NCBI GenBank assembly: GCA_964460485.1
Contig: CAYWRY010000001.1
Span: 21,761-85,760 of the forward strand
DNA from: an uncultured Spirochaetales bacterium
GTDB taxonomy: Bacteria > Myxococcota_A > UBA9160 > UBA6930
Reading direction: 5' to 3'
Length of the DNA: 64,000 bases
Shown: in pieces, positions 1 to 64,000 of the stretch
How positions within the stretch are numbered: position 1 is the first letter of the stretch
Layout: each line of letters begins with the position of its first letter
Program-made: the position numbers and the translations under genes
The notes under the pieces: generated by a model
What the model was told of the DNA's origin: nothing
The model's input: only the letters and a program-made list of their open reading frames with translations
The model's database searches: none

Positions 1-167
1 AGCCAGCCGATCTGCGGGCCGTTGCCGTGGGTGACGACCACGGCATGCTCGCGCGCGAGCGCGGCGACGATCTCGGCGGCGCGCGCGACGGCGGTCTGCT
101 GCTGGGCGAGGGTGGCGCCGCCCGGCGGCGCCAGCGCGTGTCCGCCCAGCGCGACCACGAGCCTCAC
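1..167 (-). CDS. arcC: carbamate kinase, N-terminal part only (gene continues past the left edge)
   Basis: Not in the ORF track because there is no stop in the window. The reverse complement of 1..167 reads (GTG)RLVVALGGHALAPPGGATLAQQQTAVARAAEIVAALAREHAVVVTHGNGPQIGWL. This is an amino-acid-kinase N-terminus with the GNGPQ(V/I)G motif typical of carbamate kinase. The GTG at 165-167 overlaps the upstream stop (GTGA). Confidence 0.65.
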   Translation of the reverse strand, partial: MRLVVALGGHALAPPGGATLAQQQTAVARAAEIVAALAREHAVVVTHGNGPQIGW

Positions 168-1498
168 GGCAACGCTCGCGCGAGGAAGCCGTCGACGAAC
201 GCGCCGAGCCCGGGTTCGCGCGTCTCCGCGTACTCGTAGCGCGCGCGCACCACCGGCAGGCGCAGGCCGAGCAGCGCGGCGAGGTCGATGGGCGTGCCGG
301 CCACGATCGCGTCGGCGGGCGCGGCGTTCAGCGTGGCGGCGAGGGCGGCGCGCTGCGCGGCGTTGTAGCCCAGCGCCGGCAGCACGGGCCCGAGGTGCGG
401 GTAGCGCGCGAGCTCGGCCGCGAGCTCCGGGGGAGCGAACGGGCGCGCGTCTACGATCTCTCTCGCGCCCGCGCGCACCGCCGCCACGTAGCCGGCGCCG
501 TACGGCATGCCGCCGTGGGTGAGCGTCGGGCCGTCGTCCACCACCACCACGCGCTTGCCGCGCACGAGCGCGTCGTCGGCCAACGCGACGGGCGAGGCGC
601 CGCGCACGCGCGGCACGTGCGGTGCGATCGCCGCGAGCGCGGCTTCGACGCGCGCCACGCTCTCCGCCGGCGCCGCGTCGGACTTCGCCACGACGAACAC
701 GTCCGCCATCCGCGCCACCGCCTCGCCCGGATGGTGCGTGTCGACGTCGCCCGGACGCAGCGCGTCGGCGAGCACGACGTGGAGGCCGGGGCGCACGAAG
801 GGGAAGTCGTTGTTCCCACCGTCCCAGAGCAGGACGTCGGCCTCTGCTTCCGCCGCGCTCACGATCGCGCGGTAGTCGACGCCGGCGAACACCGTGCAAC
901 CGCGCTCCAGGTACGGCTCGTACTCCTCGCGCTCCTCGATCGTCGCCGCGGCGACGTCGAGGTCGGAGCGCATCGCGAATCGCTGGACGCGCTGCGCGGC
1001 GAGGTCGCCGTAGGGCATCGGGTGGCGCAGCGCGGCGACGCGCAGTCCGCGCACGCGTAGCCGAGCGGCGATCCAGCGCGCGACCTGGCTCTTGCCGCAG
1101 CCCGTGCGCACCGCCGAGACGGCGATCACCGGGCGCGCGGAGCGCAGCATGGTGCGCGGGCCCGCGAGCGAGAAGTCACAGCCGGCGGCGAGCGCGCGCG
1201 AGGCGAGGTGCATCACGTGAGCGTGGGTCACGTCGCTGTAGGCGAACACCACTTCGTGCGCCCCGTGCTTTGCACACAGCGCCTCCAGCGCGGACTCGGG
1301 CTCGATCGGCACCCCGTTCGGATAGAGCGAACCCGCCAGCGAGGCGGGAAAGGTCCGTCCGGCGATGCCCTCGATCTGCGCCGCCGTGAACGCGACGACC
1401 TCCACCGCCGGATCGTCGCGCCAGAGCGTCAGAAAGTCGTGGAAGTCGCGGCCCGCAGCGCCGAGCACCACGAGGCGCCGCCGCTGGCGGGCGCTCAC
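164..1498 (-). CDS. COG2403-type predicted GTPase / cyclic 2,3-diphosphoglycerate synthetase-like protein
   Basis: C-terminal 444 aa of track ORF 164..2470. GTG at 1496-1498 overlaps the upstream stop (GTGA). Translation VVLGAAGRDFHDF...AVRTGCGKSQVARW...LLWDGGNNDFPF is protein-like and matches this family from memory. The rest of the track ORF is Arg/Pro junk. Confidence 0.75.
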   Translation of the reverse strand: MSARQRRRLVVLGAAGRDFHDFLTLWRDDPAVEVVAFTAAQIEGIAGRTFPASLAGSLYPNGVPIEPESALEALCAKHGAHEVVFAYSDVTHAHVMHLASRALAAGCDFSLAGPRTMLRSARPVIAVSAVRTGCGKSQVARWIAARLRVRGLRVAALRHPMPYGDLAAQRVQRFAMRSDLDVAAATIEEREEYEPYLERGCTVFAGVDYRAIVSAAEAEADVLLWDGGNNDFPFVRPGLHVVLADALRPGDVDTHHPGEAVARMADVFVVAKSDAAPAESVARVEAALAAIAPHVPRVRGASPVALADDALVRGKRVVVVDDGPTLTHGGMPYGAGYVAAVRAGAREIVDARPFAPPELAAELARYPHLGPVLPALGYNAAQRAALAATLNAAPADAIVAGTPIDLAALLGLRLPVVRARYEYAETREPGLGAFVDGFLARALP

Positions 1499-2298
1499 GG
1501 CTTCGCGCGCTCTCCGCCCGCGCAGCGCACGCAGGCGGTGCTGCCCGGCAGCGCGCGCAGGCGCGCGACCGGGATGCGGTCGCCGCAGTGGTCGCAGATG
1601 CCGAAGCGCCCCTGCGCCGCGCGCTCGAGGGCGTGGTCGAGGGCCGCGAGCCGCCGCGCCTTGGCAGCCTCGAGCACTTCCGAGAGCTGCTCGTCGGTGC
1701 GCAGCGACGCGGCGTCGGCCTGGTCGCCGGGCTCGCGCCGCTCCTCCGTGCGCCGGCGGTCGCGTTCCGCGAACTGCGCCAGCTCCTTGGCCACCGCGTC
1801 GCGCTCGCGGCGCAGCTCTTTCAGCAGCGTCTGCTCGGGGGGGACCGGCGCGCGCTCCGTGCTGAGACGCTCCGTCCAGAGATGCGTGGCGAGCGCGCGC
1901 AGCGCGTCGGTCTCGGAGAGGATGCCCGCCAGTCGCCCCGCGCCGTCGACGATCGGCAGGCAGCCGATGCGCCGGTCCGCCATGCGCTCGGCGGCGTGCT
2001 GGAGGGAATCGTCGGGGCCGAGCGTGTCGGGCGCGTGAGTCATCAGGTCCGCAACCGTCCAGTTCGCTTCGGCGTCGCGGGCCTCGACGTCGATCGGGCC
2101 GCGCAGGCTCGCGCCGACGGGCAGGGCGCTGCGCAGGTCGTCGAGCGCGAGCACGCCGACCACGCGGCGGTCTCCGTCGACGACCGGGAGGTGGCGGACG
2201 CCGTGGCGAATCATGCGCTCGTGAGCGGCGAGCGCCGACTCGTCGGCGGTGGCGGTGACGGGGTCCCCGCTCATCCAGCTCTTGATGGCGTCGTGCAT
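1495..2298 (-). CDS. CBS-pair domain fused to a DksA/TraR C4 zinc-finger domain
   Basis: C-terminal 267 aa of ORF 1495..3717, starting MHDAIKSW with GGAGGA 6 nt upstream. The N-terminal half is two CBS-like repeats (HLPVVDGDRRVVGVLALDDL, CLPIVDGAGRLAGILSETD). The C-terminal half has a coiled coil, the tip motif DQADAA (DxxDxA) and CDHCGDRIPVARLRALPGSTACVRC (CxxC-N17-CxxC). Confidence 0.85.
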   Translation of the reverse strand: MHDAIKSWMSGDPVTATADESALAAHERMIRHGVRHLPVVDGDRRVVGVLALDDLRSALPVGASLRGPIDVEARDAEANWTVADLMTHAPDTLGPDDSLQHAAERMADRRIGCLPIVDGAGRLAGILSETDALRALATHLWTERLSTERAPVPPEQTLLKELRRERDAVAKELAQFAERDRRRTEERREPGDQADAASLRTDEQLSEVLEAAKARRLAALDHALERAAQGRFGICDHCGDRIPVARLRALPGSTACVRCAGGERAKP

Positions 2299-2333
2299 CG
2301 GGCTTCCTCCTTGCGCGTCGGCGGAAGGCCAGG

Positions 2334-2349
2334 TGCAAGCGTAGTGCCG
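2334..2349 (-). promoter_or_regulatory. sigma-54 (-24/-12) promoter candidate for the CBS-DksA operon
   Basis: Minus strand reads CGGCACTACGCTTGCA (GGCAC-N5-TTGCA, GG to GC spacing exact). There are 36 nt between the GC and the start codon at 2298, and that stretch contains the GGAGGA RBS. Confidence 0.7.
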
Positions 2350-2453
2350 CACGCGGCTCCTTCCGCACACGTTGCGTCCGGACTCGTCCCGGCGGGTCTG
2401 GGTCGCAGCGACCCACCCCGGGCGCGCCGCGGCATGGGCGCGTCGGGGTTCGG

Positions 2454-2469
2454 TGGCATCCTGCGTGCA
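2454..2469 (+). promoter_or_regulatory. sigma-54 promoter candidate for the K+ channel gene
   Basis: TGGCATCCTGCGTGCA with correct GG-N10-GC spacing. Only 16 nt lie between the GC and the ATG at 2485, so the predicted leader is very short. Divergent from the 2334..2349 site. Confidence 0.6.
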
Positions 2470-2484
2470 CGAGGTGCCGCCCAC

Positions 2485-3492
2485 ATGACGACGACCCCGG
2501 CGCAGCGCATCGCCTTCGCAGCCGCCGCGCTCGCGTTGATCGCGGCGTTCGGAACGGCGGGCTACGTGCTGCTCGAGGGGTGGCCGGTCCTCGACGCGCT
2601 CTACATGACGGTGACCACGATGACGACCGTGGGCTACCGCGAGGTCCATCCGCTGAGCCGCGCGGGTCTGGTCTTCACGATGGTGCTGATCGTCGTCGGG
2701 GTGGGCGGAGCCCTCTACCTGCTCACGCAGGTGGCGGAGCTCATCCTGGACCGCCGCCTGCGCGCGGGCCTGCGAAGGAGAGTCATGGAGCGCTCGATCG
2801 GAAGGCTGTCGGGGCACATCGTGGTGTGCGGGTACGGACGCTTCGGCCGCGTCGTGGCCGACGAGCTGCGCCGCGCCGGGGAGCCGGTCGTGGTCGTGGA
2901 CCTCTCGACCGCGCTCGAAGACGAGCTGGCGACGACAGGCCTGCCGTTCGTGATCGGCACGGCGGCGTCCGACGAGACCCTCGAGCGCGCCGGGGTCGCG
3001 CGCGCTCGAGCGATCGTGGTGGCGACCTCCTCGGACGCGGACAACGTCTTCATCACGCTCGCTGCGCGCGAGCTGAATCCCGGGATCCAGATCTACGCGC
3101 GGGGTGAGAGCGACGCCGCTGCCCGGCGCCTCGAGCGCGCGGGCGCATGCTCGGTGACCTCCCCCTTCCGCATCGGCGGCCAGCGCGTGGCGGCCTCGAT
3201 CCTGCGACCTTCCGTGGTCGATTTCCTCGAGATCGGGCGTCCCCGGCAAGGCGGCGAGGTGGACCTCGAGGAGGTGCGCGTCGCGGCGGGGTCCGCCCTC
3301 GTCGGGCGCGCAGTTCGCGATCTGGAAGCCGAGGCAAGCGGCGTGCGGGTCGTGGCCGTCAAGCGCGCCGGCGAGTCGATGTTGCTGGCGCCGGTCGCCG
3401 AAACGACCATCGGCGCCGGCGACCACGTCGTCGTGATCGGGTCGCGGGCGCCGCTGCTCAAGCTCGCGGAGTCTGCTGCGACCGGCCGCTGA
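2485..3492 (+). CDS. two-TM K+-channel-like protein with RCK (TrkA-N/TrkA-C) domains
   Basis: C-terminal 335 aa of ORF 1588..3492. Contains a pore helix and filter MTVTTMTTVGYRE, a Rossmann motif VVCGYGRFG and a TrkA-C-like tail. The filter is non-canonical: GYRE where GYGD is expected. Confidence 0.85.
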   Translation: MTTTPAQRIAFAAAALALIAAFGTAGYVLLEGWPVLDALYMTVTTMTTVGYREVHPLSRAGLVFTMVLIVVGVGGALYLLTQVAELILDRRLRAGLRRRVMERSIGRLSGHIVVCGYGRFGRVVADELRRAGEPVVVVDLSTALEDELATTGLPFVIGTAASDETLERAGVARARAIVVATSSDADNVFITLAARELNPGIQIYARGESDAAARRLERAGACSVTSPFRIGGQRVAASILRPSVVDFLEIGRPRQGGEVDLEEVRVAAGSALVGRAVRDLEAEASGVRVVAVKRAGESMLLAPVAETTIGAGDHVVVIGSRAPLLKLAESAATGR

Positions 3493-3580
3493 TTGGGGCA
3501 TCCGGAGACGGCTCGGCTCCCCGACGGGTCCATCTGCCCCGCCGCGCGGTGCCGGCTGATGCGAGGCCGCGCCTCGGCGC

Positions 3581-3596
3581 GGGCACGCCCTGTGCT
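3581..3596 (+). promoter_or_regulatory. sigma-54 promoter candidate for usp-mgtE
   Basis: GGGCACGCCCTGTGCT (GGCACG-N4-GTGC). There are 27 nt to the ATG at 3623, with GGAGGTG in between. Nearly identical to the 42852..42867 site. Confidence 0.6.
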
Positions 3597-3622
3597 CCGT
3601 TCGACCGGGCGGAGGTGACGTC

Positions 3623-4507
3623 ATGCGTGCCCCCCGCAAGATCGTGGTGGCGACGGACTTCTCCGCCTGCGCAGAGCGCGCGCTCTCGGTGGCGCTCGCG
3701 ATCGGCGCCCACGGCAAGGCCGAGATCCATCTCGTGCACGCGCTCGAGGTGCCCGCGGTGGCCTACACGCCCTACGCGACGGCGCTCCCCGACGACCTGC
3801 TGGCCGCCGCGCGCGAGTCGGCGCAGCGGCGCCTCGCCGGCGCGGAAGCGGGCGTCCGCGCGAGCGGCCTCCCGGTTTCGTCGAGCCTCGCGAGCGTGCC
3901 CGCCGGGTCGGCGATCGCGAGCACGGCCAAGCAGATCGGCGCGGATCTGGTGGTGGTCGGATCGCGTGGGCACACGGGGCTCAAGCGGCTCGCGCTGGGC
4001 AGCGTCGCCGAGCACACGGTGAAGGAGTCGCCAGTTTCAGTGCTGACCGTGCGCGGCGAGGGCCACGCCGAGACGCCGAGAGTGATCGTCGTCGGCGTCG
4101 ACTTCTCGGAGGGCTCCGAGCGCGCGGTGGCCCTCGCCGCGGACTGGGCGCGCAGCTTCGGCGCGCAGCTCCAGCTGGTGAACGGTCTCGCTCTGACGAT
4201 GCCGTTCCTCGCGCCCTACGAGGTGACGGTTCCCGACGCGCTGATCGACGAGAGCTACGCCAATGCGAACAAGCGGCTCGCGGCGATCGCCGAGACGCTG
4301 CGCGACCTCGACGTGCACGCGAGCGTGGTGAGCGCCGCGCCCCACGACGCGCTCGACACGGTCGCCGCGCGCGTGAAGGCGGACCTGATCGTGACCGGCT
4401 CGCGCGGGCTGCGCGGGCTCCGGCACGCGCTGCTGGGCAGCGTGGCCGAGCGCACGCTGCGCCACGCGCCGTGCAGCGTGCTCACCGTGAAGAGCGCCGT
4501 CGCGTAG
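3623..4507 (+). CDS. tandem universal stress protein (two UspA domains)
   Basis: Full track ORF, 294 aa. Both halves have USP hallmarks (KIVVATDFS...VVGSRGHTGLKRLALGSVAEHTV and VIVVGVDFS...VTGSRGLRGLRHALLGSVAERTL). Paralog of 40242..41126. Confidence 0.9.
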   Translation: MRAPRKIVVATDFSACAERALSVALAIGAHGKAEIHLVHALEVPAVAYTPYATALPDDLLAAARESAQRRLAGAEAGVRASGLPVSSSLASVPAGSAIASTAKQIGADLVVVGSRGHTGLKRLALGSVAEHTVKESPVSVLTVRGEGHAETPRVIVVGVDFSEGSERAVALAADWARSFGAQLQLVNGLALTMPFLAPYEVTVPDALIDESYANANKRLAAIAETLRDLDVHASVVSAAPHDALDTVAARVKADLIVTGSRGLRGLRHALLGSVAERTLRHAPCSVLTVKSAVA

Positions 4508-4521
4508 CGCAGGCGCGCGGG

Positions 4522-5520
4522 GTGGAGGTGGAGGCGCAAGCTGCCGCGCCGCGCGAGGGCGCGCTGGTGCTGTTCGAGACGGCCGCGCAGCACGCCACGC
4601 GGCGGGTACCGATCGCGCGCCCGGAGGAAGCCGCCGGCGTGCTGCGCGCCTCGCTCCTGGGACGGCGCTTCGACAGCGCCGCCCACGTGGTGGTGTGCGA
4701 CGCGAACGGACGCTTCCTCGGCCTGCTGCGCACCGAGGACCTGCTGTCGGCGCCCACACACGCGCCGGTGGGCGGGCTGATGGACGCCGCTGCGCCCGTC
4801 GTGGCGCCGGGCGTGGACCAGGAGGTCGCCGCCGTTCGCGCCGCGCAGCGCGGCGAATCGGCGCTCAGCGTCGTCGATGGCGACGGACGCTTCGTGGGGC
4901 TGATTCCGCCGGACCGACTGATCGCGGTCCTGCTCGCCGAGCACGAAGAGGATCTTTCGCACCACGGCGGCTTCCTGGTGCGCGCCGACGCCCTGCGCAC
5001 GAGCGAGGAGCCCGTGCGCATGCGCTTCCGCCATCGCCTGCCATGGCTTCTGCTCGGCCTCGCCTGTGCCCTCGCCGCGGCCGATCTCGTCGCCGGCTTC
5101 GCGACGACGCTCGAGCGGCGCGTCGCGCTCGCGTTCTTCCTGCCCGGCATCGTCTATCTCGCAGACGCCGTCGGCACGCAGACGGAGACGCTGGTCGTGC
5201 GGGCGCTGTCGCTGGGCGTCTCCCTGCGGCGCATGGCCGCGCGCGAGCTGCTGACCGGCTGCGCGATCGGCGTGGCGCTTGCGGCGCTGGCGTTTCCCCT
5301 GCTGTGGCTGCGCTGGCGGGAGGCGGACCTCGCAGCAGCGGTGTCGCTCGCGATGCTCGCCGCGTGCTCCACGGCGACCGTCGCAGCGATGGCGCTGCCG
5401 TGGCTGCTCCAGCGCTCTGGCTTCGACCCCGCCCTCGGCAGCGGCCCGCTCGCGACCGTGCTCCAGGACCTGATCTCGATCCTGCTGTTCTTCGGGATCG
5501 CGGGCGCGATCGCGCCGTGA
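4522..5520 (+). CDS. mgtE: MgtE-family Mg2+ transporter (CBS pair plus MgtE membrane domain, no long N-domain)
   Basis: ORF 4471..5520. The GTG at 4522 was chosen because it lies just after the usp stop, so the start is uncertain. Contains CBS-like repeats, then FFLPGIVYLADAVGTQTETLVVRAL and 5 hydrophobic segments. Confidence 0.8.
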   Translation: MEVEAQAAAPREGALVLFETAAQHATRRVPIARPEEAAGVLRASLLGRRFDSAAHVVVCDANGRFLGLLRTEDLLSAPTHAPVGGLMDAAAPVVAPGVDQEVAAVRAAQRGESALSVVDGDGRFVGLIPPDRLIAVLLAEHEEDLSHHGGFLVRADALRTSEEPVRMRFRHRLPWLLLGLACALAAADLVAGFATTLERRVALAFFLPGIVYLADAVGTQTETLVVRALSLGVSLRRMAARELLTGCAIGVALAALAFPLLWLRWREADLAAAVSLAMLAACSTATVAAMALPWLLQRSGFDPALGSGPLATVLQDLISILLFFGIAGAIAP

Positions 5521-5542
5521 GGCGCCGGGAGCGGCGCTGGGC

Positions 5543-6382
5543 TCAGTGCGGCTGCGACGGCGGGGGCGCGCCGCGGCGGCCCGGCAGGTACTCGACGCCC
5601 GGCTGGCGCCGCACGGGCTGCGGATAGAGGGCCATCAGCTGAAGGACCTCTGCCGGCATCTCGGTGGAGACGCTGAGGCCGAGCTTGCGCGCCTCGTCCA
5701 CGGTGACGGGGTAGTCGTGCGTCCAGCGGCCCTCGGACAGATCGCTCGCGAGCGTGTCGCGCACGTGCTCGGGGAGCCGGTCCGCGGTGATGTCCTGAAT
5801 CGTCTGGCGGAGCTGTTTCAGCGCCATCTCGCTCTGGTCGGCGAGGATCAGGGTCTCGTCGTCGACCTCGGCGATCGGTTTGCGCTCGACGGCGCGCAGG
5901 ATCGAGGCCGCCGGCGCGCCGCCGACCTGCGGATCCGCCGGGCCGAGCACCGCGTGCTCGCTCATCACGATCTCGTCGGCGGCGAGCGCGATCAGCGTGC
6001 CGCCCGACATCGCGTAGTGCGGCACGAACACGGTCACCTTGCCGGGCCGCCGCGCCAGCGCGCGCGCGATCTGCGTCGAGGCCAGCGCGAGGCCGCCGGG
6101 CGTGTGCAGGACGAGATCGATGGGCAGCGCGGGATCGGTGAGATGGATCGCGCGCAGGATCTGCTCCGAGTCGTCCACGTCGATGTACCGGAAGACCGGA
6201 ATGCCGAGGAAGCTCATCGTCTCCTGGCGGTGGACGAGCGAAATGACGCGCGAGCCGCGCGCCTGCTCGATGCGGCCGATCAGGCGCGCGCGCATCGCCT
6301 CGAGCAGGCGTTGCCGGATCATCGGCTGCACCGCGAGCGCCAGGAAAACCAGCCAGATCCACTCGCTCACGCGGCTCTCCAT
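5543..6382 (-). CDS. SDH-family Clp-fold serine protease (periplasmic/membrane-anchored, PF01972-like)
   Basis: C-terminal 279 aa of ORF 5543..6772, starting MESRVSEWIWLVFLALAV (N-terminal TM). Contains LVLHTPGGLALAS and HYAMSGGTLIALAADEIVM, typical of this family from memory. Confidence 0.75.
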   Translation of the reverse strand: MESRVSEWIWLVFLALAVQPMIRQRLLEAMRARLIGRIEQARGSRVISLVHRQETMSFLGIPVFRYIDVDDSEQILRAIHLTDPALPIDLVLHTPGGLALASTQIARALARRPGKVTVFVPHYAMSGGTLIALAADEIVMSEHAVLGPADPQVGGAPAASILRAVERKPIAEVDDETLILADQSEMALKQLRQTIQDITADRLPEHVRDTLASDLSEGRWTHDYPVTVDEARKLGLSVSTEMPAEVLQLMALYPQPVRRQPGVEYLPGRRGAPPPSQPH

Positions 6383-6414
6383 CGCACCGAACCGAGCGTC
6401 GCAGGGCACCAGAT

Positions 6415-6430
6415 AGCAAGCCGCATACCG
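6415..6430 (-). promoter_or_regulatory. sigma-54 promoter candidate for the protease gene
   Basis: Minus strand reads CGGTATGCGGCTTGCT. The spacing is exact and the -12 TTGCT is perfect, but the -24 is GGTAT. There are 33 nt to the start at 6382. Almost identical to the acs site at 22541..22556. Confidence 0.5.
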
Positions 6431-6562
6431 CGCGCGGGCCGCCGGCGCCGCAAGATCGCACAGAAGCCGGGGCCTCGCGCCTCGCATCGCGCCGCGTTGA
6501 GGCACAGGTCCGCAGCCCGCACGGGCCGCGGCAGCCATCGTGTCCGGAGCCAGTGCCGCGCG

Positions 6563-6578
6563 CGGCATGCGCGTTGCA
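6563..6578 (+). promoter_or_regulatory. sigma-54 promoter candidate for the hsp20-CxxCH-groEL-hpf operon
   Basis: CGGCATGCGCGTTGCA (GGCAT-N5-TTGCA). There are 37 nt to the ATG at 6615, with AGGAGG at 6602-6607. Confidence 0.7.
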
Positions 6579-6614
6579 CAGCTTCTCGACGCCACCTTCA
6601 CAGGAGGAATGACG

Positions 6615-7076
6615 ATGGCGGAGAAAGAGAAGCGGGCGATCGCCCGCTGGAACCCGTTCGAGGATCTGGGCTGGTGGTTCCCGAGTCTCTCGCGCACGAG
6701 CGAGGGCGACCTGCTCGAAGACTTCTGGGGCCGTCGCGGCCCCGGGCAGTTTTCGCCGGCGACCGACATCACCGAGGACGACGGCCACTACGTCGTGAGC
6801 GCCGAGCTGCCGGGCATGAAACGCAGCGACATCAGCGTCGACGTCCACGACGGCGTGCTCACGATCCGCGGCGAGAAGAAGAGTGAACGCGAGGAGAAGA
6901 GCGAGAAGCGCCGCTACGTGGAGCGCAGCTTCGGCGCGTTCAGCCGCGCGTTCACCCTGCCGAGCGACGCCGACGAGAGCAAGGTCGAGGCGACCTTCAA
7001 GGATGGCGTCCTCACCGTCACGCTTGCGAAGTCCGAGGCCCGCAAACCTCGCGTCATCGACGTGAAGGCGTCGTGA
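6615..7076 (+). CDS. Hsp20/alpha-crystallin small heat-shock protein
   Basis: ORF 6540..7076. The ATG at 6615 sits 7 nt after AGGAGG. Alpha-crystallin core: DITEDDGHYVVSAELPGMKRSDISVDVHDGVLTIRGEKK...FSRAFTLPSDADESKVEATFKDGVLTVTL. Paralog at 42906..43361. Confidence 0.9.
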   Translation: MAEKEKRAIARWNPFEDLGWWFPSLSRTSEGDLLEDFWGRRGPGQFSPATDITEDDGHYVVSAELPGMKRSDISVDVHDGVLTIRGEKKSEREEKSEKRRYVERSFGAFSRAFTLPSDADESKVEATFKDGVLTVTLAKSEARKPRVIDVKAS

Positions 7077-8266
7077 TGCGATACGCAGCGGGAGTCGCGC
7101 TGGCGACTGGGCTCTCGTTGCTCTCGTGGGCCGCGCGCGCGGAAGCTCCGTCCGATCCGGATGCCGCCGCGCGCGCGGCCATGCAGCGCGTCTACGCGGC
7201 GATGACCGTGCTGTTGCCGGCCTCGGCGAAGGACGGCGGCTTCTCGGATCCCGCGCAGCGCGAGCAGCTGCGCGGCGCGTTCGAGACGCTGCGGGGGGCG
7301 GCCGTCGACCTGCGCGCCCACGGCACGAGCCGCGACGCGAGCTTCGGCCTGCACGCGAGCAACCTCGCCGACGACGCGCTGAACGCCAGCAGCGCCTTCG
7401 CCCTCGGCGACGAGGAGGAGGCGCGCTTCGCCTTCACGTTGCTGACCCAGCGCTGTACCGACTGCCACTCGCGGCTTCCCGACGTACAGGACTCGCCGCT
7501 CGCCGCGCGGCTCGTGCAGCTTCCGGAGGTGAAGGCGCTCGCTCCGCTCGAGCGCGCGCGCGTCGACGTCGCGCTGCGGCGCTTCGACGAGGCGCTCGCC
7601 ACCTGGGAGCAGGCATTTTCCGAGCCGGCGATCCCGCCCGCGGAGCATGAGCTGGCGGGCACGCTGGCCGACTATCTGACGATCGCGCTGCGCGTGAAGG
7701 CCGACGCGCAGCGCCCGCAGGCGGTGCTGCGCAAGTTGGCGAATCGTCCGGACGCGCCGGGCTATCTGCGCAACCGGTTGGTGGCGTGGGCGGTCTCGCT
7801 CGCCCGCGTCGGAGCGGAGCTCGCCCAGTCGACGCCTTCCATCCAGCACGCCCGCGAGTGGGCGATGATGGCGCGCAACCTGTCGGACCTGCCGACCGCC
7901 CGCGACGGGTTGGTCTACGACCTGGCGGCGTCGAGCCTCTTGCTGCGCTGGATCGACGCGCGCGAGAAGGGCAGTCGGGCGCCGCAAGACCTCGAGCTGG
8001 CGACCGCGTACTACGAGCTGGCGGTGATCGAAGACCGCACGGCGTTCTCGATCTGGGCGCCGCGCACGGACGTGTACATGGAGGCGGCGGTGCGCGCCGC
8101 GCCCTCGGGCCCGCTCGCGCGCCGTGCCTACGCGCGGGTCGAGGAGCAGCTCATGACCGAGCTGGGCGCGACCAGCCCCGACGGCTTGCCCGAGCCCGAA
8201 CGCGCGCGCCTCGCGGCGCTGCGCGCGCTGGTCGAGGGCGCCCACGCCGGCGGCAAGGCGAAGTAG
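7073..8266 (+). CDS. secreted helical protein with a single CxxCH motif (function unknown)
   Basis: Full ORF, 397 aa. ATGA overlap with the hsp20 stop. Signal peptide [25 protein letters not shown] and a CTDCH motif. Alignable along its whole length to 30882..32117 (CAGCH). Confidence 0.75.
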
Positions 8267-8310
8267 CCGCCGCACGAAGCTCGGAAGCGAGCACCGGAGG
8301 AGAGTTCGCC

Positions 8311-9933
8311 ATGTCGCACACGCAGATTCTGTTCCGCGACCAGGCCCGCGCGCGGATCCTCGCCGGCGCCGCGCTGCTGGCCGACGCCGTGCGGCCGACG
8401 CTCGGTCCGAAAAGCCGCTGCGTGCTGATCGACAAGAAGTGGGGCACGCCACTGGTCTGCGACGACGGCGTCACGATCGCGAAGGAGATCAACCTGAAAG
8501 ATCCCGAGGAGAACCTCGGCGTGCGCATGCTGCGCCAGGCTTCGGTGCGCACCGGCGACGCGGTCGGCGACGGCACGACCACCTCGACGCTGCTCGCCCA
8601 CGCGATCTTCGCGGAGGGGCTGCGCAACGTGGTCGCGGGGGCGAGCGCCATCGACCTGAAGCGCGGGCTCGAGCGCGGGCTCGCGGCGGCGGTGGAGGCG
8701 CTGCGGGGGCTCTCGAAGCCGGTGAGCAGCGCGAGGGAGAAGGCGCAGGTGGCGACCATCTCCGCCCACAACAATCCGGCGATCGGGAACCTCGTCGCGG
8801 AGGCGCTCGAGAAGGTGGGCGGCGAGGGCATCGTCACCGTCGAGGAGGCGAAGGGCACCGAGACGACGCTCGAGGTCGTCGAGGGCATGCAGTTCGATCG
8901 CGGCTTCCTGTCGCCCTACTTCGTCACGGATCCCCAGAAGCTCGAGGCGGTGCTGGTCGACCCGCTGATCCTGCTCCACGACAAGCGCATCGCGACCATG
9001 AAGGACCTGGTGCCGCTGCTCGAGCGCGTGGTGCGCAACGGCCGCTCGCTCTTGATCGTCGCCGAAGAGGTCGAAGGCGAGGCGCTCGCGACGCTGGTGG
9101 TGAACAAGCTGCGCGGCGCGCTGAGCTGCCTCGCCGTGAAGGCGCCCGGCTTCGGCGACCGCCGCAAGGCGATGCTCCAGGACATGGCGATCCTGACGGG
9201 CGGCAAGGTGATCTCCGACGAGGTCGGCCTCAAGCTCGAGAACGTGGATCTCAGCGACCTCGGCTCCGCCAAGAAGGTGGTGGCCAACCAAGAGGCCACC
9301 ACGCTGATCGACGGCGCGGGCGCGAAGGAGCTGATCGAGGCGCGCTGCACGGAGCTGCGCAAGCAGATCGACGAGTCGAAGTCGGACTACGACAAGGAGA
9401 AGCTGCAAGAGCGGCTCGCGAAGCTCGCGGGCGGCGTGGCGGTGATTCGCGTGGGCGCTCCGTCGGAATCCGAGATGAAGAACCGCAAGGACGCGTTCGA
9501 CGACGCGATCGCCTCCACGAAGGCCGCCATCGCCGAAGGCATCGTGCCGGGCGGCGGCCTGCCGCTGCTGCGCATCGCGGAGGCGGTGCTGCGCGAGGAG
9601 AAGAAGTGCGAGGGCGACGAGGCGACCGGACTGCGCATCCTGCGCAGCGCACTGGAAGCGCCCGCGCGCCAGATCGCGCTCAACTCCGGTGCGGACGCCG
9701 GCGTGGTCGTGGACCGTCTGCGCAGCGGCAGCGGCGCGTTCGGCTTCGACGCGCGCCACGGGGACTACGTCGATCTCGTGGAGGCGGGCATCATCGACCC
9801 GACCAAGGTCGTGCGCATCGCGCTGGAGAACGCGGTCTCGGTGGCGGGTACGCTGCTGCTGGCGGAAGCCACGCTCACCGAAATCGAGGACGACAAGAAG
9901 GAAGGGCAGCCCGAGCTGCCGGCGGGGATGTGA
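8311..9933 (+). CDS. groEL: chaperonin GroEL (divergent, no adjacent groES)
   Basis: C-terminal 540 aa of ORF 7786..9933. GGAGGAG lies upstream of the ATG at 8311. Contains [30 protein letters not shown] and [15 protein letters not shown]. The C-terminus ends [10 protein letters not shown] without a GGM repeat. Confidence 0.9.
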
Positions 9934-9937
9934 CGCC

Positions 9938-10471
9938 ATGGAGATTCACTGGCGCAACGCGAAAGAGCTCTCGGGCGACGTGCGCGCGAAGGCGGAGGAG
10001 CAGCTCGCGAAGCTCGCCGAGCATCATCGCGACATGATCGACCTGACCGTCGACGTGGAGCGCAAGAGCGCGCATCACAAGCTGGGCAAACGCCGCGTCG
10101 AGATCCGTTGCCAGGCGCGCGGGACGAACCTTGTCGCGAACGGCGAGGCCGACGAGCTCGGGCTCGCGCTGCGCGACGCTCTGCGCACCTTCCGGCGCGA
10201 AGTCGAGAAGCTGCGGGACCGGCGCCGCGACGCGCGCGCCGAGCGCCCGGCCGAGCCGCCGCTGCGCGGCGTGATCGATCGCGTGGAGCGCGCGGGCGGC
10301 TTCGGCTTCCTCATCACCGACGCCGGCGAGCGCGTCTACTTCCACCGCAACGCGGTGGGCGGCGGGCTCGACTTCGATCGCCTCGAGGGCGGCGAGACCG
10401 TGGCCTTGAACTACGAAGCCGGCGGCGAGGGCCTGCAAGCCACGTTCGTGCGCTCGCTCGAGCCGGGCTGA
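9938..10471 (+). CDS. HPF/RaiA-like ribosome-associated domain fused to a cold-shock (CSD) domain
   Basis: C-terminal 177 aa of ORF 9689..10471. The ATG is 5 nt after the groEL stop. N-terminal MEIHWRN..VRAKAEEQLAKLAEHHRDMIDLTVDVE...VEIRCQARGTNLVANGEADELGLALRDALRTFRREVEKLRD follows the HPF/YfiA pattern. C-terminal GVIDRVERAGGFGFLITDAGERVYFHRNAV...GETVALNYEAGGEGLQATFV follows the CspA pattern. Confidence 0.75.
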   Translation: MEIHWRNAKELSGDVRAKAEEQLAKLAEHHRDMIDLTVDVERKSAHHKLGKRRVEIRCQARGTNLVANGEADELGLALRDALRTFRREVEKLRDRRRDARAERPAEPPLRGVIDRVERAGGFGFLITDAGERVYFHRNAVGGGLDFDRLEGGETVALNYEAGGEGLQATFVRSLEPG

Positions 10472-10707
10472 GCGCGGCGCTCTGGAGTCCCGTGGGCTGC
10501 GCCACCCGGTCACGCGGCGACCGTCTGCTCCGGCACCAGCCGAATGCGGCGCTCGTCGACCATGCGCGCGAGCACGGCGGCGAAGCCGCGGAGCGCGGGC
10601 CCGTCACCGAGTGGGCGAGCGGTTCGGCCGCGTTCGCGCGGCACACCGTCGTCGCCTCGCGCGTGCCCGCGACGATCGAGGACGTGCGCGCGCGCGGAGG
10701 GCCTGGC

Positions 10708-11262
10708 GTGAGGGGCGGAGTCGTGACGGCTGCCCTGTGCGCAATGCTGGCCTGCGCGGCGCCGCTCGGTCCCGTGCGCGAGGCAGCGGCCCGCGAGCGC
10801 GGCGCCGCGGCGATAGCGCCGTTCAAGCAGCGCCTGCTCGCCGAGCTCACCGCGGCGCTCGCGAGCGGCGGCGCCGAGAACGCGCTCGACGTGTGCCGTC
10901 TGCGCGCGCCGGCGCTCGCGCGCGAGGTGAGCACTGCGGCGGCGCGCGTGGGGCGCACGAGCCACAAGCTGCGCAATCCCGACAACGCGCCGCCCGCGTG
11001 GGCGGCGCCGCTGCTCGCGAGTTACGTGGCGGGCGAGCGCACGAACGAGTCGAGCGTCGTTCCGCTGCGCCGCGGCGGCGCCGGCTACGTCGAGCCGATC
11101 TTCACGGGTCCGCTCTGCCTGACTTGTCACGGCGAGCAAATCGCGCCGTCGCTCAGGGCGAAGCTGAGCGCGCTCTATCCCGAGGATCGCGCCACCGGCT
11201 TCCGCGCGGGAGAGCTGCGCGGGCTCTTCTGGGTCGAGCTCGCCGCGGAGGACACGCCCTGA
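10708..11262 (+). CDS. DUF3365 (Tll0287-like) c-type-heme periplasmic domain protein
   Basis: ORF 10108..11262. GTG at 10708 sits 7 nt after GGAGG, but the start is uncertain. Signal-like VVTAALCAMLACAAP, a CLTCHG heme-c motif and GELRGLFWVEL. Confidence 0.65.
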   Translation: MRGGVVTAALCAMLACAAPLGPVREAAARERGAAAIAPFKQRLLAELTAALASGGAENALDVCRLRAPALAREVSTAAARVGRTSHKLRNPDNAPPAWAAPLLASYVAGERTNESSVVPLRRGGAGYVEPIFTGPLCLTCHGEQIAPSLRAKLSALYPEDRATGFRAGELRGLFWVELAAEDTP

Positions 11263-11313
11263 TTCTCGCTCGGCGTGTGCGGCCGGAGCAGCCGCGTGCC
11301 CGCCGCGAAGCTC

Positions 11314-11784
11314 TCACTCGCGCTTCGCCAGCCGCACGATCTTCGGGAGCGCGAGCCTCCTCCAGTCGGCGAAGCGCATGCGCACCGCTTCGTCGTGGGT
11401 GCCGCCGTTGAAGGTGATCTGCTCGTCTTGCTCGAGCGCCTCGCTCGCGTAGACGGGAAGGTCGTAGAGCACGCCGAAAGGCGGCGCGGCGCCCGGCTCG
11501 CAGTCGGGGCAGAGCGTCTTCAGGTCCGTCTCGGTCGCGACGCGGACCTGTTTCGCGCCGAGCGCCTTGCGCAGCTTCGAGGGCGCCAGGTGCTCGTTCG
11601 CCGGCATCACCGCCATCGCCGGCTTGCCGTCGATCCACACGAACACCGTCTTCGCGAACGCTTGCAGCGGCGTGAAGGTGTCGAGCGCCGTCTTCGCGGC
11701 GTGGAAGTCGCGGCGGTGATGGATCTGCGTGTAGTCGACACCCGCGGCGTCGAGCAGCTGCTGGAGTCGGCCGAGTCCGGACAT
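11314..11784 (-). CDS. YbaK/EbsC-like aminoacyl-tRNA deacylase domain protein
   Basis: C-terminal 156 aa of ORF 11314..11973. MSGLGRLQQLLDAAGVDYTQIHH...AKTVFVWIDGKPAMAVMPANEHLAPSKLRKALGA...FNGGTHDEAVRM, with GGAGG upstream. Confidence 0.65.
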   Translation of the reverse strand: MSGLGRLQQLLDAAGVDYTQIHHRRDFHAAKTALDTFTPLQAFAKTVFVWIDGKPAMAVMPANEHLAPSKLRKALGAKQVRVATETDLKTLCPDCEPGAAPPFGVLYDLPVYASEALEQDEQITFNGGTHDEAVRMRFADWRRLALPKIVRLAKRE

Positions 11785-11806
11785 GGCACCTCCCCGGGGT
11801 TTCTCC

Positions 11807-12919
11807 CTAATAGATCGACCAGCGACGCACACCCATCGCGCGCGCCACGCGCGCGAGCGCGAGCTCTTCGGCCGCGGCGTGCGGCGTCGCGCGGCTCTCG
11901 CGCGCGGCGACGAGCACGGCCTCCGTGTTCGCTCGGATGCGCTCCTCGATCGCCGCGAACGCCTGGCTCTCACTCGCCCCGTGATGCTCGGCGGAGGCGC
12001 AGATCACGCCGCCGGCGTTGGCGATGAAGTCGGGCAGCACGACCACGCCGCGCTGGGCGAGCGCGACCTCGGCGTCCGCCGTCACGGCGATGTTCGCGCC
12101 GGGCGCGACGACGCGCGCGCGCAGGCGGCCGGCGTCGGCGCCTCGAATCGCGTCGGGCCGCGCGGCCGGGATCCAGATCTCGCAGTCGAGGGCGAGCAGG
12201 GCCGCCGCGGAGACCGGCTTCGCGCCCGCGAACTCCGCCACCGCACGCCCGCTGCGCTTCCACGCGATCAGCGCCTCCACATCGAGGCCGCCGGCGTGCG
12301 CGATCGCGCCCTTCGAGTCGGCCGCGCCCACCAGCACCGCACCCGCGCGGGCGAGCTGCCGCGCCGCGTGAATGCCCACCGAGCCGAAGCCCTGCACGAC
12401 GAAGCGCGCGCCCGCGAGGGCAAAGCCGGCGTGCTGCGCCGCGATCTCCACCGCGTGGCGCAGGCCGAAACCGGTAGCCCCCAGCTCGTCGAGCGGGATG
12501 CCGCCCAGCTCGCGCGGCAGGCCGACCGCGCGGCCGATCTCGTCGCGCACCCAGGCCATGCAAGCTTCGTCGGTGCCCATGTCGGGGCCGAAGATGTAGT
12601 CGCGCTCGCCGCGCAGCGCGCAGGCGAAGGCGCGCACGAGCGCCTCCTTCTGGGCGCGCGGCATGTGCGGATCGCCGACCAGCACCGACTTGCCGCCGCC
12701 GTGGGGCAGGCCGGCAGCCGCGTTCTTCAGCGTCATCGCGCGCGCGAGGCGGAAGCATTCATCGAGGCTCGCGTCCGGCGCGATGCGCAGCCCGCCGATC
12801 GACGGTCCCGCCGCCACGTTGTCGACCACCAGGATCCCGCGCAGCCCGAGCTTCGGCTGCTGGACGTGGATCACCTTGGCAGGGCCCCACGCGTCGGCGA
12901 GCGCGAACGGGTCGCTCAC
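11807..12919 (-). CDS. Glu/Leu/Phe/Val dehydrogenase family protein
   Basis: C-terminal 370 aa of ORF 11807..13039. GTG at 12919 with GGAGG upstream. Contains the GLPHGGGKSVL catalytic-Lys motif and an NAD fold VVQGFGSVG. Confidence 0.85.
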   Translation of the reverse strand: MSDPFALADAWGPAKVIHVQQPKLGLRGILVVDNVAAGPSIGGLRIAPDASLDECFRLARAMTLKNAAAGLPHGGGKSVLVGDPHMPRAQKEALVRAFACALRGERDYIFGPDMGTDEACMAWVRDEIGRAVGLPRELGGIPLDELGATGFGLRHAVEIAAQHAGFALAGARFVVQGFGSVGIHAARQLARAGAVLVGAADSKGAIAHAGGLDVEALIAWKRSGRAVAEFAGAKPVSAAALLALDCEIWIPAARPDAIRGADAGRLRARVVAPGANIAVTADAEVALAQRGVVVLPDFIANAGGVICASAEHHGASESQAFAAIEERIRANTEAVLVAARESRATPHAAAEELALARVARAMGVRRWSIY

Positions 12920-12946
12920 TTCACGGCGCCTCCGCGCCCGCGATAG

Positions 12947-12962
12947 AGCAAGGCCCGTTCCA
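12947..12962 (-). promoter_or_regulatory. sigma-54 promoter candidate for the dehydrogenase-ybaK-like operon
   Basis: Minus strand reads TGGAACGGGCCTTGCT with exact spacing and a perfect -12 TTGCT. There are 28 nt to the GTG at 12919. Confidence 0.55.
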
Positions 12963-13105
12963 ACGCGCACGTCTCCTCGCGTCCGCGAGCCGCGCGCTTC
13001 TGCGGTCGATGGCGGGCAGTCTCCGCTGCGACGCCCCAAACTGAGTCACAGTGCCACGCTCGATCCGGGCCCCGGACGCCAAGCGGTTATCCGCCGCCGG
13101 CCGCG

Positions 13106-13121
13106 CGGCACGTCGCTTGCT
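13106..13121 (+). promoter_or_regulatory. sigma-54 promoter candidate for the APH/AAA kinase gene
   Basis: CGGCACGTCGCTTGCT, a near-consensus GGCACG-N4-TTGCT. There are 28 nt to the ATG at 13149, with GGGAGG in between. Confidence 0.7.
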
Positions 13122-13148
13122 GACCGGACGGAAGGGAGGCGCGGCGCG

Positions 13149-14837
13149 ATGTCCGAGGACGGCCTGACTCCCGCCCAGCTCGCCTCGCTCGCGACCGCCG
13201 CCGCGTACCCGGGCGACCCGAGCGCCGCGGGCGGCGTGCGCTGGATCCAGACGCATCTCTCCCACGTGTTCCTGACGAGCGATCGCGTCTACAAGCTGCG
13301 CAAGGCGACGCGCCTCTCGTTCGTGGACTTCGCTGCGCGCGCCGAGCGCAACGCCGACTGCCTGCGCGAGGTCGCACTGAACCGCCGACTGGCGCCGGAC
13401 GTGTACCTCGGCGTCGCGCCGGTGCGCGCGGCGGGGCAGCGGGTCGAGATCGGCCCGGTCGGCGAGGCCCTCGTGCCGGGCTGCGAGCACGTGGTCGTGA
13501 TGCGGCGGCTGCCGGAAGGCGCCGACGCGCTCTCGCGGCTCGAGCGCGGCGCGCTCGGCGCGCGAGATCTCGACCTCGTCGCCGCGCGCATCGCGGCCTT
13601 CCACGCCGCGCACGGTCTCGGTGCACCAGCGCCCTTCGCGGCGGCGGAGTGGGCGTCGCGCGTCGCGGCGCCGATGCGAGGGAACGTGGCGTCGCTGCGC
13701 GAGTCGGCGCGCGTGCGGGTCGCCGCGAGCGCGGAGGTGGAGGCCCTCGCCGCGGAGACCGAGCGCGCGATCGCCGCGCACGCCGGGGCGATCGAGCGCA
13801 GGCGCTGCGAGGGCCGCGCGGTCGAGGGCCACGGCGACCTCCACCTCCAGCACGTCTGGTTCGAGGCGTCGCCTGACAGCCCAGACGCGCCGCCACGCCT
13901 CTCGCTGATCGACTGCCTCGAGTTCAAGGAAGAATGGCGCCAGATCGACGCCGCGAGCGAGGTGGCGTTCCTGGCCATGGATCTCGCGTACCGCGGCGCT
14001 CGCCCGCTCGGCGAGCGCTTCCTGCGCAAGTACGCCGCGCTGCGCGACGACTTCGGCCTCTACGACGTCGTGGACTTCTTCGTCGCCTATCGCGCCGCCG
14101 TGCGCGCGAAGGTGGCCGCCTTGGCGGCCTGTGATCCCGCGATCGCGCCGGGGCAGCGCGAGCGCGCCGTGGAGAGCGCGGCGCGACACCTGGCGCTCGC
14201 GCGCGAAGCGCTGCGGCCGCCCGCGGCTGCGCCGCTGCTCGTCGTGTGCGGCAGCGTGGGCACGGGCAAGAGCACCCTCGCGGAGGAACTCGCCGACGCG
14301 ACCGGCGGCGCTGTCGTCTCGTCGGACCGCACGCGCAAGGCGCTCGCGGGCATCGCTCCCGAGAGCCGCGCGCAGGCGCGCGCGGGCGCTCCGCTCTACG
14401 CCGACGCCGTGACCGACCGCGTCTACGCCGCGCTGCTGGAGCGCGCCGCCCCCGTGCTCGGCTCGGGGCGCGCCGCCGTGCTCGACGCCACGTTCGCGCG
14501 CGCGAAGCACCGCCTGGCCGCGCGCGACTTCGCCGCGGCGCGCGGCGTTCGCGCGCTGCTGGTCGAGGCGACCTGCGACGAGGCCGTCGCGCGCGAGCGC
14601 GTCGCCCGCCGCGCCGCGCTCGGTGCCGATCCTTCCGATGCAGGACCCGAACGCGTCGCGCCGAGTCGCGCGGCCTTCGAGCCGATCCGCGAATGGCCCG
14701 CCGCAGACCGACTCTCGGTCCGGACGGATTCCGGCACGGCGGACGAGCGAGCTGCGGCCCTACGGATTTGGGTCGAGGCGCATTCGGCTGGGCGCCCGCC
14801 AGATCCTCCGGCCGGCGCGCGGGCTCCTTTCGCCTGA
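13149..14837 (+). CDS. bifunctional aminoglycoside-phosphotransferase-like / P-loop (AAA) ATP-binding protein
   Basis: C-terminal 562 aa of ORF 12663..14837. The APH-type kinase motif HGDLHLQHVWF and IDCLEF are followed by a P-loop, VCGSVGTGKSTLA. Confidence 0.8.
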   Translation: MSEDGLTPAQLASLATAAAYPGDPSAAGGVRWIQTHLSHVFLTSDRVYKLRKATRLSFVDFAARAERNADCLREVALNRRLAPDVYLGVAPVRAAGQRVEIGPVGEALVPGCEHVVVMRRLPEGADALSRLERGALGARDLDLVAARIAAFHAAHGLGAPAPFAAAEWASRVAAPMRGNVASLRESARVRVAASAEVEALAAETERAIAAHAGAIERRRCEGRAVEGHGDLHLQHVWFEASPDSPDAPPRLSLIDCLEFKEEWRQIDAASEVAFLAMDLAYRGARPLGERFLRKYAALRDDFGLYDVVDFFVAYRAAVRAKVAALAACDPAIAPGQRERAVESAARHLALAREALRPPAAAPLLVVCGSVGTGKSTLAEELADATGGAVVSSDRTRKALAGIAPESRAQARAGAPLYADAVTDRVYAALLERAAPVLGSGRAAVLDATFARAKHRLAARDFAAARGVRALLVEATCDEAVARERVARRAALGADPSDAGPERVAPSRAAFEPIREWPAADRLSVRTDSGTADERAAALRIWVEAHSAGRPPDPPAGARAPFA

Positions 14838-14839
14838 AC

Positions 14840-14855
14840 GGGCACGCGGGATGCA
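14840..14855 (+). promoter_or_regulatory. sigma-54 promoter candidate for cfa-oxidoreductase
   Basis: GGGCACGCGGGATGCA (GGCACG-N4-ATGCA), starting 3 nt after the upstream stop. There are 50 nt to the ATG at 14905, with GGAGGGGAGG in between. Confidence 0.5.
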
Positions 14856-14904
14856 GATAGGCTGTGCGGGCAGGGGGTGGCGAGGACGCAGGAGGGGAGG
14901 TCCG

Positions 14905-16104
14905 ATGGCTCGGTTCCCAATGGCCCCACTCGCAAAGGCATGCGCCGCACGCATCCACCGCGCGCTCGGGAGCCCGCCGCTCCGCATGGAGCTGCCGGCA
15001 GGCGAGGCGGTGGGCCCTCCCGCCGGAGCGGCGGTCGCAACCCTGCGCTTCCGCGACCTGCGCGCGCCCCTCGCCCTGGCGCTGGATCCGGACTTCGCGC
15101 TCGGCGAGCTCTACGCGCGCGGCCGGATCGAGGTCGACGGATCGCTCGTCGAGCTGCTCTGTCTCACCGACCGCGTGCCCACCGGCACGGGTCCGCTCGG
15201 CCGACTGCTCGCGCGGCGCTCGCCGCCGGGCGCGTCGCGCCAGGCGCTCGGGCGGGCGGCCGGCAACGCGCGCCGTCATTACGACGTGGGCAACGAGTTC
15301 TACGCGCTCTGGCTCGACGAGCGCATGGTCTACACCTGCGCGTACTTCGCGCAGCCGGGCATGACGCTCGAGGAAGCGCAGCTCGCGAAGCTCGACCACG
15401 TCTGCCGCAAGCTGCGGCTGCGTCCGGATCAGCGCGTGCTCGAGCTCGGCTCCGGCTGGGGCGCCCTCGCGATCCACATGGCACGCCGCTTCGGGGCGCG
15501 CGTGCGCGCCTTCAATGTTTCGCTCGAGCAGGTGAGCTGGGCGCGCGAGCAGGCGGAGAAGCAGGGCGTGGCCTCGCGCGTGGAGTTCGTGCTCGACGAC
15601 TACCGAAACGCGGCAGGCCGATACGACGCGCTCGCCTCGGTGGGCATGCTCGAGCACGTGGGCCCGGCCCACTACGAGGAGCTGGGGCGCGTGATCGCGC
15701 GAACGCTCGCGCCCGAGGGGCTCGGGCTCATCCACACGATCGGGCGCTCGCGCCCGCAGCCGCTCAACCGCTGGGTCGCGACGCGCGTCTTCCCGAACGC
15801 CCATCCGCCGTCGCTCTCCGAGATGATGCGCATCTTCGAGCCGCAGGACTTCGCCGTGCTCGACGTCGAGAATCTGCGCCTCCACTACGAGCGAACCGCG
15901 ACCGAGTGGCTCGCACGCTACCAGCGCAATCGGCGCTTGATCGCCGAGCGCGTGCCGGAGGAGACGGCGCGCGGCTTCGAACTCTATCTCGCCGGCACCG
16001 TCGCCGCGTTCCGCTGCGCGTGGATGTGCCTCTATCAGGTCGTGTTCACGCGCGCGAAGAACGCGGCGATTCCGTGGACGCGCGCCGACCTCTACAGCCA
16101 CTAG
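14905..16104 (+). CDS. cfa: cyclopropane-fatty-acyl-phospholipid synthase family SAM methyltransferase
   Basis: C-terminal 399 aa of ORF 14623..16104. Contains HYDVGNEFYALWLD, YTCAYF, the SAM motif VLELGSGWG and MLEHVG. Confidence 0.85.
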   Translation: MARFPMAPLAKACAARIHRALGSPPLRMELPAGEAVGPPAGAAVATLRFRDLRAPLALALDPDFALGELYARGRIEVDGSLVELLCLTDRVPTGTGPLGRLLARRSPPGASRQALGRAAGNARRHYDVGNEFYALWLDERMVYTCAYFAQPGMTLEEAQLAKLDHVCRKLRLRPDQRVLELGSGWGALAIHMARRFGARVRAFNVSLEQVSWAREQAEKQGVASRVEFVLDDYRNAAGRYDALASVGMLEHVGPAHYEELGRVIARTLAPEGLGLIHTIGRSRPQPLNRWVATRVFPNAHPPSLSEMMRIFEPQDFAVLDVENLRLHYERTATEWLARYQRNRRLIAERVPEETARGFELYLAGTVAAFRCAWMCLYQVVFTRAKNAAIPWTRADLYSH

Positions 16105-16114
16105 GGCCGGGTTC

Positions 16115-17218
16115 GTGGAGCGCGTGGACGTGCTGATCGTCGGCGGCGGCCCCGCCGGGTCGTCGCTCGCGTTTGGGCTGCGCGGCAGCGGGCTGCGCGT
16201 GCGCGTGATGGACCGCGCGCGCTTCCCGCGCGACAAGACCTGCGCCGGCTGGGTGACGCCGGCAGTGTGGAGCGCGCTGGGAATCGATCCCGCCGCGTAC
16301 GCGGCCGCGGGCCGCACGCTCCAGCCGATCCGCGGCTTCGAGATTCGCCGCATGGGCGACGCACCCGCCCGCGCCCGCAGCGACGCGGTCGTCAGCCACG
16401 GAATCCGCCGCTGCGAGCTCGACGCTTTCCTCCTCGCGCGCTGCGGGGCCGAGCTGCGTCTCGGCGAGGGCGTGCGCGCGATCGAGCGAGCCGCGGACGG
16501 CTGGAGCGTGAACGGCGAGGTCCATTCGCGCCTCGTCGTCGGCGCGGGAGGTCATTTCTGTCCGGTGGCCCGAGCGCTGCAGGCCGGGCAGCCCAAGGAG
16601 CAGCCGATCGCGGCGCAGGAGCTGGAGCTGCCGATCTCCGCGGACGAGATCCGCGCGATCGGCGTCGACGCGGAGCTGCCGGAGATCCAGTTCACGCGCG
16701 ACCTCGCCGGCTACGCGTGGGTGTTTCGCAAGGGCGACTACTTGAACGTCGGGCTCGGGCGCCGCGGAGGCACGAGCGTCGGCGCCGAGCTGCGCGCTTT
16801 CCTGCGCGCGCGCGGGCTGCCGGAAGCGTGGAGCGGCGCCGTGAGAGGTCACGCGTACCTCACGTACGGCTCGACGCGCCGCCCGCTCGTGCGCGAGCGC
16901 GTCGCGCTCGTTGGAGACGCCGCCGGCCTCGCCTATCCGAAGAGCGGGGAAGGGATCCGGCCGGCGGTGGAGTCGGGCTTGTTGCTGGCGCGCGCGATCG
17001 CGCGCGCTGGCGACCCGGGCGATCCGCGCGCGCTCGCCGCCTACGAGCGCGCGCTGCTCGCGCGCTTCGGCGTGCGCGGCGACGGCGCAGCCCAGGGCGG
17101 CGTTGCGCGCTGGGAGGCTGCGGTCGCCGGGCGGCTCTTCGCGAGCCGCTGGTTCGCGCGGCGCGTGGTGGTGGACCGCTGGTTCCTGAACGCGGGGCAG
17201 GCTGCGCTCGCGGCCTAG
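16115..17218 (+). CDS. geranylgeranyl-reductase-family FAD-dependent oxidoreductase
   Basis: Full ORF, 367 aa, GTG start. Contains DVLIVGGGPAGSS, CAGWV and LVGDAAGLAYPKSGEGI. Confidence 0.8.
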   Translation: MERVDVLIVGGGPAGSSLAFGLRGSGLRVRVMDRARFPRDKTCAGWVTPAVWSALGIDPAAYAAAGRTLQPIRGFEIRRMGDAPARARSDAVVSHGIRRCELDAFLLARCGAELRLGEGVRAIERAADGWSVNGEVHSRLVVGAGGHFCPVARALQAGQPKEQPIAAQELELPISADEIRAIGVDAELPEIQFTRDLAGYAWVFRKGDYLNVGLGRRGGTSVGAELRAFLRARGLPEAWSGAVRGHAYLTYGSTRRPLVRERVALVGDAAGLAYPKSGEGIRPAVESGLLLARAIARAGDPGDPRALAAYERALLARFGVRGDGAAQGGVARWEAAVAGRLFASRWFARRVVVDRWFLNAGQAALAA

Positions 17219-17243
17219 CGTGGTCGGCGATCGCTCGAGCGCC

Positions 17244-17265
17244 CTCGGCGCGCCGCGCCGCCGAG
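17244..17265. terminator. hairpin between convergent genes (possible bidirectional terminator)
   Basis: CTCGGCG-cgccgcgc-CGCCGAG: 7-bp stem, 8-nt loop, no U tract. Lies between the stop at 17218 (+) and the stop at 17281 (-). Confidence 0.3.
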
Positions 17266-17280
17266 CGCGTCGGCACGCGC

Positions 17281-17526
17281 TCAGCGGGCGCGCGCAGCGA
17301 CGTAGGCCGCCGCTGCGTCGAGCGTCGCGACCTGCGCGTAGTCCGACTCCGGTACGTCGACGCCCGTGCGCTCGTGGATGGCGACGAGGGCGTTCAGGAA
17401 GTCCAGCGAGTCGATGTCGAGCTGCTCGCGAAGGTCGGCGCGCGGGTCGACGGCCGAGAAGTCCACCTCCGGCGCGTAGCGCGCGAAGACCTCGCACAGG
17501 AGCGCGCGCGCCTCGGAGTTCGTCAT
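17281..17526 (-). CDS. acyl carrier protein (phosphopantetheine-binding)
   Basis: C-terminal 81 aa of ORF 17281..17670. ATGA overlap with the E2 stop. Contains the DIDSLDFLNALVAI Ser attachment motif. Confidence 0.8.
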   Translation of the reverse strand: MTNSEARALLCEVFARYAPEVDFSAVDPRADLREQLDIDSLDFLNALVAIHERTGVDVPESDYAQVATLDAAAAYVAARAR

Positions 17527-18833
17527 GCCAGCTTCTCCGGCTCGAGCAGGGCGCGCTCCAGTGCCCTGAGAAACACTGCACCGCGGTGGCCGTTGCTCAC
17601 GCGATGATCGGCGGCCAGCGTCGCCTGCACGATCGTGCGCACGCACAGTCCGCCCTCGCGATCCACCCACGGTCGCGGCGCAGGCGCGCCGAAGCCGACG
17701 ATCGCCACCTGCGGCGGGTAGATCACGGCGTGCACCGAGTCGACGCCGCCGTCACCGAGGCTCGTGACCGTGAGCGTTGCGCTCGCCATCTCCGAGGCGC
17801 GCAGCTTTCCGCTGCGCGCGCGCTCGCCGAGCTCGCGCAGCGCGCGCATCAACTCGCCGAGCGGCTTCGCGCCGGCGTCGAGGATCGCCGGCGCCACGAG
17901 GCCGCCGCCGCGCAGCGCGATCGCAACGCCCAGATGCAGCGCGGGCGCCGCGCGGAACGCGCCGCGCTCGTAGTGGCCGTTCAGCTCCGGCACCGCCGGC
18001 AGCGCCAGCGCGACGGCGCGTAGCAGCAGCGCCGCGGGCAGGATGCGCTCGGCAACCGGACGCTCGCGGTTGCGCGACTCGAGCCACGCGAGCGCGGGGG
18101 TGAGATCGAGGGCCGCGCTCAGGTAGTAGTGGGGGATCTCGCGCTTCGAGCGCTCCATCAGCGCCGCGATCACCCGCTGTCGCGAAGCGCTGCGGTCGGC
18201 GGCGGGCTGGGGCGGCGCAGAGGGGGGAGGAATCGGCGTCACTGCCTGCACGGCAGCGCTCCTGGGCGCGGCGCTTGCCGCCGCACGCACGTCGTCGGCG
18301 GTGATCGCGCCGCCGGGCCCGCTTCCGGCGAGGCGCGCAAGCTCGACGCTCAGCTCGCTCGCGAGGCGTCGCGCGAGGGGCGTCGCGTGCAGACGTTCGC
18401 CCGTCGGCGTCGCGCCGGCTGGCGGTGCGGGCCGGCGCGCGCCGAGCGGCGGCGGCGCGTCTGCGCGAAGCGGCGCGCCCAGGGGCGGCGGTGCTGCCGC
18501 CGCGGGAACTGCGGCCGCACGCGCGGGCTCGGGCGCTGCGGCGATCGCCCCGGGCGCCGTCGCTCGCGCGGCGCCCCCGCCGCGAATCAGCGCCAGCGGC
18601 CCGCCGACGGGCACCTTGTCGCCGACGGACGCGATCAGCCGCTCGACCACGCCGTCGTCGAAGATCTCCACCTCCATCTCGGCCTTCTCGGTCTCCACGT
18701 CGACGACGATGTCGCCGCGGGCGACGCGATCGCCGGGCGCGACGCGCCAAGCGAGGACGGTGCCCGTCTCCATGTCCGCGCCGAGCGAGGGCATCAGGAA
18801 CTCGCGCGTCGCGGCGGCGCTCGCCTCAGCCAC
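17523..18833 (-). CDS. 2-oxoacid dehydrogenase E2 (dihydrolipoamide acyltransferase)
   Basis: Full ORF, 436 aa. Lipoyl domain [13 protein letters not shown], an Ala/Pro linker, an E3-binding-like segment and the catalytic DHRVSNG. Confidence 0.9.
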
Positions 18834-19806
18834 GGCGGCCGACCGTGGCCTCAGCGGCTGCGACGATCCGCGCGACGGAGGGAAGCGCGGCGTCCTCGAG
18901 GTGCTTCGCGTACGGCACCGGCACTTCGGCGCTGCACACGCGCGCGACTGGGGCGTCGAGCTCGAAGAACGCCCGCTCCTGGATGCGCGCCGCGATCTCC
19001 GCCGAGAGGCTGCCGCTGCGCCAGCCCTCGTCGACGACCACGGCGCGGTGAGTGCGCGCCACCGCCGCGAGGATCGCCGGCTCGTCGAGCGGCCGGAGCG
19101 AGCGCAGGTCGAGCACGCGCGCGGAGATGCCGCGCTGCGCGAGCGCTGCCGCGGCCTCGAGCGTCTTCGGCAGCGAGCTGCCGTAGCTGATCAGCGCCAC
19201 GTCGTCGCCTTCGCGCCGGATGCGCGCGTCGTGGATCGAGACCGGTCCAGCGTCCTCGGGCAGCTCGCCCTCGGCGTTCAGCAGCGCGGTGGCTTCGAAG
19301 ATCAGCACGGGGTTCGGATCGCGCAGCGCGGTGGCGAGCATGCCGTAGGCGTCCTCGTGGGTTCCCGGCGCGAGCACCTTGATGCCGGGAATGTGCGCGT
19401 ACCAGCCTTCGAGACTGTGGGAGTGCTGCGCGGCGAGCTGGCGGCCGCCCCCGGTCGCCATGCGGATCACGAGCGGCACCGCGAGCTGGCCGCCGGACAT
19501 GTGCAGCAGCGTCGCCGCGTTGTTCACGATCTGGTCGAGCGCCAGGAGGCTGAAGTTCACGGTCATGATCTCGACGATCGGGCGCATGCCGTTCAAGGCC
19601 GCGCCGATGCCGGCGCCGACGAAGGCGGACTCGGAGAGCGGCGTGTCGCGCACGCGCTCCGGGCCGAACTCGGCGAGCAGCCCCTTGCTCACCGCGAAGC
19701 AGCCGCCGTAGGCGCCCACGTCCTCGCCCATCAAGAAGACGCGCTCGTCGCGCGCGAGCGCCTCGCGCAGCCCGCGCCGCAGCGCCTCGCGGTAGCTGAG
19801 CTTCAC
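18826..19806 (-). CDS. 2-oxoacid dehydrogenase E1 beta subunit
   Basis: C-terminal 326 aa of ORF 18826..20892. GTG at 19806 (GTGA overlap) with GGAGG upstream. Contains [15 protein letters not shown] and [20 protein letters not shown]. Confidence 0.9.
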
Positions 19807-20777
19807 GACGCCTCCGCGAGCACGAAGCGCTCGAGATCTTCGAGCGGCTCGAGCGGCGCGGCCTCCGCGAAGGCAACCGCGTCGGCGAGCTCGCCGGCGA
19901 TCTCGCGCTCCAGGGCTTCCTGGGCGGCGTCGTCCCAGGCGCCGGCCGCGCGAAGGGACGCCGCGAGCGCCGCGATCGGATCGCGCCGCTTCCACTGCTC
20001 GACCTCGGCCTTGTCTCGGTAGAGCTCGGGGTCGTACATCGAGTGCGCGCGGAAGCGATAGGTGCGCAGCTCGAGGAAGCACGGCGCGCCGCCGCGCGCA
20101 TAGGCGACCGCGCGTCGGGCCGCCGCGTCCACGGCGAGCGCATCCATGCCGTCGACGCTCCACGCGGGCATCTCGTAGCTCGCCGCCTTGATCGCGAGAT
20201 TCGTCTCCGACTCCGAGCGCGCGAGCGCGGTGCCCATCGCATAGAGATTGTTCTCGCAGCAGAAAACCACCGGCAGCTGCCAGAGCGCGGCGAGGTTCAT
20301 GGACTCGTGGAACTCGCCCTCGGCCATCGCACCCTCGCCGAAGAAGCAGGCGGTCACGCAGGGCCGCGCGCGCATGCGGTCGGCGAGCGCGATGCCGACT
20401 GCGAGTGGGATCCCGCCGCCCACGATCGCGTTGCCGCCGTAGAAGCGCTTCGACGCGTCGAACAGGTGCATCGAGCCGCCGCGCCCGCGGCTGCAGCCGG
20501 CAACCTTGCCGAACATCTCCGCCATCAGCGCGCGCATGGAGAGGCCGCGCGCGAGCGCGTGGCCGTGCTCGCGGTAGGTGGAGACGACCCCATCCTCCGC
20601 CGCGAGCGCGCCCATCACGCCGGCCGCGACCGCCTCTTCGCCCACGTACAGGTGCAGGAAGCCGCGGATCTTGCTCGCGGAGTAGAGCTCCGCGCACTTC
20701 TCCTCGAAGCGCCGGATGCGCAGCATCTCGCGCAGCAGCGCGCGCCCGCGCTCGCTCGCGCCGGCGGGCGCGCTCAC
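19803..20777 (-). CDS. 2-oxoacid dehydrogenase E1 alpha subunit (TPP-dependent)
   Basis: C-terminal 324 aa of ORF 19803..21755. GTG at 20777 (GTGA overlap). Contains [19 protein letters not shown] and the TPP motif [33 protein letters not shown]. Confidence 0.9.
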
Positions 20778-22528
20778 GACTCCGGCTCCAGGGTCGAGAG
20801 GTCGCCTTCGGGCAGGCCGAGCTCGCGCGCCTTGAGCAGGCGGCGCAGCACCTTGCCGCTGCGCGTCTTCGGCAGCGCGTCGACGAAGGCAATCTCCTTC
20901 GGCGCCACCGCGGGCCCGAGCCGCGCGCGCGCGAAGCCGAGCAGCTCGCGAAGCAGCGCCTCGCTCGGGGCGACGCCCGGCCGCAGGGCGACGAAGGCCT
21001 TGATCACCGCGCCGGCGATCGGGTCGGGCTTCCCGATCACGCCGGCCTCGAGCACGGCCGGGTGAGCCATCAGCGCGCTCTCCACCTCGAAGGGGCCGAC
21101 GAGGTGCCCGGAGGACTTGATCACGTCGTCCGCCCGGCCCACGAACCAGTAGTAACCGTCGGCGTCGGCGCGCACGAGGTCGCCGGACAGGTACCAGCCG
21201 TCCGCGAAGCACTTGCGGTAGCGCTCCTCCTCGCCCAGGTAGGCGCGGAACATCGACGGCCAGCCCGCGCGCAGCGCGAGCTCGCCCTGCGCATCCGGCT
21301 CCGTCAGCACGCGCACCCGGTCGCCCTCGCGCGCGATCACGGCGGCCTCGATCCCCGGCAGCGGCTTGCCCATCGAGCCGGGCTTGATCGGGAGCGCCGC
21401 GTAGTTCGCGACCATGATCCCGCCGGTTTCCGTTTGCCACCAGTTGTCGTGGATGGGCAGCCCGAACGCCTCGATGCCCCAGTGCACGGCCTCGGGGTTC
21501 AGCGGCTCGCCTACGCTCGCAACGAAGCGCAGCGCCGGCAGCCGTCGCTCGCGCGCGAGCGCGCTGCCCGCCTTGATCAGCATGCGCACCGCGGTGGGCG
21601 CCGTGTACCAGACGCTCACGCGCTCGCGCTCCAGCGTCTCGTACCAGCGGCGCGGCTCGAACTCGGCTTCGTCGACGATGGACGTGAGGCCGAGCGCGAG
21701 CGGCGCCACGATTCCGTAAGAAGTGCCCGTCACCCAGCCGGGATCGGCCGTGCACCAGAACACGTCGCCGGGCTGGAGGTCGAGGGCGAAGCGCGCCGTC
21801 GCCACGTGCGCAACGACCGCTTCGTGCACGTGCAGGGCGCCCTTCGGCTTGCCCGTGGTGCCGCTGGTGAAGTGCAGCAGGGCCGGGTCCTCGGGCCGCG
21901 TGGGTGCGATCGCATGCTCCGGCTTCTCCGCCGCGAGCAGTGCGTCGAGATCGAGCGTGCCCGGCGGCAGCGTCTCGCCGGGAGCGCAGCCCGCGAGCAG
22001 CACGTGGGCGAGCCCCGGCACGCGCGCTCGGATGGGCGCGACCTTGCGCGCGTAGAGAGCGGGGGTCGTGACGAGCACGCGGCCGTCGCCGAGCGCGAGC
22101 CGCTGCTGGACCGGCTCGGGGCCGAACGCCGAGAACATCGGGCAGAAGACCGCGCGCTGGCGGAGCGCTCCGAGCGCCGCGACGTAGAGCGCCGGGATCC
22201 GGCCCGCGAGCGTGAAGACGCGCTCGCCCGGGGCGACGCCCAGCCGCGCCAGCAGGTTCGCGAAGCGGGCCGCGTACCCCGTCAGCTCGCGGAACGTGAG
22301 GTCCCGCGGCGCGCCGCTCTTGGGCAGCCAGCGCAGCGCCACGCGGTTCGCGTTCGCTCCGCCGGCGTGCCGGTCGAGCGCCTCGTGAGCGATGTTGAGG
22401 CCCGCGCCGCCGGGCAGCCCGTCGAGCAGGCTCCGCGCGTCACTCCAGCGGAAACGCGCGCGCTCTCGCTCGTAATCGGCGAGGTTGGGCGGACGCACCA
22501 GGGACTTCTCGATCGTTCCGGACGCCAC
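20774..22528 (-). CDS. AMP-forming acyl/acetyl-CoA synthetase
   Basis: Full ORF, 584 aa, GTG start. Contains [27 protein letters not shown] and [11 protein letters not shown]. Confidence 0.9.
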
Positions 22529-22540
22529 GGCCTGGCGCGG

Positions 22541-22556
22541 AGCAAGCCGCGTACCG
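22541..22556 (-). promoter_or_regulatory. sigma-54 promoter candidate for the acs-E1-E2-ACP operon
   Basis: Minus strand reads CGGTACGCGGCTTGCT with exact spacing and a perfect -12. Only 13 nt lie between the GC and the GTG at 22528, so the transcript would be essentially leaderless. Confidence 0.55.
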
Positions 22557-22659
22557 GCCGCGCTGGCTCCTGTGCGGAGCGGGCGTCCTCGGGCAAGGGA
22601 TCCGGATCGGCGCCCGGGGCGACCTGCCCCGGCTCAGGGCGATCGCGAGGCGCGCCGTC

Positions 22660-23214
22660 TCACCAGCGGCGGACGCGACCCACGTCAATGTGGACGAAGC
22701 TCGGGCCGGGGTAGAAGCCGACGCCGCCGCCGCCCAGCCCGAGCGCGACGTCCCGCAGCGTCTGCAATTCGCAGCCCGGCAGCCGCACGTCGATGGCTTG
22801 TCCGACCATGTGAAGGCTGCGCCGCGCGACGCCTCCGCTGCGCGCCGCCAGCGCCGAGTTCGTCGCCGCCGAGCGATAGCCGGAGATCACGTGAAACGCC
22901 TCGCGCGACTCGAGCTGTGTGTGGAGGCGATGGAGCAGGTCGAGCAGGCGCAAGTCGATCGCGTGGACGTCGCCCGAGTAGTGGTCGCGCAGCAGGTGGT
23001 CGATGGCGGCGAGTCCCTCGCGCACCGGCTGGCCGCCAGCCCAGTAGACGACGCGGCCGCGCTCGCCAGTGTGCGTGTGGAAGAAGGCGAGGGCGCGCTC
23101 GTCCGCTGGGGCGGCGCGCACGGCGCGCGGGACCACGAGCGCGGCAGCGCCCAGCGCGGCGTCGCGCAGGAGCGCGCGCCGCGAGAGCGAGGCGCCGGGA
23201 AGCTCGTCCGTCAC
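22660..23214 (-). CDS. DUF882 / peptidase M15A (YcbK/MepK-like) with Tat signal
   Basis: Full ORF, 184 aa, GTG start (GTGA overlap). Contains SRRALLRDAALGAAALVVP, SGYRSAATN and HMVGQAIDV. Confidence 0.85.
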   Translation of the reverse strand: MTDELPGASLSRRALLRDAALGAAALVVPRAVRAAPADERALAFFHTHTGERGRVVYWAGGQPVREGLAAIDHLLRDHYSGDVHAIDLRLLDLLHRLHTQLESREAFHVISGYRSAATNSALAARSGGVARRSLHMVGQAIDVRLPGCELQTLRDVALGLGGGGVGFYPGPSFVHIDVGRVRRW

Positions 23215-24149
23215 GAGCAGGGTCCCCCCAGCGCGCCGAGCGTCACGTCGATGGCGACGCCTTCCTGCGCCCCCAGCACTTCTCTCGCACGCGCCCAGTC
23301 GATTCGCTTCGTCAGGCCGTTCTCAGCGGCGAGCAGCTCGAGGCGCGCCGGCGCGCGTTCGCTCCGGCGATAGGCATCGGGGTGCACCTCGAGGCACACG
23401 CGCCCGTCGGCGAGCGCGCCCAGCAGCAGCGGCTCGTACACGATCGTCACCGTCTCGCCGAGGGGCGTACGCTCGTAGAGCGCCGCCGCGTCGTCCGGAT
23501 GCAGGCGGATGCAGCCGTGGGTGCGGAGCGCGTAGACGCTCGCGGGCGCGTTGGTGCCGTGAATGCCGCAGCTCGACCGCGACAGCCCGAGCCAGTGGCG
23601 GCCGAGCGGATTCTCGGGACCGGGCGGAACGATCGTCTTCACGGGCTTCCCCTCGCGGCGCATCTCGTCCTGGATCGAGAGCGGGACGATCCACGGCTTG
23701 TCGGTCGCGCGCGCCTCGATCTCGAACTCGCCGATCGGCGTGCGCCAGCTTGGCCGTCCCGCGGCGACGGGGTACGCGGCGACCACCGCCCCTCGGCGGC
23801 GCTGGAAGAGCATGCGTTGCGGCACGTTGATCAGGATCGCGTCGGCGGAGAGCATCGCCGTGACCGCCGGCACGAGGTGCGGATTCTCGACGCGCAGCGT
23901 CTGGCCGAGGGCGAGGCGCGCGTCCGCGGCGAGTCCGTTTGCGCGGGCGAGGGCGGGCACCGACACACCGAAACGCGCGGCCACGCTCGTCAGGGAGTCG
24001 CCCGCCGCCGCCGCGACCTCGTGCACGCCGCCCATGCGCTCGCGCGCGAGGGACGGCGCCGCGGCCGGCTCCAGCACGGATGCGCGCGCGCTCCCGCACA
24101 GCGCGAGGCCGGCGAGGAGCAGCGACGCCATGCGCCGCGCCGGTCTCAC
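23211..24149 (-). CDS. L,D-transpeptidase (YkuD) with LysM domain
   Basis: Full ORF, 312 aa. GTG at 24149 gives a GTGA overlap; an alternative ATG lies at 24131. Has a signal peptide, LysM HEVAAAAGDSLTSVAARFGVSVPALARANGL and the catalytic THGCIRL. Confidence 0.85.
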   Translation of the reverse strand: MRPARRMASLLLAGLALCGSARASVLEPAAAPSLARERMGGVHEVAAAAGDSLTSVAARFGVSVPALARANGLAADARLALGQTLRVENPHLVPAVTAMLSADAILINVPQRMLFQRRRGAVVAAYPVAAGRPSWRTPIGEFEIEARATDKPWIVPLSIQDEMRREGKPVKTIVPPGPENPLGRHWLGLSRSSCGIHGTNAPASVYALRTHGCIRLHPDDAAALYERTPLGETVTIVYEPLLLGALADGRVCLEVHPDAYRRSERAPARLELLAAENGLTKRIDWARAREVLGAQEGVAIDVTLGALGGPCS

Positions 24150-24613
24150 TTCGGCGGAGCGGCGGGTGCGGCGGCGGCCTTCTCGGGCTGGCCTGCGAGC
24201 GCGCGGCTCGCGTCCTCGAGCGCGCGATCGAGGGTCGTCACCTCGTCCACGTCGCCGCGCCGGATCTGGTCCGCGAGCTGGCTAAGCGCTTTCTCGGCGG
24301 TCTCGAGGCGCCGCCGGTCCTCGCCGGCGCTGCGCTGCGCGAAGTAAGCGAAGCCGACCGCCGCCTTCTCCAGCTCGTCGGCGGCATAGCTGCGCCGGTC
24401 CTTCACGAAGCCGCGCCGCGCGCGGGTCATGTGCACGTCAGGTTCCTGAACCCTCACGAAGGTCTCGTGCTGCCGGATGAACACCTTGTCGCTGCCGATG
24501 AACCAGCGCTTGGTGTCCGCGTGGGCGTCAGCGCCCGGCAGGAGCGCGAGTCCGAGTCCGAGGGCGGCCGCGCGCAGGAGAGCGGTTCGGGAAGGTCGAA
24601 TCGGCATGGTCAT
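24146..24613 (-). CDS. secreted hypothetical protein
   Basis: C-terminal 155 aa of ORF 24146..25003. MTMPIRPSRTALLRAAALGLGLALLPGADAHA signal, with GGAGG 7 nt upstream. Helical, acidic/basic, Ala/Pro tail. No family recognised. Confidence 0.6.
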   Translation of the reverse strand: MTMPIRPSRTALLRAAALGLGLALLPGADAHADTKRWFIGSDKVFIRQHETFVRVQEPDVHMTRARRGFVKDRRSYAADELEKAAVGFAYFAQRSAGEDRRRLETAEKALSQLADQIRRGDVDEVTTLDRALEDASRALAGQPEKAAAAPAAPPK

Positions 24614-24645
24614 CTCGAATCCTCCACTGACATCGAACCGCTTCC

Positions 24646-24661
24646 AGCAAGGTTCGTTCCG
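24646..24661 (-). promoter_or_regulatory. sigma-54 promoter candidate for the hypothetical-ldt-DUF882 operon
   Basis: Minus strand reads CGGAACGAACCTTGCT with exact spacing and a perfect -12 TTGCT. There are 33 nt to the start at 24613. Confidence 0.5.
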
Positions 24662-24723
24662 TCTCCGCTGGCTCCCCGGATGGCGCCACCGGGCGGGCCG
24701 CGCGCCCCGAGCCGAGGTCGAGT

Positions 24724-24739
24724 CGGCATGGCCGATGCA
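24724..24739 (+). promoter_or_regulatory. sigma-54 promoter candidate for the PRT-malic enzyme operon
   Basis: CGGCATGGCCGATGCA. There are 26 nt to the ATG at 24765, with AGGAGG at 24753-24758. Divergent from 24646..24661. Confidence 0.55.
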
Positions 24740-24764
24740 CAATCGCCCGCGCAGGAGGGCGCGC

Positions 24765-25409
24765 ATGTTCGAGAACCGCAGCGACGCGGGCCGCCAGCTC
24801 GCGAGGCGCCTCGCTCGCTTCCGGGGCCACGACGTCGTCGTGCTCGCCCTCCCGCGTGGCGGCGTGCCGGTCGCGTTCGAGGTTGCGCAGGCGCTCGGCG
24901 CTCCCCTCGATTTGCTGCTCGTACGAAAGCTCGGCGCGCCGGGGCACCCGGAGCTCGCCGCCGGTGCGATCGTGGACGGCGAGACGCTCGAGATCGTCGC
25001 CAACGAGGACGTGCTGCGGCTGACGGGTGCGGACCACGCGTTTCTCGAGCGCGTCGCGCAGCGCGAGCTCGCCGAGCTGGAGCGCCGCCGCGCGCTGTAC
25101 TTGGGCGCGCGGCCGCCGCTCGCGGTGAAGGGCCGGACGGCGATCGTCGTCGACGACGGCGTGGCGACCGGTGCGACGGTGCGCGCCGCGCTGCGGGGCC
25201 TGCGCCGGCGCGCGCCCGCGCGCGTCGTGCTCGCCGTGCCGGTGGCTGCGCCGGAGGCGCTCGCGTCGCTCGCCGCCGAAGCGGACGAGACCGAGTGCCT
25301 CGAGGCGCCCGCGAGCTTCGGCGCCGTGGGCTCCTTCTACCGCGACTTCCGCCAGACCGGCGACGCGGAGGTGATCGCGCTGCTGGAGCGCGCAGCGAAG
25401 CCGGCATGA
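24765..25409 (+). CDS. phosphoribosyltransferase-family protein
   Basis: C-terminal 214 aa of ORF 24477..25409. Contains MFENRSDAGRQLARRL...VVVLALPRGGVPVA and the PRPP-binding loop AIVVDDGVATGAT. Confidence 0.8.
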   Translation: MFENRSDAGRQLARRLARFRGHDVVVLALPRGGVPVAFEVAQALGAPLDLLLVRKLGAPGHPELAAGAIVDGETLEIVANEDVLRLTGADHAFLERVAQRELAELERRRALYLGARPPLAVKGRTAIVVDDGVATGATVRAALRGLRRRAPARVVLAVPVAAPEALASLAAEADETECLEAPASFGAVGSFYRDFRQTGDAEVIALLERAAKPA

Positions 25410-26761
25410 GCGAACGCGAACCGGCGCCGCAGCCCGAGCTCGAGACGCCCACGCAGGCCGCACTGCGCCTCGGTCCGCTCTACCGTGGCAAGCTGCAGAC
25501 GGTGCCGAAGGTGCCGGTGCGCGGGCTCGGCGACTTCGCGCTCTGGTACACGCCGGGCGTCGCCGCGCAGTCGCGCGCGGTCGCGGCGCAGCCGGCGCTC
25601 GTCTTCGAGCACACCAACAAGTCGAACCTCGTGGCGGTCGTCTCCGACGGGACGCGCGTGCTCGGCCTGGGCGACATCGGCCCGCTCGCGGCGCTGCCCG
25701 TGATGGAGGGCAAGGCGCTCCTGTTTCGCGTGCTGGGCGGCGTCGACGCGGTCGCGCTGTGCCTCGACACCAAGGACCCCGACGAGCTGGTGCGCACGGT
25801 CGAGATTCTCGCGCCCTCCTTCGGCGGCGTGAACCTCGAGGACATCGCGCAGCCGAAGTGCTTCGACGTGCTGGCGCGGCTGCGCGAGCGGCTCGACGTC
25901 CCCGTCTGGCACGACGACCAGCAGGGCACGGCGACCGTCGTGCTCGCGGCCGTGCGCGCGGCGCTGCGGGTCGTCGGCAAGCGCCTCGCCGACGCGAAGC
26001 TCGCGTTCGTCGGCTGCGGCGCCGCGAACACGGCCAGCGTACGGCTGCTGCGCGTGGCGGGCGCCGACCCGCGCGCGATGGTGATCTGCGACCGCAGCGG
26101 CGTGCTGCACCCGCTGCGCTCCGATCTCGACGCGCTGCGCGCGCGGGCTCCGCACAAGTGGGAGCTCGCGCACGTCACCAACGCCGAGCGCGTCACCGGC
26201 GGTGTGCGCGAAGCGCTGCGGGGCGCGGACGTGTGCATCGCGTTCAGCGAAGCGCGGCCCGGCGTGATCCGCCCCGAGTGGGTCGGCGAGATGGCGCGCG
26301 ATGCCGTGGTGTTCGCGTGCGCCAACCCGGAGCCGGAGATCTGGCCCGCCGACGCGCTCGCGGCCGGAGCGCGCATCGTGGCGACGGGCCGCAGCGACTT
26401 CGCCAACCAGCTCAACAACTCGCTGGTCTTCCCCGGCATGTTCCGCGGCGCGCTCGACGTGCAAGCGCGTGCGATCAGCGAGGGCATGGCGCTCGCCGCG
26501 GCCGAGGCGCTGGAGCGGCTCGCGGAGGGACGCGGCCTGCGCGAGGGCCGCATCCTGCCGCTGGTCACCGACGAGGAGACCGCGGTGCGCGTGGCCGTCG
26601 CGGCCGGGGGCGCGGCTTGCGCCGAAGGGCTCGCGCTCGCGCCGAAGGACGAAGCGGAGCGGGGCCGCGAGGCGCGCCGCGCGATCGGCGACGCGCGCGC
26701 GCAGCTGGACGCGCTCGTCGCCGCGGGCCTCGTGCGGCTGCCGGAGCACGCCCCGCGTTAG
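25406..26761 (+). CDS. NAD(P)-dependent malic enzyme (short form)
   Basis: C-terminal 451 aa of ORF 23939..26761. ATGA overlap with the upstream stop. Contains LYTPGVA, VVSDGTRVLGLGDIG, PVMEGKALLF, NLEDI, DDQQGTA and NNSLVFPG. Confidence 0.9.
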   Translation: MSEREPAPQPELETPTQAALRLGPLYRGKLQTVPKVPVRGLGDFALWYTPGVAAQSRAVAAQPALVFEHTNKSNLVAVVSDGTRVLGLGDIGPLAALPVMEGKALLFRVLGGVDAVALCLDTKDPDELVRTVEILAPSFGGVNLEDIAQPKCFDVLARLRERLDVPVWHDDQQGTATVVLAAVRAALRVVGKRLADAKLAFVGCGAANTASVRLLRVAGADPRAMVICDRSGVLHPLRSDLDALRARAPHKWELAHVTNAERVTGGVREALRGADVCIAFSEARPGVIRPEWVGEMARDAVVFACANPEPEIWPADALAAGARIVATGRSDFANQLNNSLVFPGMFRGALDVQARAISEGMALAAAEALERLAEGRGLREGRILPLVTDEETAVRVAVAAGGAACAEGLALAPKDEAERGREARRAIGDARAQLDALVAAGLVRLPEHAPR

Positions 26762-29445
26762 GCCGCTGCGCCCGCGCGCCGCGCGCCAAGCGCTCGCAGG
26801 AGCGTGGTCGCTGCCAGCGAGCCGAGGCTCGCGGCGAGCACGAGCAAGAGAGCGCGGGCGGGAAGGGGCGCGAGCGCGAGCACGCCCGCGAACGCGGGCA
26901 GGGTGCCCGCGGCCGCAATCAGGCCCGCGCACAGCGCGACGGCGCCCCACGCCCACGGGTTGCGCGTGACCTCGCTGCGCCACACGCGCGAGCCCGCTCC
27001 GCGCATGTCGAACACGTGCCAGAGCTGTGCGAGCGCGAGGGTGTAGAACGAGACGGTGACGACTTCGGCCTCGCCCAGGCCGAGCCCGCGCGAGGCCAGC
27101 GCCATGGCCGCGAACACGCTCGCGCTGATCGCGAGGCTCCCCCGCAGCGCCGCGCGCCAGTGCGCGGCCGCGAGCAGCGCTTCGCGCGGGTCGCGGGGCG
27201 GGCGATGCATCACGCCCTCCGGGCCCTCGGAAGCGCCGAGCGCGAGCGCCGGGAAGACGTCCGTCACGAAGTTTAGGAAGAGGATCTGGAGCGGCAGCAG
27301 CGGCAGCGGGGCGCGCAGCGCGGCGGCGAGGCCGACCACGAGGATCTCGCTGAGGTTGCACGCCACCAGGTAGATCACGAACGCGCGGATGTTCCCGAAA
27401 ATCACCCGGCCCTGGTGGACGGCGGCGACGATCGTCGCGAAGGCGTCGTCGCGCAGGACGAGGTCCGCCGCCTCGCGCGCGACCGCCGTGCCGCGCTCGC
27501 CCATCGCGATGCCGATGTCCGCCTTGCGCAGGGCCGGCGCGTCGTTCACGCCGTCGCCCGTCATCGCTACCACCGCGCCGTGCGCCTGGTGCAGGGCGAT
27601 CAACGCGAGCTTCTGCTCCGGGCTCGCGCGCGCCACGATCGGCGCCGCGAGCGCCGCCTCGCCGCTCGCGGCGAGCGCGTCCCCCCGCAGCACGGGCGCG
27701 TTCGCGTCGTGCACGAGCCCCACGGCGAGCGCGACGGTGCGCGCGGTCGCGGGCTGGTCGCCGGTCGCCATCACCACGCGGATGCCGGCGCCGCGGCAGG
27801 CCGCGAGCGCGCCTCGCACGTTCGGGCGCGGAGGGTCGAGCAGACCGACGAGGCCGAGCAGCGTCAGCCCCGCGTAGGGATCCTCGTCGGCGCGTGCCGC
27901 GCGACGCTCCGCGACTGCGAGCACGCGCAGCCCGCGGAGCGCCATCTCCTCGTTTCGCGCCAGCCAGCGAGCGCGCACCTCGCTGTCGAGGGCGCGCGCG
28001 GCCGCGCCGTCGGCGACGGCGCTGCACGCGGCGAGCACGGGCTCGGGCGCTCCCTTCACGGCGACGCGGAACGCCTCGGCTTCGCGGTGGACGGACGCCA
28101 TCATCTTCTGCGCCGGGTCGAAGGCGACGCTGCGCACCTCCGGCAGGCGCGCCACGAGCGCTTCGCGCTCGATGCCCGCCTCGCGCGCGGCGGCCAGGAG
28201 CGCGAGCTCGAGCGGATCTCCGACCGCCTCTGCGCCGTCGGCGAGCGCGGCGTCGTTGCACAGCGCGCCCGCTTCGAGCGCGCGCCTCAGCTCGAGCTCG
28301 GCGCCGGCGTCCAGCGGGCTGCCGTCGCGCGAGAAGGCGCGCGCGCCGGTGGCGACGCGCATTGCGCCGCCCGGCAGCGCGAGCTCGACCACCGTCAGGC
28401 GGTTCTCGGTGAGCGTGCCCGTCTTGTCGACGATCACGACGCCCGTGGCGCCGAGCGTCTCCACCGCCGCGAGCCGATTCACGAGGGCGTTGCGCTTTGC
28501 CATGCGGCGCACGCCGCGCGCGAGGGCGAGCGTCGCGATCACCGGAAGTCCCTCGGGCACGGCGGCGACGGCGAGCGCGAGGGCGGTCTCCACCATCACC
28601 GCCGGGTCGCGCTGCGCGGCGACGCCCGCGCCGATCACGAGCGCGGCGACGGCCACCGCGAGGACGAGCAGGCGGCGGCCCAGCCGGTCGAGGCGCCGCT
28701 CGAGCGGCGTCGGCGCGTCGGGCACTGCCTCGACGAGCCGGGCGATGCGTCCTAGCTCGGTGCTCGCGCCGGTGGCCACCACCACCGCTTCGCCCGAGCC
28801 GCGCGTCAGGGCCGAACCCTTGAAGAGCATGCCCGGCCGCTCGGCGAGCGGCGCAGCGGCGTCGACCGGCTCCGCGCGCTTGGCGACCGGCAGCGATTCG
28901 CCGGTGAGCAGCGACTCGTCCGCCTGGAGCTTCGAGCCCGACAGGATGCGCAGGTCCGCCGCGATCAAGTCGCCGGCTTCCAGCAGCACGATGTCTCCGG
29001 GCACGATGCGGTCCGCGTCGACGCGCTGGCTCCGGCCGTCGCGGCGCACGCTCGCCCGCTCGACGCCGAGCCTGCGCAGCGCCTCCACGGCGCGCACCGA
29101 CCGCAGCTCCGTCGCGAAGCCGATCGCGGCGTTGATCGCCAGCACGACGCCGATCGCCGCCGCCTCGAGGCGGTGCCCGGACGCGAGCGAGAGCCCGACG
29201 CCCACCGCGAGCATCGCCACCACGACGCTCTCGAACTGCGCAGCGAGCACGGCGAGCGCGCTGCGCGTGCGCGCCCGGCGCAGCTGATTCGGCCCGAAGC
29301 GCGAAAGGCGCGCCTGCGCTTCGGCGCTCGACAGGCCGCTGCGCGCGTCGACGGCCAAGGCCGCGAGCAGGGCGTGCGGTTCCGCCGCATGGGGAGCAGC
29401 GGGCGGAGCTTGCGGTGCCGCTGCGGGCGTCGGCGCGCGCTGCAT
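26758..29445 (-). CDS. cation-transporting P-type ATPase (P2-like)
   Basis: Full ORF, 895 aa. Contains LTGESLPV, DKTGTLT, MTGDGVNDAPAL and multiple TM segments. Its stop overlaps the convergent malic enzyme stop. Confidence 0.9.
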   Translation of the reverse strand: MQRAPTPAAAPQAPPAAPHAAEPHALLAALAVDARSGLSSAEAQARLSRFGPNQLRRARTRSALAVLAAQFESVVVAMLAVGVGLSLASGHRLEAAAIGVVLAINAAIGFATELRSVRAVEALRRLGVERASVRRDGRSQRVDADRIVPGDIVLLEAGDLIAADLRILSGSKLQADESLLTGESLPVAKRAEPVDAAAPLAERPGMLFKGSALTRGSGEAVVVATGASTELGRIARLVEAVPDAPTPLERRLDRLGRRLLVLAVAVAALVIGAGVAAQRDPAVMVETALALAVAAVPEGLPVIATLALARGVRRMAKRNALVNRLAAVETLGATGVVIVDKTGTLTENRLTVVELALPGGAMRVATGARAFSRDGSPLDAGAELELRRALEAGALCNDAALADGAEAVGDPLELALLAAAREAGIEREALVARLPEVRSVAFDPAQKMMASVHREAEAFRVAVKGAPEPVLAACSAVADGAAARALDSEVRARWLARNEEMALRGLRVLAVAERRAARADEDPYAGLTLLGLVGLLDPPRPNVRGALAACRGAGIRVVMATGDQPATARTVALAVGLVHDANAPVLRGDALAASGEAALAAPIVARASPEQKLALIALHQAHGAVVAMTGDGVNDAPALRKADIGIAMGERGTAVAREAADLVLRDDAFATIVAAVHQGRVIFGNIRAFVIYLVACNLSEILVVGLAAALRAPLPLLPLQILFLNFVTDVFPALALGASEGPEGVMHRPPRDPREALLAAAHWRAALRGSLAISASVFAAMALASRGLGLGEAEVVTVSFYTLALAQLWHVFDMRGAGSRVWRSEVTRNPWAWGAVALCAGLIAAAGTLPAFAGVLALAPLPARALLLVLAASLGSLAATTLLRALGARRAGAAA

Positions 29446-29495
29446 GCGGCGAGATTCGCGCGGCGCGTCCCCGGAGACGCCGCGCGCCGAGTCGC

Positions 29496-29975
29496 TCAGA
29501 GCGCGGCTTTCGCGAGCAGCGGCAGCAAGTCGAAGGTCGAGATCACGCCCACCAGCGCGCCGTGGTCAGTCACCCAGATGCGATGGATGCGGTCGCGATG
29601 CATGCGCGCCGCCACCTCGCCGATCGGCATGCTTGCGCTGACAGTCGCCGCGCCGGGCGTCATCACCTCCTCGGCGGTCACCTGGCGCAGCCGATCCTGG
29701 AAGTCCGCCGGCGCGCCGCGGCTCCAGTCCGGGCCGGAGAACTCCACCAGCTCGCGCAGGTACTCGCTGCCGAAGGCTCCCGACTCGGCCTGCTCGATCG
29801 CCGCGTTCACCAGGTCGGTCGAGGTGATCACACCGAGCACGCGGCCTTGGTCGTCGATCACCGGCGCGCCGTGGATCTCCTCGTCGCCGAACAGCCGGTG
29901 CACCTCGGCGAGCGGCGTCTCGGGCGACACCGAGATCACGGGGCTCTGCATTACGTCGCGCGCGCACACCGCCAT
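29496..29975 (-). CDS. stand-alone CBS-pair protein
   Basis: C-terminal 159 aa of ORF 29496..30461. MAVCARDVMQSPVISV...HGAPVIDDQGRVLGVITSTDL...HRIWVTDHGALVGVISTFDL, with GGGAGG upstream. Confidence 0.8.
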   Translation of the reverse strand: MAVCARDVMQSPVISVSPETPLAEVHRLFGDEEIHGAPVIDDQGRVLGVITSTDLVNAAIEQAESGAFGSEYLRELVEFSGPDWSRGAPADFQDRLRQVTAEEVMTPGAATVSASMPIGEVAARMHRDRIHRIWVTDHGALVGVISTFDLLPLLAKAAL

Positions 29976-29995
29976 CGCTCCCCTCCCGGCCGGGC

Positions 29996-30421
29996 TCAGC
30001 CGGCCTCCTTCGCCATCAGGGCTTCCTCGCGTCGCTCGTGCAGCACGAGGCGCGGCAGCCAGGCTCCGAGCAGGGTATCGCCGGCCGCGAGGTCGCGTGC
30101 GCGCAGGGCGGCGGCGACTTCGACCACCGCCCCGCGCAGAGCCTCGTGGTCGCGCACGAACTCCGCCAGCTCGTCGGCGGTCGCGGCGTCGCGACCGTGG
30201 AGCGCCGGGAAGTAGACCTGCTCCTCGAGCGTGAAGTGCGCCTCGAGCGCATCGGCGAAGCGCGCGAAGGATTGCTCCGCGCCCGCGGCGTCGCCCCGCG
30301 CCAGCGCGTTCTCGAAGACCTCGTGGAACTCGTCGAGCTGGTGGTGCTGCGAGGCGATGCGAAGCGCCTCGCGGCGCAGCCGGAGCCCGAGGCCGGAGTC
30401 GTTCGAGGTCGGGTCCGTCAC
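29996..30421 (-). CDS. hemerythrin-like (HHE cation-binding) domain protein
   Basis: Full ORF, 141 aa, GTG start. His/Glu-rich four-helix pattern: QHHQLDEFHEVFE...LEAHFTLEEQVYFPAL...FVRDHEAL...HERREE. Confidence 0.7.
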   Translation of the reverse strand: MTDPTSNDSGLGLRLRREALRIASQHHQLDEFHEVFENALARGDAAGAEQSFARFADALEAHFTLEEQVYFPALHGRDAATADELAEFVRDHEALRGAVVEVAAALRARDLAAGDTLLGAWLPRLVLHERREEALMAKEAG

Positions 30422-30456
30422 TGCCAGTCCGCCTGGGCGTTCGAGAATGAGTTCGA

Positions 30457-30472
30457 GGCAATCGTCGTGCCG
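30457..30472 (-). promoter_or_regulatory. sigma-54 promoter candidate for the hemerythrin-CBS-ATPase operon
   Basis: Minus strand reads CGGCACGACGATTGCC (GGCACG-N4-TTGC, near consensus). There are 36 nt to the GTG at 30421. Confidence 0.7.
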
Positions 30473-30587
30473 CGTGCGGCGCCGCGGGCTGACCGCGCGG
30501 GCGTGGCGTGCGGGACGGTTCGCCCGCTCGTCGGGGCGCGCCGCATCAGGCCGGGCGCTCCCACCGGGCGACGATCCCCGCCCGCGG

Positions 30588-30603
30588 CGGCACGAACGCT
30601 GCT
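30588..30603 (+). promoter_or_regulatory. sigma-54 promoter candidate for the DUF4404 gene
   Basis: CGGCACGAACGCTGCT. Only 13 nt lie between the GC and the ATG at 30616, so the transcript is predicted leaderless. Divergent from 30457..30472. Confidence 0.6.
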
Positions 30604-30615
30604 ATCTCGACCCGC

Positions 30616-30867
30616 ATGCCCACCCGCGACGTTCACGACGCCGTCGAGAAGCTTCACACCGCGCTCGCGGACGCCCCGACGCTCACGCCCGAGCTGCGTA
30701 GCGAGCTCGAGAGCGTGCTGCGCGACGTCGAGCGCGCGCTCGGAGGGCGCGAGCGGCCGCTGGCAACGCGCGCGACCGAGCTGACCGCGCGCTTCGAGGC
30801 GAGCCATCCCCGCCTGGCCGAATCCCTCGCCGCGCTCGCCCGTGCGCTCGCCGGCGTGGGGATCTGA
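30616..30867 (+). CDS. DUF4404-like small protein
   Basis: C-terminal 83 aa of ORF 30508..30867. MPTRDVHDAVEKLHTALADAPTLTPELRSELESVLRDVERAL...SHPRLAESLAALARALAGVGI fits the DUF4404 pattern from memory. Confidence 0.65.
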   Translation: MPTRDVHDAVEKLHTALADAPTLTPELRSELESVLRDVERALGGRERPLATRATELTARFEASHPRLAESLAALARALAGVGI

Positions 30868-30881
30868 CGCGCCACCACGCT

Positions 30882-32117
30882 TCACGGCTGCGCCTGGCGC
30901 AGCCCGGCGAGCGCGCGCAGCTCGGCGAGCCAATCGGTCACGTCGCGCGGGACGTCGAGCCCGGCCGAGCCCATCCAGCCGAGCACCGTCTGCTCCTCGA
31001 GCACGCCGTAGGCGTCGCGCGCGATGTCGCTGTTCGGCGCCGCGCGGATCGCGCTCTCGAGATAGGCCTCCGCCTGCGGCAGACCGCGGGACGGGTCGTT
31101 GCGGAGCTCGGCGAGGCCGAGCAGGTAGCTCGCCTCCGCGCGCTCGTCGGGGTTCGCGAGGCCGCGCGCGAGCGCGCGGTGCAAGAGCGCCGAGGCGACC
31201 AGGTCGTGCACGAGCGCGCTCCGATCCGCGGGAAAGCGCCGGCGCGCCTCCGCCTTGGCCAGCACCTCGCGCGCCTCGACCAGCGTCGAGGCCTGCTCGT
31301 AGGGAGCGAGTTGAGCCAGCGCCTCGCGCCAGCTCGCGAAGAGCTGGCCGAGATAGGGCGGGGCGTCGCCGCGCGCGGCGAGCGCCGCCAGCATGCGTCC
31401 TGCGCGCGCATAGTCGCTGCGCACGCGCAGGGCGACCACCAGGTAGTCCTCGAGCGCGCCCTCGAAGTCGAGCGCCGAGAGCGAGGTCGAGCGCGCGGCG
31501 AAAAGCTTCTCGTAGGTTTCGAGCGCTGCGTCGAACTGGCGCGTTGCGATCAGCAGCCGCGCGCGCGCGGTGGGCGGCGCGCTCTGCATGCGCGCGGTGA
31601 GCGGGACGCCCACCGCGTGCTCGCGGGGATCGGGCAGGCGCACGTGACAGCCGGCGCAGTCGTCCACCACCTGGTTCAGCAGGAAACGCGCCTCGTCGGA
31701 GCTGCCCGCCTGAAAGCGCTTCGCGATCTCGGTCGCGTCCTCGGAGAGCCGGCGGGCGAAGAATCGGAAGCCGGGCGTGTCGTCGCCCCCGTGGAGCTCG
31801 AGCGCCGAGGCGTTGCGGGAGAGCTCGCGCAGCGCGCCGCGCAGCTCCTCGCGCGCGGCGGGCGAGGCGAACGTCTCCTGATCCTGTGCGTACGGCAGTG
31901 CGATCTCGAGCGCCGAGACGATGCCCACCATGCGCGCGGGGGTGTTCGGCAGCTCCTCGGCCGCCGGCTGCTGAGGCGCACAAGCGGTCGAGGTGGCGAA
32001 CAGGACGACGAAAGAGAATGGGACGAAACGCCCCGCTCCGCGTCCGATCGCCTCGATGCGCGCCCCGCCATCGCAGCTCGCCACGTGCGCCGCCCCCGCC
32101 GTTTCCGAGTCCTTCAC
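30882..32117 (-). CDS. secreted/lipoprotein-like helical protein with a single CxxCH motif (paralog of 7073..8266)
   Basis: C-terminal ~411 aa of the 1448-aa track ORF 30882..35228. GTG at 32117 sits 9 nt after GGAGG; an alternative GTG lies at 32084. Hydrophobic FVPFSFVVLFATSTAC, then DDCAGCHVRLP. Collinear similarity to 7073..8266 runs to the C-terminus (...LAELRALAG vs ...[10 protein letters not shown]). Confidence 0.7.
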   Translation of the reverse strand: MKDSETAGAAHVASCDGGARIEAIGRGAGRFVPFSFVVLFATSTACAPQQPAAEELPNTPARMVGIVSALEIALPYAQDQETFASPAAREELRGALRELSRNASALELHGGDDTPGFRFFARRLSEDATEIAKRFQAGSSDEARFLLNQVVDDCAGCHVRLPDPREHAVGVPLTARMQSAPPTARARLLIATRQFDAALETYEKLFAARSTSLSALDFEGALEDYLVVALRVRSDYARAGRMLAALAARGDAPPYLGQLFASWREALAQLAPYEQASTLVEAREVLAKAEARRRFPADRSALVHDLVASALLHRALARGLANPDERAEASYLLGLAELRNDPSRGLPQAEAYLESAIRAAPNSDIARDAYGVLEEQTVLGWMGSAGLDVPRDVTDWLAELRALAGLRQAQP

Positions 32118-32148
32118 GTGCTTCCACCTCCGGTGTCGTTCGCAGGAC

Positions 32149-32164
32149 TGCAGGCAACATGCCG
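32149..32164 (-). promoter_or_regulatory. sigma-54 promoter candidate for the CxxCH paralog 2 gene
   Basis: Minus strand reads CGGCATGTTGCCTGCA with exact spacing. There are 32 nt to the GTG at 32117, containing GGAGG. Confidence 0.55.
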
Positions 32165-32173
32165 CTCCTCGCT

Positions 32174-32189
32174 TGGCATCGCCCCTGCA
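32174..32189 (+). promoter_or_regulatory. sigma-54 promoter candidate for the small membrane protein gene
   Basis: TGGCATCGCCCCTGCA. There are 15 nt to the ATG at 32204. It is back-to-back with 32149..32164, only 9 bp apart. Confidence 0.6.
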
Positions 32190-32203
32190 GAACGCATGGC
32201 GGC

Positions 32204-32494
32204 ATGAGTCCACGCGCTCGTCACGCCGCCATCGCCTGCGCGCTCGGGGCCGCGTTGGCGCTCGCCGGGGCCTTCGCGCTCGTCGGCCTTCGCCTGTACG
32301 CCATGTTCGAGCGCACGCTTCGGATCTTTGCAGGCGACGCGGGCACGCGGCCGCCGACCGGCCCTGACCTCGCGGCGGTGATGCTCGCCGTCGTGGCCGC
32401 GCTGCTCGCGTTCGGCGCGATCGCGCTCGCCGTCGCGGGGCGCCGCGCGGCGTTGGCCGTCGAGCGCGCGTCGCTGATCGAGCTCGGCGCCTGA
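32204..32494 (+). CDS. small two-TM membrane protein (hypothetical)
   Basis: C-terminal 96 aa of ORF 31886..32494. MSPRARHAAIACALGAALALAGAFALVGL...LAAVMLAVVAALLAFGAIALAV. GC3-rich codons and a dedicated promoter match support it. No family recognised. Confidence 0.45.
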   Translation: MSPRARHAAIACALGAALALAGAFALVGLRLYAMFERTLRIFAGDAGTRPPTGPDLAAVMLAVVAALLAFGAIALAVAGRRAALAVERASLIELGA

Positions 32495-32517
32495 GCGCGG
32501 CCTCGAGGGCGGATCGG

Positions 32518-32533
32518 CGGCACGCTTCCTGCT
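32518..32533 (+). promoter_or_regulatory. sigma-54 promoter candidate for the coiled-coil/prs-like/AMP-phosphorylase-like/beta-CASP operon
   Basis: CGGCACGCTTCCTGCT (GGCACG-N4-CTGCT). There are 42 nt to the ATG at 32575, with GAGGAGGA in between. Confidence 0.7.
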
Positions 32534-32574
32534 CCGGTTTGGGCGGTCGAGGCCCCGAGGCCGAGGAGGATCCG

Positions 32575-32838
32575 ATGACGCTTCGCGACGTGCTGAAAGA
32601 GGAGCTCGATGCGTTCCGCGAGCTGCGGGACGAGCTCCGCGTGCAGTCCCAGCTCGGCAAGGCGGAGGCCCGCGATCGCCTGCGCGAGCTCGAGCAGCGC
32701 TGGCACAAGCTCGAAGGGCGGCTCGACGGCGTCCGCAAGGATGCAAAGGGCGACGCCGAAGACGTCCGCGAAGCCCTGCGGCTGCTCGCGCGCGAGCTGA
32801 AGGAAGGCTTCGAGCACGTGCGGTCGCGGCTGTCGTAG
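32575..32838 (+). CDS. small coiled-coil protein (hypothetical)
   Basis: ORF 32539..32838. The ATG at 32575 sits 4 nt after GAGGAGGA. MTLRDVLKEELDAFRELRDELRVQSQLGKAEARDRLRELEQRWHKLEGRL... is highly charged and helical. Confidence 0.6.
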   Translation: MTLRDVLKEELDAFRELRDELRVQSQLGKAEARDRLRELEQRWHKLEGRLDGVRKDAKGDAEDVREALRLLARELKEGFEHVRSRLS

Positions 32839-32864
32839 CTCGCTCGGCCCGAGGCGCAGAAGTC

Positions 32865-33776
32865 ATGCTGATGCGAACGACGCGCCTGGCAGTGCACTGC
32901 TTTCCGGATTCGCTCGTGTTCGCTCGCAAGCTCGCGAGCGCGCTCGGGGCCACCCTCTCGCGCGTCGCGCTGCATTACTTCCCCGACGGCGAGACGCGCG
33001 TGCGAATCGAGCCCGGCAGCGGGGACGCGCTGCTCGTTCGCTCGCTGCACGATCCCAACGCGAAGCTGTTCGAGCTGCTGCTCGCGGCGTCGGCGCTGCG
33101 CGAGGGCGGCGCGCCCAGCGTCACGCTGGTCGCCCCCTACCTGCCGTACATGCGGCAGGACCGCGCCTTCGCGCCCGGAGAGGCCGTGTCCCAGCGCGTG
33201 CTGGGTCGACTGCTCGGCAGCAACTTCGAGCGCGTGATCTCCGTCGAGCCGCACCTGCACCGCATTGGCTCGCTCGCCGAGGTGTTCCCCTGCGAGACGC
33301 TCGCGCTCTCGGCGGCGCCGGCGATCGCGCGCTGGCTCGCCGCACAGCGCGAGCCCTGCTGGGTGGTGGGCCCCGACGAGGAATCGGAGCGCTGGGTGCG
33401 CGCGATCGGCGAGGCGGCGAAGCTGCCGCACGCGGTCGCGAGGAAGCAGCGCGCAGGCGACGACGCGGTGCTCGTCAGCTTGCCGCGCGGAGTGCGCGCT
33501 CCCTGTGCGCGCGCGGTGATCGTGGACGACATCGCCAGCTCCGGCGCCACCCTCGCAGCCGCTGCGCGCGCCCTCTACGAGGCCGGCGCAGAGTCCGTCG
33601 ACGCGGTCGTCGCCCACGCGATCTTCGCGCCGGGCGCGGAGGCGCGGCTGCGCGAGGCGCGCATCGGGCGCTTCGTCTCCTGCGACACGCTTCCGCATCC
33701 GACCAATGCAATCGAGGTGGCGGGCATCATCGCCGACGCCCTGCTCGCGGGCTCGGTCGCCCACGCGACCGTCTGA
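32865..33776 (+). CDS. ribose-phosphate pyrophosphokinase (PRPP synthetase) family protein
   Basis: Full ORF, 303 aa. Contains YFPDGETRVRI, LVAPYLPYMRQDR and the PRPP loop VIVDDIASSGATL. Confidence 0.8.
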   Translation: MLMRTTRLAVHCFPDSLVFARKLASALGATLSRVALHYFPDGETRVRIEPGSGDALLVRSLHDPNAKLFELLLAASALREGGAPSVTLVAPYLPYMRQDRAFAPGEAVSQRVLGRLLGSNFERVISVEPHLHRIGSLAEVFPCETLALSAAPAIARWLAAQREPCWVVGPDEESERWVRAIGEAAKLPHAVARKQRAGDDAVLVSLPRGVRAPCARAVIVDDIASSGATLAAAARALYEAGAESVDAVVAHAIFAPGAEARLREARIGRFVSCDTLPHPTNAIEVAGIIADALLAGSVAHATV

Positions 33777-35267
33777 ATGTTCCGCCTGAAGCGCATGTGC
33801 ATCGACACGCTCTCGGAGCACGTCGTGTTCATCCACGAGAGCGCCGTCGCGGAGGGCCGCCTCGGCTTCCAGCCCCTCGACCGCGTGCGCCTCCTCGACG
33901 GCAACGGCCGCGAGCTGACGGGTGTCCTCAACTTCTGTCGAGACGCGCTGTTGGCGCGCGACGAGATCGGGCTCTCCGACGTCGCCTTCCGCGACTTCGG
34001 GCTTCCGGAAGGGGCGCGCGTGCGCGCGACCCAGGCACCCGCACCCGACAGCGTCGAGCACGTGCGGCACAAGCTGCGCGGCGGCCGCCTCGCGCGCGCG
34101 GACTTCGACGCCGTGCTGCGCGACGTGTGCGCTCGCCGCTACTCGAAGCCCGAGCTCTCGATGTTCGTGCTCGCCTGCTCGCTGCGGCAGCTCGACCGGG
34201 CCGAGCTGGTGGCGTTCACCGAGGCGATGGTCGCCTGCGGCTCGCGGCTGGCCTGGGACGCCGAGGTCGTCGTCGACAAGCATTCGATCGGCGGCGTGCC
34301 GGGGAATCGCACCACCATGGTCGTGGTGCCGATCGTGACGTCGCTGGGCCTCACCATGCCGAAGACGTCGTCTCGCGCGATCACGAGCCCGAGCGGAACC
34401 GCGGACACGATGGCGACGCTTGCGGAGGTCGCGCTCTCGCCGGAGACCATTCGCCGCGTTGTGGAGCAGACCGGCGGCTGCATCGCCTGGGGCGGCGCCC
34501 TCGACCTGGCGCCGGCGGACGACGTGCTGATCACCGTCGAGCGCCCGATGGGCATCGACACCGAGGCGCAGATGATCGCGTCGATCCTCTCGAAGAAGAA
34601 GACGGCGGGCGCGACCCACGCGCTGATCGACGTGCCCGTGGGACCGAGCGCGAAGGTGCGCAGCCACCGCGCCGGAGAGGAGTTGGCCGAGCTGTTCCGC
34701 CACGTGGGCGAAGCCGTCGGGCTCACGCTCGACGTCGTGCTGACGGAGGCGCACGGGCCGATCGGCTGCGGCGTCGGGCCGCGCCTCGAAGCGCTCGACG
34801 TGCTCGCGGTGCTGGAGCGCAAGCCCGACGCGCCGCGCGACCTGCGCGAGAAGAGCCTGTTCCTCGCGGCGCGGCTGCTCGAGCGCGCGGGCGCCGTGCC
34901 CGACGCGGGTGGCTACCGCGCGGCGCAGGAGGCGCTCGACTCGGGCGCCGCCCTCGAGCGCTTCTCGGCGATTCGCGCGCTCCAGGGAGCGCGCGACCTC
35001 CCGCCGCCCGCGCCCTTCACGGCCGTCGTGCCCGCGCCCAGCGACGGCCGCGTCCGCGCGCTGGATTGCCTGCGCATCGCGCGCATCGCGAGGCTCGCCG
35101 GCGCGCCGGCGAATCCCGCGGCGGGGCTGCGTGTGCTCTGCCGCGTGGGCGACGTGGTCGCGCGCGGCGAGCCGCTGCTCGAGGTCCACGCGCTGAGCGA
35201 GGCGCAGCTCGGCTTCGCGGTGGCGCACGCCGAGCAGGCGCCCGACCTCGTCGAGATCGGGTTCTGA
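33777..35267 (+). CDS. thymidine phosphorylase family protein of the AMP-phosphorylase-like type (long N-terminal domain)
   Basis: Full ORF, 496 aa. The ATG immediately follows the upstream stop. The N-terminal ~90 aa are collinear with the archaeal AMP phosphorylase N-domain as I recall it. Core motifs: DKHSIGGVPGNRTT, SSRAITSPSGTADT and SKKKTAGA. Confidence 0.8.
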   Translation: MFRLKRMCIDTLSEHVVFIHESAVAEGRLGFQPLDRVRLLDGNGRELTGVLNFCRDALLARDEIGLSDVAFRDFGLPEGARVRATQAPAPDSVEHVRHKLRGGRLARADFDAVLRDVCARRYSKPELSMFVLACSLRQLDRAELVAFTEAMVACGSRLAWDAEVVVDKHSIGGVPGNRTTMVVVPIVTSLGLTMPKTSSRAITSPSGTADTMATLAEVALSPETIRRVVEQTGGCIAWGGALDLAPADDVLITVERPMGIDTEAQMIASILSKKKTAGATHALIDVPVGPSAKVRSHRAGEELAELFRHVGEAVGLTLDVVLTEAHGPIGCGVGPRLEALDVLAVLERKPDAPRDLREKSLFLAARLLERAGAVPDAGGYRAAQEALDSGAALERFSAIRALQGARDLPPPAPFTAVVPAPSDGRVRALDCLRIARIARLAGAPANPAAGLRVLCRVGDVVARGEPLLEVHALSEAQLGFAVAHAEQAPDLVEIGF

Positions 35268-35299
35268 GCGCGACGCCGGCGGGTGCAGCGGGAGGTCGC

Positions 35300-36691
35300 G
35301 TGAGCGCCACGCTTCAGTTCCTCGGCGCCGCCGAGACCGTGACCGGCAGCCGGTTCCTGCTGCGCACGCGCCGCGCGCGCGTGCTGGTCGACTGCGGGCT
35401 GTTCCAGGGCCCGAAGGCGTTGCGCCTGCGCAACTGGGCGCCGTTCCCGATTCCGCCCCGCGAGCTCGACGCGGTCGTGCTCACGCACGCGCACGTCGAC
35501 CACGCGGGCTTCGTGCCGCGCCTGGTCGCGGAGGGGTTCCGCGGTCCCGTGTTCGCAACGCGCGGGACCGAGGCGCTCTGCGGTGTCGTGCTGCCGGACA
35601 GCGGGCGCCTGCACGAAGAGGACGCCAGCGTCGCCAACGCGGAGGGCTGGTCGCGGCACGCGCCCGCGCTGCCGCTCTACACCGAGGAGGATGCGCTGCG
35701 CGCGCTCGAGCGCTTCCGCCGCGTGGAGACGGATGCGTGGTTCGACGTCGCGCCCGGCGTGCGCGGCCGCTTCGCCCGCGCCGGCCACATCCTCGGGGCC
35801 GCGTCGCTCGTCCTGGAGGATGAGGCGTCCGGGCGGCGGGTTGGGTTCTCGGGAGACCTGGGTCGCCCCGCGCACCCGCTGCTCCGGCCGCCCGAGCCCA
35901 TGCCGCGCGTCGACGCGCTGGTGTGCGAGTCGACCTACGGCGACCGCAAGCACCCGCCCAGCGCGGAGGTGGTGGCGGCGCTCGGCGCCGCGATCGCGCG
36001 CACCGCGGCGCGCGGCGGGGTGACGCTGATCCCCGCGTTCGCCGTCGACCGCACCGAGGTCATGCTCCTCCACTTGCGCGAGCTCATGCAGAGCGGCGCC
36101 GCGCCGCGCCTACCGGTCTACGTGGACAGCCCGATGGCGCTCGCGGCGCTCGCCATCTACCGGCGCGCGATCTCCGAGCGCTGGCCCGAGATTCGCGCCG
36201 ATCTGCGGGGTGACGGGACGCTCTTCGATCCCGGCGACCTGCGCGAGGTGCGCACGCTGGCGCAGTCGCGCGAGCTGCAGGCCGGCGGCATCGGGCCGTG
36301 CATCATCGTGTCCGCCTCGGGCATGGCGACCGGCGGTCGCGTGCTGCGCCATCTGGCGCGGCACCTGCCCGACCCGCGTGCGAGCGTCGCGCTGGTCGGT
36401 TATCAGGTGCCCGGCACGCGCGGGCACCGGCTCTTGCGCGGCGAGCGCGCCGTCAAGATGCTGGGGCGCTACGTGCCCGTGCGCGCGGAGGTGGTGAACC
36501 TCGCCGGCTTCTCGGTGCACGCGGACGCGGACGAGACGCTCGCCTGGCTCGGCAGCGCCGAGGCCGCGCCGGAAATCTGCTACGCGGTGCATGGCGAGCC
36601 GGAGCCGACGCGCGCGCTGGCCGCGCGCATCGACGCCGAGCTCGGCTGGGCGGCGGTCGCGCCGCGCGATGGCGAGCGCGTGGGGATCTGA
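35300..36691 (+). CDS. MBL-fold beta-CASP family hydrolase (RNA-metabolising type)
   Basis: C-terminal 463 aa of ORF 33797..36691. GTG at 35300 follows GGAGG. Contains GSRFLL, THAHVDHAG, CESTYGD and FSVHADADE. Confidence 0.85.
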   Translation: MSATLQFLGAAETVTGSRFLLRTRRARVLVDCGLFQGPKALRLRNWAPFPIPPRELDAVVLTHAHVDHAGFVPRLVAEGFRGPVFATRGTEALCGVVLPDSGRLHEEDASVANAEGWSRHAPALPLYTEEDALRALERFRRVETDAWFDVAPGVRGRFARAGHILGAASLVLEDEASGRRVGFSGDLGRPAHPLLRPPEPMPRVDALVCESTYGDRKHPPSAEVVAALGAAIARTAARGGVTLIPAFAVDRTEVMLLHLRELMQSGAAPRLPVYVDSPMALAALAIYRRAISERWPEIRADLRGDGTLFDPGDLREVRTLAQSRELQAGGIGPCIIVSASGMATGGRVLRHLARHLPDPRASVALVGYQVPGTRGHRLLRGERAVKMLGRYVPVRAEVVNLAGFSVHADADETLAWLGSAEAAPEICYAVHGEPEPTRALAARIDAELGWAAVAPRDGERVGI

Positions 36692-36786
36692 GGACGCGGA
36701 GCGGCCGCGCTCGGTCAGCGCGCGCAGCTCACCGGCGGAGGCCCCGGGGCCGCACTGCTCGGCTCGCGCAGCGGCCGCCGCCGTGC

Positions 36787-37293
36787 TCACCGCCTCCACG
36801 TCACGCGCACGAGGTTTTCGCGCGACGAGGCCGGGACGCGCAGCGTGCCGCGGTGGGCGCGGCGGAGCGCAGCCCCGATCCCGCGCGCCAGCTTGGAGTC
36901 GGTGGTCGCGATCTCGAGGCCGTCGGCCGTCGCCTGGATCGACGCGATGCGCTTCAGCGGGTGCTCGGCGCGCTCGCGCTCTTCGACGTTGCGCGCCAGG
37001 TGCTCGAGCTCTTCGCGATGCTCGGCGACGTACGCACCATGCATCTCCACCACGCCCGCCGGATAGCCGTCCGCGATGCGCTTGCAGGCAGGGCACACCA
37101 CCGGCGCCGCGTCGGCCGGAGCCGCCCCCCAGGCCCAGCGCCCGTTCCGGTAGATCGCGCGGCACTCGCTGCACGCGCTCGGGTCGGGAAGCTTGCGCCG
37201 CAGCGCATAGGGGTCCGAGCGCAGGGGCTTCTTCTGCGCATCCTGGCGCGGCAGGGATCCGGCAGCGTGAGTCTTCGAGCGTTGGCGTCGCAT
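36787..37293 (-). CDS. small Cys-cluster protein (CxxC...CxxC), BCAM0308-like
   Basis: C-terminal 168 aa of ORF 36787..37452. GAGGAGGA lies upstream of the ATG at 37293. CSECRAIYRNGRWAW...VCPACKRIADGYPAGVVEM. The family name is from memory of an NCBI label and needs checking. Confidence 0.65.
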   Translation of the reverse strand: MRRQRSKTHAAGSLPRQDAQKKPLRSDPYALRRKLPDPSACSECRAIYRNGRWAWGAAPADAAPVVCPACKRIADGYPAGVVEMHGAYVAEHREELEHLARNVEERERAEHPLKRIASIQATADGLEIATTDSKLARGIGAALRRAHRGTLRVPASSRENLVRVTWRR

Positions 37294-37316
37294 GGGTCCT
37301 CCTCGGGCGGAGAGAA

Positions 37317-37332
37317 TGCACGGCCCGTACCG
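37317..37332 (-). promoter_or_regulatory. sigma-54 promoter candidate for the BCAM0308-like gene
   Basis: Minus strand reads CGGTACGGGCCGTGCA with exact spacing. There are 24 nt to the ATG at 37293. Confidence 0.45.
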
Positions 37333-37450
37333 CGGGCGCTGGGCGGGCCCCGCCCGGTGGTGCCGCCGCGCGGCGGGCGGCGTTCGGGCCCCTGCGCGGC
37401 GCCCCGCACGGTGTTTGATTGCCGCGGAGCGCCGGCCCATAGTTCGAGCC

Positions 37451-38695
37451 ATGAACTTCGATCGCGAGTCCCTCCTCGCGTTCTACGAGCTCAGCGACAC
37501 GGAGATCGCCCGCCTCGCCGAGCTGCGGCCGATGCTCGAGAAGCGTGCCGACAGCTTGGTCGCCGCCTTCTACCGGCACCTGCTGGGCTTCCCCGAGACG
37601 CGCAAGCTGCTGCGCGATCCGCGGGTCACCGAGCGGCTGCTGGGGGAGCAGAAGCGCTACCTGCTGAGCCTCGCCTCGCCCACGATCGACGACGCGTACC
37701 TGGAGCAGAGACGCCAGATCGGCGTGGCGCACGAGCGCATCGGGCTCGCGCCGACCTGGTACCTGGGCGCCTATTCGCTCTACGAGGCGCTGCTCGTCCC
37801 CATCTTGCTCGAGGAGTACTCATCGAACCTGGAGCGCGCCCGCGGGCTGCTCATGACCCTGCGGCGGCGGCTGCATCTCGACGCGGCGCTCGCGCTCGAG
37901 ACCTACGTGGACCGTCGCGAGCGGGATCTCGAGTACCTGAACCAGCAGCTTGCCGAGGCGAGCCGCAAGCTCGCGCGCGACCTCGAGAGCACCGGCGTCG
38001 AGCTGCGCTCGAGCCGCGCGCGGGCGCAGGCGGCCGAGCGGCTCGCCTCGATCGGCACCCTCGTCGCCGGCCTCGCCCACGAGATCGGCACGCCCATGGG
38101 CGTGATCCAGGGCCACGCCAAGCTGCTCGAGAACGCCGTGCAGGACGAGAGCGGGCGCTGGCGCCTGCGGACGATTCAGGCACAGATCTCGCGGATCGCG
38201 CGGATCATGGAGAGCCTGCTCAACATGGCGCGGCCCTCCGCGCGGCGTACCCGCGTCCTGGTTGCGCTGCCGGCGGTGCTCGACAACACGCTGGCTTTCC
38301 TGACGGAGCGGCTCACGCGGCGGCGCGTCGAGGTGGTGCGCGACTACGCCGAGACGCCGTCGATCCGCGCCGACCCCGAGGCGCTCCAGCAGATCTTCCT
38401 GAACCTGGTGATGAACGCGATCGACGCCATGCCAAGCGGCGGAGAGCTGCGCGTCTCGATCGCCCCGATCGAGGCCGGCGCGGAGGTGCGCATCGCGGAC
38501 AACGGGAGCGGCATGCCCCCCGAGGCGCGCGAGCGGATCTTCGACCCGTTCTTCACGACGAAGGAGGCCGGCCAGGGCCACGGGCTCGGCCTCGCGGTCG
38601 CCCAAGGCATCGCCCACGACCACGGCGGCGAAATCACCCTGGTCCGCTCCGGCCCGGGCGGCACCGAGTTTCGCGTCACGCTCGCGGCTGAGTGA
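37451..38695 (+). CDS. globin-coupled (protoglobin domain) sensor histidine kinase, cytoplasmic
   Basis: C-terminal 414 aa of ORF 37292..38695. The N-terminal sensor-globin pattern includes the proximal-His region RRQIGVAHERIGLAPTWYLGAY. This is followed by a coiled coil, H-box LAHEIGTP, N-box NLVMNAIDAM and G-boxes DNGSGM and GHGLGL. Confidence 0.85.
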   Translation: MNFDRESLLAFYELSDTEIARLAELRPMLEKRADSLVAAFYRHLLGFPETRKLLRDPRVTERLLGEQKRYLLSLASPTIDDAYLEQRRQIGVAHERIGLAPTWYLGAYSLYEALLVPILLEEYSSNLERARGLLMTLRRRLHLDAALALETYVDRRERDLEYLNQQLAEASRKLARDLESTGVELRSSRARAQAAERLASIGTLVAGLAHEIGTPMGVIQGHAKLLENAVQDESGRWRLRTIQAQISRIARIMESLLNMARPSARRTRVLVALPAVLDNTLAFLTERLTRRRVEVVRDYAETPSIRADPEALQQIFLNLVMNAIDAMPSGGELRVSIAPIEAGAEVRIADNGSGMPPEARERIFDPFFTTKEAGQGHGLGLAVAQGIAHDHGGEITLVRSGPGGTEFRVTLAAE

Positions 38696-38798
38696 GCGGG
38701 GGACCCGGGGCTGGGGCACGGCGTCGCCGCCCGCGGCGTGATGTGGTGCAGAATGCCTCGCAACGGGAGGTTCGAGGTGCCGCATCGGCTGGCGCCAT

Positions 38799-38814
38799 TG
38801 GCATGAAGCCTGCT
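38799..38814 (+). promoter_or_regulatory. sigma-54 promoter candidate for the activator gene itself
   Basis: TGGCATGAAGCCTGCT. There are 15 nt between the GC and the ATG at 38829, so the leader is predicted to be very short. Implies autoregulation. Confidence 0.6.
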
Positions 38815-38828
38815 CCAACTAGAACCGC

Positions 38829-40238
38829 ATGCGACACACGGCTCAGATCCTCATCGTCGACGATGACCGCGCCATGCGCGAAATGCTTGCCTCGCTGTTC
38901 AAGGAGCGCGGGCTCTGGGTGGAAGAGGCGAGCTCCGCTCGCGCTGCACTCGAGCTCGCGGCGGAGCGCGAGTTCGACGTGGTGCTCTCCGACATCCGCA
39001 TGCCCGGCCTCTCGGGCATCGAGCTGGTGGGACAGCTGCGCCGGCTGCGTCCCAACACGCCGGTCGTGCTGATGACGGCATTCGGCACGATCGACTCGGC
39101 GGTCGAGGCGATGCGCGCGGGCGCCTTCGACTACATCACCAAGCCCTTCGAGCCGGAAGCGGTGAGCTTCGCCGTGGATCGCGCCATCGAGCGCGCGGCC
39201 CTGGCGCGCGAGAACGAGACGCTGCGGCGCGCGGTGCAGACCACCGGCGAGCTGGGCGAGTTGATCGGCTCGAGCGCTGCGATGCGCGACATCATCGCGC
39301 TGATCCAGCGCGTGGGTCACAGCCGCGCGAGCGTGCTGATCACGGGCGAGAGCGGCACGGGAAAGGAGGTGATCGCGCGGACGCTGCACTTCCACGGCGC
39401 GCGTCGCGAGATGCCGTTCGTGCCGATCAACTGCACGGCGATTCCCGAGGGCCTGCTCGAGAGCGAGCTGTTCGGTCACGTGCGCGGCGCCTTCACCGGC
39501 GCGCACACCAACAAGCGCGGCCTGTTCGAGAAGGCCAATGGCGGGACGCTGTTCCTCGACGAGGTCGGCGACATGGGCCTCGCGCTCCAGGGCAAGCTGC
39601 TGCGCGTGCTCCAGGATCGCGAGATCCGGCCGGTGGGCGGTACCCAGACGATCAAGGTGGACGTGCGCATCATCGCGGCCACCAACAAGGACCTGCCCGC
39701 CGAGATCGCCGCCGGGCGTTTCCGCGAGGACCTGTTCTACCGGCTGAACGTCGTGCCCATCCACGTCCCGCCCCTGCGCGAGCGCACCGACGACATCCCG
39801 GCGCTGGTGGAGGCCTTCCTGCGGCGCCACGGCGAGGGGCGCAAGCGCTTCGTCTCCGCCGAGGCGATGGCCGTGCTGCGCGCGCAGCCGTGGCGCGGCA
39901 ACGCCCGCGAGCTGGAGAACACGATCGAGCGCGCGATCGCGCTGACGGACGTGGAGACGCTGGGCCCCGCCGACATCCCGCTGCCGGCGAGCACCGGGGG
40001 TCCGCCCGCGACAGGAGCCTCCGCAGGAGCGCCGGTGGATCTCGACACCCTGCTGCGCGCTGCGGCGGCGCGCGGCACGAGCCTGCGCGACCTCGACGAG
40101 AAGTACACGGCCATCGTGCTCGCCCACACGGGGGGCAACAAGGTGCGCGCGTCGCAGATCCTCGGCATCGACCGGAAGACGCTCTACCGTCGCGCCGAGC
40201 GCCGCGCCCGCGAAGAGGGCGCGAGCGACGAGGAGTGA
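38829..40238 (+). CDS. sigma-54-dependent response regulator (NtrC family: REC-AAA+-HTH)
   Basis: Full ORF, 469 aa. REC domain ILIVDDD...SDIRMPG, Walker A GESGTGKE, the sigma-54 contact loop GAFTGA, FLDEVG and a C-terminal Fis-type HTH NKVRASQILGIDRKTLYRR. Confidence 0.92.
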   Translation: MRHTAQILIVDDDRAMREMLASLFKERGLWVEEASSARAALELAAEREFDVVLSDIRMPGLSGIELVGQLRRLRPNTPVVLMTAFGTIDSAVEAMRAGAFDYITKPFEPEAVSFAVDRAIERAALARENETLRRAVQTTGELGELIGSSAAMRDIIALIQRVGHSRASVLITGESGTGKEVIARTLHFHGARREMPFVPINCTAIPEGLLESELFGHVRGAFTGAHTNKRGLFEKANGGTLFLDEVGDMGLALQGKLLRVLQDREIRPVGGTQTIKVDVRIIAATNKDLPAEIAAGRFREDLFYRLNVVPIHVPPLRERTDDIPALVEAFLRRHGEGRKRFVSAEAMAVLRAQPWRGNARELENTIERAIALTDVETLGPADIPLPASTGGPPATGASAGAPVDLDTLLRAAAARGTSLRDLDEKYTAIVLAHTGGNKVRASQILGIDRKTLYRRAERRAREEGASDEE

Positions 40239-40241
40239 CGC

Positions 40242-41126
40242 GTGAAGAGCCCCCGCAAGATCCTGGTGGCGACCGACTTCTCCGCCGGCGCCGAGCGCGC
40301 GTTGGACACGGCGCTCGCGCTCGCCGCTCCAGCGAAGGGCGAAGTGCACGTGGTGCACGCGCTCGAGATCCCGCTGCCGATGTTCGAGCCCTACGCGGTC
40401 GCGCTTCCGCCGGAGCTGATCGGCGCCGCCCGCAAGACGGCGCAAGAGAAGCTCGCCGCGGCCGGCGAGAAGGTGCGCGCGCGCGGTCTCACCGGCACGA
40501 CCTTCCTCGGCGAGGTGCCGGCTTCGATGTGCGTCGCCGAGCGCGCCAAGGCAATCGGCGCGGATCTGGCGGTGATCGGCACCCACGGCCACACCGGCTT
40601 CAAGCGCTTCCTGCTCGGCAGCGTCGCGGAGCGCACGGTGAAGGAATCTCCGGTCTCGGTGCTCACGGTGAAGGGCGAGGGGCGCGCCGAGGCGCCCAAG
40701 ACGATCGTGATCGGCGTCGACTTCTCGAAGCACTCCCAGGAAGCCGTGGAGCTGGCCGCGGACTGGGCGCGGGCGTTCGGCGCGACTCTCTACCTGGTGC
40801 ACGGCCTCGAGCTGCGCATGCCGTTCGTCACTCCGTACGAGGTATCGGTGCCGGACGCGCTCATCGACGCCGCCTACGCGGAGGGCAAGAAGCGCCTCCA
40901 GGAGCTGGCCGGGAAGCTCACGGGCGTGAACGTGCGCACGGAGCTCGCGAGCGCACCCGCCCACGCGGCCCTCGACGGCGTGGCAGAACGCGTCCGCGCG
41001 GACTTGATCGTGACCGGCTCGCGCGGCCTCGGCGGCATCAAGCATGCGGTGCTCGGCAGCGTCGCGGAGCGCACGCTGCGCCACGCGCCGTGCAGCGTGC
41101 TCACGGTGAAGTCGCACATCGGGTGA
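40242..41126 (+). CDS. tandem universal stress protein (paralog of 3623..4507)
   Basis: Full ORF, 294 aa. GTG is 4 nt after the activator stop. Roughly 60% identical by eye to 3623..4507 and the same length. Confidence 0.9.
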   Translation: MKSPRKILVATDFSAGAERALDTALALAAPAKGEVHVVHALEIPLPMFEPYAVALPPELIGAARKTAQEKLAAAGEKVRARGLTGTTFLGEVPASMCVAERAKAIGADLAVIGTHGHTGFKRFLLGSVAERTVKESPVSVLTVKGEGRAEAPKTIVIGVDFSKHSQEAVELAADWARAFGATLYLVHGLELRMPFVTPYEVSVPDALIDAAYAEGKKRLQELAGKLTGVNVRTELASAPAHAALDGVAERVRADLIVTGSRGLGGIKHAVLGSVAERTLRHAPCSVLTVKSHIG

Positions 41127-41215
41127 CGCGGCGCCGCTCGCGCGGCGGCGAGGCGAAGCATGGGGATCGGTGAGGCGCCGCGAATCCGGCTCGCCGCTCG
41201 CGCCGGCGCGCGCTG

Positions 41216-42808
41216 ATGAGTGCGCTGAGCCAAGTGGGATCGATGCTCGCGCTCGGCGTGGCGCTGCTGCTGTTCGGGATGTGGCTGCTGCGCGAGGGGA
41301 TGCGCGAGTTCGCCGGCGCGCGGCTCCAGCGCTGGCTCACGCGCGTGACCCAGAGCCCACTGCGCGGCGCGCTGGCCGGGGCGGCCGCCACGGCGGCGGT
41401 GCAGTCGTCGAGCGCGACGATCGTCACGGCGATCGGCTTCGCGAGCACGGGTCTACTCGAGTTCTCGCAGGCGCTCGGGATCGTCTTCGGCGCGAACGTC
41501 GGCACGACGCTGACCGGCTGGCTGGTGCTCGCCGTCGGGATCCGCTGGAAGCTCGTCTTCGCAGCGCCGCTGCTCGCCCTCGTGGGCGTCTGGCTGCATC
41601 TCTATGCCCAGCGCCGCCTCGCCAGCGCCGGCCGCGTGATCGGCGGACTCGCGCTCGCGCTGCTCGGCATCGAGGCGCTCGGCAGCGCCCTCTCCGGAGA
41701 CGCGGTGGCGAGCGCACTCGCGGCAGTTCCGGGCGACTCCCTCGGCTCCCGGCTCGCGCTGGTCGCCATCGGCACCGGGATCACGCTGGTCGCGCAGTCC
41801 TCCTCGGCGGGCGTGGCCGCGGCGCTCGCGGCCGTGCATGCGGGGGCGCTCGACCTCGGCCAGGCCGCCGCGGTGGTGATCGGCTTCGACCTCGGCACGA
41901 CGGGCAGCGCCGTGCTCGCCTCGCTGCGCGGCTCGCTCGCCGCGCGCCGCACCAGCTTCGCGCACGTGATCTTCAACGTGTTCACCGCGCTGGGCGCGCT
42001 GCTGCTGCTGCCCGCGCTTTCCGTGCTGCTCGCGGCCCTTGCGCGCAGCGGGCACGCGCTGTCCCCGGAGGTCGCGCTCGTGGCCTTCCACTCGACCTTC
42101 AACCTGGCCGGCGCGGCCGCGGCGATCCCGCTGGCGGGCCCGTTCGCCGCGCTCGTCGAGCGTCTCGTCCCCGAGCGGCGGCGCACGCTCACGCGCCGGC
42201 TCGACGCGCGGCTGCTGCGGGAGCCCGACGTCGCCCTCGACGCGGCGTCGGCGACGCTCGGCGAGATCGCGCTCCAGGCGTTCGCGCGGCTCGAGGGCAT
42301 GCTCGCCGGAACGCCGTGCGATCCCGGCGAGATCGAGCTGCTCGAGAGCGCGCTCGTGGAGACCCAGCAGTTCGTGGCCCGGATCCGGTGTGAGGCGAGC
42401 GAGGCGCAGGCGCTCGTCTCCGCGCTGCACGCCGTCGACGAGCTGCACCGCCTGCTCGATCGCATGCAGCAGGAGGGACGCGTCGCGCCCTTCGCCGAGG
42501 ACGCCGAGCTGGCGGGGCGTGCGCGCGCGCTTTCGGCTGCGCTGCCCCGGCCCCTGGAGGCGCGCGAGCGCGCCGAGGGCGGAGTGGAGCGCGCCGCCGC
42601 CGAGCTCGCCGCGGAGCGCAGCGCTCACCGCGAGCGCATCCTCGCGGCGGCCAGTCGCGGCGAGCTCACGCCCGCGGCGGCCCTCGACCGCATGGACAGC
42701 TGGCGCTGGCTGGAGCGTTGCGCTCACCACGCGTGGCGGATCGTCCACCACATTGGCCGAGTCGGCGCCTCGAGCGGCGCCGAGCGCGAGCCCGCAGAGC
42801 CCTCTTGA
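41216..42808 (+). CDS. Na/Pi cotransporter family protein with PhoU-like C-terminal region
   Basis: Full ORF, 530 aa. Repeated QSSSAT/QSSSAG motifs, GANVGTT/GFDLGTT and multiple TM segments. Confidence 0.85.
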   Translation: MSALSQVGSMLALGVALLLFGMWLLREGMREFAGARLQRWLTRVTQSPLRGALAGAAATAAVQSSSATIVTAIGFASTGLLEFSQALGIVFGANVGTTLTGWLVLAVGIRWKLVFAAPLLALVGVWLHLYAQRRLASAGRVIGGLALALLGIEALGSALSGDAVASALAAVPGDSLGSRLALVAIGTGITLVAQSSSAGVAAALAAVHAGALDLGQAAAVVIGFDLGTTGSAVLASLRGSLAARRTSFAHVIFNVFTALGALLLLPALSVLLAALARSGHALSPEVALVAFHSTFNLAGAAAAIPLAGPFAALVERLVPERRRTLTRRLDARLLREPDVALDAASATLGEIALQAFARLEGMLAGTPCDPGEIELLESALVETQQFVARIRCEASEAQALVSALHAVDELHRLLDRMQQEGRVAPFAEDAELAGRARALSAALPRPLEARERAEGGVERAAAELAAERSAHRERILAAASRGELTPAAALDRMDSWRWLERCAHHAWRIVHHIGRVGASSGAEREPAEPS

Positions 42809-42851
42809 GCCGCGCGTGGCGCGCGCCGGCTGCGCCCGCGAGCGCATCGCC

Positions 42852-42867
42852 GGGCACGCCTCGTGCA
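42852..42867 (+). promoter_or_regulatory. sigma-54 promoter candidate for the second hsp20
   Basis: GGGCACGCCTCGTGCA. There are 39 nt to the ATG at 42906, with GAGGAGG in between. Very similar to the usp site at 3581..3596. Confidence 0.6.
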
Positions 42868-42905
42868 CTCGGATCGCAGTGCAAGAAGCGTACGAGGAGG
42901 CGTCC

Positions 42906-43361
42906 ATGGCCGAGAGCAGGCGGCCCGGTGTTGCGACGCACGGGCCCGCCAGAGTCGACCCACCGGCGGAGGGCGCGGGCGCGCGAGTCTATCCCCGCGA
43001 GTTCCTGGAGGCGTTCTGGGGCCACGGCGGGCGGGAGTTGCCCGTACTCGACGTGTGCGAGGGCGAGGACGGCTACGTCGTGAGCGCCGAGCTGCCCGGC
43101 GTGAGCCGCGAGGACGTGACCGTCGAGGTGCTCGGGCACGTGCTCACGATCCGGGGCGAGAAGAAGCGTGCGTGCGAGCGGGAGGCCGAACGCTGCCGCG
43201 TCGTCGAGCGCACGTTCGGCGCGTTCTCGCGCAGCTTCACGCTGCCCGCGGACGCGAACGCAGAGCGCATCTCCGCCACGCTCGAGCACGGTGTGCTGAC
43301 CGTGACGGTGGCCAAGCAATGCGAGCGGGCGCCGCGCGTGATCGAGGTCGGCTCGAGCTGA
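42906..43361 (+). CDS. Hsp20/alpha-crystallin small heat-shock protein (second copy)
   Basis: C-terminal 151 aa of ORF 42039..43361. LDVCEGEDGYVVSAELPGVSREDVTVEVLGHVLTIRGEKK...FSRSFTLPADANAERISATLEHGVLTVTV. Confidence 0.9.
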   Translation: MAESRRPGVATHGPARVDPPAEGAGARVYPREFLEAFWGHGGRELPVLDVCEGEDGYVVSAELPGVSREDVTVEVLGHVLTIRGEKKRACEREAERCRVVERTFGAFSRSFTLPADANAERISATLEHGVLTVTVAKQCERAPRVIEVGSS

Positions 43362-43384
43362 CGCCCTCGCGCCTGCGGAGGGCG
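43362..43384 (+). terminator. hairpin immediately after the hsp20 stop (possible terminator; marks the right end of the island)
   Basis: CGCCCTC-gcgcctgcg-GAGGGCG: 7-bp stem, 9-nt loop, no U tract. Confidence 0.35.
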
Positions 43385-43428
43385 AACGCGTGCGCCGCCG
43401 CGGCGCGCAGGCGCTCTAAGATGCGCGC

Positions 43429-44373
43429 GTGCCGTCGCCCATCCACGCCTACGTCCCCTTCGCCGCCGCGCTGCGGCCACTGCTGGAGAAGCACTTCCCA
43501 GGCCGCGAGGTCGTCTGCTGGAGCAAGCCCGAAGAGTTCGCCGCAGGCCTCGGCGAGGCGACCTACCTGTTCGCGCTGCTCCCGCCCCGCGACCAGTGGG
43601 CGCGCGCCGAGAAGCTGCGGCTGATCCAGGCTTTCGGTGCGGGCGTCGACTACCTGCTGCCGGCCGTCGGGCTGCCGGAGCGCGTCGTGATCGCCAATCA
43701 GCGCGGCATGTCGGCGGAGCCCATGGCCGAGTTCGCGCTCGCGCTGGTGCTCGCGCTCGTGAAGCGGCTGCCGGTCTTCGTGAGCGCCCAGCGCGCGCAC
43801 CGCTGGGAGCGACATCTGCCCGAGCGCGCGGCGGGGAAGACGCTCGGCGTGCTCGGCCTCGGTGCGATCGGGCTCGCGCTCGCCGAGCGCGCCCACGCGC
43901 TCGGCATGCGCGTGATCGGCACCCAGCGCGTGCCGAAGGAGCATCCGGCGGTCGCGCGCGTCGAGCCCCAGTCGGGCACCGAGCGCGTGCTCGCGGAGAG
44001 CGACGTGGTGGTGATCCTCGTGCCGCTCACGGACGAGACGCGTGGCTCGATCGGCGCAGCGCAGCTCGCGCGCATGAAGCCCAGCGCGTACCTCGTCAAC
44101 CTCGCGCGCGGTGGCATCGTCGACGAGGCGGCGCTGGGACGCGCGCTGGCGGACGGCCGGATCGCCGGCGCGGCCTTCGACGTGTTCGCCACCGAGCCGC
44201 TGCCTGCCGACCACCCGCTCTGGGACGCGCCGAACTTCTGGGTGACGCCGCACGTCGCCGGCGGCTTCCCCGAGCTGCTCGAGACGTCGGTGCGCCTGTT
44301 CGCAGACAACGTCGCGCGGCTCGAGCGGGGCGAGGCGGTGGCCTCGGCGGTCGACCGCGTGCGGGGGTATTAG
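43429..44373 (+). CDS. D-isomer-specific 2-hydroxyacid dehydrogenase family protein
   Basis: Full ORF, 314 aa, GTG start. Contains GVLGLGAIG, LVNLARGGIVDE and TPHVAG. Confidence 0.85.
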   Translation: MPSPIHAYVPFAAALRPLLEKHFPGREVVCWSKPEEFAAGLGEATYLFALLPPRDQWARAEKLRLIQAFGAGVDYLLPAVGLPERVVIANQRGMSAEPMAEFALALVLALVKRLPVFVSAQRAHRWERHLPERAAGKTLGVLGLGAIGLALAERAHALGMRVIGTQRVPKEHPAVARVEPQSGTERVLAESDVVVILVPLTDETRGSIGAAQLARMKPSAYLVNLARGGIVDEAALGRALADGRIAGAAFDVFATEPLPADHPLWDAPNFWVTPHVAGGFPELLETSVRLFADNVARLERGEAVASAVDRVRGY

Positions 44374-44477
44374 GGTCGCGTGCGCGCCTTGCAGCTCTCG
44401 CGCAGCCTCGCGAGCAGGGGCGTACGCCGGCGCGTCGCGCCCGTGCTCGCGGGCGCCGCGCGGATGCGAGCCGCCTC

Positions 44478-45641
44478 GTGAGCACGCGCCCCCTCGAGCG
44501 CGCGCGTGCGAACCGGGCCATCAGCTTCTACGAGCTGGCCGACCGCCTGCTGTTGCGGCCGCTCGGTCCGGAGCTGGGCCACAAGCTGGCGCTGCTCGCG
44601 CTCGCCGCGCGCTTCTCCTTCGCGACGCCACAGGTGAACGATCCGTATCCCTGGCGGGGCCTCACCTTCCCGAATCGCGTGGGCGTCGCCGCGGGCTTCG
44701 ACAAGAACGGCTTCGCGCTCACGGGGCTCGCCGAGATCGGCGCCGGTTTCGCCGAGATCGGAACGATCCTCACGCGACCCTGGCCCGGCAACGCGCTGCG
44801 GCCGCGCATGGCGCGGCTCGACTCCGTGCGCGGCATCTGGAACCGCCTCGGCTTCCCGAGCATCGGCGTCGCGCGCGTCGCGGAACGTCTCGCCCGCTTC
44901 CGGCGCGGCGACATTCTGATCGGCTGCAACATCGCTCCGCACCCGCTGACGCTGCGCGCGGCCGGAGAGCCGGGCTTCGCGGCTCGCGTCCGCGCAGAGC
45001 TGGACGAGCTCGTCACGCAGCTTCACCCGTTCGCGAAGTTCTTCGTGGTCAACATGAGCTCGCCGAACACGAGCGGCCTGCGCGGCGTGCTCTACGGCGA
45101 GGGCTTCGCCCAGGAGATCGTCGCGCCGCTGCGCGCGCGGGTGGTGCGGCTCTCGGAGGAGCGCGGGCAGAAGTGGCCCACGCCGCTGCTCGTGAAGCTT
45201 CCGCCCGAGACCCCGGAGCGCGAGCCGTGGACCGCCGCGACGCTGCGCCCGCTCGCCGGCCCGCTCGCCCACGCCGAGGTGTGCGACGGCTTCGTCGCCG
45301 TGAACACGTCCAGCGGGCTCGCGCTGCAGAAGGCGCCGGCGGCGCGGCCCGACGCGCCGGGCGGCGTCTCGGGGGCGCCGCTCTTCCCGCTCGCGCTCGG
45401 CGCGATGCGCGCGCTGGTGGAGATCGCATTGCCGGGGCAGCTGCGCATCGGCGTCGGCGGCGTGATGCGGCCCGAGGATGCGGTCGCCCTCGTCGACGTG
45501 GGCGCGAACCTGGTCGAGCTCTACTCGGGGATGATCTATCAGGGGCCGACGCTCCTCTGGAAGTGCGCCGACGCGGTGCAGGAGTACGCCGAGGTGGTGG
45601 AATACGGGCTCCCGCCGCGCGCGGAGCGGCCGAAGCTCTGA
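44478..45641 (+). CDS. pyrD: dihydroorotate dehydrogenase (quinone, class 2-like)
   Basis: C-terminal 387 aa of ORF 43596..45641. GTG at 44478, start uncertain. Contains AAGFDKNG, NMSSPNTSGLR and GVGGV. Confidence 0.75.
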   Translation: MSTRPLERARANRAISFYELADRLLLRPLGPELGHKLALLALAARFSFATPQVNDPYPWRGLTFPNRVGVAAGFDKNGFALTGLAEIGAGFAEIGTILTRPWPGNALRPRMARLDSVRGIWNRLGFPSIGVARVAERLARFRRGDILIGCNIAPHPLTLRAAGEPGFAARVRAELDELVTQLHPFAKFFVVNMSSPNTSGLRGVLYGEGFAQEIVAPLRARVVRLSEERGQKWPTPLLVKLPPETPEREPWTAATLRPLAGPLAHAEVCDGFVAVNTSSGLALQKAPAARPDAPGGVSGAPLFPLALGAMRALVEIALPGQLRIGVGGVMRPEDAVALVDVGANLVELYSGMIYQGPTLLWKCADAVQEYAEVVEYGLPPRAERPKL

Positions 45642-45642
45642 G

Positions 45643-46056
45643 CTAGGGCTCGCGCGGCTCGAGTCGAATCGCCACATGGCCGCCCGCGTCGGCGCCGCTC
45701 GCGCGCAGCAGCTCTTCAGACCAGCCGTACTTCGCCAGCATCAGCTCGTCGATGCGCGCGACGGACTCGGGCGCGTCGACCACCGTCGCGCGGAACGCGC
45801 GTGTCTGGCCGCTGCGCTCGAGCTCGACGTCGGGGTTCGAGCGGATGCGCGGCAGCCAGGTGGCGTTGCTCGCGCCCGTGCGCAGCCAGGCGTGGCCGGC
45901 GTCGTCCACGACCCAGAGTCGCGTCTCGTGTTCGCCGTCCTCGCCGTGCGAGTGCAGCACCACCACTTCGACGCGCTCGGCCATCGCCACGTACAGCACG
46001 CCGAGCGTCACGACCGCGAGTGCGAGCGCGAGCGCGAGGCCTTTCAGGATCTTCAC
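45643..46056 (-). CDS. membrane-anchored hypothetical protein
   Basis: Full ORF, 137 aa. N-terminal TM MKILKGLALALALAVVTLGVLYVA, followed by a protein-like soluble domain. No family recognised. Confidence 0.6.
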   Translation of the reverse strand: MKILKGLALALALAVVTLGVLYVAMAERVEVVVLHSHGEDGEHETRLWVVDDAGHAWLRTGASNATWLPRIRSNPDVELERSGQTRAFRATVVDAPESVARIDELMLAKYGWSEELLRASGADAGGHVAIRLEPREP

Positions 46057-46084
46057 GGGGACTCCTCGGAGGCGCGCGGGGAGG

Positions 46085-47056
46085 TCAGAGCGTCAGCACC
46101 ATCACCGCCTTCGCGGTGTGCATGCGGTTCTCGGCCTGGTCGAAGACGCGGCTGCGAGGATGCTCGAACACGTCGTCGTCCACCTCGCGCAGTTCCGGAT
46201 GGGCACGGCCGAACTCGGTCGCGTCGTCGTGGAGGGCCGGCAGGCAGTGCAGGTAGATCGTGTCGTCGCGGCCGGTGAGGGCCACCAGCTTGCGGGTCAC
46301 GCGGTAGTCGCGCAGCAGCGCGGCGCGCTCTGCGACCAGGTGCTCCTCGCCCATCGACACCCACACGTCGTTGTAGACCGCGTCGCAGCCCGACAGCGCC
46401 TCGTGGGGATCCTCGGTGATCGTGATGTCCGCGCCGACGGAAGCGTGCGCGAACAGCTCCTTCACCAGCGCGGGGCTGGGCTGCAGCGCGCGCGGCGCGA
46501 GCACGCGCAGGTCGACGCCCATCTTCGCCGCGCCCACCATCAGCGAGGTGACGACGTTGTTGCGGCCGTCGCCCACGTAGCAGAGCTTGGTGCCGCGGAT
46601 GTGCCCCACGTTCTCGCGCAGGGTGAGCAGGTCGGCGAGCACCTGCGTCGGGTGGTAGGTGTCGCACAGCGCGTTCCACACCGGAATCCCGGCGTGCTGG
46701 GAGAGCTCGCGCACGAGCGCGTGCTGGAAGCCGCGAAACACGATGCCGTCGAACAGGCGGCCGAGCACGCGCGCGATGTCCTTCACCGACTCCTTCTCGC
46801 CGAAGCGGATGTCGGCGGGCGGCAGCACCTCGAGGTTCGCGCCCTCGTCCGCGGCAGCCACCGCGAAGGACGCGCGCGTGCGCGCGGAGGGCTTCAGGAA
46901 GATCAACGCGATGTTCTTGTTGGCGAGGCGCCGCGGATAGATTCCGGCGCGGCGCGCGGCCTTCAGGTCGGCGGCGGTGTCGACCATCAACGCGATCTCG
47001 TCTGCGCTGAAGTCCCGCAGCGTGAGGAGACTGCGCCCCTTGAGTGAGATGGGCAT
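46085..47056 (-). CDS. argF: ornithine carbamoyltransferase
   Basis: C-terminal 323 aa of ORF 46085..47374, with AGGAG upstream. Contains KPSARTRASF, HPTQ, DVWVSMG and HCLPA. An anabolic versus catabolic (arcB) role cannot be decided from sequence. Confidence 0.9.
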   Translation of the reverse strand: MPISLKGRSLLTLRDFSADEIALMVDTAADLKAARRAGIYPRRLANKNIALIFLKPSARTRASFAVAAADEGANLEVLPPADIRFGEKESVKDIARVLGRLFDGIVFRGFQHALVRELSQHAGIPVWNALCDTYHPTQVLADLLTLRENVGHIRGTKLCYVGDGRNNVVTSLMVGAAKMGVDLRVLAPRALQPSPALVKELFAHASVGADITITEDPHEALSGCDAVYNDVWVSMGEEHLVAERAALLRDYRVTRKLVALTGRDDTIYLHCLPALHDDATEFGRAHPELREVDDDVFEHPRSRVFDQAENRMHTAKAVMVLTL

Positions 47057-47215
47057 GCTTCGCTCCTGCGCGGGGGCTGGGAGGCGACGCATCCTATCGA
47101 AGCGGTCCCGCGAGGCTACTAAGGTCCGCGCCACCCAGCGGAGCAGCGCGTCGCCCGGAGACGGGTTCGGGGAGCGAGGCGCCGCCGGCGACGAGGAGCC
47201 TCGGGGCGTCCGGGA

Positions 47216-47659
47216 ATGCGCGTCATCTATCTGAGCCCGGACGAGCTCGATGCGCCGCCGCCGCCCTATCGCACGGGGGCGGGCGGGCGCGTGTGGCTGA
47301 GCGAGCGCGGCGAGCTCGAAACGGACGAGCGAGTCCGCCTCTCCGCGAACACCGTGCACGCGCTCGAGGGCCACGGCGTGCTGGAAGCGCTCAACCGCCT
47401 GCCGCTCGAGCTCGGCCGGCTTGGTGGGGGCCGCGACGTGCTCGTGCCGCAGTCCGCGCTCGACGACGCGGCCGACATCCTCAGCGAGGCCGACCGCAAG
47501 ACCTACGGGGCCAGCTACGAGTTCGTCGTCGCGCAGGGGGATGGCGTCGAGTGGCGCATCCGCATCGAGAACCGCGAGTACCAGCGCGCGCTGGCGCGGC
47601 TGCGCGATCTGATCGTCGCCGCCAGCCGCCAGGGCTTCGCGGTGTGGCTGCGAATCTGA
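47216..47659 (+). CDS. hypothetical protein
   Basis: Full ORF, 147 aa, with balanced, protein-like composition (MRVIYLSPDELD...YEFVVAQGDGVEWRIRIENREYQRALARL). No family recognised. Confidence 0.55.
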   Translation: MRVIYLSPDELDAPPPPYRTGAGGRVWLSERGELETDERVRLSANTVHALEGHGVLEALNRLPLELGRLGGGRDVLVPQSALDDAADILSEADRKTYGASYEFVVAQGDGVEWRIRIENREYQRALARLRDLIVAASRQGFAVWLRI

Positions 47660-47819
47660 GGGCGAGCGCGCAGCGCGCTAGCTCAGTTCGTGAAGCCGCG
47701 CGCGATCCGCGCCGCGACGCAGTGCAGATCTCGCGCAGAGAGCCGCAGGCCAATGGAGCCCGAAAAGACTGGCCGCCGCCGCGCTGGCCCTGATACACAG
47801 CGCGCCTCACGAGGTACGC

Positions 47820-48647
47820 ATGCCCGCATCGCCGCTCGTCTCCGAGCCGTCCCCCGGCGTTCGGCTGATCACGTTGAATCGCCCGGAGAAGAAGAACGCG
47901 TTCGACGACGCGCAATGGGACGGCTTCGCGGACGCGCTGCGCGCGGCGAACGCCGACGACGATGTGGCGGCCGCGGTCGTCACCGGCGCGGGCGGCGACT
48001 TCTCGGCGGGCGTCGACCTGAGCTCCTTCGCCGGTGGGCTGCGCGCGCGCCCGGGGCCCTTCGCGAGCGGCTACGACAACACCATGGACGCGCTCGTCGC
48101 CTTCGAGAAGCCGCTGCTCGCCGCGGCGAGCGGCGTGTGCGTCGGCTTCGGCGCGACCTTCCTCTTCCACTGCGATTGCGTCCATCTCGGCGAGAGCGCG
48201 CGGCTGCGACTGCCGTTCGTACGGCTCGGCCTCGTGCCGGAGGGCGCGAGCAGCTTCCTGCTGCAGGCGCTCGTGGGGCCACGCCGCGCCGGCGAGCTGA
48301 TGTACACGGCCGCGTGGATCCCCGCGGCCCGCGCGCTCGAGCTCGGGCTCGCGACCTCGGTGCACGGTGACGCCGACGTGCTCGAGGTGGCGTTGCGCCG
48401 GGCGCGCGAGATCGCGCAGTTCCCGGTGTCGGCGCTGCGCGAGACGAAGCGCACGCTGAAGGCGGGCCTCGCGGCGGGCGTGCGCGGCGCGCTCGCCGCG
48501 GAGGCGGCCGGCATGAGGGCGCAGGCCGGCTCGGTCGAGAACGTGGAGGCCGTGCGCGCGTTCATCGAAAAGCGCGAGCCGGACTATCGGGCGGCGCGCG
48601 CCAGGGCGCGCGAGGCCCGCGCGGGCGGCGCGCGGGAGAAGACGTGA
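47820..48647 (+). CDS. enoyl-CoA hydratase/isomerase family protein
   Basis: Full ORF, 275 aa. Contains ITLNRPEKKNAF, VVTGAGGDFSAGVDL and GFGATFL. Confidence 0.85.
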   Translation: MPASPLVSEPSPGVRLITLNRPEKKNAFDDAQWDGFADALRAANADDDVAAAVVTGAGGDFSAGVDLSSFAGGLRARPGPFASGYDNTMDALVAFEKPLLAAASGVCVGFGATFLFHCDCVHLGESARLRLPFVRLGLVPEGASSFLLQALVGPRRAGELMYTAAWIPAARALELGLATSVHGDADVLEVALRRAREIAQFPVSALRETKRTLKAGLAAGVRGALAAEAAGMRAQAGSVENVEAVRAFIEKREPDYRAARARAREARAGGAREKT

Positions 48648-49492
48648 GCAAGCCCGTCGCGTTCATCACCGGTGCCTCGCGCGGAATCGGCAAGGCGACT
48701 GCTCTCGCGCTCGCCGAGCGGGGTTACGACCTCGTGATCTCCGCGCGCAGCGTCCACGGCGGCGAGCAGCACGAGTACTCGCCCACCGCGCAGCATTCGC
48801 TCTTGCGGGCGATGCCGGGCAGCCTCGCCGAGACCGAGCAGCTCGCGCGCGCGCGCGGCGCCGAGGTACGGGCGCTGCCCATGGACCTGCTCGACCGCGA
48901 GAGCACGCGCGCCGCGGCGCGAGGCGCGCTCGCCGCGTTCGGGCGCGTCGACGTGCTGGTGAACAACGCGATCTATCAGGGTCCGGGCGTGATGGACCGC
49001 GTGCTCGCGCTCGACCTAGAGCACGTCGAACGCGTGCTGCTCGGCAACGTCACCCATCAGCTGCTGGTGGTGCAGGAGATCCTGCCGCACATGCTCGCCC
49101 GCAAGCGCGGGGCGATCGTGAACCTCGTCTCCGCGGCGGGCATGGGCGACCCGCCGCCGGGTAGCGGCGCCTGGGGCTTCGCCTACGGCGCGTCCAAGGC
49201 GGCGCTGATCCGCATGGCGGGCGTGCTCGCTTCGGAGCACGCCGGCGCGGGCGTCTCCTTCTTCAACCTCGAGCCGGGGCTGGTGCTCACCGAATCCATG
49301 CGCGAGCAGGGGCTCACGGAAGATCTCCTGCGCGCGGTGCCCGGCGGCGGCGCGCCGCCGGTGGTGCCCGCGGCGGTGATCGCCTGGCTCGTCACGAGCC
49401 CCGACGCGGCGCGCTGGCACGGCAAGACGATCCACGCGCAGCCTGCGGCGAAGGAGCTGCGCCTCGTGCCGGGCTGGCCGGCCGAGGCGTGA
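48644..49492 (+). CDS. SDR-family oxidoreductase
   Basis: Full ORF, 282 aa, GTG start overlapping the upstream stop. Contains ITGASRGIG, NNA and YGASKAAL. Confidence 0.85.
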   Translation: MSKPVAFITGASRGIGKATALALAERGYDLVISARSVHGGEQHEYSPTAQHSLLRAMPGSLAETEQLARARGAEVRALPMDLLDRESTRAAARGALAAFGRVDVLVNNAIYQGPGVMDRVLALDLEHVERVLLGNVTHQLLVVQEILPHMLARKRGAIVNLVSAAGMGDPPPGSGAWGFAYGASKAALIRMAGVLASEHAGAGVSFFNLEPGLVLTESMREQGLTEDLLRAVPGGGAPPVVPAAVIAWLVTSPDAARWHGKTIHAQPAAKELRLVPGWPAEA

Positions 49493-50997
49493 GCGCGCGC
49501 CGGCGCCTGGCGCTCGCGCTGCTCGCGGCGGCGCTCACCACCTGCGCGTTTCCGCCGCTCGGCGTCTGGCCGCTCGCGCTCGTCATGCTCGCGCCGCTCG
49601 CGCTCGCGCTCGCGAGCGCCGGGCCGCTCGCGGCGTTCGCCGTCACCTTCCTCTACTCGCTGGCGATGGGCCTTTCGATCGTGCGCTGGCTCGTGCATGC
49701 GCTGGCCGGCGGTTACGGCGTCGCTGCCGCCTCCGCCTGGGCCTTCACGGCCGGGCTCGTGGCGCTCTACGCGCTCGCGCCGGCCGCGGCGATGGCGGCC
49801 TTCGCCGCGCTGCGCCCGCGGCTCTCGCCCGCGCTCGCGCCGCTCGCCTTGGCGGCGCTCTACGCGTTCTCCGAGTGGCTGCGCGGCGCGCCGCTCGGAC
49901 TGCCGTGGCTCTACGCTGCCCACGCCCTGGCGCCCGCGGCGAGCCTGATCCAGAGCGCGGATCTGTTCGGCGCGGCGGGCGTCAGCTTCCTCGCCGTCGC
50001 GCTCGCGAGCGGAATCGGCTTTGCCGTCGCTGCGCGCGACTGGCGGCCGCTCGCGGCGCCCGTTGCGCTGTGGGTGCTCGCGCTCTCCTACGGCGCGGCG
50101 CGGGTGGCGACGCTCGCGGAGGGGGAGCTGCTGCGCGTGGGGGTGGTGCAAGCGTCGATCGCGCAAGCACAGCGCTGGCGCGAGGGGCTCGCCCTGGCTC
50201 ACGTCGAGGACCAGCTCGCGCTCACGCGGGAGCTGCTCGATCGCGCCGGCGAGCTCGACGTCGTCGTGTGGCCCGAGACGGCGATCGACGACGTGCTCGA
50301 GCGCGACGCGCGCCTGCTCGCCGCGCTGCGCCGGCAGGTGGAGGCGAGTCGCGTGCCCATCGTCGCGGGCGCCCAGCGCCAGATCGGCGGCGTCTCGAAC
50401 TCGGCGTTCCTCGTCATCCCGCGCGCCGGCCTGATCGAGAGCTACGAGAAGCAGCGCCTCGTGCCCTTCGCCGAGTACGCGCCGGCGTGGGGCGGCCCGC
50501 TGAGCGGGCTGCTCGCGCCGCTCGGCGAGCGCATTCCGTATCGCGCCGGCACGCAGGCCCGAGTCTTCCGTCGCCTCGGCACGCCGTTCGCGACGCCGAT
50601 CTGCTTCGAGATCACCGACGCCGCGCTGGTGCGCCGGCTCGCGACGAGCGGCGCGCGCGTGCTCTTCAATCTCTCCAACGACGCGTGGTTCGGGCGCACC
50701 GGCTACGCGGAGATGCACCTCGCCCACGCCGTCTTCCGCGCCGTCGAGCTGCGCACGCCCGTGGTGCGCGCGACGAGCTCGGGCGTCTCGGCACTGATCG
50801 ACGCGCGCGGCGCGGTGACCGAGCGCCTCGGCGTCGGCGCGCGCGGCTCGCTGCGCGGCGCCGTGCGCGCGAACGCGACGCCCAGCGCGGTCGCGCGCTG
50901 GGGCGACGCCCCGGGTCTCGGCGTGCTGGCGCTCGCCACGGCGCTGCCGGTCGCGCTGCGGCGGCGAATGCGGGAGCGCGGCAAAGCGCGAGCGTGA
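49489..50997 (+). CDS. lnt: apolipoprotein N-acyltransferase
   Basis: Full ORF, 502 aa. N-terminal multi-TM region, then a CN-hydrolase domain with WPETA, KQRLVPFAEY and PICFE. Confidence 0.85.
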   Translation: MSARRRLALALLAAALTTCAFPPLGVWPLALVMLAPLALALASAGPLAAFAVTFLYSLAMGLSIVRWLVHALAGGYGVAAASAWAFTAGLVALYALAPAAAMAAFAALRPRLSPALAPLALAALYAFSEWLRGAPLGLPWLYAAHALAPAASLIQSADLFGAAGVSFLAVALASGIGFAVAARDWRPLAAPVALWVLALSYGAARVATLAEGELLRVGVVQASIAQAQRWREGLALAHVEDQLALTRELLDRAGELDVVVWPETAIDDVLERDARLLAALRRQVEASRVPIVAGAQRQIGGVSNSAFLVIPRAGLIESYEKQRLVPFAEYAPAWGGPLSGLLAPLGERIPYRAGTQARVFRRLGTPFATPICFEITDAALVRRLATSGARVLFNLSNDAWFGRTGYAEMHLAHAVFRAVELRTPVVRATSSGVSALIDARGAVTERLGVGARGSLRGAVRANATPSAVARWGDAPGLGVLALATALPVALRRRMRERGKARA

Positions 50998-51045
50998 GCG
51001 CGGTGCGCGCGCGTCGCGAACGATCCTCGACCGAGCGCCGCGCCG

Positions 51046-53919
51046 CTACTGCGCGTTCGGGCCGTTGTCGCACTCTCCGGCGGTTCCCGCGCAGATCGGC
51101 AGCTCGTTCGAGAACAGCCCCAACGGATTCTGCACCTGGAGCAGGTGCAGACCGGCGCCCGGGTTGTTCACGAGGTCGATCGTCACGTTGCCCGGATTGC
51201 AGAAGCCGCCCGCGCTGCCCGCGGAGCAGGTCAGGGTTCCGGTCGCGAGCGCGCCGTCGACGAAGATCGTGGCCGCCGTCGATACGTCCTCGCCGCGCAC
51301 GTTGAAGGCCGGCGGGCTGCCGGTGGCGGAGAAAAGCGGCAGCGGCGGATCGCCGATCGCCGTGGCCGCGGTGGGCGTCCCGGCGGTGGAGAGCAGCGGC
51401 TGGCGCGAGGTGTTCGCGTTGGCGCGCAGATGGGCGGTGAGCGTGAGGAACGTCGTGCCGTTGGCGGCCTCGGCCCGCAGCGCGGCGGGCGTCAGCGAGA
51501 AGGAGTCGGCCGCGTACACGGCGCCGTTGAAGCTGACGAGCAGCGTCGTGCCCAGCCGGCGGCCGATGCCGCGCAGGTTCACCGCGCCGCGCGCGTCTGC
51601 GGCTTCGAGCGCGCTCATCAAGGTGAGCGTCTCGGGCAGATTCGCCGTGACGGTGTTCAGCGTCAGCTGGCGGCCGGTCGCGCCCGAGGTGCCGGTGCTG
51701 GCCTCCTCGAACATCTCGAAGATGTGCTGCGGCCGGACGCCGTAAACCGCGTCGAACACGAAGAAGGCCGCGCCGAACGTCGTCTGCTCGCGGAAGCCGA
51801 GGTTCGGGTCCCACTCGAAGCCAGGCTCGTTGCCGGCCGTGGCGAAGGCGAGGATCTCCTCCGCGTTCGTGACGCCGAGCGAGAACTGGAGCGTGCGATC
51901 GGTGAGTCCGCGCATGGTGGGTGCGTCGAAGCCGTTCAGCGTGGCCGAGTTGGTGGAGGCGCCGAGCGGCAGGGCGTGGCAGCCGCCGTCGGCATCGGCG
52001 CAGGAGCGCGGCTGGCCGGGACCGTCCTGATTCACGAAGAAGTCGGCGAAGCCCTTGCGCGCGGAGACGGCCACCCCGCCCTGGGTCGCGGGCGTCGCGT
52101 CCGAGAGGCGCGAGAGGTTGTCGCCCACGCGCCGCGCGCGCGCCGGCGGGTATGCGACCGAGGCCAGGAAGCTCGCCATGTCGTCGCGCTCCTGCGCGCT
52201 GAGCTCGTTGCCGCCCGGCGGGCAGGAGCCGCTCTGGTCGCACATCACGCCGGAGAGGCTGCCGTTCACGAGATCGAGGAAGCAGTCGTGATCGCCGTCC
52301 GCGTCGCCGAGCGCGCAGTCGGTTCCGCCGGACCCGGCGAACCCCACCGAGCCGTTGCCGCCGCCGAAGGGGTCGCCCAGCGTGCCATCCCAGTGCAGCG
52401 GCAGCGTGTTCTTCAGGCCGCGGATCGGCATGGTGGTGCGCGGCTCGTCGCCGCTCGGGCAACCGATCGCCGCGCACTCGCCGCCGATCCGCCACAGCAG
52501 CTGGTCCACGTTCGCGTCTGGGTGGCAGCTCGCGCACGAGAAGTTTCCGGTCGTGGACGCGAACGCGTTGTTGAAGGCAATCGCGCCGCGCCGCACCGCC
52601 GCCGGCGTCGGATCGCGGCCGACCGGGAGCGTCGCGACCGGCGCGAGCGCGCCGCCGGGACCGAGGGCGATCTGCGTGACCGTGTTGTCGAGCGAGCTCA
52701 GCACGTAGGCGGTGCCCGTCGCCCCGCTCGGCGAGTGGAGGGCGATGCCCTTCGGAATCGCGCCCACGTCGAGCACGGCCAGCGGCGCTCCGGCGGGCAA
52801 GCTCGACGAGAAGCTCGCCACGCGGCTCGCGCCGGCGGCGGTCATCAGCACCACCGACCCGTCGCCCGACAGCGCGATGCCGTAGGGCGTGGCGAGCGAG
52901 TTCGAATGGGTCGTCGGGATCGGCTCGACGGCGGACACCGTCGGCGCGCCGCAGCCGCTCGCGTCGCACGTCACCGCGGCGAGCTCGTTGTCGAACATGC
53001 GGTTGTCGAGCGTCGCCAGCACCTCGCGGTGTGCGCCGTTCACGGCGTTGCGCGCGTCGGTCTGGGCGACGAACGCGCGGCCGTTCGCGTCGACGGCGAG
53101 GCCGTAGAGCAGCGTGCCGAGGCCGGAGACGACCGCGACCTCCTGGTCGTTCGCCGTGTCGTAGACGAACAGGTCGCGATCGGGCGCCTGCGGGTCGATC
53201 TGGATGTTCTTCGCAGCGCCGGGCAGGTTCGGCTCGGTGACGAAGGTCTGGAGCTGCGGCAGGCCGATCGAGCACTGGGGACCGGTCGGCACGCCCACGG
53301 GGCAGGCCGAGATCTCGCTCTGGTTGCCGCTCTCGAAGGCGGCCACGTAGAGCAGGCCGTTGCGCACGGCGATCGCGCGCGGCTCGGAGCCGCGGACGGG
53401 AATGAAGCCGGTCACCTGATAGGTCGCGGTGTCGATCACGGCGATCAGGTCGCGGGAGGAGAGCGCGACGTAGGCCTTCGCGTTGCCGGCGAAGGCGATG
53501 CCGGCCGGCTCGTCGAACAGCGTGGCCAGCGCCGCATCGAGCACCTGGATCGTCTCGACGACCTCGCGGTAGCTCGCGCTGCCGGGCGTCACGTCGATCA
53601 CGCTGATCGAGTCGCTGACGTGGTTCGAGACCCAGACCTCGCTGCCGTCGGGCCTCACCGCCACCGAGACGGGCTCGAGGCCGACGTCGACGTTGCGCAC
53701 GGAACGGAACGGCGAGGTGGTGAGGATCTGGAGCGTGTTGCTCGTCGTGTTCGCGACGTAGACCTCGTGGCCGCTGGCGGAGACCGCGATCGGGTTCACC
53801 TGCGGGCTCGCGAAGTTCTGGTAGCCGGGCACCTCGTGGACGGAGGCGCCGCCGGCGAGGCCAGCAGCGGGCAAACAGAGTACGAGAGCGGCGGCCGCGA
53901 CGCGCAGCGACATGGGCAC
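51046..53919 (-). CDS. large secreted protein: YVTN-type beta-propeller repeats plus a CxxCH (cytochrome-c-peroxidase-like) region and a C-terminal beta-rich domain
   Basis: Full ORF, 957 aa. Signal MPMSLRVAAAALVLCLPAAGLAGGA. Repeated xVYVANxxSNTLxV-like propeller blades, NFSCASCHPDANVDQLLW, then SCADADGGCHALPLG. Confidence 0.8.
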   Translation of the reverse strand: MPMSLRVAAAALVLCLPAAGLAGGASVHEVPGYQNFASPQVNPIAVSASGHEVYVANTTSNTLQILTTSPFRSVRNVDVGLEPVSVAVRPDGSEVWVSNHVSDSISVIDVTPGSASYREVVETIQVLDAALATLFDEPAGIAFAGNAKAYVALSSRDLIAVIDTATYQVTGFIPVRGSEPRAIAVRNGLLYVAAFESGNQSEISACPVGVPTGPQCSIGLPQLQTFVTEPNLPGAAKNIQIDPQAPDRDLFVYDTANDQEVAVVSGLGTLLYGLAVDANGRAFVAQTDARNAVNGAHREVLATLDNRMFDNELAAVTCDASGCGAPTVSAVEPIPTTHSNSLATPYGIALSGDGSVVLMTAAGASRVASFSSSLPAGAPLAVLDVGAIPKGIALHSPSGATGTAYVLSSLDNTVTQIALGPGGALAPVATLPVGRDPTPAAVRRGAIAFNNAFASTTGNFSCASCHPDANVDQLLWRIGGECAAIGCPSGDEPRTTMPIRGLKNTLPLHWDGTLGDPFGGGNGSVGFAGSGGTDCALGDADGDHDCFLDLVNGSLSGVMCDQSGSCPPGGNELSAQERDDMASFLASVAYPPARARRVGDNLSRLSDATPATQGGVAVSARKGFADFFVNQDGPGQPRSCADADGGCHALPLGASTNSATLNGFDAPTMRGLTDRTLQFSLGVTNAEEILAFATAGNEPGFEWDPNLGFREQTTFGAAFFVFDAVYGVRPQHIFEMFEEASTGTSGATGRQLTLNTVTANLPETLTLMSALEAADARGAVNLRGIGRRLGTTLLVSFNGAVYAADSFSLTPAALRAEAANGTTFLTLTAHLRANANTSRQPLLSTAGTPTAATAIGDPPLPLFSATGSPPAFNVRGEDVSTAATIFVDGALATGTLTCSAGSAGGFCNPGNVTIDLVNNPGAGLHLLQVQNPLGLFSNELPICAGTAGECDNGPNAQ

Positions 53920-54059
53920 CTCGTGCGATCGGACGCAGCGTCCGCGGTTGCGCTGCGTGCGGGCCGCATCTTACGTCGCGCGAACCCGCAGCGGGCGCGC
54001 AAGTTGCGTGGAGTTCGGGTTACGCTGTGCGACCCCGAGTCACAACCGAGGAGTCCGCC

Positions 54060-54365
54060 GTGATCGTGATTCACGCTTCCGTGCTGCTCGACCCTGCGAA
54101 GACCGAGGCCGCGACCGCGGCCGCGAAGGAGATGATGGCCGAATCGCGCAAGGAGGCCGGCTGCCACGCCTACACGTTCACGCGCGATCTCAGCGAGCCC
54201 GGGCGCTTCTACGTCATCGAGGAGTGGGAGAGCGACGAGGCGCTGGCGGTGCACTTCAAGACGCCGCACATGGCGAAGTTCCAGTCGGTGATGCCGGGGT
54301 TCGGGATCAAGGAGATGAAGGCGGAGCGGTTCGTGGTGTCTTCTCACGGTCCGCTGAGGCCGTGA
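54060..54365 (+). CDS. antibiotic-biosynthesis-monooxygenase (ABM) domain protein
   Basis: ORF 54027..54365. GTG at 54060 sits 6 nt after GAGGAG; an alternative GTG lies at 54027. VIVIHASVLLDP...FYVIEEWESDEALAVHFKTPHM. Confidence 0.7.
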   Translation: MIVIHASVLLDPAKTEAATAAAKEMMAESRKEAGCHAYTFTRDLSEPGRFYVIEEWESDEALAVHFKTPHMAKFQSVMPGFGIKEMKAERFVVSSHGPLRP

Positions 54366-54511
54366 GAGGTCGATACCGGCGCCGCGGCTGCTCGTGCTGG
54401 GCGCGCTCGCGCGCTCGTCGAGGGAGGGAGGGCGCGGATCGGCGCGGCCTACGGCCGCGCCTGCCGCGCGCTGCGCGTCGATTCGCGTGGCAGTGGAGAC
54501 GCGCGGCCGGG

Positions 54512-54976
54512 TCAAGAACGCTTGCGCTGGGCGGCGGCGAGCTCGTCGAGGTGGAGGTGGTGGGAGAGGTCGCCGAGCAGGTCCATCCGGATGTGGCGCT
54601 CGGAGAAGCGCCAGGCGCCGTCGACCTTCGCGAAGCGGTCGTGGTAGCGGCCGGCGACGACGATCTGGAGCGGCTGGCCGGGGGCCGCTTGCAGGACGGT
54701 GAAGCGAGAGCGGGCACTGGCGGTCGCGCCGCCGGGGGCGATCTCCACGAGCACGTTCGTGGTGACGTGCTGGGTCCGCGGCGTCCCGTCGGCGTAGAGC
54801 CGGATCAGCGAGGCGTTGAGGGCTGCGACTTGACGCCAGTCCGTGAGGGGCGGCTGGTCGCCAGCGCAGTAGATGGCGTGCTCGAAGAGGCGTGCCATGC
54901 CCTCGAGGTCGCCGCTGTCGATGCGCTCGGCGTAGCTGAAGAGGAGATTGCGGATCGCCTGCTCGTCGCTCGTCAC
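54512..54976 (-). CDS. SnoaL-like / NTF2-fold protein
   Basis: C-terminal 154 aa of ORF 54512..55225, GTG at 54976. DEQAIRNLLFSYAERIDSGDLEGMARLF...GRYHDRFAKVDGAWRFSER. Confidence 0.7.
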   Translation of the reverse strand: MTSDEQAIRNLLFSYAERIDSGDLEGMARLFEHAIYCAGDQPPLTDWRQVAALNASLIRLYADGTPRTQHVTTNVLVEIAPGGATASARSRFTVLQAAPGQPLQIVVAGRYHDRFAKVDGAWRFSERHIRMDLLGDLSHHLHLDELAAAQRKRS

Positions 54977-55050
54977 GGAGAGGTCCTCGCCGTCAGCCCG
55001 CGGTCTGCGCGCAGTCGAGCGCCAGCTTGCCTGCGAAGCGCGCGGCGGAG

Positions 55051-56118
55051 TCAGTCGGGGAAATGCGGCATCACCTCTTTCGTGAGCAGGCGCAGCGACT
55101 CGTCCCACCACGCGGGCTCGCCGCTGAAGTCGTAGATCATCGCGAGCAGCGTCCCGAAGCCGCCGGTCGCGTCTGCGAGGCTGCGCAGCTTGCGCGTCAC
55201 GCTGTCCGGCGAGCCGACCAGCCACGAGCGCTCGATCAGGTAGTCGACGCTCAGCAGCCGCTCGGGATCGCCGGGATGGAGGAAGTGCTTCGCCATGCCG
55301 CTGCCCACGTAGAACGGCAAGAGATATTCGCGCCAGCAGCGCCCGAGCGCTCCCTCGCGAGCGCGGCGCTGCGCCTCCGCGTCCGTCGGCGCCACGTAGA
55401 CCTCGCGCACGAGGCGCCAGTCGGCGCGCCGCGGCGTGCGGCCGCTGCGCCGCGCGCCTTCCTCCACGGAGCTCCAGTGCGATGCGGTGTGCGCGTCGTT
55501 CAGCGAGATCGAGAGCGGCAGGAAGCCGCGCTCGCCGGCGAGCTTCAGCGTCTCGGAGCCGGCGGAGAGGCCCGCGATGCCGATCGGCGGGTGCGGCTTC
55601 TGGTAGGGCGTCAGATGCAGCTTCAGGAACTCGAAGCCCGAGGCGGGCTTGCTCACTCTCCAGAACGCGCCGTCGAAGTCGAAGGGCTCGCCGCGCCAGA
55701 GGCGCAGCATGATGTCGAGCGATTCGAGCGTCATACGCCGGTTCTCGCCGCCGGCGGCATCGACGCCGTAGAGGGCGAGATCGCTCGGCAGCGCGCTAAT
55801 CCCGACGCCGAGCATGTAACGCCCGCGCGCCAGGTGATCGAGGAAGGCGATGCGGTGCGCGAGCTCGATCGGGTGGTGGTAGGGCAAGAGGTGTGCGCCC
55901 GGGCAGAGCTTGATCTGCGAGGTGCGCAGCAGCGCCTGCGCGATCAGCAGATCCGGGGCGGGCACGGGCTCCCAGGGTGCGGTGAAGTGCTCGCCGATCC
56001 ACGCTTCCGAGAAACCGGAGCGGTCGAGCTGCTCGAGCTGTGCGAGGTCCCACTGGAGCGCGTCGTAGAGCGGGCGCTCGGGCGGATGGGACGGCATGAA
56101 GAACGCGCCGAGCTTCAC
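55051..56118 (-). CDS. LLM-class (luciferase-like) flavin-dependent oxidoreductase
   Basis: C-terminal 355 aa of ORF 55051..57828. GTG at 56118 (GTGA overlap). VKLGAFFMPSHPPERP...FSEAWIGEHF... Confidence 0.8.
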   Translation of the reverse strand: MKLGAFFMPSHPPERPLYDALQWDLAQLEQLDRSGFSEAWIGEHFTAPWEPVPAPDLLIAQALLRTSQIKLCPGAHLLPYHHPIELAHRIAFLDHLARGRYMLGVGISALPSDLALYGVDAAGGENRRMTLESLDIMLRLWRGEPFDFDGAFWRVSKPASGFEFLKLHLTPYQKPHPPIGIAGLSAGSETLKLAGERGFLPLSISLNDAHTASHWSSVEEGARRSGRTPRRADWRLVREVYVAPTDAEAQRRAREGALGRCWREYLLPFYVGSGMAKHFLHPGDPERLLSVDYLIERSWLVGSPDSVTRKLRSLADATGGFGTLLAMIYDFSGEPAWWDESLRLLTKEVMPHFPD

Positions 56119-57635
56119 GGCAACTCCTCGCCGTAGAGCGCGGACGCCCAGAGCCGCCGGTTCGCTTCGTTCGGTGCGCGCACCACGCGGCACGGGTCGT
56201 CGATCTCCAGGGTGGCGCGCGCCGCGGCGTCGTAGCGCGGCCAGCCGCAGGCGAGGCCTGGGTGGGCCGGATCGCCCGTGCGGGCGAACGCGGACCAAGC
56301 ATCCATCGTGGCCCGAACGACGCGCCGCGCGCGCGCGTCGTCGCCAGCGAACGCGGCGAGCGCGGGCGAATCCGCGTGCGTGCCCAGCGCGAAGGGCACG
56401 TCGAGGGCGTGACAGGCGCCGAGCGCGCCAGCGCGCAGCGGAGAGCGCCAGGCGAAGCGATACATCCAGGTGTCGGGGCACACGCGCGCTCGCGCCTCGG
56501 CGAGCGCGGCGCTCGGCACGAACAGGCTCGCGTCCGTCTCGAGCGCGAAGAAGCGATCGAGGGGCGTCGCGCCCGAGTACGCGGCGACGATCTTCTGCGC
56601 GGCGGCCGCGCGCGCGTCGCGATCCCCGGAGAGCTTCGAAGCGACGAAGGGCGCGAGCGCGGCCTCCGGCATGGCGCCGAAGCCGGGCACGAGCTGGAAG
56701 AGGCGCATCTCGTCGGCGGTCGTGCCGATCGCGAGCGCGATGTCGGGCGCGCTGCCCGCCGCCACCGCCCGCATCGGCCACTCGGGCAGCGAGTCGCCGT
56801 CGACGACGGGCGCGAAGAACATCCCGATGCGCCGCGCGCCCGCCTCGGCGCACTGCTGCTGCGCCGCGAGGATGCGCTCCGCGGGCAGCGAGCGCAGCCA
56901 GGCGAGATCGCGCACGTCGCCGCCGAGCTTCTCGCCGAGCTGCGCCGCGCGCTCGGCGCCCTCCGCTGCGCTCAGCTGCCCGGCGGGCGCCGCGCTCTGC
57001 ACGATCGCGCGCGCGAACAGCCCGCGCGCGGCGGGCATCGCGAGCAGCGCCACGATGCTGCCCGCGCCCGCGCTCTCGCCGAACACGCTGACGCGCGCCG
57101 GGTCGCCGCCGAACGCCGCGATCTCGCGCTGGATGAAGCGCAGTGCCGCGAGCTGGTCGAGCAACCCGAGGTTCGAGCGGCCGTCGCCGAGGTGCAGGAA
57201 GCCGAGCGCGCCGACCCGGTAGTTCAAGGTCACGACGATCACGTCGCCGCGCGCCGCCAGCGCAGCGCCCTGATAAGCGGGCCCCGCCGCCGTGCCGCTC
57301 GCGAACGCCCCGCCGTGCAGCCAGACCATCACGGCGCGCGGCTCGCGCGCGGGCGCGCTCGGTCTCCACACGTTCAGCGTGAGGCAGTCCTCGCTCTGCG
57401 GGTGCTCGGCGAGCAGCCCGAGATCGAAGGAGAGTCCGTCGCGCGGCTGGAGGGGGGCGGGGCCGTGGGCGACGCACGCGCGCGCGCCGAGCCAGGGCCG
57501 CGCGGGCTGGGGCGGCTCGAAGCGCAGCACACCCACCGGCGGCGCCGCGTAGGGGATACCGAGGAACGTCTGGGCGCTGCCGCGGGCGAAGCCGCGCAGC
57601 GTGCCGAGCGAGGTCGCAATTTCGGGTGCAGTCAC
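56115..57635 (-). CDS. carboxylesterase type B family protein
   Basis: C-terminal 506 aa of ORF 56115..57794, GTG at 57635. Contains FLGIPYAAPP, EDCLTLNVW, WLHGGAF and the nucleophile elbow FGESAGA. Confidence 0.85.
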   Translation of the reverse strand: MTAPEIATSLGTLRGFARGSAQTFLGIPYAAPPVGVLRFEPPQPARPWLGARACVAHGPAPLQPRDGLSFDLGLLAEHPQSEDCLTLNVWRPSAPAREPRAVMVWLHGGAFASGTAAGPAYQGAALAARGDVIVVTLNYRVGALGFLHLGDGRSNLGLLDQLAALRFIQREIAAFGGDPARVSVFGESAGAGSIVALLAMPAARGLFARAIVQSAAPAGQLSAAEGAERAAQLGEKLGGDVRDLAWLRSLPAERILAAQQQCAEAGARRIGMFFAPVVDGDSLPEWPMRAVAAGSAPDIALAIGTTADEMRLFQLVPGFGAMPEAALAPFVASKLSGDRDARAAAAQKIVAAYSGATPLDRFFALETDASLFVPSAALAEARARVCPDTWMYRFAWRSPLRAGALGACHALDVPFALGTHADSPALAAFAGDDARARRVVRATMDAWSAFARTGDPAHPGLACGWPRYDAAARATLEIDDPCRVVRAPNEANRRLWASALYGEELP

Positions 57636-57808
57636 GGCGAGCACGGTGGCGCACGCGCGCGTGCGGCGGCAAACGGGTCGCGCGCGCAATGCGCGCGCGC
57701 TCGCACTGCCCCGGCCCCGGCTCGCGCGAGGACGCATTCTGCGAACGCGGTTGCGGTGGGGACGCGCGGCGCGCGAGTAGAGTGGGACTCCCAAGCCGGA
57801 GATGCCCC

Positions 57809-59068
57809 ATGGACTTCGAGATTCCCAAAGAGATCGCCGACTACCTCGGCGTGCTCGACGCCTTCATCGAGCTCGAGATCAAGCCGCTCGAACGCGAGAA
57901 CGACAACGTCCGCTTCTTCGACCACCGTCGCGAGCACTCGCGCACGGACTGGGACAACGACGGCGAGCCGCGCCCCGAATGGGAGGCGCTGCTGCGCGAG
58001 ATGCGGCGGCGCGCCGACGCCGCGGGCCACCTGCGCTTCGCGCTGCCGAAGGAGCTGGGCGGCAAGGACGGCTCGAACCTCGCGATGGCGATCATCCGCG
58101 AGCACCTCGCCACGAAGGGGCTCGGGCTGCACAACGACCTGCAGAACGAGGCTTCGATCGTCGGCAACTTCCCGACCGTGCTGATGATGTGGCACCGCGG
58201 TACGCCGGATCAGAAGAGGGAGTTCCTGCCCGGGATGTTGGACGGGACGCGCCGCGTCGCGTTCGGGCTCACCGAGCCGAACCACGGCAGCGATGCACTG
58301 TTCCTCGAGACGACGGCGGTGAAGCAGGGCAACGAGTGGGTGATCAACGGCATGAAGCGCTTCAACAGCGGCATGCACCACGCCACCCACGACATGGTGT
58401 TCGCGCGCACGAGCGGCAAACCCGGCGATCCGCGCGGCATCACCTGCTTCCTGGTCCCCACCGACTCGCCCGGGCTGAAGGTCGAGTTCCAGTGGTGGAC
58501 CTTCAACATGCCGACCGATCACGCGGAGGTGTCGCTGCAGGACGTGCGCGTCGACGACTCCGCGATCCTCGGCGGCCTCGGCGAAGGCCTCGACATGGCG
58601 CAAATGTTCGTGCACGAGAACCGCATCCGGCAGGCGGCCTCGAGCCTCGGCGCGGGGCAATACTGCATCCTCGAGGCGGTGAAGTACGCGAAGGAGCGCA
58701 AGACCTGGGGCAAGCCGCTGGCCGTCAATCAGGCGATCCAGTGGCCGCTCGCCGAGCTGCACACCGACGCGGAGTTCATCCGCAACACGATCCGCCGCGT
58801 CGCCTGGGCGATGGACAGCCGCAAGGACCCCTCGCGCGTGGACGCGAAGCTGTCGGCGCAGATCGCGATGGTGAACTACCGCGCGAACCAGTTCTGCTGC
58901 AAGGCCGCGGACGCCGCGATCCAGACCCACGGCGGCATCGGCTACACGCGCCACAAGCCCTTCGAGCACATCTACCGCCACCACCGCCGCTACCGCATCA
59001 CCGAGGGCTCGGACGAGGTGCAAATCCGCAAAGTGGCGCAGCAGCTGTTCGGGCGCATCACCTCGTAA
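57809..59068 (+). CDS. acyl-CoA dehydrogenase family protein
   Basis: C-terminal 419 aa of ORF 57626..59068. MDFEIPKEIADY...FGLTEPNHGSD...THGGIGYT...ITEGSDEVQ. Confidence 0.85.
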   Translation: MDFEIPKEIADYLGVLDAFIELEIKPLERENDNVRFFDHRREHSRTDWDNDGEPRPEWEALLREMRRRADAAGHLRFALPKELGGKDGSNLAMAIIREHLATKGLGLHNDLQNEASIVGNFPTVLMMWHRGTPDQKREFLPGMLDGTRRVAFGLTEPNHGSDALFLETTAVKQGNEWVINGMKRFNSGMHHATHDMVFARTSGKPGDPRGITCFLVPTDSPGLKVEFQWWTFNMPTDHAEVSLQDVRVDDSAILGGLGEGLDMAQMFVHENRIRQAASSLGAGQYCILEAVKYAKERKTWGKPLAVNQAIQWPLAELHTDAEFIRNTIRRVAWAMDSRKDPSRVDAKLSAQIAMVNYRANQFCCKAADAAIQTHGGIGYTRHKPFEHIYRHHRRYRITEGSDEVQIRKVAQQLFGRITS

Positions 59069-59094
59069 CAAGTCGCTCCGCCACCGCGCTCGCT

Positions 59095-59128
59095 GCGGGC
59101 ATTCCCCTCCCGGAGGGCGCCCGCTTTC
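59095..59128 (+). terminator. rho-independent-type terminator after the ACAD gene
   Basis: GCGGGC-attCCCTcccggAGGGc-GCCCGC followed by TTTC. It is a nested GC-rich hairpin 27 nt after the stop. Confidence 0.5.
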
Positions 59129-59201
59129 ATGCTGGCTTCATACGCGCGCTCGCGGATTCGCGTAGTCGTCTGATCGCACGCAACCAGAAGGAGGACGTGC
59201 G

Positions 59202-59825
59202 ATGGCGAAGCGAGCGATGCGGGCGATTCGCTGGCTGGGAGAGGGCGCATTCGGCGCGGCGGTGGCCGCCGCCGTGTTCGCCGCGCTGACGGGAATGATC
59301 GGGCGTGGGCCGGGTGCGAGCTGGCGGGCAGTCGATGCGCGCCCAATCGTGTTCAGCCTCTCGCTGCCCGAAGAGCGGCAGGAGGCGAAGCGCCCCGAGA
59401 AGCCGGTGCGAGCGGAGCACCTTCTGCCGCCGGTGAACTCGGGCACGCACCTCCGTTGCATCGGGCCCGACGCCATCCGCGACGCGCCGAGGCTGCGCTG
59501 GGTCGCGCTGGAGCCCCGCTCGCAGCGCATCGACGTCGGGCCGGCCGGCTCCGACGTGGAGGTGCCCACGCCCTGGGTTCGCATCCCGCCCGAGTACCCG
59601 CCGAACGGTCGCGGCGACGGCAGCGTGCTCGTGCGCTTCGACGTGACGAGGCTCGGCAGCGTGGCCAACGCCCGCGTCGTCGAGTCGACGCCGCCCGGCA
59701 TGTTCGACCGAGCCGCCCTGCGTGCGATCGAGCGCTGGCGCTACCGACCCGCGGTCGTCGACGGGGTGCCCGTCGAGCGGCGCGGTCTTCAGGTGCGGCT
59801 GCGTTTCGAGCTCGAGACGACCTGA
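59202..59825 (+). CDS. TonB C-terminal-domain protein (energy transducer TonB family)
   Basis: Full ORF, 207 aa. N-terminal TM AFGAAVAAAVFAALTGMI. C-terminal PEYPPNGRGDGSVLVRFDVTRLGSVANARVVESTPPGMFDRAALRAIERWRYRP. Confidence 0.75.
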   Translation: MAKRAMRAIRWLGEGAFGAAVAAAVFAALTGMIGRGPGASWRAVDARPIVFSLSLPEERQEAKRPEKPVRAEHLLPPVNSGTHLRCIGPDAIRDAPRLRWVALEPRSQRIDVGPAGSDVEVPTPWVRIPPEYPPNGRGDGSVLVRFDVTRLGSVANARVVESTPPGMFDRAALRAIERWRYRPAVVDGVPVERRGLQVRLRFELETT

Positions 59826-59873
59826 CCGAATCGCGCAGGCCGCCGCCGCACGGGGCGCGGCCGGCGCGCGGGC

Positions 59874-60257
59874 TCAAGCCGCGACTTCCTCTTCGACCTC
59901 TTCCTCGACCTCGTACTCCGAGCCCTCCAGCTCCTTCGCGTTCTCGGCCGTGTCTTCCTTCGCGATCTCGATCTTCTCGGGCTTGCCGCCGGCGTGGGTC
60001 GCGATCAGGTGGTCCGCATGGACCTCCTGCACGAGCAGCACGCGGTCGTCGACCAGCAGCTCCCAGCCCGCGGCCACCGCGACCGGCACGACCAGCAGGC
60101 GGCGCAACCCGAACGCCCGCCACCGCACGCGGCGGCGGATGCGGCGCCGGCGCACGCGGCGGCGCACGCGGCGCCGGTGGCGGTGGCGCGGGCCCGCGAA
60201 GGCGGGCGAGGCACAGAGCGCGACGACGGTGGCGAGCAGCTGGCGTCGAGACAGCAT
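59874..60257 (-). CDS. small Tat-signal protein with a poly-arginine tract and an acidic tail (hypothetical)
   Basis: C-terminal 127 aa of ORF 59874..60563, with GAGGAG upstream of the ATG at 60257. MLSRRQLLATVVALCASPAFAG, then PRHRHRRRVRRRVRRRRIRRRVRWR, a hydrophobic segment, and the tail EGSEYEVEEEVEEEVAA. Confidence 0.5.
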   Translation of the reverse strand: MLSRRQLLATVVALCASPAFAGPRHRHRRRVRRRVRRRRIRRRVRWRAFGLRRLLVVPVAVAAGWELLVDDRVLLVQEVHADHLIATHAGGKPEKIEIAKEDTAENAKELEGSEYEVEEEVEEEVAA

Positions 60258-60345
60258 GAAGTCTCCTCGGTGCGGTGCGCCGCGAGGCGGCCCGTTCAGC
60301 ATTGAACCATTGTCGGCCGGCGGCGTTGCGCGATGAAGGGCTTCG

Positions 60346-61260
60346 TCAGCGGGATGCGCGATCGGAGCGGGCCTTGCGCCGGCCCCTGCCGCCCGCCTGC
60401 GCGCGGAGCCAGCCCCGGAACGCCCGGATCGCCGGCTCCTCTGCGCGGCTCGGCAGACACACGACGTAATAGGCGAACGGAGCCGGCTCCGTGCGCGCGA
60501 AGGGCTGCACGAGGCGGCCGGCACGCAGGTCCGCTTCCGCGAGGCGAAGGCGCGCCAGCGCAACGCCGTGCCCGGCGACCGCCGCCTGCACGAGCTGCCC
60601 CGAGTCCTCGAACGAGGCCGCGCTCGGCCGGCGCGCCGCGCAGGCCGGCCGCGGCGAGCCAGTCGCGCCAGCCCGCGTGCGAGCCGTCGTGCAGGAGCGT
60701 GTGACGCCGGAGGTCTTCGGGCCGCGCGAGGGCGCGCCGCGGGCTCGCGACCGGCGCGATCTCGTCGCGCGGCAGCAGCTCGACGTGGAGGCCGGGGTAC
60801 TCGCCGCGGCCACAGCGGATCGCGACGTCCACGGGGTCGCGCGCCAGATCCGCCAGCTCGGGCGACGAGTGGAGCGCGAGGTCGACGCGCGGGTGCTTCG
60901 CGCGGAAGTCGCCGAGGCGGGGCACCAGCCAGCTGGCCGCGAAGCTCGGCAGCACGCTCACGCGCAGCGCGGCGGCGCCGCGCCTCGGCACGAGAGCGCG
61001 CGTCGCCGCGTCGAGCGCGTCGAAGGCCTCGCGCACCGCGGGCAGGTAGCGGGCGCCGGCAGGCGCGAGGCGCAGCGCGCGATGCAGGCGCACGAACAGC
61101 TTCACGCCGAGGGCGTCCTCGGGCGCGCGCACCTGACGGCTGATCGCGCCTCCTGCGTCACTTGCAGCTCCGCGCCAGCCGCCTTGAACGAAAGCCGGCG
61201 CGCCGCCGCCTCGAAGGCGCGCAGCGCGTTCAGCGGCGGGAGGAAGCGGCGCAGGCTCAC
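60346..61260 (-). pseudogene. LysR-family (GcvA-like) transcriptional regulator interrupted by two compensating frameshifts
   Basis: Three track ORFs tile one LysR. The HTH LPPLNALRAFEAAARRLSFKAAGAELQVTQ is in the frame of 61102..61317. GAISRQVRAPEDALGVKLF...LLHDGSHAGWRDWLAAAGL is in the frame of 60296..61132. SFEDSGQLVQAAVAGHGVALARLRLAEADLRAGRLVQPF...FRGWL is in the frame of 60346..60813. The first and last segments share a frame and the total is 915 nt. The shifts lie near 61148-61156 and 60615-60630. Confidence 0.6.
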
Positions 61261-61334
61261 GCGCGCAAACCTATTGCAACGCGCGAGAACATTTCCTTGG
61301 ACGCGACGCGCGCGCACGGGTATCCGATCCGGCC

Positions 61335-61967
61335 ATGCTCACGCTCTACGACTACCTGGAATCCGGCAACGGCTACAAGGCGCGGCTGATCCTGCACCTG
61401 CGCGGGCTCCCGTTCCGCCGCGTCGAGCTGGACATCCTGAAAGGCGAGACGCGCACGCCCCAGTTCCTCGCCAAGAACCCGAACGGCCGCATTCCCGCGG
61501 TCGAGCTCGAGGACGGGCGTGTGCTGTTCGAGTCGAACGCGATCCTCTCGTACTTCGCGGACGGCACGCCGCTCGCCGGCCGAGACGCCTGGGAACGCGC
61601 GCAGATCCTGCAGTGGATGTTCTTCGAGCAGTACAGCCACGAGCCGAACGTCGCGACGCTGCGCTTCTGGCACCTGGCCAAGCTGCTCTCGAAGAAGGCG
61701 CCGGCGGAGATCGCCGCGAAGCAGTCGGGCGGCGAGGCGGCGCTGGCCATCCTCGATGCACAGCTTGCCTCGCGCGACTGGCTCGTCGGCGGGCGCTTCA
61801 CGATCGCCGACGTCGCGTTGTTCGCCTACACGCACGTGGCCGGGGAGGGCGGCTTCGATCTCGGGCGCTGGCCGGCCGTGCAGCGCTGGATCGGGCGCGT
61901 GGAAGCGCAGCCGGGCTTCGTGCCGATCACCGAGGACTTCGGCGTGCCCGCCTCGCCGATGCCCTAG
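61335..61967 (+). CDS. glutathione S-transferase
   Basis: Full ORF, 210 aa. Contains NPNGRIPAVELEDGRVLFESNAILSYF and a C-terminal helical domain. Divergent from the LysR pseudogene. Confidence 0.85.
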   Translation: MLTLYDYLESGNGYKARLILHLRGLPFRRVELDILKGETRTPQFLAKNPNGRIPAVELEDGRVLFESNAILSYFADGTPLAGRDAWERAQILQWMFFEQYSHEPNVATLRFWHLAKLLSKKAPAEIAAKQSGGEAALAILDAQLASRDWLVGGRFTIADVALFAYTHVAGEGGFDLGRWPAVQRWIGRVEAQPGFVPITEDFGVPASPMP

Positions 61968-61976
61968 CGGCCGCGG

Positions 61977-62444
61977 CTATGCCGCCCGCGCCAGCATCCC
62001 GCCGAGGATCCCGCACGCCGTCAGAAAGCCGAACAGCGCGCCCGCCATCGCGAAGCGGCCCGCCAGGCGGTGGCGCGCGGCGAGCTCGCGCGGCGCGGGA
62101 GGGTCGCCGGCCTGCTGCGTCACGCGGCGCGTGCGCGCCAGCCGGCGGCCCAGCGCGAAGGCACAGCCGCCGGCCACGAGCATCGTCGCGACGAAGATCT
62201 CGTGGACGTAGAGATTCCCGCGCGCGAGCGCCGACCAAGCGGCGACGTCCTCGCCGCCGAGCAGCGCGACCTTCGCGAGGTAGGCCACCAGGAACGCCGC
62301 GATCCAGAACCCCGCTCGCGTCATCGCGCGGCGGTGGTCCGCTACGCGGTTCTCGCGGATCGCGCGCATGCCGCGCATGCCGAGCGCCAGCACGAGGGCC
62401 ATGTTCGCCAGCGCCCAGCACCAGAAGAGCAGCTTCGGAGACAT
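61977..62444 (-). CDS. DUF420-like four-TM membrane protein
   Basis: ORF 61977..62465. I prefer the internal ATG at 62444 (MSPKLLFWCW). Four hydrophobic segments and ADHRRAMTRAGFWIAAFLVAYL resemble DUF420 from memory. Confidence 0.5.
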   Translation of the reverse strand: MSPKLLFWCWALANMALVLALGMRGMRAIRENRVADHRRAMTRAGFWIAAFLVAYLAKVALLGGEDVAAWSALARGNLYVHEIFVATMLVAGGCAFALGRRLARTRRVTQQAGDPPAPRELAARHRLAGRFAMAGALFGFLTACGILGGMLARAA

Positions 62445-62550
62445 CGCGGGCGCACAGTAGAGCACGCCGCGCGGCGCCAGGCATCGGCGCGCGCGTCGCG
62501 GCGGGCGCGCGCTGCGGGCATCATGGGCCTCCGCTCTCGCTGGAGGATCC

Positions 62551-63750
62551 GTGACGCAGCCGACTCCGCCGATGCCGATCGACCTGCTCGACGGCGACTT
62601 CTACGCGCGCGATCCGCACGCCGCCTTCCGCTGGCTGCGCGCGAACGCGCCCGTGTTCTGGGACGAGAAGAACGGCGTCTGGGGGATCACGCGGCACGCG
62701 CACGTGCAGGAGGTGGCGAAGGCGCCGCAGCTCTTCTGCAGCAGCGGCGGCTCGCGGCCCGACTCGCCGCCGATCCCGTCGATGATCAACATGGACGACC
62801 CCATGCACCGGCGGCGGCGCGCGCTCGTGAACCGCGGCTTCACGCCGCGGCGCATCGAGGAGCAGGAGCAGCTCGCGCGCAGCGCGAGCCGGCGGCTGCT
62901 CGCCGCGGTCGCGGCGCGTGGCGAGTGCGACTGGGTGCGCGACGTCGCTCGGCACCTGCCCATGATCATGATCGGCGACATGCTGGGGGTCGCCGAGGCC
63001 GACCACGAGAAGCTGCTGAAGTGGTCCGACGACATGCTGCTCGGCACCAACGTGAACGCGACGCCCGAGGCGCGCGCTGCCGCGATGAAGGCCGGCGCGG
63101 AGTGGATCACCTACCACGCGCAGGTCGTGGCAGACCGGCGCGCGAAGCCGCCCGGCGACGACCTGATCAGCACGCTCGTCCATGCGCAGATCGAAGGCGA
63201 GCGCCTCGACGGCGAGGCGCTGCGGCAGGAGGCCCTGCTGATCCTCATCGGCGGCGACGAGACCACGCGCCACGTCTTGACGGGAGGCCTCTACGAGCTG
63301 CTGCGCCACCCCGAGCAGAAGCGGGCGCTGGCGCGCGAGCCTAAGCGCATCCCGACCGCGGTCGAGGAGATGCTGCGCTGGGTCACGCCCATCCAGAACA
63401 TGAACCGCACGGCGACCCGCGACGTGGATTTCCACGGCGCGAGAATCCGCAGGGGCGACAAGCTCTTGCTGCTCTACCCCTCAGCCAATCGCGACGAGGC
63501 GGTGTTCGACGACCCGTTCCGCTTCGACGTCGCCCGCGAACCGAACGAGCACCTCGCCTTCGGCGGCTACGGCCCGCACTTCTGCCTCGGGGCGTCGCTG
63601 GCTCGCCTGGAGCTGCGCGTGATGTTCGAAGAGCTGCTGGCGCACTTCCCGGACGTCGAGCTCGCGACCGCGGGTGAGCCCGAGCGCCGCAAGTCGAACT
63701 TCATCGTGGGCTTCGAGCGCCTGCCGATTCGCTGGCGGGCGCGCGCCTGA
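62551..63750 (+). CDS. cytochrome P450
   Basis: Full ORF, 399 aa, GTG start. I-helix GGDETT, EEMLRW, and the heme loop FGGYGPHFCLGASLA. Confidence 0.9.
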   Translation: MTQPTPPMPIDLLDGDFYARDPHAAFRWLRANAPVFWDEKNGVWGITRHAHVQEVAKAPQLFCSSGGSRPDSPPIPSMINMDDPMHRRRRALVNRGFTPRRIEEQEQLARSASRRLLAAVAARGECDWVRDVARHLPMIMIGDMLGVAEADHEKLLKWSDDMLLGTNVNATPEARAAAMKAGAEWITYHAQVVADRRAKPPGDDLISTLVHAQIEGERLDGEALRQEALLILIGGDETTRHVLTGGLYELLRHPEQKRALAREPKRIPTAVEEMLRWVTPIQNMNRTATRDVDFHGARIRRGDKLLLLYPSANRDEAVFDDPFRFDVAREPNEHLAFGGYGPHFCLGASLARLELRVMFEELLAHFPDVELATAGEPERRKSNFIVGFERLPIRWRARA

Positions 63751-64000
63751 GGCGGGGGCCAGGGGCGGCGCGGATGTGCCGGGAGGAGCCGCCCCCGACG
63801 ACGGAAGTCAGGGATGCGCACCCACTTCGTGCCACGTCTCGCCAGAACCAGGGGCCGCTGGCTGGCGAGTCGCGTGTTTCGAGGCGACGTCCTCCCGGCG
63901 CGAGCCATGACACCACGCGAATCCCTCGGCACGCTGTGAAGTGATTCACAAGCGCGCCCGCGGGCGCGCGCGTCCTGCACCACGGAGCCCACGTTGTCCT

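Follow-up and report, generated by a model that had tools for sequence, protein, structure and literature searches.

A roughly 50 kb dormancy-type gene cluster with predicted sigma-54 promoters beside a globin kinase in an uncultured Myxococcota bacterium

An uncultured member of the Myxococcota, sampled as JGI metagenome contig Ga0394876_0000277, carries a chromosomal dormancy-type cluster of roughly 50 kb, in which predicted sigma-54 promoters lie next to a globin kinase in place of DosR or FNR sites. On balance we favour, as reasonably probable, the reading that it is a sigma-54-wired toolkit for growth arrest and low oxygen, under a sensor kinase (g38) and an activator (g39), and built of shared mobile modules that have been re-wired in each lineage.

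Extent and gene content of the cluster

Gene calling by codon usage, with training on the window (the whole stretch of 64,000 nucleotides that was analysed, 74% GC), gave 42 genes in positions 1–43,384 and overlooked one more, g2b. About 6.4 kb of the cluster lies beyond the left window end, where g1 is followed by NADH-51K-like and molybdopterin formate-dehydrogenase-like genes; the right border lies between g42 and g43, around position 43,400. GC content is uniform and neither an integrase nor a tRNA was found in the window, and nothing therefore points to the island having been acquired recently as one unit. Gene classes were assigned using Pfam and NCBIfam:

3..167, minus: g1, N-terminal part of carbamate kinase, gene continuing off the window
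164..1498, minus: g2, conserved 444-aa protein
1495..2299, minus: g2b, CBS pair with DksA/TraR C4 zinc finger, seen in translation, hidden beneath a shadow ORF
2485..3492, plus: g3, K+ channel with TrkA_N/TrkA_C (RCK) domains
3623..4507, plus: g4, tandem universal stress protein (USP)
4522..5520, plus: g5, CBS and MgtE-type divalent cation transporter domain
5543..6382, minus: g6, ClpP-like SDH-type serine protease (PF01972)
6609..7076, plus: g7, Hsp20/alpha-crystallin
7181..8266, plus: g8, CxxCH protein without assigned function
8311..9933, plus: g9, GroEL paralog
9938..10471, plus: g10, HPF (S30AE) fused to a cold-shock domain, a chimeric ribosome hibernation factor
10492..11262, plus: g11, Tll0287-like (heme c PAS-like) protein with CxxCH
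11314..12919, minus: g13, Glu/Leu/Phe/Val dehydrogenase; g12, YbaK-type tRNA-editing domain protein
13149..14837, plus: g14, APH-like N-terminal region and AAA_33 P-loop kinase
14920..17218, plus: g15, cyclopropane-fatty-acyl-phospholipid (CFA) synthase; g16, FAD-binding oxidoreductase
17281..22528, minus: g21, acetate-CoA ligase (ACS); g20, E1 alpha; g19, E1 beta; g18, E2; g17, acyl carrier protein
22660..24613, minus: g24, signal peptide-like; g23, LysM and YkuD L,D-transpeptidase; g22, Peptidase_M15_2/DUF882
24765..26761, plus: g25, small phosphoribosyltransferase (PRT; 24765–25409); g26, malic enzyme
26758..30421, minus: g29, hemerythrin; g28, stand-alone CBS pair (29496–29975); g27, P2-type cation ATPase (26758–29358)
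30616..30867, plus: g30, DUF4404 protein
30882..32117, minus: g31, CxxCH protein
32539..36691, plus: g33, small coiled-coil; g34, PRPP synthase-like; g35, thymidine/AMP phosphorylase family; g36, MBL/beta-CASP/RMMBL nuclease
36787..37293, minus: g37, BCAM0308-family, zinc ribbon and Nmd3-like fold
37451..38695, plus: g38, globin-coupled histidine kinase (HemAT-type protoglobin; HisKA with H-box HEIGTP; HATPase_c)
38829..42808, plus: g39, NtrC-type activator; g40, tandem USP (40242–41126); g41, Na/Pi cotransporter
42909..43361, plus: g42, Hsp20, right-hand cluster end

All of the gene classes listed in the initial annotation are present, and the paralog pairs it pointed out are real: the USPs g4/g40 share 64% identity, the Hsp20s g7/g42 47%, and g8/g31, which contain one CxxCH each, 37%. 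Its mention of a 'BCAM0308 family' was also correct, g37 scoring 176 bits against the NCBIfam equivalog NF040826 lxa_BCAM0308 (cutoff 100). The thymidine/AMP phosphorylase g35 belongs to the archaeal-type family NF003338 (610 bits), and g34–g36 constitute a prs/TP/MBL trio. Homologs of g14 are named 'bifunctional aminoglycoside phosphotransferase/ATP-binding protein' by PGAP. The counterpart of g2b in L095 is a JGI call of 267 aa with PF00571 and PF01258, while g2, for which no Pfam or NCBIfam family was matched, has a homolog paired with carbamate kinase in L037 too. The g15–g16 pair is found again beside BCAM0308 homologs.

These genes are arranged in about 19 transcription units with one predicted sigma-54 promoter apiece, and together they would equip the cell for growth arrest and energy limitation. 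Proteins and ribosomes may be protected by the two Hsp20s, the GroEL paralog, the HPF-cold-shock chimera, the BCAM0308/Nmd3-like protein, the two tandem USPs and the CBS proteins; ion homeostasis would fall to the P2-type ATPase, K+ channel, MgtE-like protein and Na/Pi transporter, and envelope remodelling to the L,D-transpeptidase, M15 peptidase and CFA synthase. Nucleotide salvage may be provided by the prs/TP/MBL trio, the PRT and the APH/AAA_33 kinase, and low-oxygen carbon and energy metabolism by the ACS-E1-E2-ACP operon, malic enzyme, the Glu/Leu/Phe/Val dehydrogenase (GDH) and carbamate kinase with the FDH-like gene; a hemerythrin would complete the set.

Predicted sigma-54 promoters

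The island contains 19 candidate -24/-12 elements, all intergenic and oriented toward the next gene, whose start lies 6–66 nt away. The consensus derived from them is cGGcAyG-N4-yTGCw, in which GG, A, T and GC do not vary over all 19:

2334..2349, minus: CBS-DksA, g2, carbamate kinase unit (CGGCACTACGCTTGCA)
2454..2469, plus: K+ channel g3; uncertain candidate, the JGI start codon lying upstream of the element
3581..3596, plus: g4–g5
6415..6430, minus: g6
6563..6578, plus: g7–g11 operon
12947..12962, minus: g13–g12; identical in L001
13106..13121, plus: g14; identical in L001
14840..14855, plus: g15–g16
22541..22556, minus: g21–g17 operon
24646..24661, minus: g24–g23–g22
24724..24739, plus: g25–g26
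30457..30472, minus: g29–g28–g27
30588..30603, plus: g30; conserved in L010
32149..32164, minus: g31
32174..32189, plus: g32; back to back with the g31 promoter
32518..32533, plus: g33–g36
37317..37332, minus: g37
38799..38814, plus: between kinase g38 and activator g39; conserved in L097 and L098
42852..42867, plus: g42

At a score of at least 18, the 2,486 bp of island intergenic DNA contain 15 sites, compared to a mean of 0.25 (maximum 2) in 300 dinucleotide shuffles of the same DNA and none in the 1,713 bp of intergenic DNA outside the island, and the sigma-54 marking proposed in the initial annotation is therefore not attributable to chance. Three sites at this score lie in 59.5 kb of coding DNA. 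The promoters are also kept in orthologous intergenic DNA of related metagenome-assembled genomes (MAGs), as in L001 and L010, and BCAM0308 homologs have one upstream in 13 Myxococcota-type loci and in none of the proteobacterial loci.

Sensor kinase, activator and direction of the signal

As regulators, the cluster encodes g38 and g39 only. The g38 globin matches HemAT (E 4e-16), with equivalents of the distal Tyr70 and proximal His123 conserved, and the kinase half of g38 is nearest to ZraS, which works with a sigma-54 activator; g39 has a REC domain with its Asp, an AAA+ domain with GAFTGA, and HTH_8. No sigma-54 promoter belonging to g38 itself was found in the window. The HK-EBP-USP core is kept in other Myxococcota MAGs at 57–67% identity, with one sigma-54 promoter separating HK from EBP and a second, divergent one upstream of HK; in distant MAGs only this core and a few neighbours stay together. 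Among these neighbours are USPs, Hsp20, g8/g31 (g8 adjoining the core in distant MAGs), g33, DUF4404, CBS proteins and hemerythrin.

In the mechanism we propose, the g38 heme would sense O2 (or NO/CO) and set the phosphorylation state of g39, which when phosphorylated would oligomerise and open sigma-54 holoenzyme at promoters throughout the island, among them that of its own unit (g39-USP-NaPi), giving positive feedback. All 19 promoters would be served by g39, the signal would be oxygen, and the regulon would probably be ON when oxygen falls. Control by sigma-54 and a globin kinase, as put forward in the initial annotation, is drawn from adjacency only, and a search for a common enhancer (UAS) motif upstream of the 19 promoters found none.

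The lack of a shared motif would fit an arrangement that we regard as unlikely but deserving of weight, in which there is no single regulon and the co-located sigma-54 genes answer to several activators encoded elsewhere (e.g. for heat shock or general stress), g38/g39 acting on g37 and g39–g41 only. The limited neighbourhood kept in distant MAGs points the same way, as does the g8–g16 part in L001, which sits among different genes, RtcB/archease for instance, on a 450 kb contig that nevertheless bears a g38 homolog (P0288). The island Hsp20, GroEL and protease are typical heat-shock genes; a sigma-54 activator is used for heat-shock genes in M. xanthus, and many such activators are encoded in myxobacteria, thus several may share the island. 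However, promoter density is limited to the island and stops at its edge, the 50 kb contain one activator gene, and in other systems these gene families are grouped under one regulator (DosR or FNR).

An oxygen regulon of related design, with sigma-54 and a protoglobin kinase, has already been published in Myxococcota: NmpRSTU of M. xanthus combines a protoglobin kinase, the NtrC-like NmpR and a hypoxia-induced sigma-54 regulon containing CBS, USP and hemerythrin genes (PMC11841059). There an additional hybrid kinase, NmpS, inverts the globin-kinase signal (PMC11841059), while no NmpS/NmpT-like gene was found in the window, L097 or L098, and direct g38-to-g39 signalling could therefore mean ON in oxygen. 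Under this opposite logic, which we consider rather improbable, O2-bound g38 would phosphorylate g39 directly, and the cluster would serve a microaerophilic or anaerobic myxobacterium as an arrest programme against oxygen exposure or oxidative stress, not against hypoxia. This logic would suit the anaerobic-type metabolism in the cluster (carbamate kinase with the FDH-like gene) and the globin kinase AfGcHK, whose autophosphorylation, according to PMC8697598, is enhanced by O2 binding and which is most active when O2-bound. However, the g38 globin is close to HemAT-type sensors and only distantly similar to AfGcHK (E 4.7e-5), such that this coupling may not transfer, and the DosR, lxa and NmpR toolkits are all low-oxygen-induced (PMC3721108, PMC5309233, PMC11841059).

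Shared modules and comparison with DosR and lxa loci

The favoured reading, a low-oxygen toolkit under g38/g39, includes modules held in common with DosR-type and lxa-type loci. An overlap between lxa and DosR was already pointed out in 2013 (PMC3721108), and the initial annotation likened this island to both; several modules are indeed alike beyond generic domains (the five-gene operon, APH/AAA_33, PRT, MBL, prs, GroEL and BCAM0308). Its claim of close M. tuberculosis counterparts was not borne out for the two proteins compared, Rv2623 being absent from the g4 matches at E<1e-6 and Rv2626c matching g28 at E 4.7e-4 (rank 53 of 59); on sequence, both appear to be generic domain relatives only of the island USPs and CBS pair. 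Relatives of other modules were found on the plasmid pDK1 of Rhodococcus (Mycobacteriales), whose response regulator matches DevR (E 1.5e-97) and whose kinase matches DosT/DevS (E 1e-64); by these matches the two appear to be true DosR/DosT orthologs. This DosRS locus contains ACS-E1a-E1b-E2-ACP in the order of g21–g17 (60, 66, 67, 44 and 42% identity) and a g14 APH/AAA_33 homolog (40%).

The Burkholderia and Ralstonia lxa-like loci share with the island MBL (49%), prs (41%), GroEL (45%), Hsp20, a PRT (54% and 48% to g25, respectively) and BCAM0308 (36–38% to g37), and that of Ralstonia a g14 APH/AAA homolog (34%). For lxa of B. cenocepacia J2315, Table 4 of Sass 2013 includes from the prs/TP/MBL trio only BCAM0300, 'metal-dependent RNase'. 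As a plasmid module the trio is widespread, and it is also found in metal-resistance islands. The TP gene occurs on 126 plasmids and E1a on 32 from several phyla (65–72% identity), and BCAM0308, APH/AAA, TP and E1a are repeatedly together on the same replicons.

That the similarity reflects convergent assembly of analogous but unrelated genes, as the initial annotation proposed, is highly doubtful: it would accord with the family-level likeness of the island USP, CBS, Hsp20 and HPF proteins to their M. tuberculosis counterparts and with promoters and regulators unrelated between systems, but not with an operon order kept at 42–67% identity between Myxococcota and Rhodococcus, the plasmid-borne E1a, the BCAM0308 equivalog, the PRT identities or the recurrent replicons. 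The 60–72% cross-phylum identity, conserved operon order and plasmid carriage argue instead for shared, horizontally spread modules, many of which are, judged by these alignments, true homologs of those in the pDK1 DosR/DosT locus and in the Burkholderiaceae FNR-box (lxa type) loci.

The different wiring claimed for the island was borne out by a motif scan of each locus (sigma-54 at a score of at least 18, FNR box, DosR-like box):

Window island: sigma-54 17, FNR 0, DosR-like 0
Rhodococcus DosRS locus: sigma-54 4 (counted regardless of position to genes), FNR 0, DosR-like 3
Burkholderia lxa-like locus: sigma-54 7 (counted regardless of position to genes), FNR 12, DosR-like 0
Ralstonia lxa-like locus: sigma-54 10 (counted regardless of position to genes), FNR 7, DosR-like 0

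The three kinds of locus may accordingly be versions of a horizontally mobile toolkit common to these lineages, each of which would have wired the modules to its own oxygen-responsive regulator.

Gene content and extent of the island

Since the window is uniformly ~74% GC, raw ORF lists were useless, and genes were called with a codon-usage caller trained on the window itself, giving 62 genes over its whole length. One further gene (g2b) was recovered by hand from beneath a long, well-scoring shadow ORF to which it lies antisense and which the caller had fused to a K+ channel gene; it is independently supported by the JGI gene calls. The JGI start codons of the K+ channel gene and of the Hsp20 gene g7 would put sigma-54 promoters inside genes, and are therefore probably too far upstream. 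Every gene class named in the initial annotation is present in the island according to Pfam and NCBIfam, and the genes needed here are as follows.

Genes of the island and its right flank
g1: carbamate kinase fragment
g2b, 1495-2299, minus strand: CBS pair with a DksA/TraR zinc finger
g4 and g40: tandem USPs
g7 and g42: Hsp20s
g8, 7181-8266, plus strand: member of an unnamed family
g10: S30AE/HPF domain fused to a cold-shock domain
g14: AAA_33 P-loop kinase with a long N-terminal region
g15: CFA synthase
g23: LysM-YkuD L,D-transpeptidase
g25: small phosphoribosyltransferase (PRT)
g29-g28-g27: one unit of hemerythrin, stand-alone CBS pair (g28, 29496-29975, minus strand) and P2-type cation ATPase
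g31, 30882-32117, minus strand: paralog of g8
g34-g36: trio of PRPP-synthase, thymidine-phosphorylase-family and MBL-beta-CASP proteins
g37, 36787-37293, minus strand: BCAM0308-family protein
g38 then g39: protoglobin histidine kinase (414 aa), then REC-AAA+-HTH_8 sigma-54 activator (Pfam)
g46, 46085-47056: ornithine carbamoyltransferase, just past the right edge of the island

Homologs of g14 carry the PGAP name 'bifunctional aminoglycoside phosphotransferase/ATP-binding protein' (APH/AAA), and a PDB search with g14 returned no solved relative. The paralog pairs reported initially are real, with 64% identity between g4 and g40, 47% between g7 and g42, and 37% between g8 and g31, each of the last two containing one CxxCH. 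The g8/g31 family (360–410 aa, a single CxxCH) has no match in Pfam or NCBIfam.

The leftmost unit extends ~6.4 kb past the window in a near-identical contig, in the order CBS-DksA, g2, carbamate kinase, NADH-dehydrogenase 51K-like and molybdopterin formate-dehydrogenase-like. Its off-window part (L095 1385-6536, left of window position 1) encodes a Complex1_51K/NADH_4Fe-4S protein and an 863-aa formate-dehydrogenase-like protein. Together with g46, this unit suggests that arrested cells could generate ATP from citrulline or arginine and cycle formate/NADH. The right edge of the island is at g42/g43, beyond which lie ordinary metabolic genes lacking promoters of the kind described below. Scans of the window for tRNA genes and Rfam families were both empty.

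The compared genes are 98–100% identical at the protein level to those of JGI metagenome contig Ga0394876_0000277 (160.8 kb; sample 3300037465), and the closest relatives of the island genes come from MAGs labelled Myxococcota or 'Myxococcota bacterium'. Seven contigs (L010, L014, L015, L040, L045, L059, L061) are titled 'uncultured Spirochaetales' or 'Spirochaetaceae (isolate HK-STAS-MYXO-51)'. They carry island genes at 73–91% identity (L010) or a BCAM0308 homolog at 46–55% (the others), with sigma-54 promoters too, and their spirochaete labels look wrong.

Sigma-54 promoters and the g38/g39 pair

A strict search for TGGCAC-N5-TTGC (at most one mismatch) returned only four sites, which is not significant; this consensus fails because most island sites start with C rather than T. 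A weighted scan requiring GG-N10-GC found 19 sites, all intergenic, aimed at the adjacent gene and 6–66 nt from its start, several of them in back-to-back divergent pairs. The GG (-24) and GC (-12) are exactly 10 nt apart; all 19 sites share GG, an A at +5, and T and GC in the -12 element, and 16 of the 19 have G at position 7. At a score of at least 18, the 2,486 bp of island intergenic DNA contain 15 sites, compared to a mean of 0.25 (maximum 2) in 300 dinucleotide shuffles, none in the 1,713 bp of intergenic DNA beyond the island and three in 59.5 kb of coding DNA. The marking of island units by sigma-54 sites, as first proposed, is thus far beyond chance. When the intergenic regions are aligned with their orthologs in two related MAG contigs (L001 and L010), conservation is highest at the promoter elements, which are also kept in two others (L097 and L098). 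By spacing, position and conservation they are predicted sigma-54-dependent promoters.

No rpoN gene lies in the 64-kb window. Dyad enumeration, mismatched 12-mers and k-mer enrichment revealed no consistent enhancer architecture upstream of the island promoters; the sole enriched hexamer, CGGGGC, gave none on positional inspection, and in footprinting against L001, L010 and L011 the promoters were conserved, the central blocks no more than ambiguous. Several activators may therefore share the island. An AT-rich element (GTGCAGAAT / GTAGAAT / GTGTAGAAT / GGTACAAT) occurs at window ~38735-38750 and in L010, L097 and L098, preceding the activator gene's sigma-54 promoter by ~50–110 nt, and is conserved in these four otherwise very GC-rich loci. 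Possible roles are a basal sigma-70 -10 box, an IHF-type site or an enhancer component.

The kinase g38 combines Protoglobin (4.2e-35), HisKA and HATPase_c domains (Pfam) with the H-box HEIGTP. Its sensor domain is HemAT-like (E 4e-16 in PDB, followed by Vibrio and Geobacter globin-coupled sensors) rather than AfGcHK/NmpU-like (AfGcHK globin 5OHE, E 4.7e-5 only), and its Y53 and H106 align with HemAT Tyr70 and His123, respectively the distal and the proximal heme residue of HemAT. For the kinase half the nearest match is ZraS, itself partnered with a sigma-54 activator. On these domains and key residues g38 is assigned as a globin-coupled sensor histidine kinase, for which a heme/gas response is predicted. 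The adjacent g39 has Response_reg (4.6e-32), Sigma54_activat (7.4e-72) and HTH_8 (8.9e-8) domains, GAFTGA at residue 220, the receiver Asp motif DVVLSDIRMPG and a Fis-type C-terminal HTH, and is by domain and motif a predicted NtrC-type bacterial enhancer-binding protein. No sigma-54 promoter is specific to g38; one is placed between it and g39, and another, divergent, serves g37.

The same layout (divergent sigma-54 gene, globin kinase, sigma-54 promoter, activator, USP) recurs at 57–67% identity in L097 and L098, one of them from an assembly labelled Myxococcota, where the neighbours include USPs, Hsp20, g8/g31, g33, DUF4404, CBS proteins and hemerythrin. Members of the g8/g31 family, each behind its own sigma-54 promoter in the island, adjoin this core in distant Myxococcota MAGs at 39–47% identity (L097 19267-20322; L098 4673-5728 and 13803-14963). 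It is mainly this conserved association that points, indirectly, to g38/g39 as candidate regulators of the island genes.

A related pathway is known from Myxococcus xanthus (Bretl et al. 2018, PMC6211767; McAllister et al. 2025, PMC11841059), in which the protoglobin kinase NmpU acts through NmpS on the NtrC-like NmpR, which under hypoxia activates sigma-54 promoters of CBS, USP, cbb3, hemN and hemerythrin genes (PMC11841059). An NmpRSTU system was considered for g38/g39 and ruled out, by the globin clade, the absence of NmpS/NmpT and an unenriched NmpR site. No further kinase or receiver gene that might form the NmpS/NmpT relay was found in the window, nor beside the core in L097 and L098, and the NmpR site GCGCA-N5-TGCGC has 42 matches vs 36.6 expected, not placed upstream of promoters. 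Nor did the cluster yield the cbb3 oxidase, hemN and pilR genes that belong to the NmpR regulon.

Shared genes and differing regulatory motifs in lxa-type and DosR loci

Sass et al. (2013, PMC3721108) described the low-oxygen-activated (lxa) locus of Burkholderia cenocepacia J2315, reporting both an Anr/FNR-like motif and an overlap with the DosR regulon. The initial annotation was right to name the BCAM0308 family: g37 matches the equivalog NF040826 (lxa_BCAM0308) at 176.3 bits, above the cutoff of 100. Genomes scanned with an alignment of this family yielded 79 loci, in Myxococcota-type MAGs, Nitrosomonadales, Gallionellaceae, Methylococcales and others. Of the 59 that are not Myxococcota-type, 22 have an Hsp20 neighbour, and HPF, GroEL, CFA synthase with its FAD partner, PRT and APH/AAA genes are also found nearby. 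On plasmid p2 of Burkholderia sp. JP2-270 the order is nitroreductase, BON, Hsp20, ABC quartet, BON, BCAM0308, FtsH, PRT, erythromycin esterase, USP and Hsp20, in agreement with BCAM0302-0309 (Table 4 of PMC3721108); its PRT is 54% identical to g25. Ralstonia wenshanensis p56D2 adds a P-type ATPase, CBS and two HPFs, and matches the island in APH/AAA (34% over 91% of length), GroEL (45%), MBL (49%) and prs (41%). BCAM0308 genes also occur outside such loci: the copies in B. stagnalis (L090) and the 5.9-Mb genome L007 have no toolkit nearby.

The MBL/thymidine-phosphorylase-family/PRPP-synthase trio, also likened initially to lxa, is less informative. For prs and thymidine phosphorylase in the J2315 locus the two lxa papers searched yield only BCAM0300, 'metal-dependent RNase' (PMC3721108), and the thymidine-phosphorylase member was not seen in the Burkholderia and Ralstonia stretches examined. 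The trio is present on 126 plasmid records, 49 of them conjugative, and on Ralstonia insidiosa pB1901 (L091 12607-20966) it lies within a copper/metal resistance region, ahead of a CFA-synthase-family gene and a heavy-metal P-type ATPase. As a widespread plasmid module found also in such a region it is not diagnostic of hypoxia loci, and it may serve general stress or nucleotide salvage rather than a hypoxia-specific role.

Aligned BCAM0308-family proteins share a CxxC...CPAC zinc ribbon and an invariant HPLKR motif, and their genes are often near HPF and Hsp20 genes. The match of g37 to Pfam NMD3 is 28 bits, and the best PDB matches of its AlphaFold model (pLDDT 86) are to eukaryotic Nmd3 on pre-60S, albeit weak (prob 0.93, E 0.045, TM 0.44). 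Nmd3 binds the large subunit interface. Given this binding and the Nmd3-like model, the family may be a bacterial large-subunit-binding or hibernation-promoting factor.

Direct comparison with the M. tuberculosis DosR regulon covered proteins with PDB entries. Rv2623 is absent from the g4 matches at E<1e-6, and Rv2626c ranks 53rd of 59 matches to g28 (E 4.7e-4); by sequence both appear to be generic relatives only. g10 resembles a solved HPF that spans both its domains (9t0z, E 7e-10), and RafH is not among its PDB matches. The best PDB matches of g28 are CBS-domain chains from very recent entries (9e6q_3, 9zni_6, 9znf_5, 9l96_a), whose numeric or lower-case chain names suggest large assemblies; CBS-domain hibernation factors (Hib, Dri) in archaea are mentioned in a preprint. 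In L001 4740-6634 (ERZ25039524 contig_1848), a syntenic g8-GroEL-HPF ... GDH-APH/AAA-CFA-FAD stretch is interrupted by RtcB and archease and also has a DUF155 gene; RtcB (Rv2631) is also counted among DosR-regulon members in a review.

More specific homologs of DosRS-associated genes are found on plasmid pDK1 of Rhodococcus sp. DK17 (L094), with a DevR ortholog (3C3W, E 1.5e-97; next best 1e-40) and a DosT/DevS ortholog (2VZW, 1e-64). Its ACP-E2-E1b-E1a-ACS operon has the gene order of window g17-g21, at 42, 44, 67, 66 and 60% identity, and its APH/AAA_33 kinase is 40% identical to g14 over 86% of length; the locus also encodes a USP, a pfkB-type kinase, three CBS proteins, a second USP and Hsp20. 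Homology beyond generic domains is seen for the ACS-E1-E2-ACP operon and APH/AAA kinase of this DosRS-associated locus, and is not for Rv2623 and Rv2626c. Between the divergent ACS-E1-E2-ACP and GNAT/APH-AAA/pfkB operons, L094 12670-12847 contains two tandem AGGACC half-sites 11 nt apart, weakly Dev-box-like and missing the strict pattern.

Regulatory motifs were counted in four loci using a sigma-54 score of at least 18 and TTGAT-N4-ATCAA for FNR (at most one mismatch); sigma-54 counts outside the window are irrespective of gene position.

Regulatory motifs in the island and in comparable loci
Window island: sigma-54 17; FNR 0; DosR-like 0
Burkholderia lxa-like locus: sigma-54 7 (motif count only); FNR 12, several just upstream of BON, Hsp20 and USP genes; DosR-like 0
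Ralstonia lxa-like locus: sigma-54 10 (motif count only); FNR 7; DosR-like 0
Rhodococcus DosRS locus: sigma-54 4 (motif count only); FNR 0; DosR-like 3, two directly upstream of CBS and Hsp20 genes

These counts support the earlier claim that the island is wired differently. Dev boxes (GGGAC-N4-GTCCC core, at most one mismatch) number 0 in the island vs 3 in the Rhodococcus locus. By Pfam the window has no CRP/FNR gene, and neither a DosR-type NarL/LuxR regulator nor a GAF-heme DosS/DosT, for which the DevR and DosT matches in Rhodococcus serve as a positive control. Of the 79 BCAM0308 loci, 13 Myxococcota-type ones and no proteobacterial one have a strong sigma-54 promoter ahead of the BCAM0308 gene; some proteobacterial loci carry FNR-like boxes instead. 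Sigma-54 wiring thus appears to be a lineage-level property of these Myxococcota.

The initial annotation had attributed the similarity to DosR and lxa to convergent assembly of a similar survival toolkit. This is the least supported explanation, as the DosRS-associated Rhodococcus genes are, on identity and conserved synteny, specific homologs rather than convergent look-alikes. E1a of the ACS-E1-E2-ACP operon is 65–72% identical on 32 plasmids (Actinomycetota, Alpha- and Betaproteobacteria, Desulfotalea), often a few to ~20 kb from BCAM0308 or APH/AAA homologs on the same replicon, and DosR-regulon genes are, according to a review, conserved among environmental bacteria, with horizontal transfer as a possible cause. 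The data favour shared mobile modules that would have been re-wired in each lineage.

We advance a broader proposal tentatively, rating it at rather less than an even chance: that a portable cross-phylum dormancy or low-oxygen toolkit is carried on plasmids and plugged into the oxygen sensor of each lineage. It would comprise ACS-E1-E2-ACP, the APH/AAA_33 kinase, PRT, prs/TP/MBL, CFA synthase with its FAD partner, the BCAM0308/Nmd3-like protein, chimeric HPF, USPs, Hsp20s, CBS proteins and the P-type ATPase. The sensors would be GAF-heme DosS/T with DosR, FNR/Anr, and in Myxococcota a previously uncharacterised HemAT-type globin kinase directly feeding a sigma-54 activator. Under the same proposal BCAM0308 and stand-alone CBS proteins would be unrecognised ribosome factors, binding the large subunit or promoting hibernation.

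Proposed pathway and comparison with known systems

The most likely pathway is one in which g38 would sense O2 (or NO/CO) and act through g39, which would switch on the clustered sigma-54 regulon for surviving growth arrest, with positive feedback on g39. The sign of the oxygen response could go either way, since AfGcHK, the Anaeromyxobacter homolog of NmpU, is activated by O2 (PMC8697598) and no relay that would invert the signal was found here. Publications already cover both the overlap of lxa with DosR and the use of sigma-54 together with a protoglobin kinase by Myxococcota. What sets the island apart is its regulatory front end, not previously characterised, with a direct pairing of HemAT-type globin kinase and sigma-54 activator, and an unusually dense array of promoters.

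Should g38/g39 prove to govern the island, a largely shared hypoxia/growth-arrest toolkit would have a third wiring with a mechanism of its own, beside DosRS/T and FNR/Anr, and the locus would offer a compact natural experiment on regulon re-wiring after horizontal transfer. Conserved co-occurrence nominates several uncharacterised genes as core dormancy factors, namely the APH/AAA_33 kinase (Rv2004c-like by architecture), the BCAM0308/Nmd3-like protein, the g8/g31 family and the ACS-E1-E2-ACP operon, all testable in tractable hosts (Mycobacterium, Burkholderia, Myxococcus). The island also suggests a candidate regulon for the globin-kinase pathway in the wider group including Anaeromyxobacter, where the Nmp targets were stated to be unknown (PMC11841059). 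The cross-phylum toolkit and its three wirings merit specialist attention.

With NmpRSTU the island shares its Myxococcota setting, a heme protoglobin-type kinase on top, an NtrC-like activator and sigma-54 promoters, and with the NmpR regulon it shares CBS-domain, USP and hemerythrin genes; hypoxia induction is a feature of the NmpR system. It differs in that kinase and activator are adjacent and the regulon is clustered, with ~19 promoters compared to 7 for NmpR, and in having the DosR/lxa-type toolkit as well. Among globin-coupled sensors (HemAT, AfGcHK, Geobacter, Vibrio), g38 shares the sensor-globin fold, distal Tyr and proximal His, and like AfGcHK, to whose globin it is only distantly related, has a histidine kinase output. 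Unlike these known sensors, its probable partner is a sigma-54 activator encoded directly downstream.

Lxa-type loci resemble the island in their ~50 kb clustering, BCAM0308 protein, Hsp20s, USPs, cation ATPase, MBL-type RNase and PRT, and the Ralstonia lxa-like locus also has APH/AAA, HPF, GroEL, CBS and prs in common with it. However, they carry FNR/Anr boxes and CRP/FNR regulators (PMC3721108), which the island lacks, and the lxa-type BON-domain proteins, FtsH, PHA synthesis genes, nitroreductases and ABC efflux quartet were not found in it. Nitroreductase, narK2/narX, tgs1 and class II RNR of the DosR regulon were likewise not found in the cluster. With that regulon the island shares multiple USPs, alpha-crystallin, a CBS protein, a P-type ATPase, a non-canonical HPF, a PRTase and an APH/AAA-type kinase. 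A heme-based kinase stands on top in both, but the regulator is an NtrC-type sigma-54 activator in the island and a LuxR/NarL-type response regulator in DosR systems, and the sensor is a globin in the one and a GAF domain (DosS/DosT) in the other.

Follow-up and report, generated by a model that had tools for sequence, protein, structure and literature searches.

A CBS-pair protein with a DksA-like C-terminal half and a sigma-54-type promoter element in uncultured Myxococcota

The fusion gene, its promoter and its neighbours

The window (the whole 64,000-nucleotide stretch of DNA analysed here) encodes near its left end, on the reverse strand, a protein that joins a CBS pair to a half resembling the DksA/TraR zinc-finger proteins. 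This 267-residue architecture had been proposed from the letters alone (the sequence-only reading), and both HMM searches and predicted structure agree with it. Pfam recognized two CBS stretches (PF00571; E 1e-31, 109.5 bits against a cut-off of 24) and one zf-dskA_traR domain at residues 230–262 (PF01258; E 7.8e-9, 35.8 bits against a cut-off of 24.9), and the zinc-finger string CDHCGDRIPVARLRALPGSTACVRC given in the earlier reading is present at residues 235–259. The features of the locus are as follows.

1..158, reverse strand: 5′ part of a carbamate kinase gene, which runs off the window (NCBIfam, E 4e-100)
164..1498, reverse strand: gene for a 444-aa P-loop protein, COG2403-like, with a GTG start
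1495..2298, reverse strand: coding sequence of the CBS–DksA-like fusion protein (267 aa and a stop codon)
1513..1611, reverse strand: DksA/TraR-type C4 zinc ribbon, aa 230–262 (C235, C238, C256 and C259)
1615..1722, reverse strand: coiled-coil helix 2, aa 193–228 (DSSP on AF2 models)
1708..1725, reverse strand: hairpin tip motif DQADAA, aa 192–197
1741..1839, reverse strand: coiled-coil helix 1, aa 154–186 (DSSP on AF2 models)
1855..2298, reverse strand: CBS pair (Bateman module), aa 1–148
2305..2309, reverse strand: putative Shine–Dalgarno sequence GGAGG, read from the sequence, 6 nt from the ATG
2334..2349, reverse strand: sigma-54-type −24/−12 element CGGCACTACGCTTGCA
2454..2469, forward strand: second sigma-54-type element, by sequence match, toward a divergent K+ channel gene (2485–3492)

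The fusion is a real family. The gene calls used here reproduced the public calls on metagenome contigs identical to this one (L001), and the identical protein (P0001) is encoded on at least six independent public contigs from different samples. Both halves also stand in one frame in more than 118 full-length homologues, the most distant at 41% identity; the family comprises about 25 clusters at 50% identity, and all of its members come from uncultured Myxococcota-type MAGs. GC3 along the ORF is of the coding type and without a break, the linker helix between the CBS pair and the DksA-like half is conserved, and a GGAGG/GGGAG block is also present in relatives of the gene. A mis-assembly, or a mis-called gene that joins a CBS gene to a small DksA gene, is effectively refuted by the recurrence of the ORF, the homologues, the GC3 profile and the linker; no support was found for such an artefact, and all that databases hold in its direction is CBS-only (L043) and zinc-finger-only fragments. 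Conservation counts below are over 118 homologues, and counts of promoters and genomic orthologues are over 37 loci.

A comparison of the C-terminal half alone with an index of 5.8 billion proteins gave 11 fragmentary matches and no new architectures. Candidates for CBS–DksA fusions outside Myxococcota were rejected: those from Desulfosarcina and of the Thermodesulfovibrionales type that continue past the CBS pair end in a non-DksA C-terminal region without a zinc finger, and the remaining matches inspected were CBS-only or double-CBS proteins. Literature searches on DksA with CBS and on zf-dskA_traR found no paper on the fusion.

Downstream, the fusion gene is translationally coupled to the COG2403-like gene, whose start overlaps its stop codon (GTGA, 1495–1498), and carbamate kinase follows, so that the operon read from the letters stands. 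It also extends further: the identical contigs confirm the carbamate kinase and continue into NuoF-like (NuoF family in NCBIfam, E 1e-100) and formate-dehydrogenase-alpha (687 bits, above the cut-off) genes. Pfam and NCBIfam searches with the COG2403-like protein were without match, and a weak match (E 0.006) was obtained to cyclic 2,3-diphosphoglycerate synthetase (9sxb); a literature search on COG2403 found no paper. The full COG2403/carbamate kinase/NuoF/Fdh operon is present only in close relatives (L007–L009, at least 76% identity), with NuoF and Fdh only at a further locus (L010). Because it is lineage-specific, the COG2403/carbamate-kinase operon tells little about the function of the family, and we rejected it as a family-wide clue. 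Across the family loci, the recurrent neighbours are Usp (11), Hsp20 (7), BCAM0308/NMD3-like (6), HPF-CSD (5), Balon-like baeRF (4) and RtcB (3) genes. The BCAM0308/NMD3-like neighbour shows a 4-nt overlap in three of its six loci, and the Balon-like gene lies directly upstream in all four. These neighbourhoods match published ones: those of Balon in stress operons and that of the low-oxygen lxa locus.

The sigma-54 mark that the sequence-only reading had seen on the operon takes the form of a promoter-type element 36 nt 5′ of the ATG, with 10 of the 11 specified positions of the consensus (TGGCAC-N5-TTGCW, that is, the −24 GG and −12 GC elements). An element with at least 9 of 11 matches within 250 nt upstream was found at 23 of the 37 orthologous loci, against a background of 4% (nominal P ~2e-23), and in an intergenic alignment of five relatives, otherwise 47% identical, it is the sole conserved block. 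At three loci (L019, L032 and L040) the site precedes a co-directional upstream gene. Both elements listed above lie within one 186-bp intergenic region, which also contains GC-rich, imperfect inverted repeats, and a site comparable to the second precedes the K+ channel gene of a close relative (L007). The window further encodes an NtrC-type activator (38829–40238).

DksA-like fold, conserved acidic tip and altered ppGpp site 2

The full-length AF2 model had a pLDDT of 87 and a pTM of only 0.52, too low to fix where the CBS pair lies with respect to the surface that would dock on RNAP. Because a PDB fold search with this model returned CBS proteins only, the C-terminal half was modelled separately (pLDDT 92, pTM 0.79). 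Its best eight PDB matches were all DksA-family chains, followed by TraR. Superposition gave a TM score of 0.75 for DksA2 (4ijj; rmsd 2.6 Å over 108 columns) and of 0.71 and 0.69 for RNAP-bound E. coli DksA (7khi_M and 5vsw_M, respectively), in line with the earlier claim of a DksA-like C-terminal half. Sequence similarity to E. coli DksA is weak (E 2.7e-4). NCBIfam DksA models cover residues 159–262, all with scores under their curated cut-offs: 54.5 against 105 bits for the best match, NF033459, 47.1 against 115.5 for TIGR02420 and 20.7 against 289 for NF008045.

With E. coli DksA (PDB 1TJL; 5VSW, 7KHI) the fusion has in common the C4 zinc ribbon, a coiled coil of ~75 residues, the acidic tip and an R-L-x-A-x-P motif. 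The two differ at the N terminus, where E. coli DksA has 33 residues and the fusion a CBS pair of 148; in place of the N-terminal segment of the DksA globular domain (residues 1/7 to 32/33) stands the CBS pair, the last helix of which (129–148) runs into the coiled coil. The fusion gene is also probably sigma-54-driven, to judge from its upstream sequence, whereas E. coli dksA is constitutive. The best structural match, P. aeruginosa DksA2 (PDB 4IJJ), has a tip, PSDEADLAS, that corresponds residue for residue to PGDQADAAS in the fusion, but this paralogue stands alone, does not depend on zinc, has the C-terminal helix and lacks a sensor domain. TraR of the F plasmid (PDB 6N57, 5W1S), another member of this zinc-finger family, is 73 aa long and likewise lacks a sensor domain; where the fusion has a hairpin, TraR has one N-terminal helix, and its C-terminal helix is retained.

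By sequence, the closest solved relative is Atu0905 (2KQ9; E 3e-11), a short DksA-like protein; NF033459, the best NCBIfam match, groups with such short proteins. RSP0166 of R. sphaeroides, which shares 49% identity with 2KQ9, failed to complement a dksA deletion, gave no phenotype and showed no DksA-like activity; it has no C-terminal helix, carries a D-to-E change at the tip and is anaerobically induced. The fusion resembles these two proteins in the absence of the long C-terminal helix, and the tip Glu of RSP0166 recurs in a third of the fusion family. Unlike the fusion, Atu0905 and RSP0166 are stand-alone proteins of about 105–113 aa, without CBS repeats and without demonstrated function. 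In 2KQ9, moreover, the motif sits in a long unstructured loop and the coiled coil is unlike DksA in length, whereas the coiled coil of the fusion has the DksA length: from the start of helix 1 to the end of helix 2 it spans 75 residues, as does the coiled-coil domain of E. coli DksA (33/35 to 108/109).

The tip of this hairpin carries DQADAA, and the protein has no other DxxDxA. When its sequence was shuffled 20,000 times, 29% of the shuffles had a DxxDxA at some position and only 0.9% had one at the tip (start 187–193). In phmmer alignments to solved DksA proteins, D192, D195 and A197 lie opposite D71, D74 and A76 of E. coli DksA, and the motif as a whole lies opposite the DEADLA tip of DksA2, which bears out the position assigned to it from the letters. 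Conservation of the motif, by which the sequence-only reading had proposed to judge its case, proved divided: the acidic tip is conserved, but only 32 of the 118 homologues retain DxxDxA in its strict form. D192 is present in all 118 and P190 in 117; position 195 is always acidic (D in 83, E in 35), and position 197, the A76 equivalent, is Gly in 59 homologues, Ala in 43 and Ser in 16. Among the 37 genomic orthologues, three lack either the first Asp or the tip altogether. Glu at the D74 equivalent is not disqualifying, because R. sphaeroides DksA with D80E is still active; in E. coli DksA the D-to-E change is not tolerated, and A76T inactivates DksA. From the invariant P-x-D and the always-acidic position 195 we argue for selection on the tip itself.

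In the zinc ribbon, the four cysteines (CxxC-N17-CxxC) are invariant among the 118 homologues. An hhalign comparison of the family profile with E. coli DksA covered residues 97–143 only, at a probability of 94%, and R246-L-R-A-L-P251 lies opposite R125-L-E-A-R-P130. R246, A249 and P251 are invariant, and the R-L-x-A-x-P motif is kept family-wide; in E. coli DksA, the globular domain with the zinc ribbon touches the β′ rim helix. In the hhalign register, the equivalents of three ppGpp site-2 residues are replaced: K98 by Ala (112/118), R129 by Leu (109/118) and K139 by Ala (114/118). On helix 2, the almost invariant R215-R216-L217 lie near the equivalents of site-2 residues R91, K94 and L95, in a register that is ambiguous by one residue between the phmmer and gap-free alignments. 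In E. coli DksA, K98, R129 and K139 are critical for ppGpp binding and dispensable for activity. The Ala/Leu/Ala replacements have a parallel in TraR, which is ppGpp-independent because hydrophobic residues fill its site 2. Eight residues follow the last Cys (family mode 7–8), compared with 13 in E. coli DksA, so that the C-terminal helix is largely missing; the predicted helix spans 257–260 only, against 135–151 in E. coli DksA, where it contacts the beta lobe/SI1 and its deletion disrupts RNAP binding and repression.

A CBS pair related to adenine-nucleotide sensors

The CBS pair was recovered by Pfam, by Foldseek, by phmmer and in the AF2 model, in which its pLDDT is ~90. CBS ribose-binding motifs have the form G-h-h-[ST]-x-x-[DN], and each repeat contains one: GVLALDD (aa 48–54) and GILSETD (aa 125–131). 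Among the homologues, D54 is found in 117 of 118, and T130, D131, R35 and H36 are each found in all 118; R110, another basic residue, is invariant or nearly so. Position 51 in the first motif is Ser in the family consensus and Ala here and in 28 of the 118.

Foldseek aligned the pair to MJ0922 and MJ0100 (TMt 0.84–0.92) and also to AcuB with AMP, ADP or ATP, and phmmer matched MJ1225, TTHA0829 and AcuB at 27–34% identity (E 1e-13 to 1e-17). These last three, including AcuB with its CBS pair and ACT domain (PDB 9S4V–9S52), are the most similar to the CBS pair of the fusion. The nearest solved relatives, MJ1225 and AcuB, bind adenine nucleotides; AcuB is an energy-charge sensor with AMP, ADP and ATP bound in both sites. 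By analogy, the ligand of the fusion would most likely be an adenine nucleotide, and the quantity sensed would be energy charge. AcuB controls its partner through a C-terminal effector domain, which is ACT; in the fusion the effector would be the DksA-like hairpin with its zinc ribbon.

Mycobacterial Hrp1 (Rv2626c), a CBS-pair protein, is encoded beside Balon homologues and belongs to the DosR regulon (hypoxia/dormancy), and in the fusion family, likewise, a CBS protein occurs next to a Balon-type factor. Hrp1 consists of CBS only and has neither a DksA module nor sigma-54 control, whereas the fusion has the former and apparently the latter.

A possible ligand-gated secondary-channel factor

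The best reading of the protein makes it an accessory DksA/TraR protein, induced in dormancy, that acts in the secondary channel and is gated by a ligand of its CBS pair; we put it forward tentatively, as falling a little short of probable. An accessory DksA paralogue is plausible because myxobacteria already carry a canonical DksA, which is essential and binds RNAP. In the mechanism that we infer, which extends to RNAP binding, ligand identity, gating and target promoters, the CBS pair would stand in for the N-terminal part of the DksA globular domain, the coiled coil would enter the RNAP secondary channel and bring D192 and D195 near the active site, as in DksA, and the zinc ribbon with its R-L-x-A-x-P motif would dock on the channel rim. 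Given the loss of the ppGpp site-2 residues, we propose that the input is not ppGpp at the DksA–RNAP interface. The CBS-bound ligand would serve instead, and by changing the conformation or dimerization of the CBS pair it would gate access to RNAP or affinity for it. Against this mechanism, a dimer of the CBS pair might collide with RNAP. Expression would itself be conditional: through the putative sigma-54 promoter, the gene would share a regulon of the dormancy or hypoxia type with the Usp, Hsp20, HPF, Balon-like, RtcB and NMD3-like genes. During ribosome hibernation the protein would probably serve to reprogramme transcription, for example by shutting down rRNA promoters. The context of the fusion suggests a possible route from energy status to transcription, and the proposed coupling of RNAP to energy status is strengthened by the lost site-2 residues and the hibernation-gene context.

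A less likely account, but one to be taken seriously, makes the DksA-like half a structural relic with no effect at the RNAP active site: like RSP0166 and Atu0905, the protein would either not bind RNAP at all or bind something else, such as the ribosome or a hibernation factor, and the CBS pair would regulate that other interaction. The kinship with 2KQ9 and with the inactive RSP0166, the truncated C-terminal helix, the missed NCBIfam cut-offs and the prevalence of Gly or Ser at the A76 equivalent all speak for it, as do the ribosome-associated neighbours (HPF, Balon-like, RtcB and NMD3-like), which fit a ribosome-directed role of the fusion equally well. A relic would not, however, be expected to keep a coiled coil of exactly DksA length that superposes on RNAP-bound DksA, where 2KQ9 differs in length and loop, or the invariant P-x-D, the acidic position 195 and the invariant R-L-x-A-x-P motif of the rim-contacting domain; we also know of no ribosome-binding protein in the DksA/TraR family.

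It is also conceivable, although we consider it unlikely, that the protein acts in the secondary channel with the CBS pair as a dimerization device or scaffold only, in which case regulation would come wholly from sigma-54-dependent expression and the protein may act mainly as a competitor of canonical DksA or Gre factors, as Rnk does. CBS pairs often dimerize, and some are not ligand binders. The conserved sigma-54-type promoter would already provide conditional expression, competition of the Rnk type is an established precedent, and S51 is replaced by Ala in this protein as in a number of its homologues. Nevertheless, a mere scaffold would hardly account for the invariant or near-invariant ribose Asp pair, T130, R35-H36 and R110; the nearest solved relatives bind nucleotides, and the concerted loss of ppGpp site 2 suggests that another input took over.

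The accessory, ligand-gated factor that we favour might even found a new class of secondary-channel regulators, in which a covalently attached CBS sensor replaces the ppGpp co-factor and the gene is switched on by sigma-54 within a programme of ribosome hibernation and dormancy, so that rRNA synthesis would stop in step with the preservation of ribosomes already made; this stronger version seems doubtful at present. Besides adenylates, it would admit alternative CBS ligands such as (p)ppGpp, c-di-AMP and Ap4A, and the read-out of adenylate status or of such a ligand would take place directly at RNAP. To our knowledge, the characterized DksA/TraR proteins are all small stand-alone factors. Their signal input is ppGpp at the DksA–RNAP interface or, for TraR, none. 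If the fusion works as proposed, its built-in small-molecule sensor would provide a second, independent link from metabolic state to the RNAP active site, in the form of a compact sensor–effector fusion acting through the secondary channel. As the fusion protein is small, it is accessible to synthesis. The conserved sigma-54-type promoter and the HPF, Balon-like, RtcB, Usp and Hsp20 context suggest that a large, uncultured part of the Myxococcota has a dormancy module in which transcription and ribosomes are controlled together.

Gene, domain architecture and family of the fusion

The sequence-only reading had described a CBS pair joined to a DksA/TraR finger, and the coordinates it gave, 1495–2298 of the window, proved exact, with the gene lying on the minus strand. 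Translation yielded a 267-aa protein, with a ribosome-binding site (GGAGG) read on the same strand 6 nt before the ATG. Both parts of the proposed architecture were found by Pfam, the two CBS repeats at E = 1e-31. NCBIfam DksA models aligned over aa 159–262, covering the coiled coil and the finger, and every one of them scored under its curated cut-off (best, 54.5 versus 105 bits). AlphaFold2 modelling of the full-length protein with a 118-sequence alignment gave a mean pLDDT of 87 and the following layout.

Segments of the fusion protein
aa 1–148: CBS pair (AlphaFold2 model)
aa 154–186 and 193–228: coiled-coil helices (AlphaFold2 model)
aa 230–262: DksA/TraR C4 zinc finger (Pfam, 35.8 bits, cut-off 24.9), modelled by AlphaFold2 as a small zinc ribbon

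The fusion is a genuine family. Both Pfam domains were present in nearly all of the best 120 of 733 matches in a 5.8-billion-protein index, and 1.84 billion cluster representatives, searched exhaustively with HMMER, yielded some 25 clusters of full-length members at 50% identity. Full-length copies in a genome scan came only from Myxococcota or 'delta proteobacterium' MAGs, none of them cultured. Public records name the protein merely 'CBS domain-containing protein' or 'AcuB', and a literature search found no paper describing a CBS–DksA fusion. A subset of members (P0132, P0134 and P0074, 364–372 aa; locus L028, 117–1226) has an extra Cys-rich C-terminal domain of about 105 aa after the zinc ribbon, which reads …FGTCRRCGDVEG…C…C…VDPAPYD and had no match in Pfam. 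One orthologue (locus L043, 7929–8453) is a CBS-only truncation that ends in a stop.

The DksA-like module and its hairpin tip

A fold search of the PDB with the full-length model returned CBS proteins only, and aa 151–267 were therefore modelled alone (pLDDT 92, pTM 0.79). The top eight PDB matches of this model were DksA-family chains, followed by TraR; it superimposed on P. aeruginosa DksA2 with a TM score of 0.75 (rmsd 2.6 Å, 108 columns) and on RNA polymerase (RNAP)-bound E. coli DksA with TM scores of 0.71 (7khi_M) and 0.69 (5vsw_M). Consistent with the fold, phmmer matched the fusion to 2KQ9 (3e-11), Chlamydia DksA, DksA2 (1e-7), E. coli DksA (2.7e-4) and TraR, and hhalign of the zinc-finger region placed R246-L-R-A-L-P251 on E. 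coli R125-L-E-A-R-P130 with a probability of 94%. On these fold and sequence matches, the C-terminal half is DksA-like. Its hairpin spans 75 residues, equal to the coiled-coil domain of E. coli DksA.

The only DxxDxA of the protein, DQADAA at aa 192–197, lies at the tip of this hairpin, and the phmmer alignment sets D192, D195 and A197 opposite D71, D74 and A76 of DksA. Shuffled versions of the protein contained DxxDxA somewhere in 29% of cases and at the hairpin tip in 0.9%. The claim of a DksA-type tip thus holds for the window's own protein, but family-wide the strict motif was kept in only 32 of 118 aligned homologues, mostly in the subclade of that protein. P190 (117/118) and D192 (118/118) are nearly or fully invariant, position 195 carries either Asp (83) or Glu (35), and position 197 is Gly, Ala or Ser (59, 43 and 16, respectively). 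Among 37 genomic orthologues, with identities down to 41%, the first tip Asp is absent from two (loci L039 and L040), and one (locus L036, 6144–6884) lacks about 19 residues, the tip among them. The published benchmark for such substitutions is mixed: E. coli DksA is inactivated by D74E and by A76T, and R. sphaeroides DksA with D80E is functional. The alignment clearly suggests that selection acts on an acidic tip in this family, and not on the canonical DxxDxA.

Elsewhere the module departs from DksA. The CBS pair takes the place of the N-terminal part of the DksA globular domain, and beyond the last Cys the chain runs for only 8 residues, as against 13 in E. coli DksA, so that the C-terminal helix is largely missing; its deletion in E. 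coli DksA disrupts RNAP binding and repression. At the positions equivalent to site 2, the ppGpp site at the DksA–RNAP interface, K98 is replaced by Ala (112/118), R129 by Leu (109/118) and K139 by Ala (114/118). In DksA, ppGpp binding at this site depends critically on these three residues but DksA activity does not; in TraR, which is ppGpp-independent, the same pocket is filled with hydrophobic side chains, like the non-basic replacements in the fusion.

Promoter and genomic neighbourhood

The sigma-54 marking proposed for the gene was borne out by an element with 10 of 11 consensus positions and correct spacing, the sole conserved block in an upstream alignment of five relatives (47% mean identity). 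Matches of at least 9/11 lie within 250 nt upstream in 23 of 37 orthologous loci, against a background of 0.04 per 250 nt; the nominal binomial P of ~2e-23 overstates independence because the loci are phylogenetically related. For three loci (L019, L032 and L040) the site stands in front of the upstream gene of the same orientation rather than directly before the fusion gene. The window is unusually dense in such sites, with 21 of at least 9/11 in 64 kb, 16 of them correctly oriented and 12–131 nt ahead of a gene start. Several stand so near the start codon that transcripts from them would have almost no leader. Genes behind them include those for a K+ channel, tandem Usp proteins, Hsp20, glutamate dehydrogenase and an NtrC-type protein, which is a candidate activator and itself follows a sigma-54-like site (38799–38814).

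Features of the window and of orthologous loci
2334–2349 (−): sigma-54-type element CGGCACTACGCTTGCA, 36 nt before the fusion ATG
2454–2469 (+), 3581–3596 (+), 6563–6578 (+), 12947–12962 (−), 13106–13121 (+), 38799–38814 (+): further sigma-54-type sites (examples)
38829–40238 (+): NtrC-type enhancer-binding protein (receiver, Sigma54_activat, HTH_8)
164–1498 (−): 444-aa P-loop protein, translationally coupled between the fusion gene and carbamate kinase
2485–3492 (+), 3623–4507 (+), 4522–5520 (+), 5543–6382 (−), 6609–7076 (+), 8311–9933 (+): stress-gene block divergent from the fusion gene
9938–10471 (+): HPF/YfiA (S30AE) fused to a C-terminal cold-shock domain
L016 8798–9292, L029 8801–9331, L039 8792–9322, L019 6842–7348: BCAM0308-family genes (200 bits, above cut-off)
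L020 4430–5587, L021 6818–7960, L032 6794–7966, L087 6743–7900: baeRF genes (Pfam baeRF_family3)

On contigs identical to the window, four genes follow the fusion, each start codon overlapping or almost touching the stop codon before it; they encode in order the P-loop protein, carbamate kinase, a NuoF-like protein and formate dehydrogenase alpha, an odd enzyme set. The P-loop protein had no match in Pfam or NCBIfam and matched cyclic 2,3-diphosphoglycerate synthetase (9sxb) weakly (E = 0.006). The operon that had been proposed, with a COG2403-like protein and carbamate kinase, is present, but among relatives the full arrangement is limited to loci L007–L009 (identity at least 76%); L010 retains only the NuoF-like and formate dehydrogenase genes.

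Other neighbours recur more widely: tandem Usp (11 loci), NuoF (8), Fdh (7), Hsp20 (7), a BCAM0308-family protein with an NMD3-like domain (6, its gene overlapping the fusion stop by 4 nt in three), the HPF–cold-shock-domain fusion (5: L011, L019, L038, L040 and L087) and RtcB (3). A baeRF protein related to the hibernation factor Balon lies directly upstream on the same strand in all four loci that have it, the relation being distant (NCBIfam NF052287, 80 bits, below cut-off). Reported partners of Balon operons, namely RaiA/HPF, Hsp20, RtcB and the hypoxia factor Hrp1, are the same as those found beside the fusion, and the neighbourhood also resembles the low-oxygen lxa locus of Burkholderia. 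At L019 a sigma-54 site precedes the row BCAM0308-like, HPF–CSD, CBS–DksA. In the window, the divergent block comprises a K+ channel with TrkA domains, tandem Usp, a CBS-containing MgtE, an SDH/NfeD-type protease, Hsp20 and GroEL, several of them behind sigma-54-like sites.

Possible CBS input and possible action on RNA polymerase

Each CBS repeat contains the ribose-binding G-h-h-[ST]-x-x-D motif (GVLALDD and GILSETD), and D54 (117/118), R110 (116/118) and R35, H36, T130 and D131 (all 118/118) are kept. The nearest solved relatives of the pair are MJ1225, TTHA0829 and AcuB. The AcuB Bateman domain binds AMP, ADP and ATP in both sites, and AcuB senses energy charge and controls its partner through a C-terminal effector domain. 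Inspected genome-scan hits of Desulfosarcina and Thermodesulfovibrionales type were set aside, having a non-DksA C-terminal region without a zinc finger; on this basis only the Myxococcota clade has the DksA effector.

Caution over a DksA-like function is due chiefly to the nearest solved sequence relative, Atu0905 (2KQ9), which is grouped with RSP0166, a short, anaerobically induced paralogue whose behaviour is not DksA-like. This grouping favours the main rival, that the short-type DksA module leaves the RNAP active site entirely unaffected, which we regard as rather unlikely. Myxobacteria already possess a canonical DksA that is essential and binds RNAP. The most economical reading, which we hold tentatively and whose mechanism we infer beyond architecture, conservation and genomic context, is that the fusion may be an accessory member of the DksA family that is induced in dormancy. 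In it, a ligand on the fused CBS pair would have taken the place of ppGpp at the RNAP interface as the regulatory input, and the output would pass through the RNAP secondary channel.
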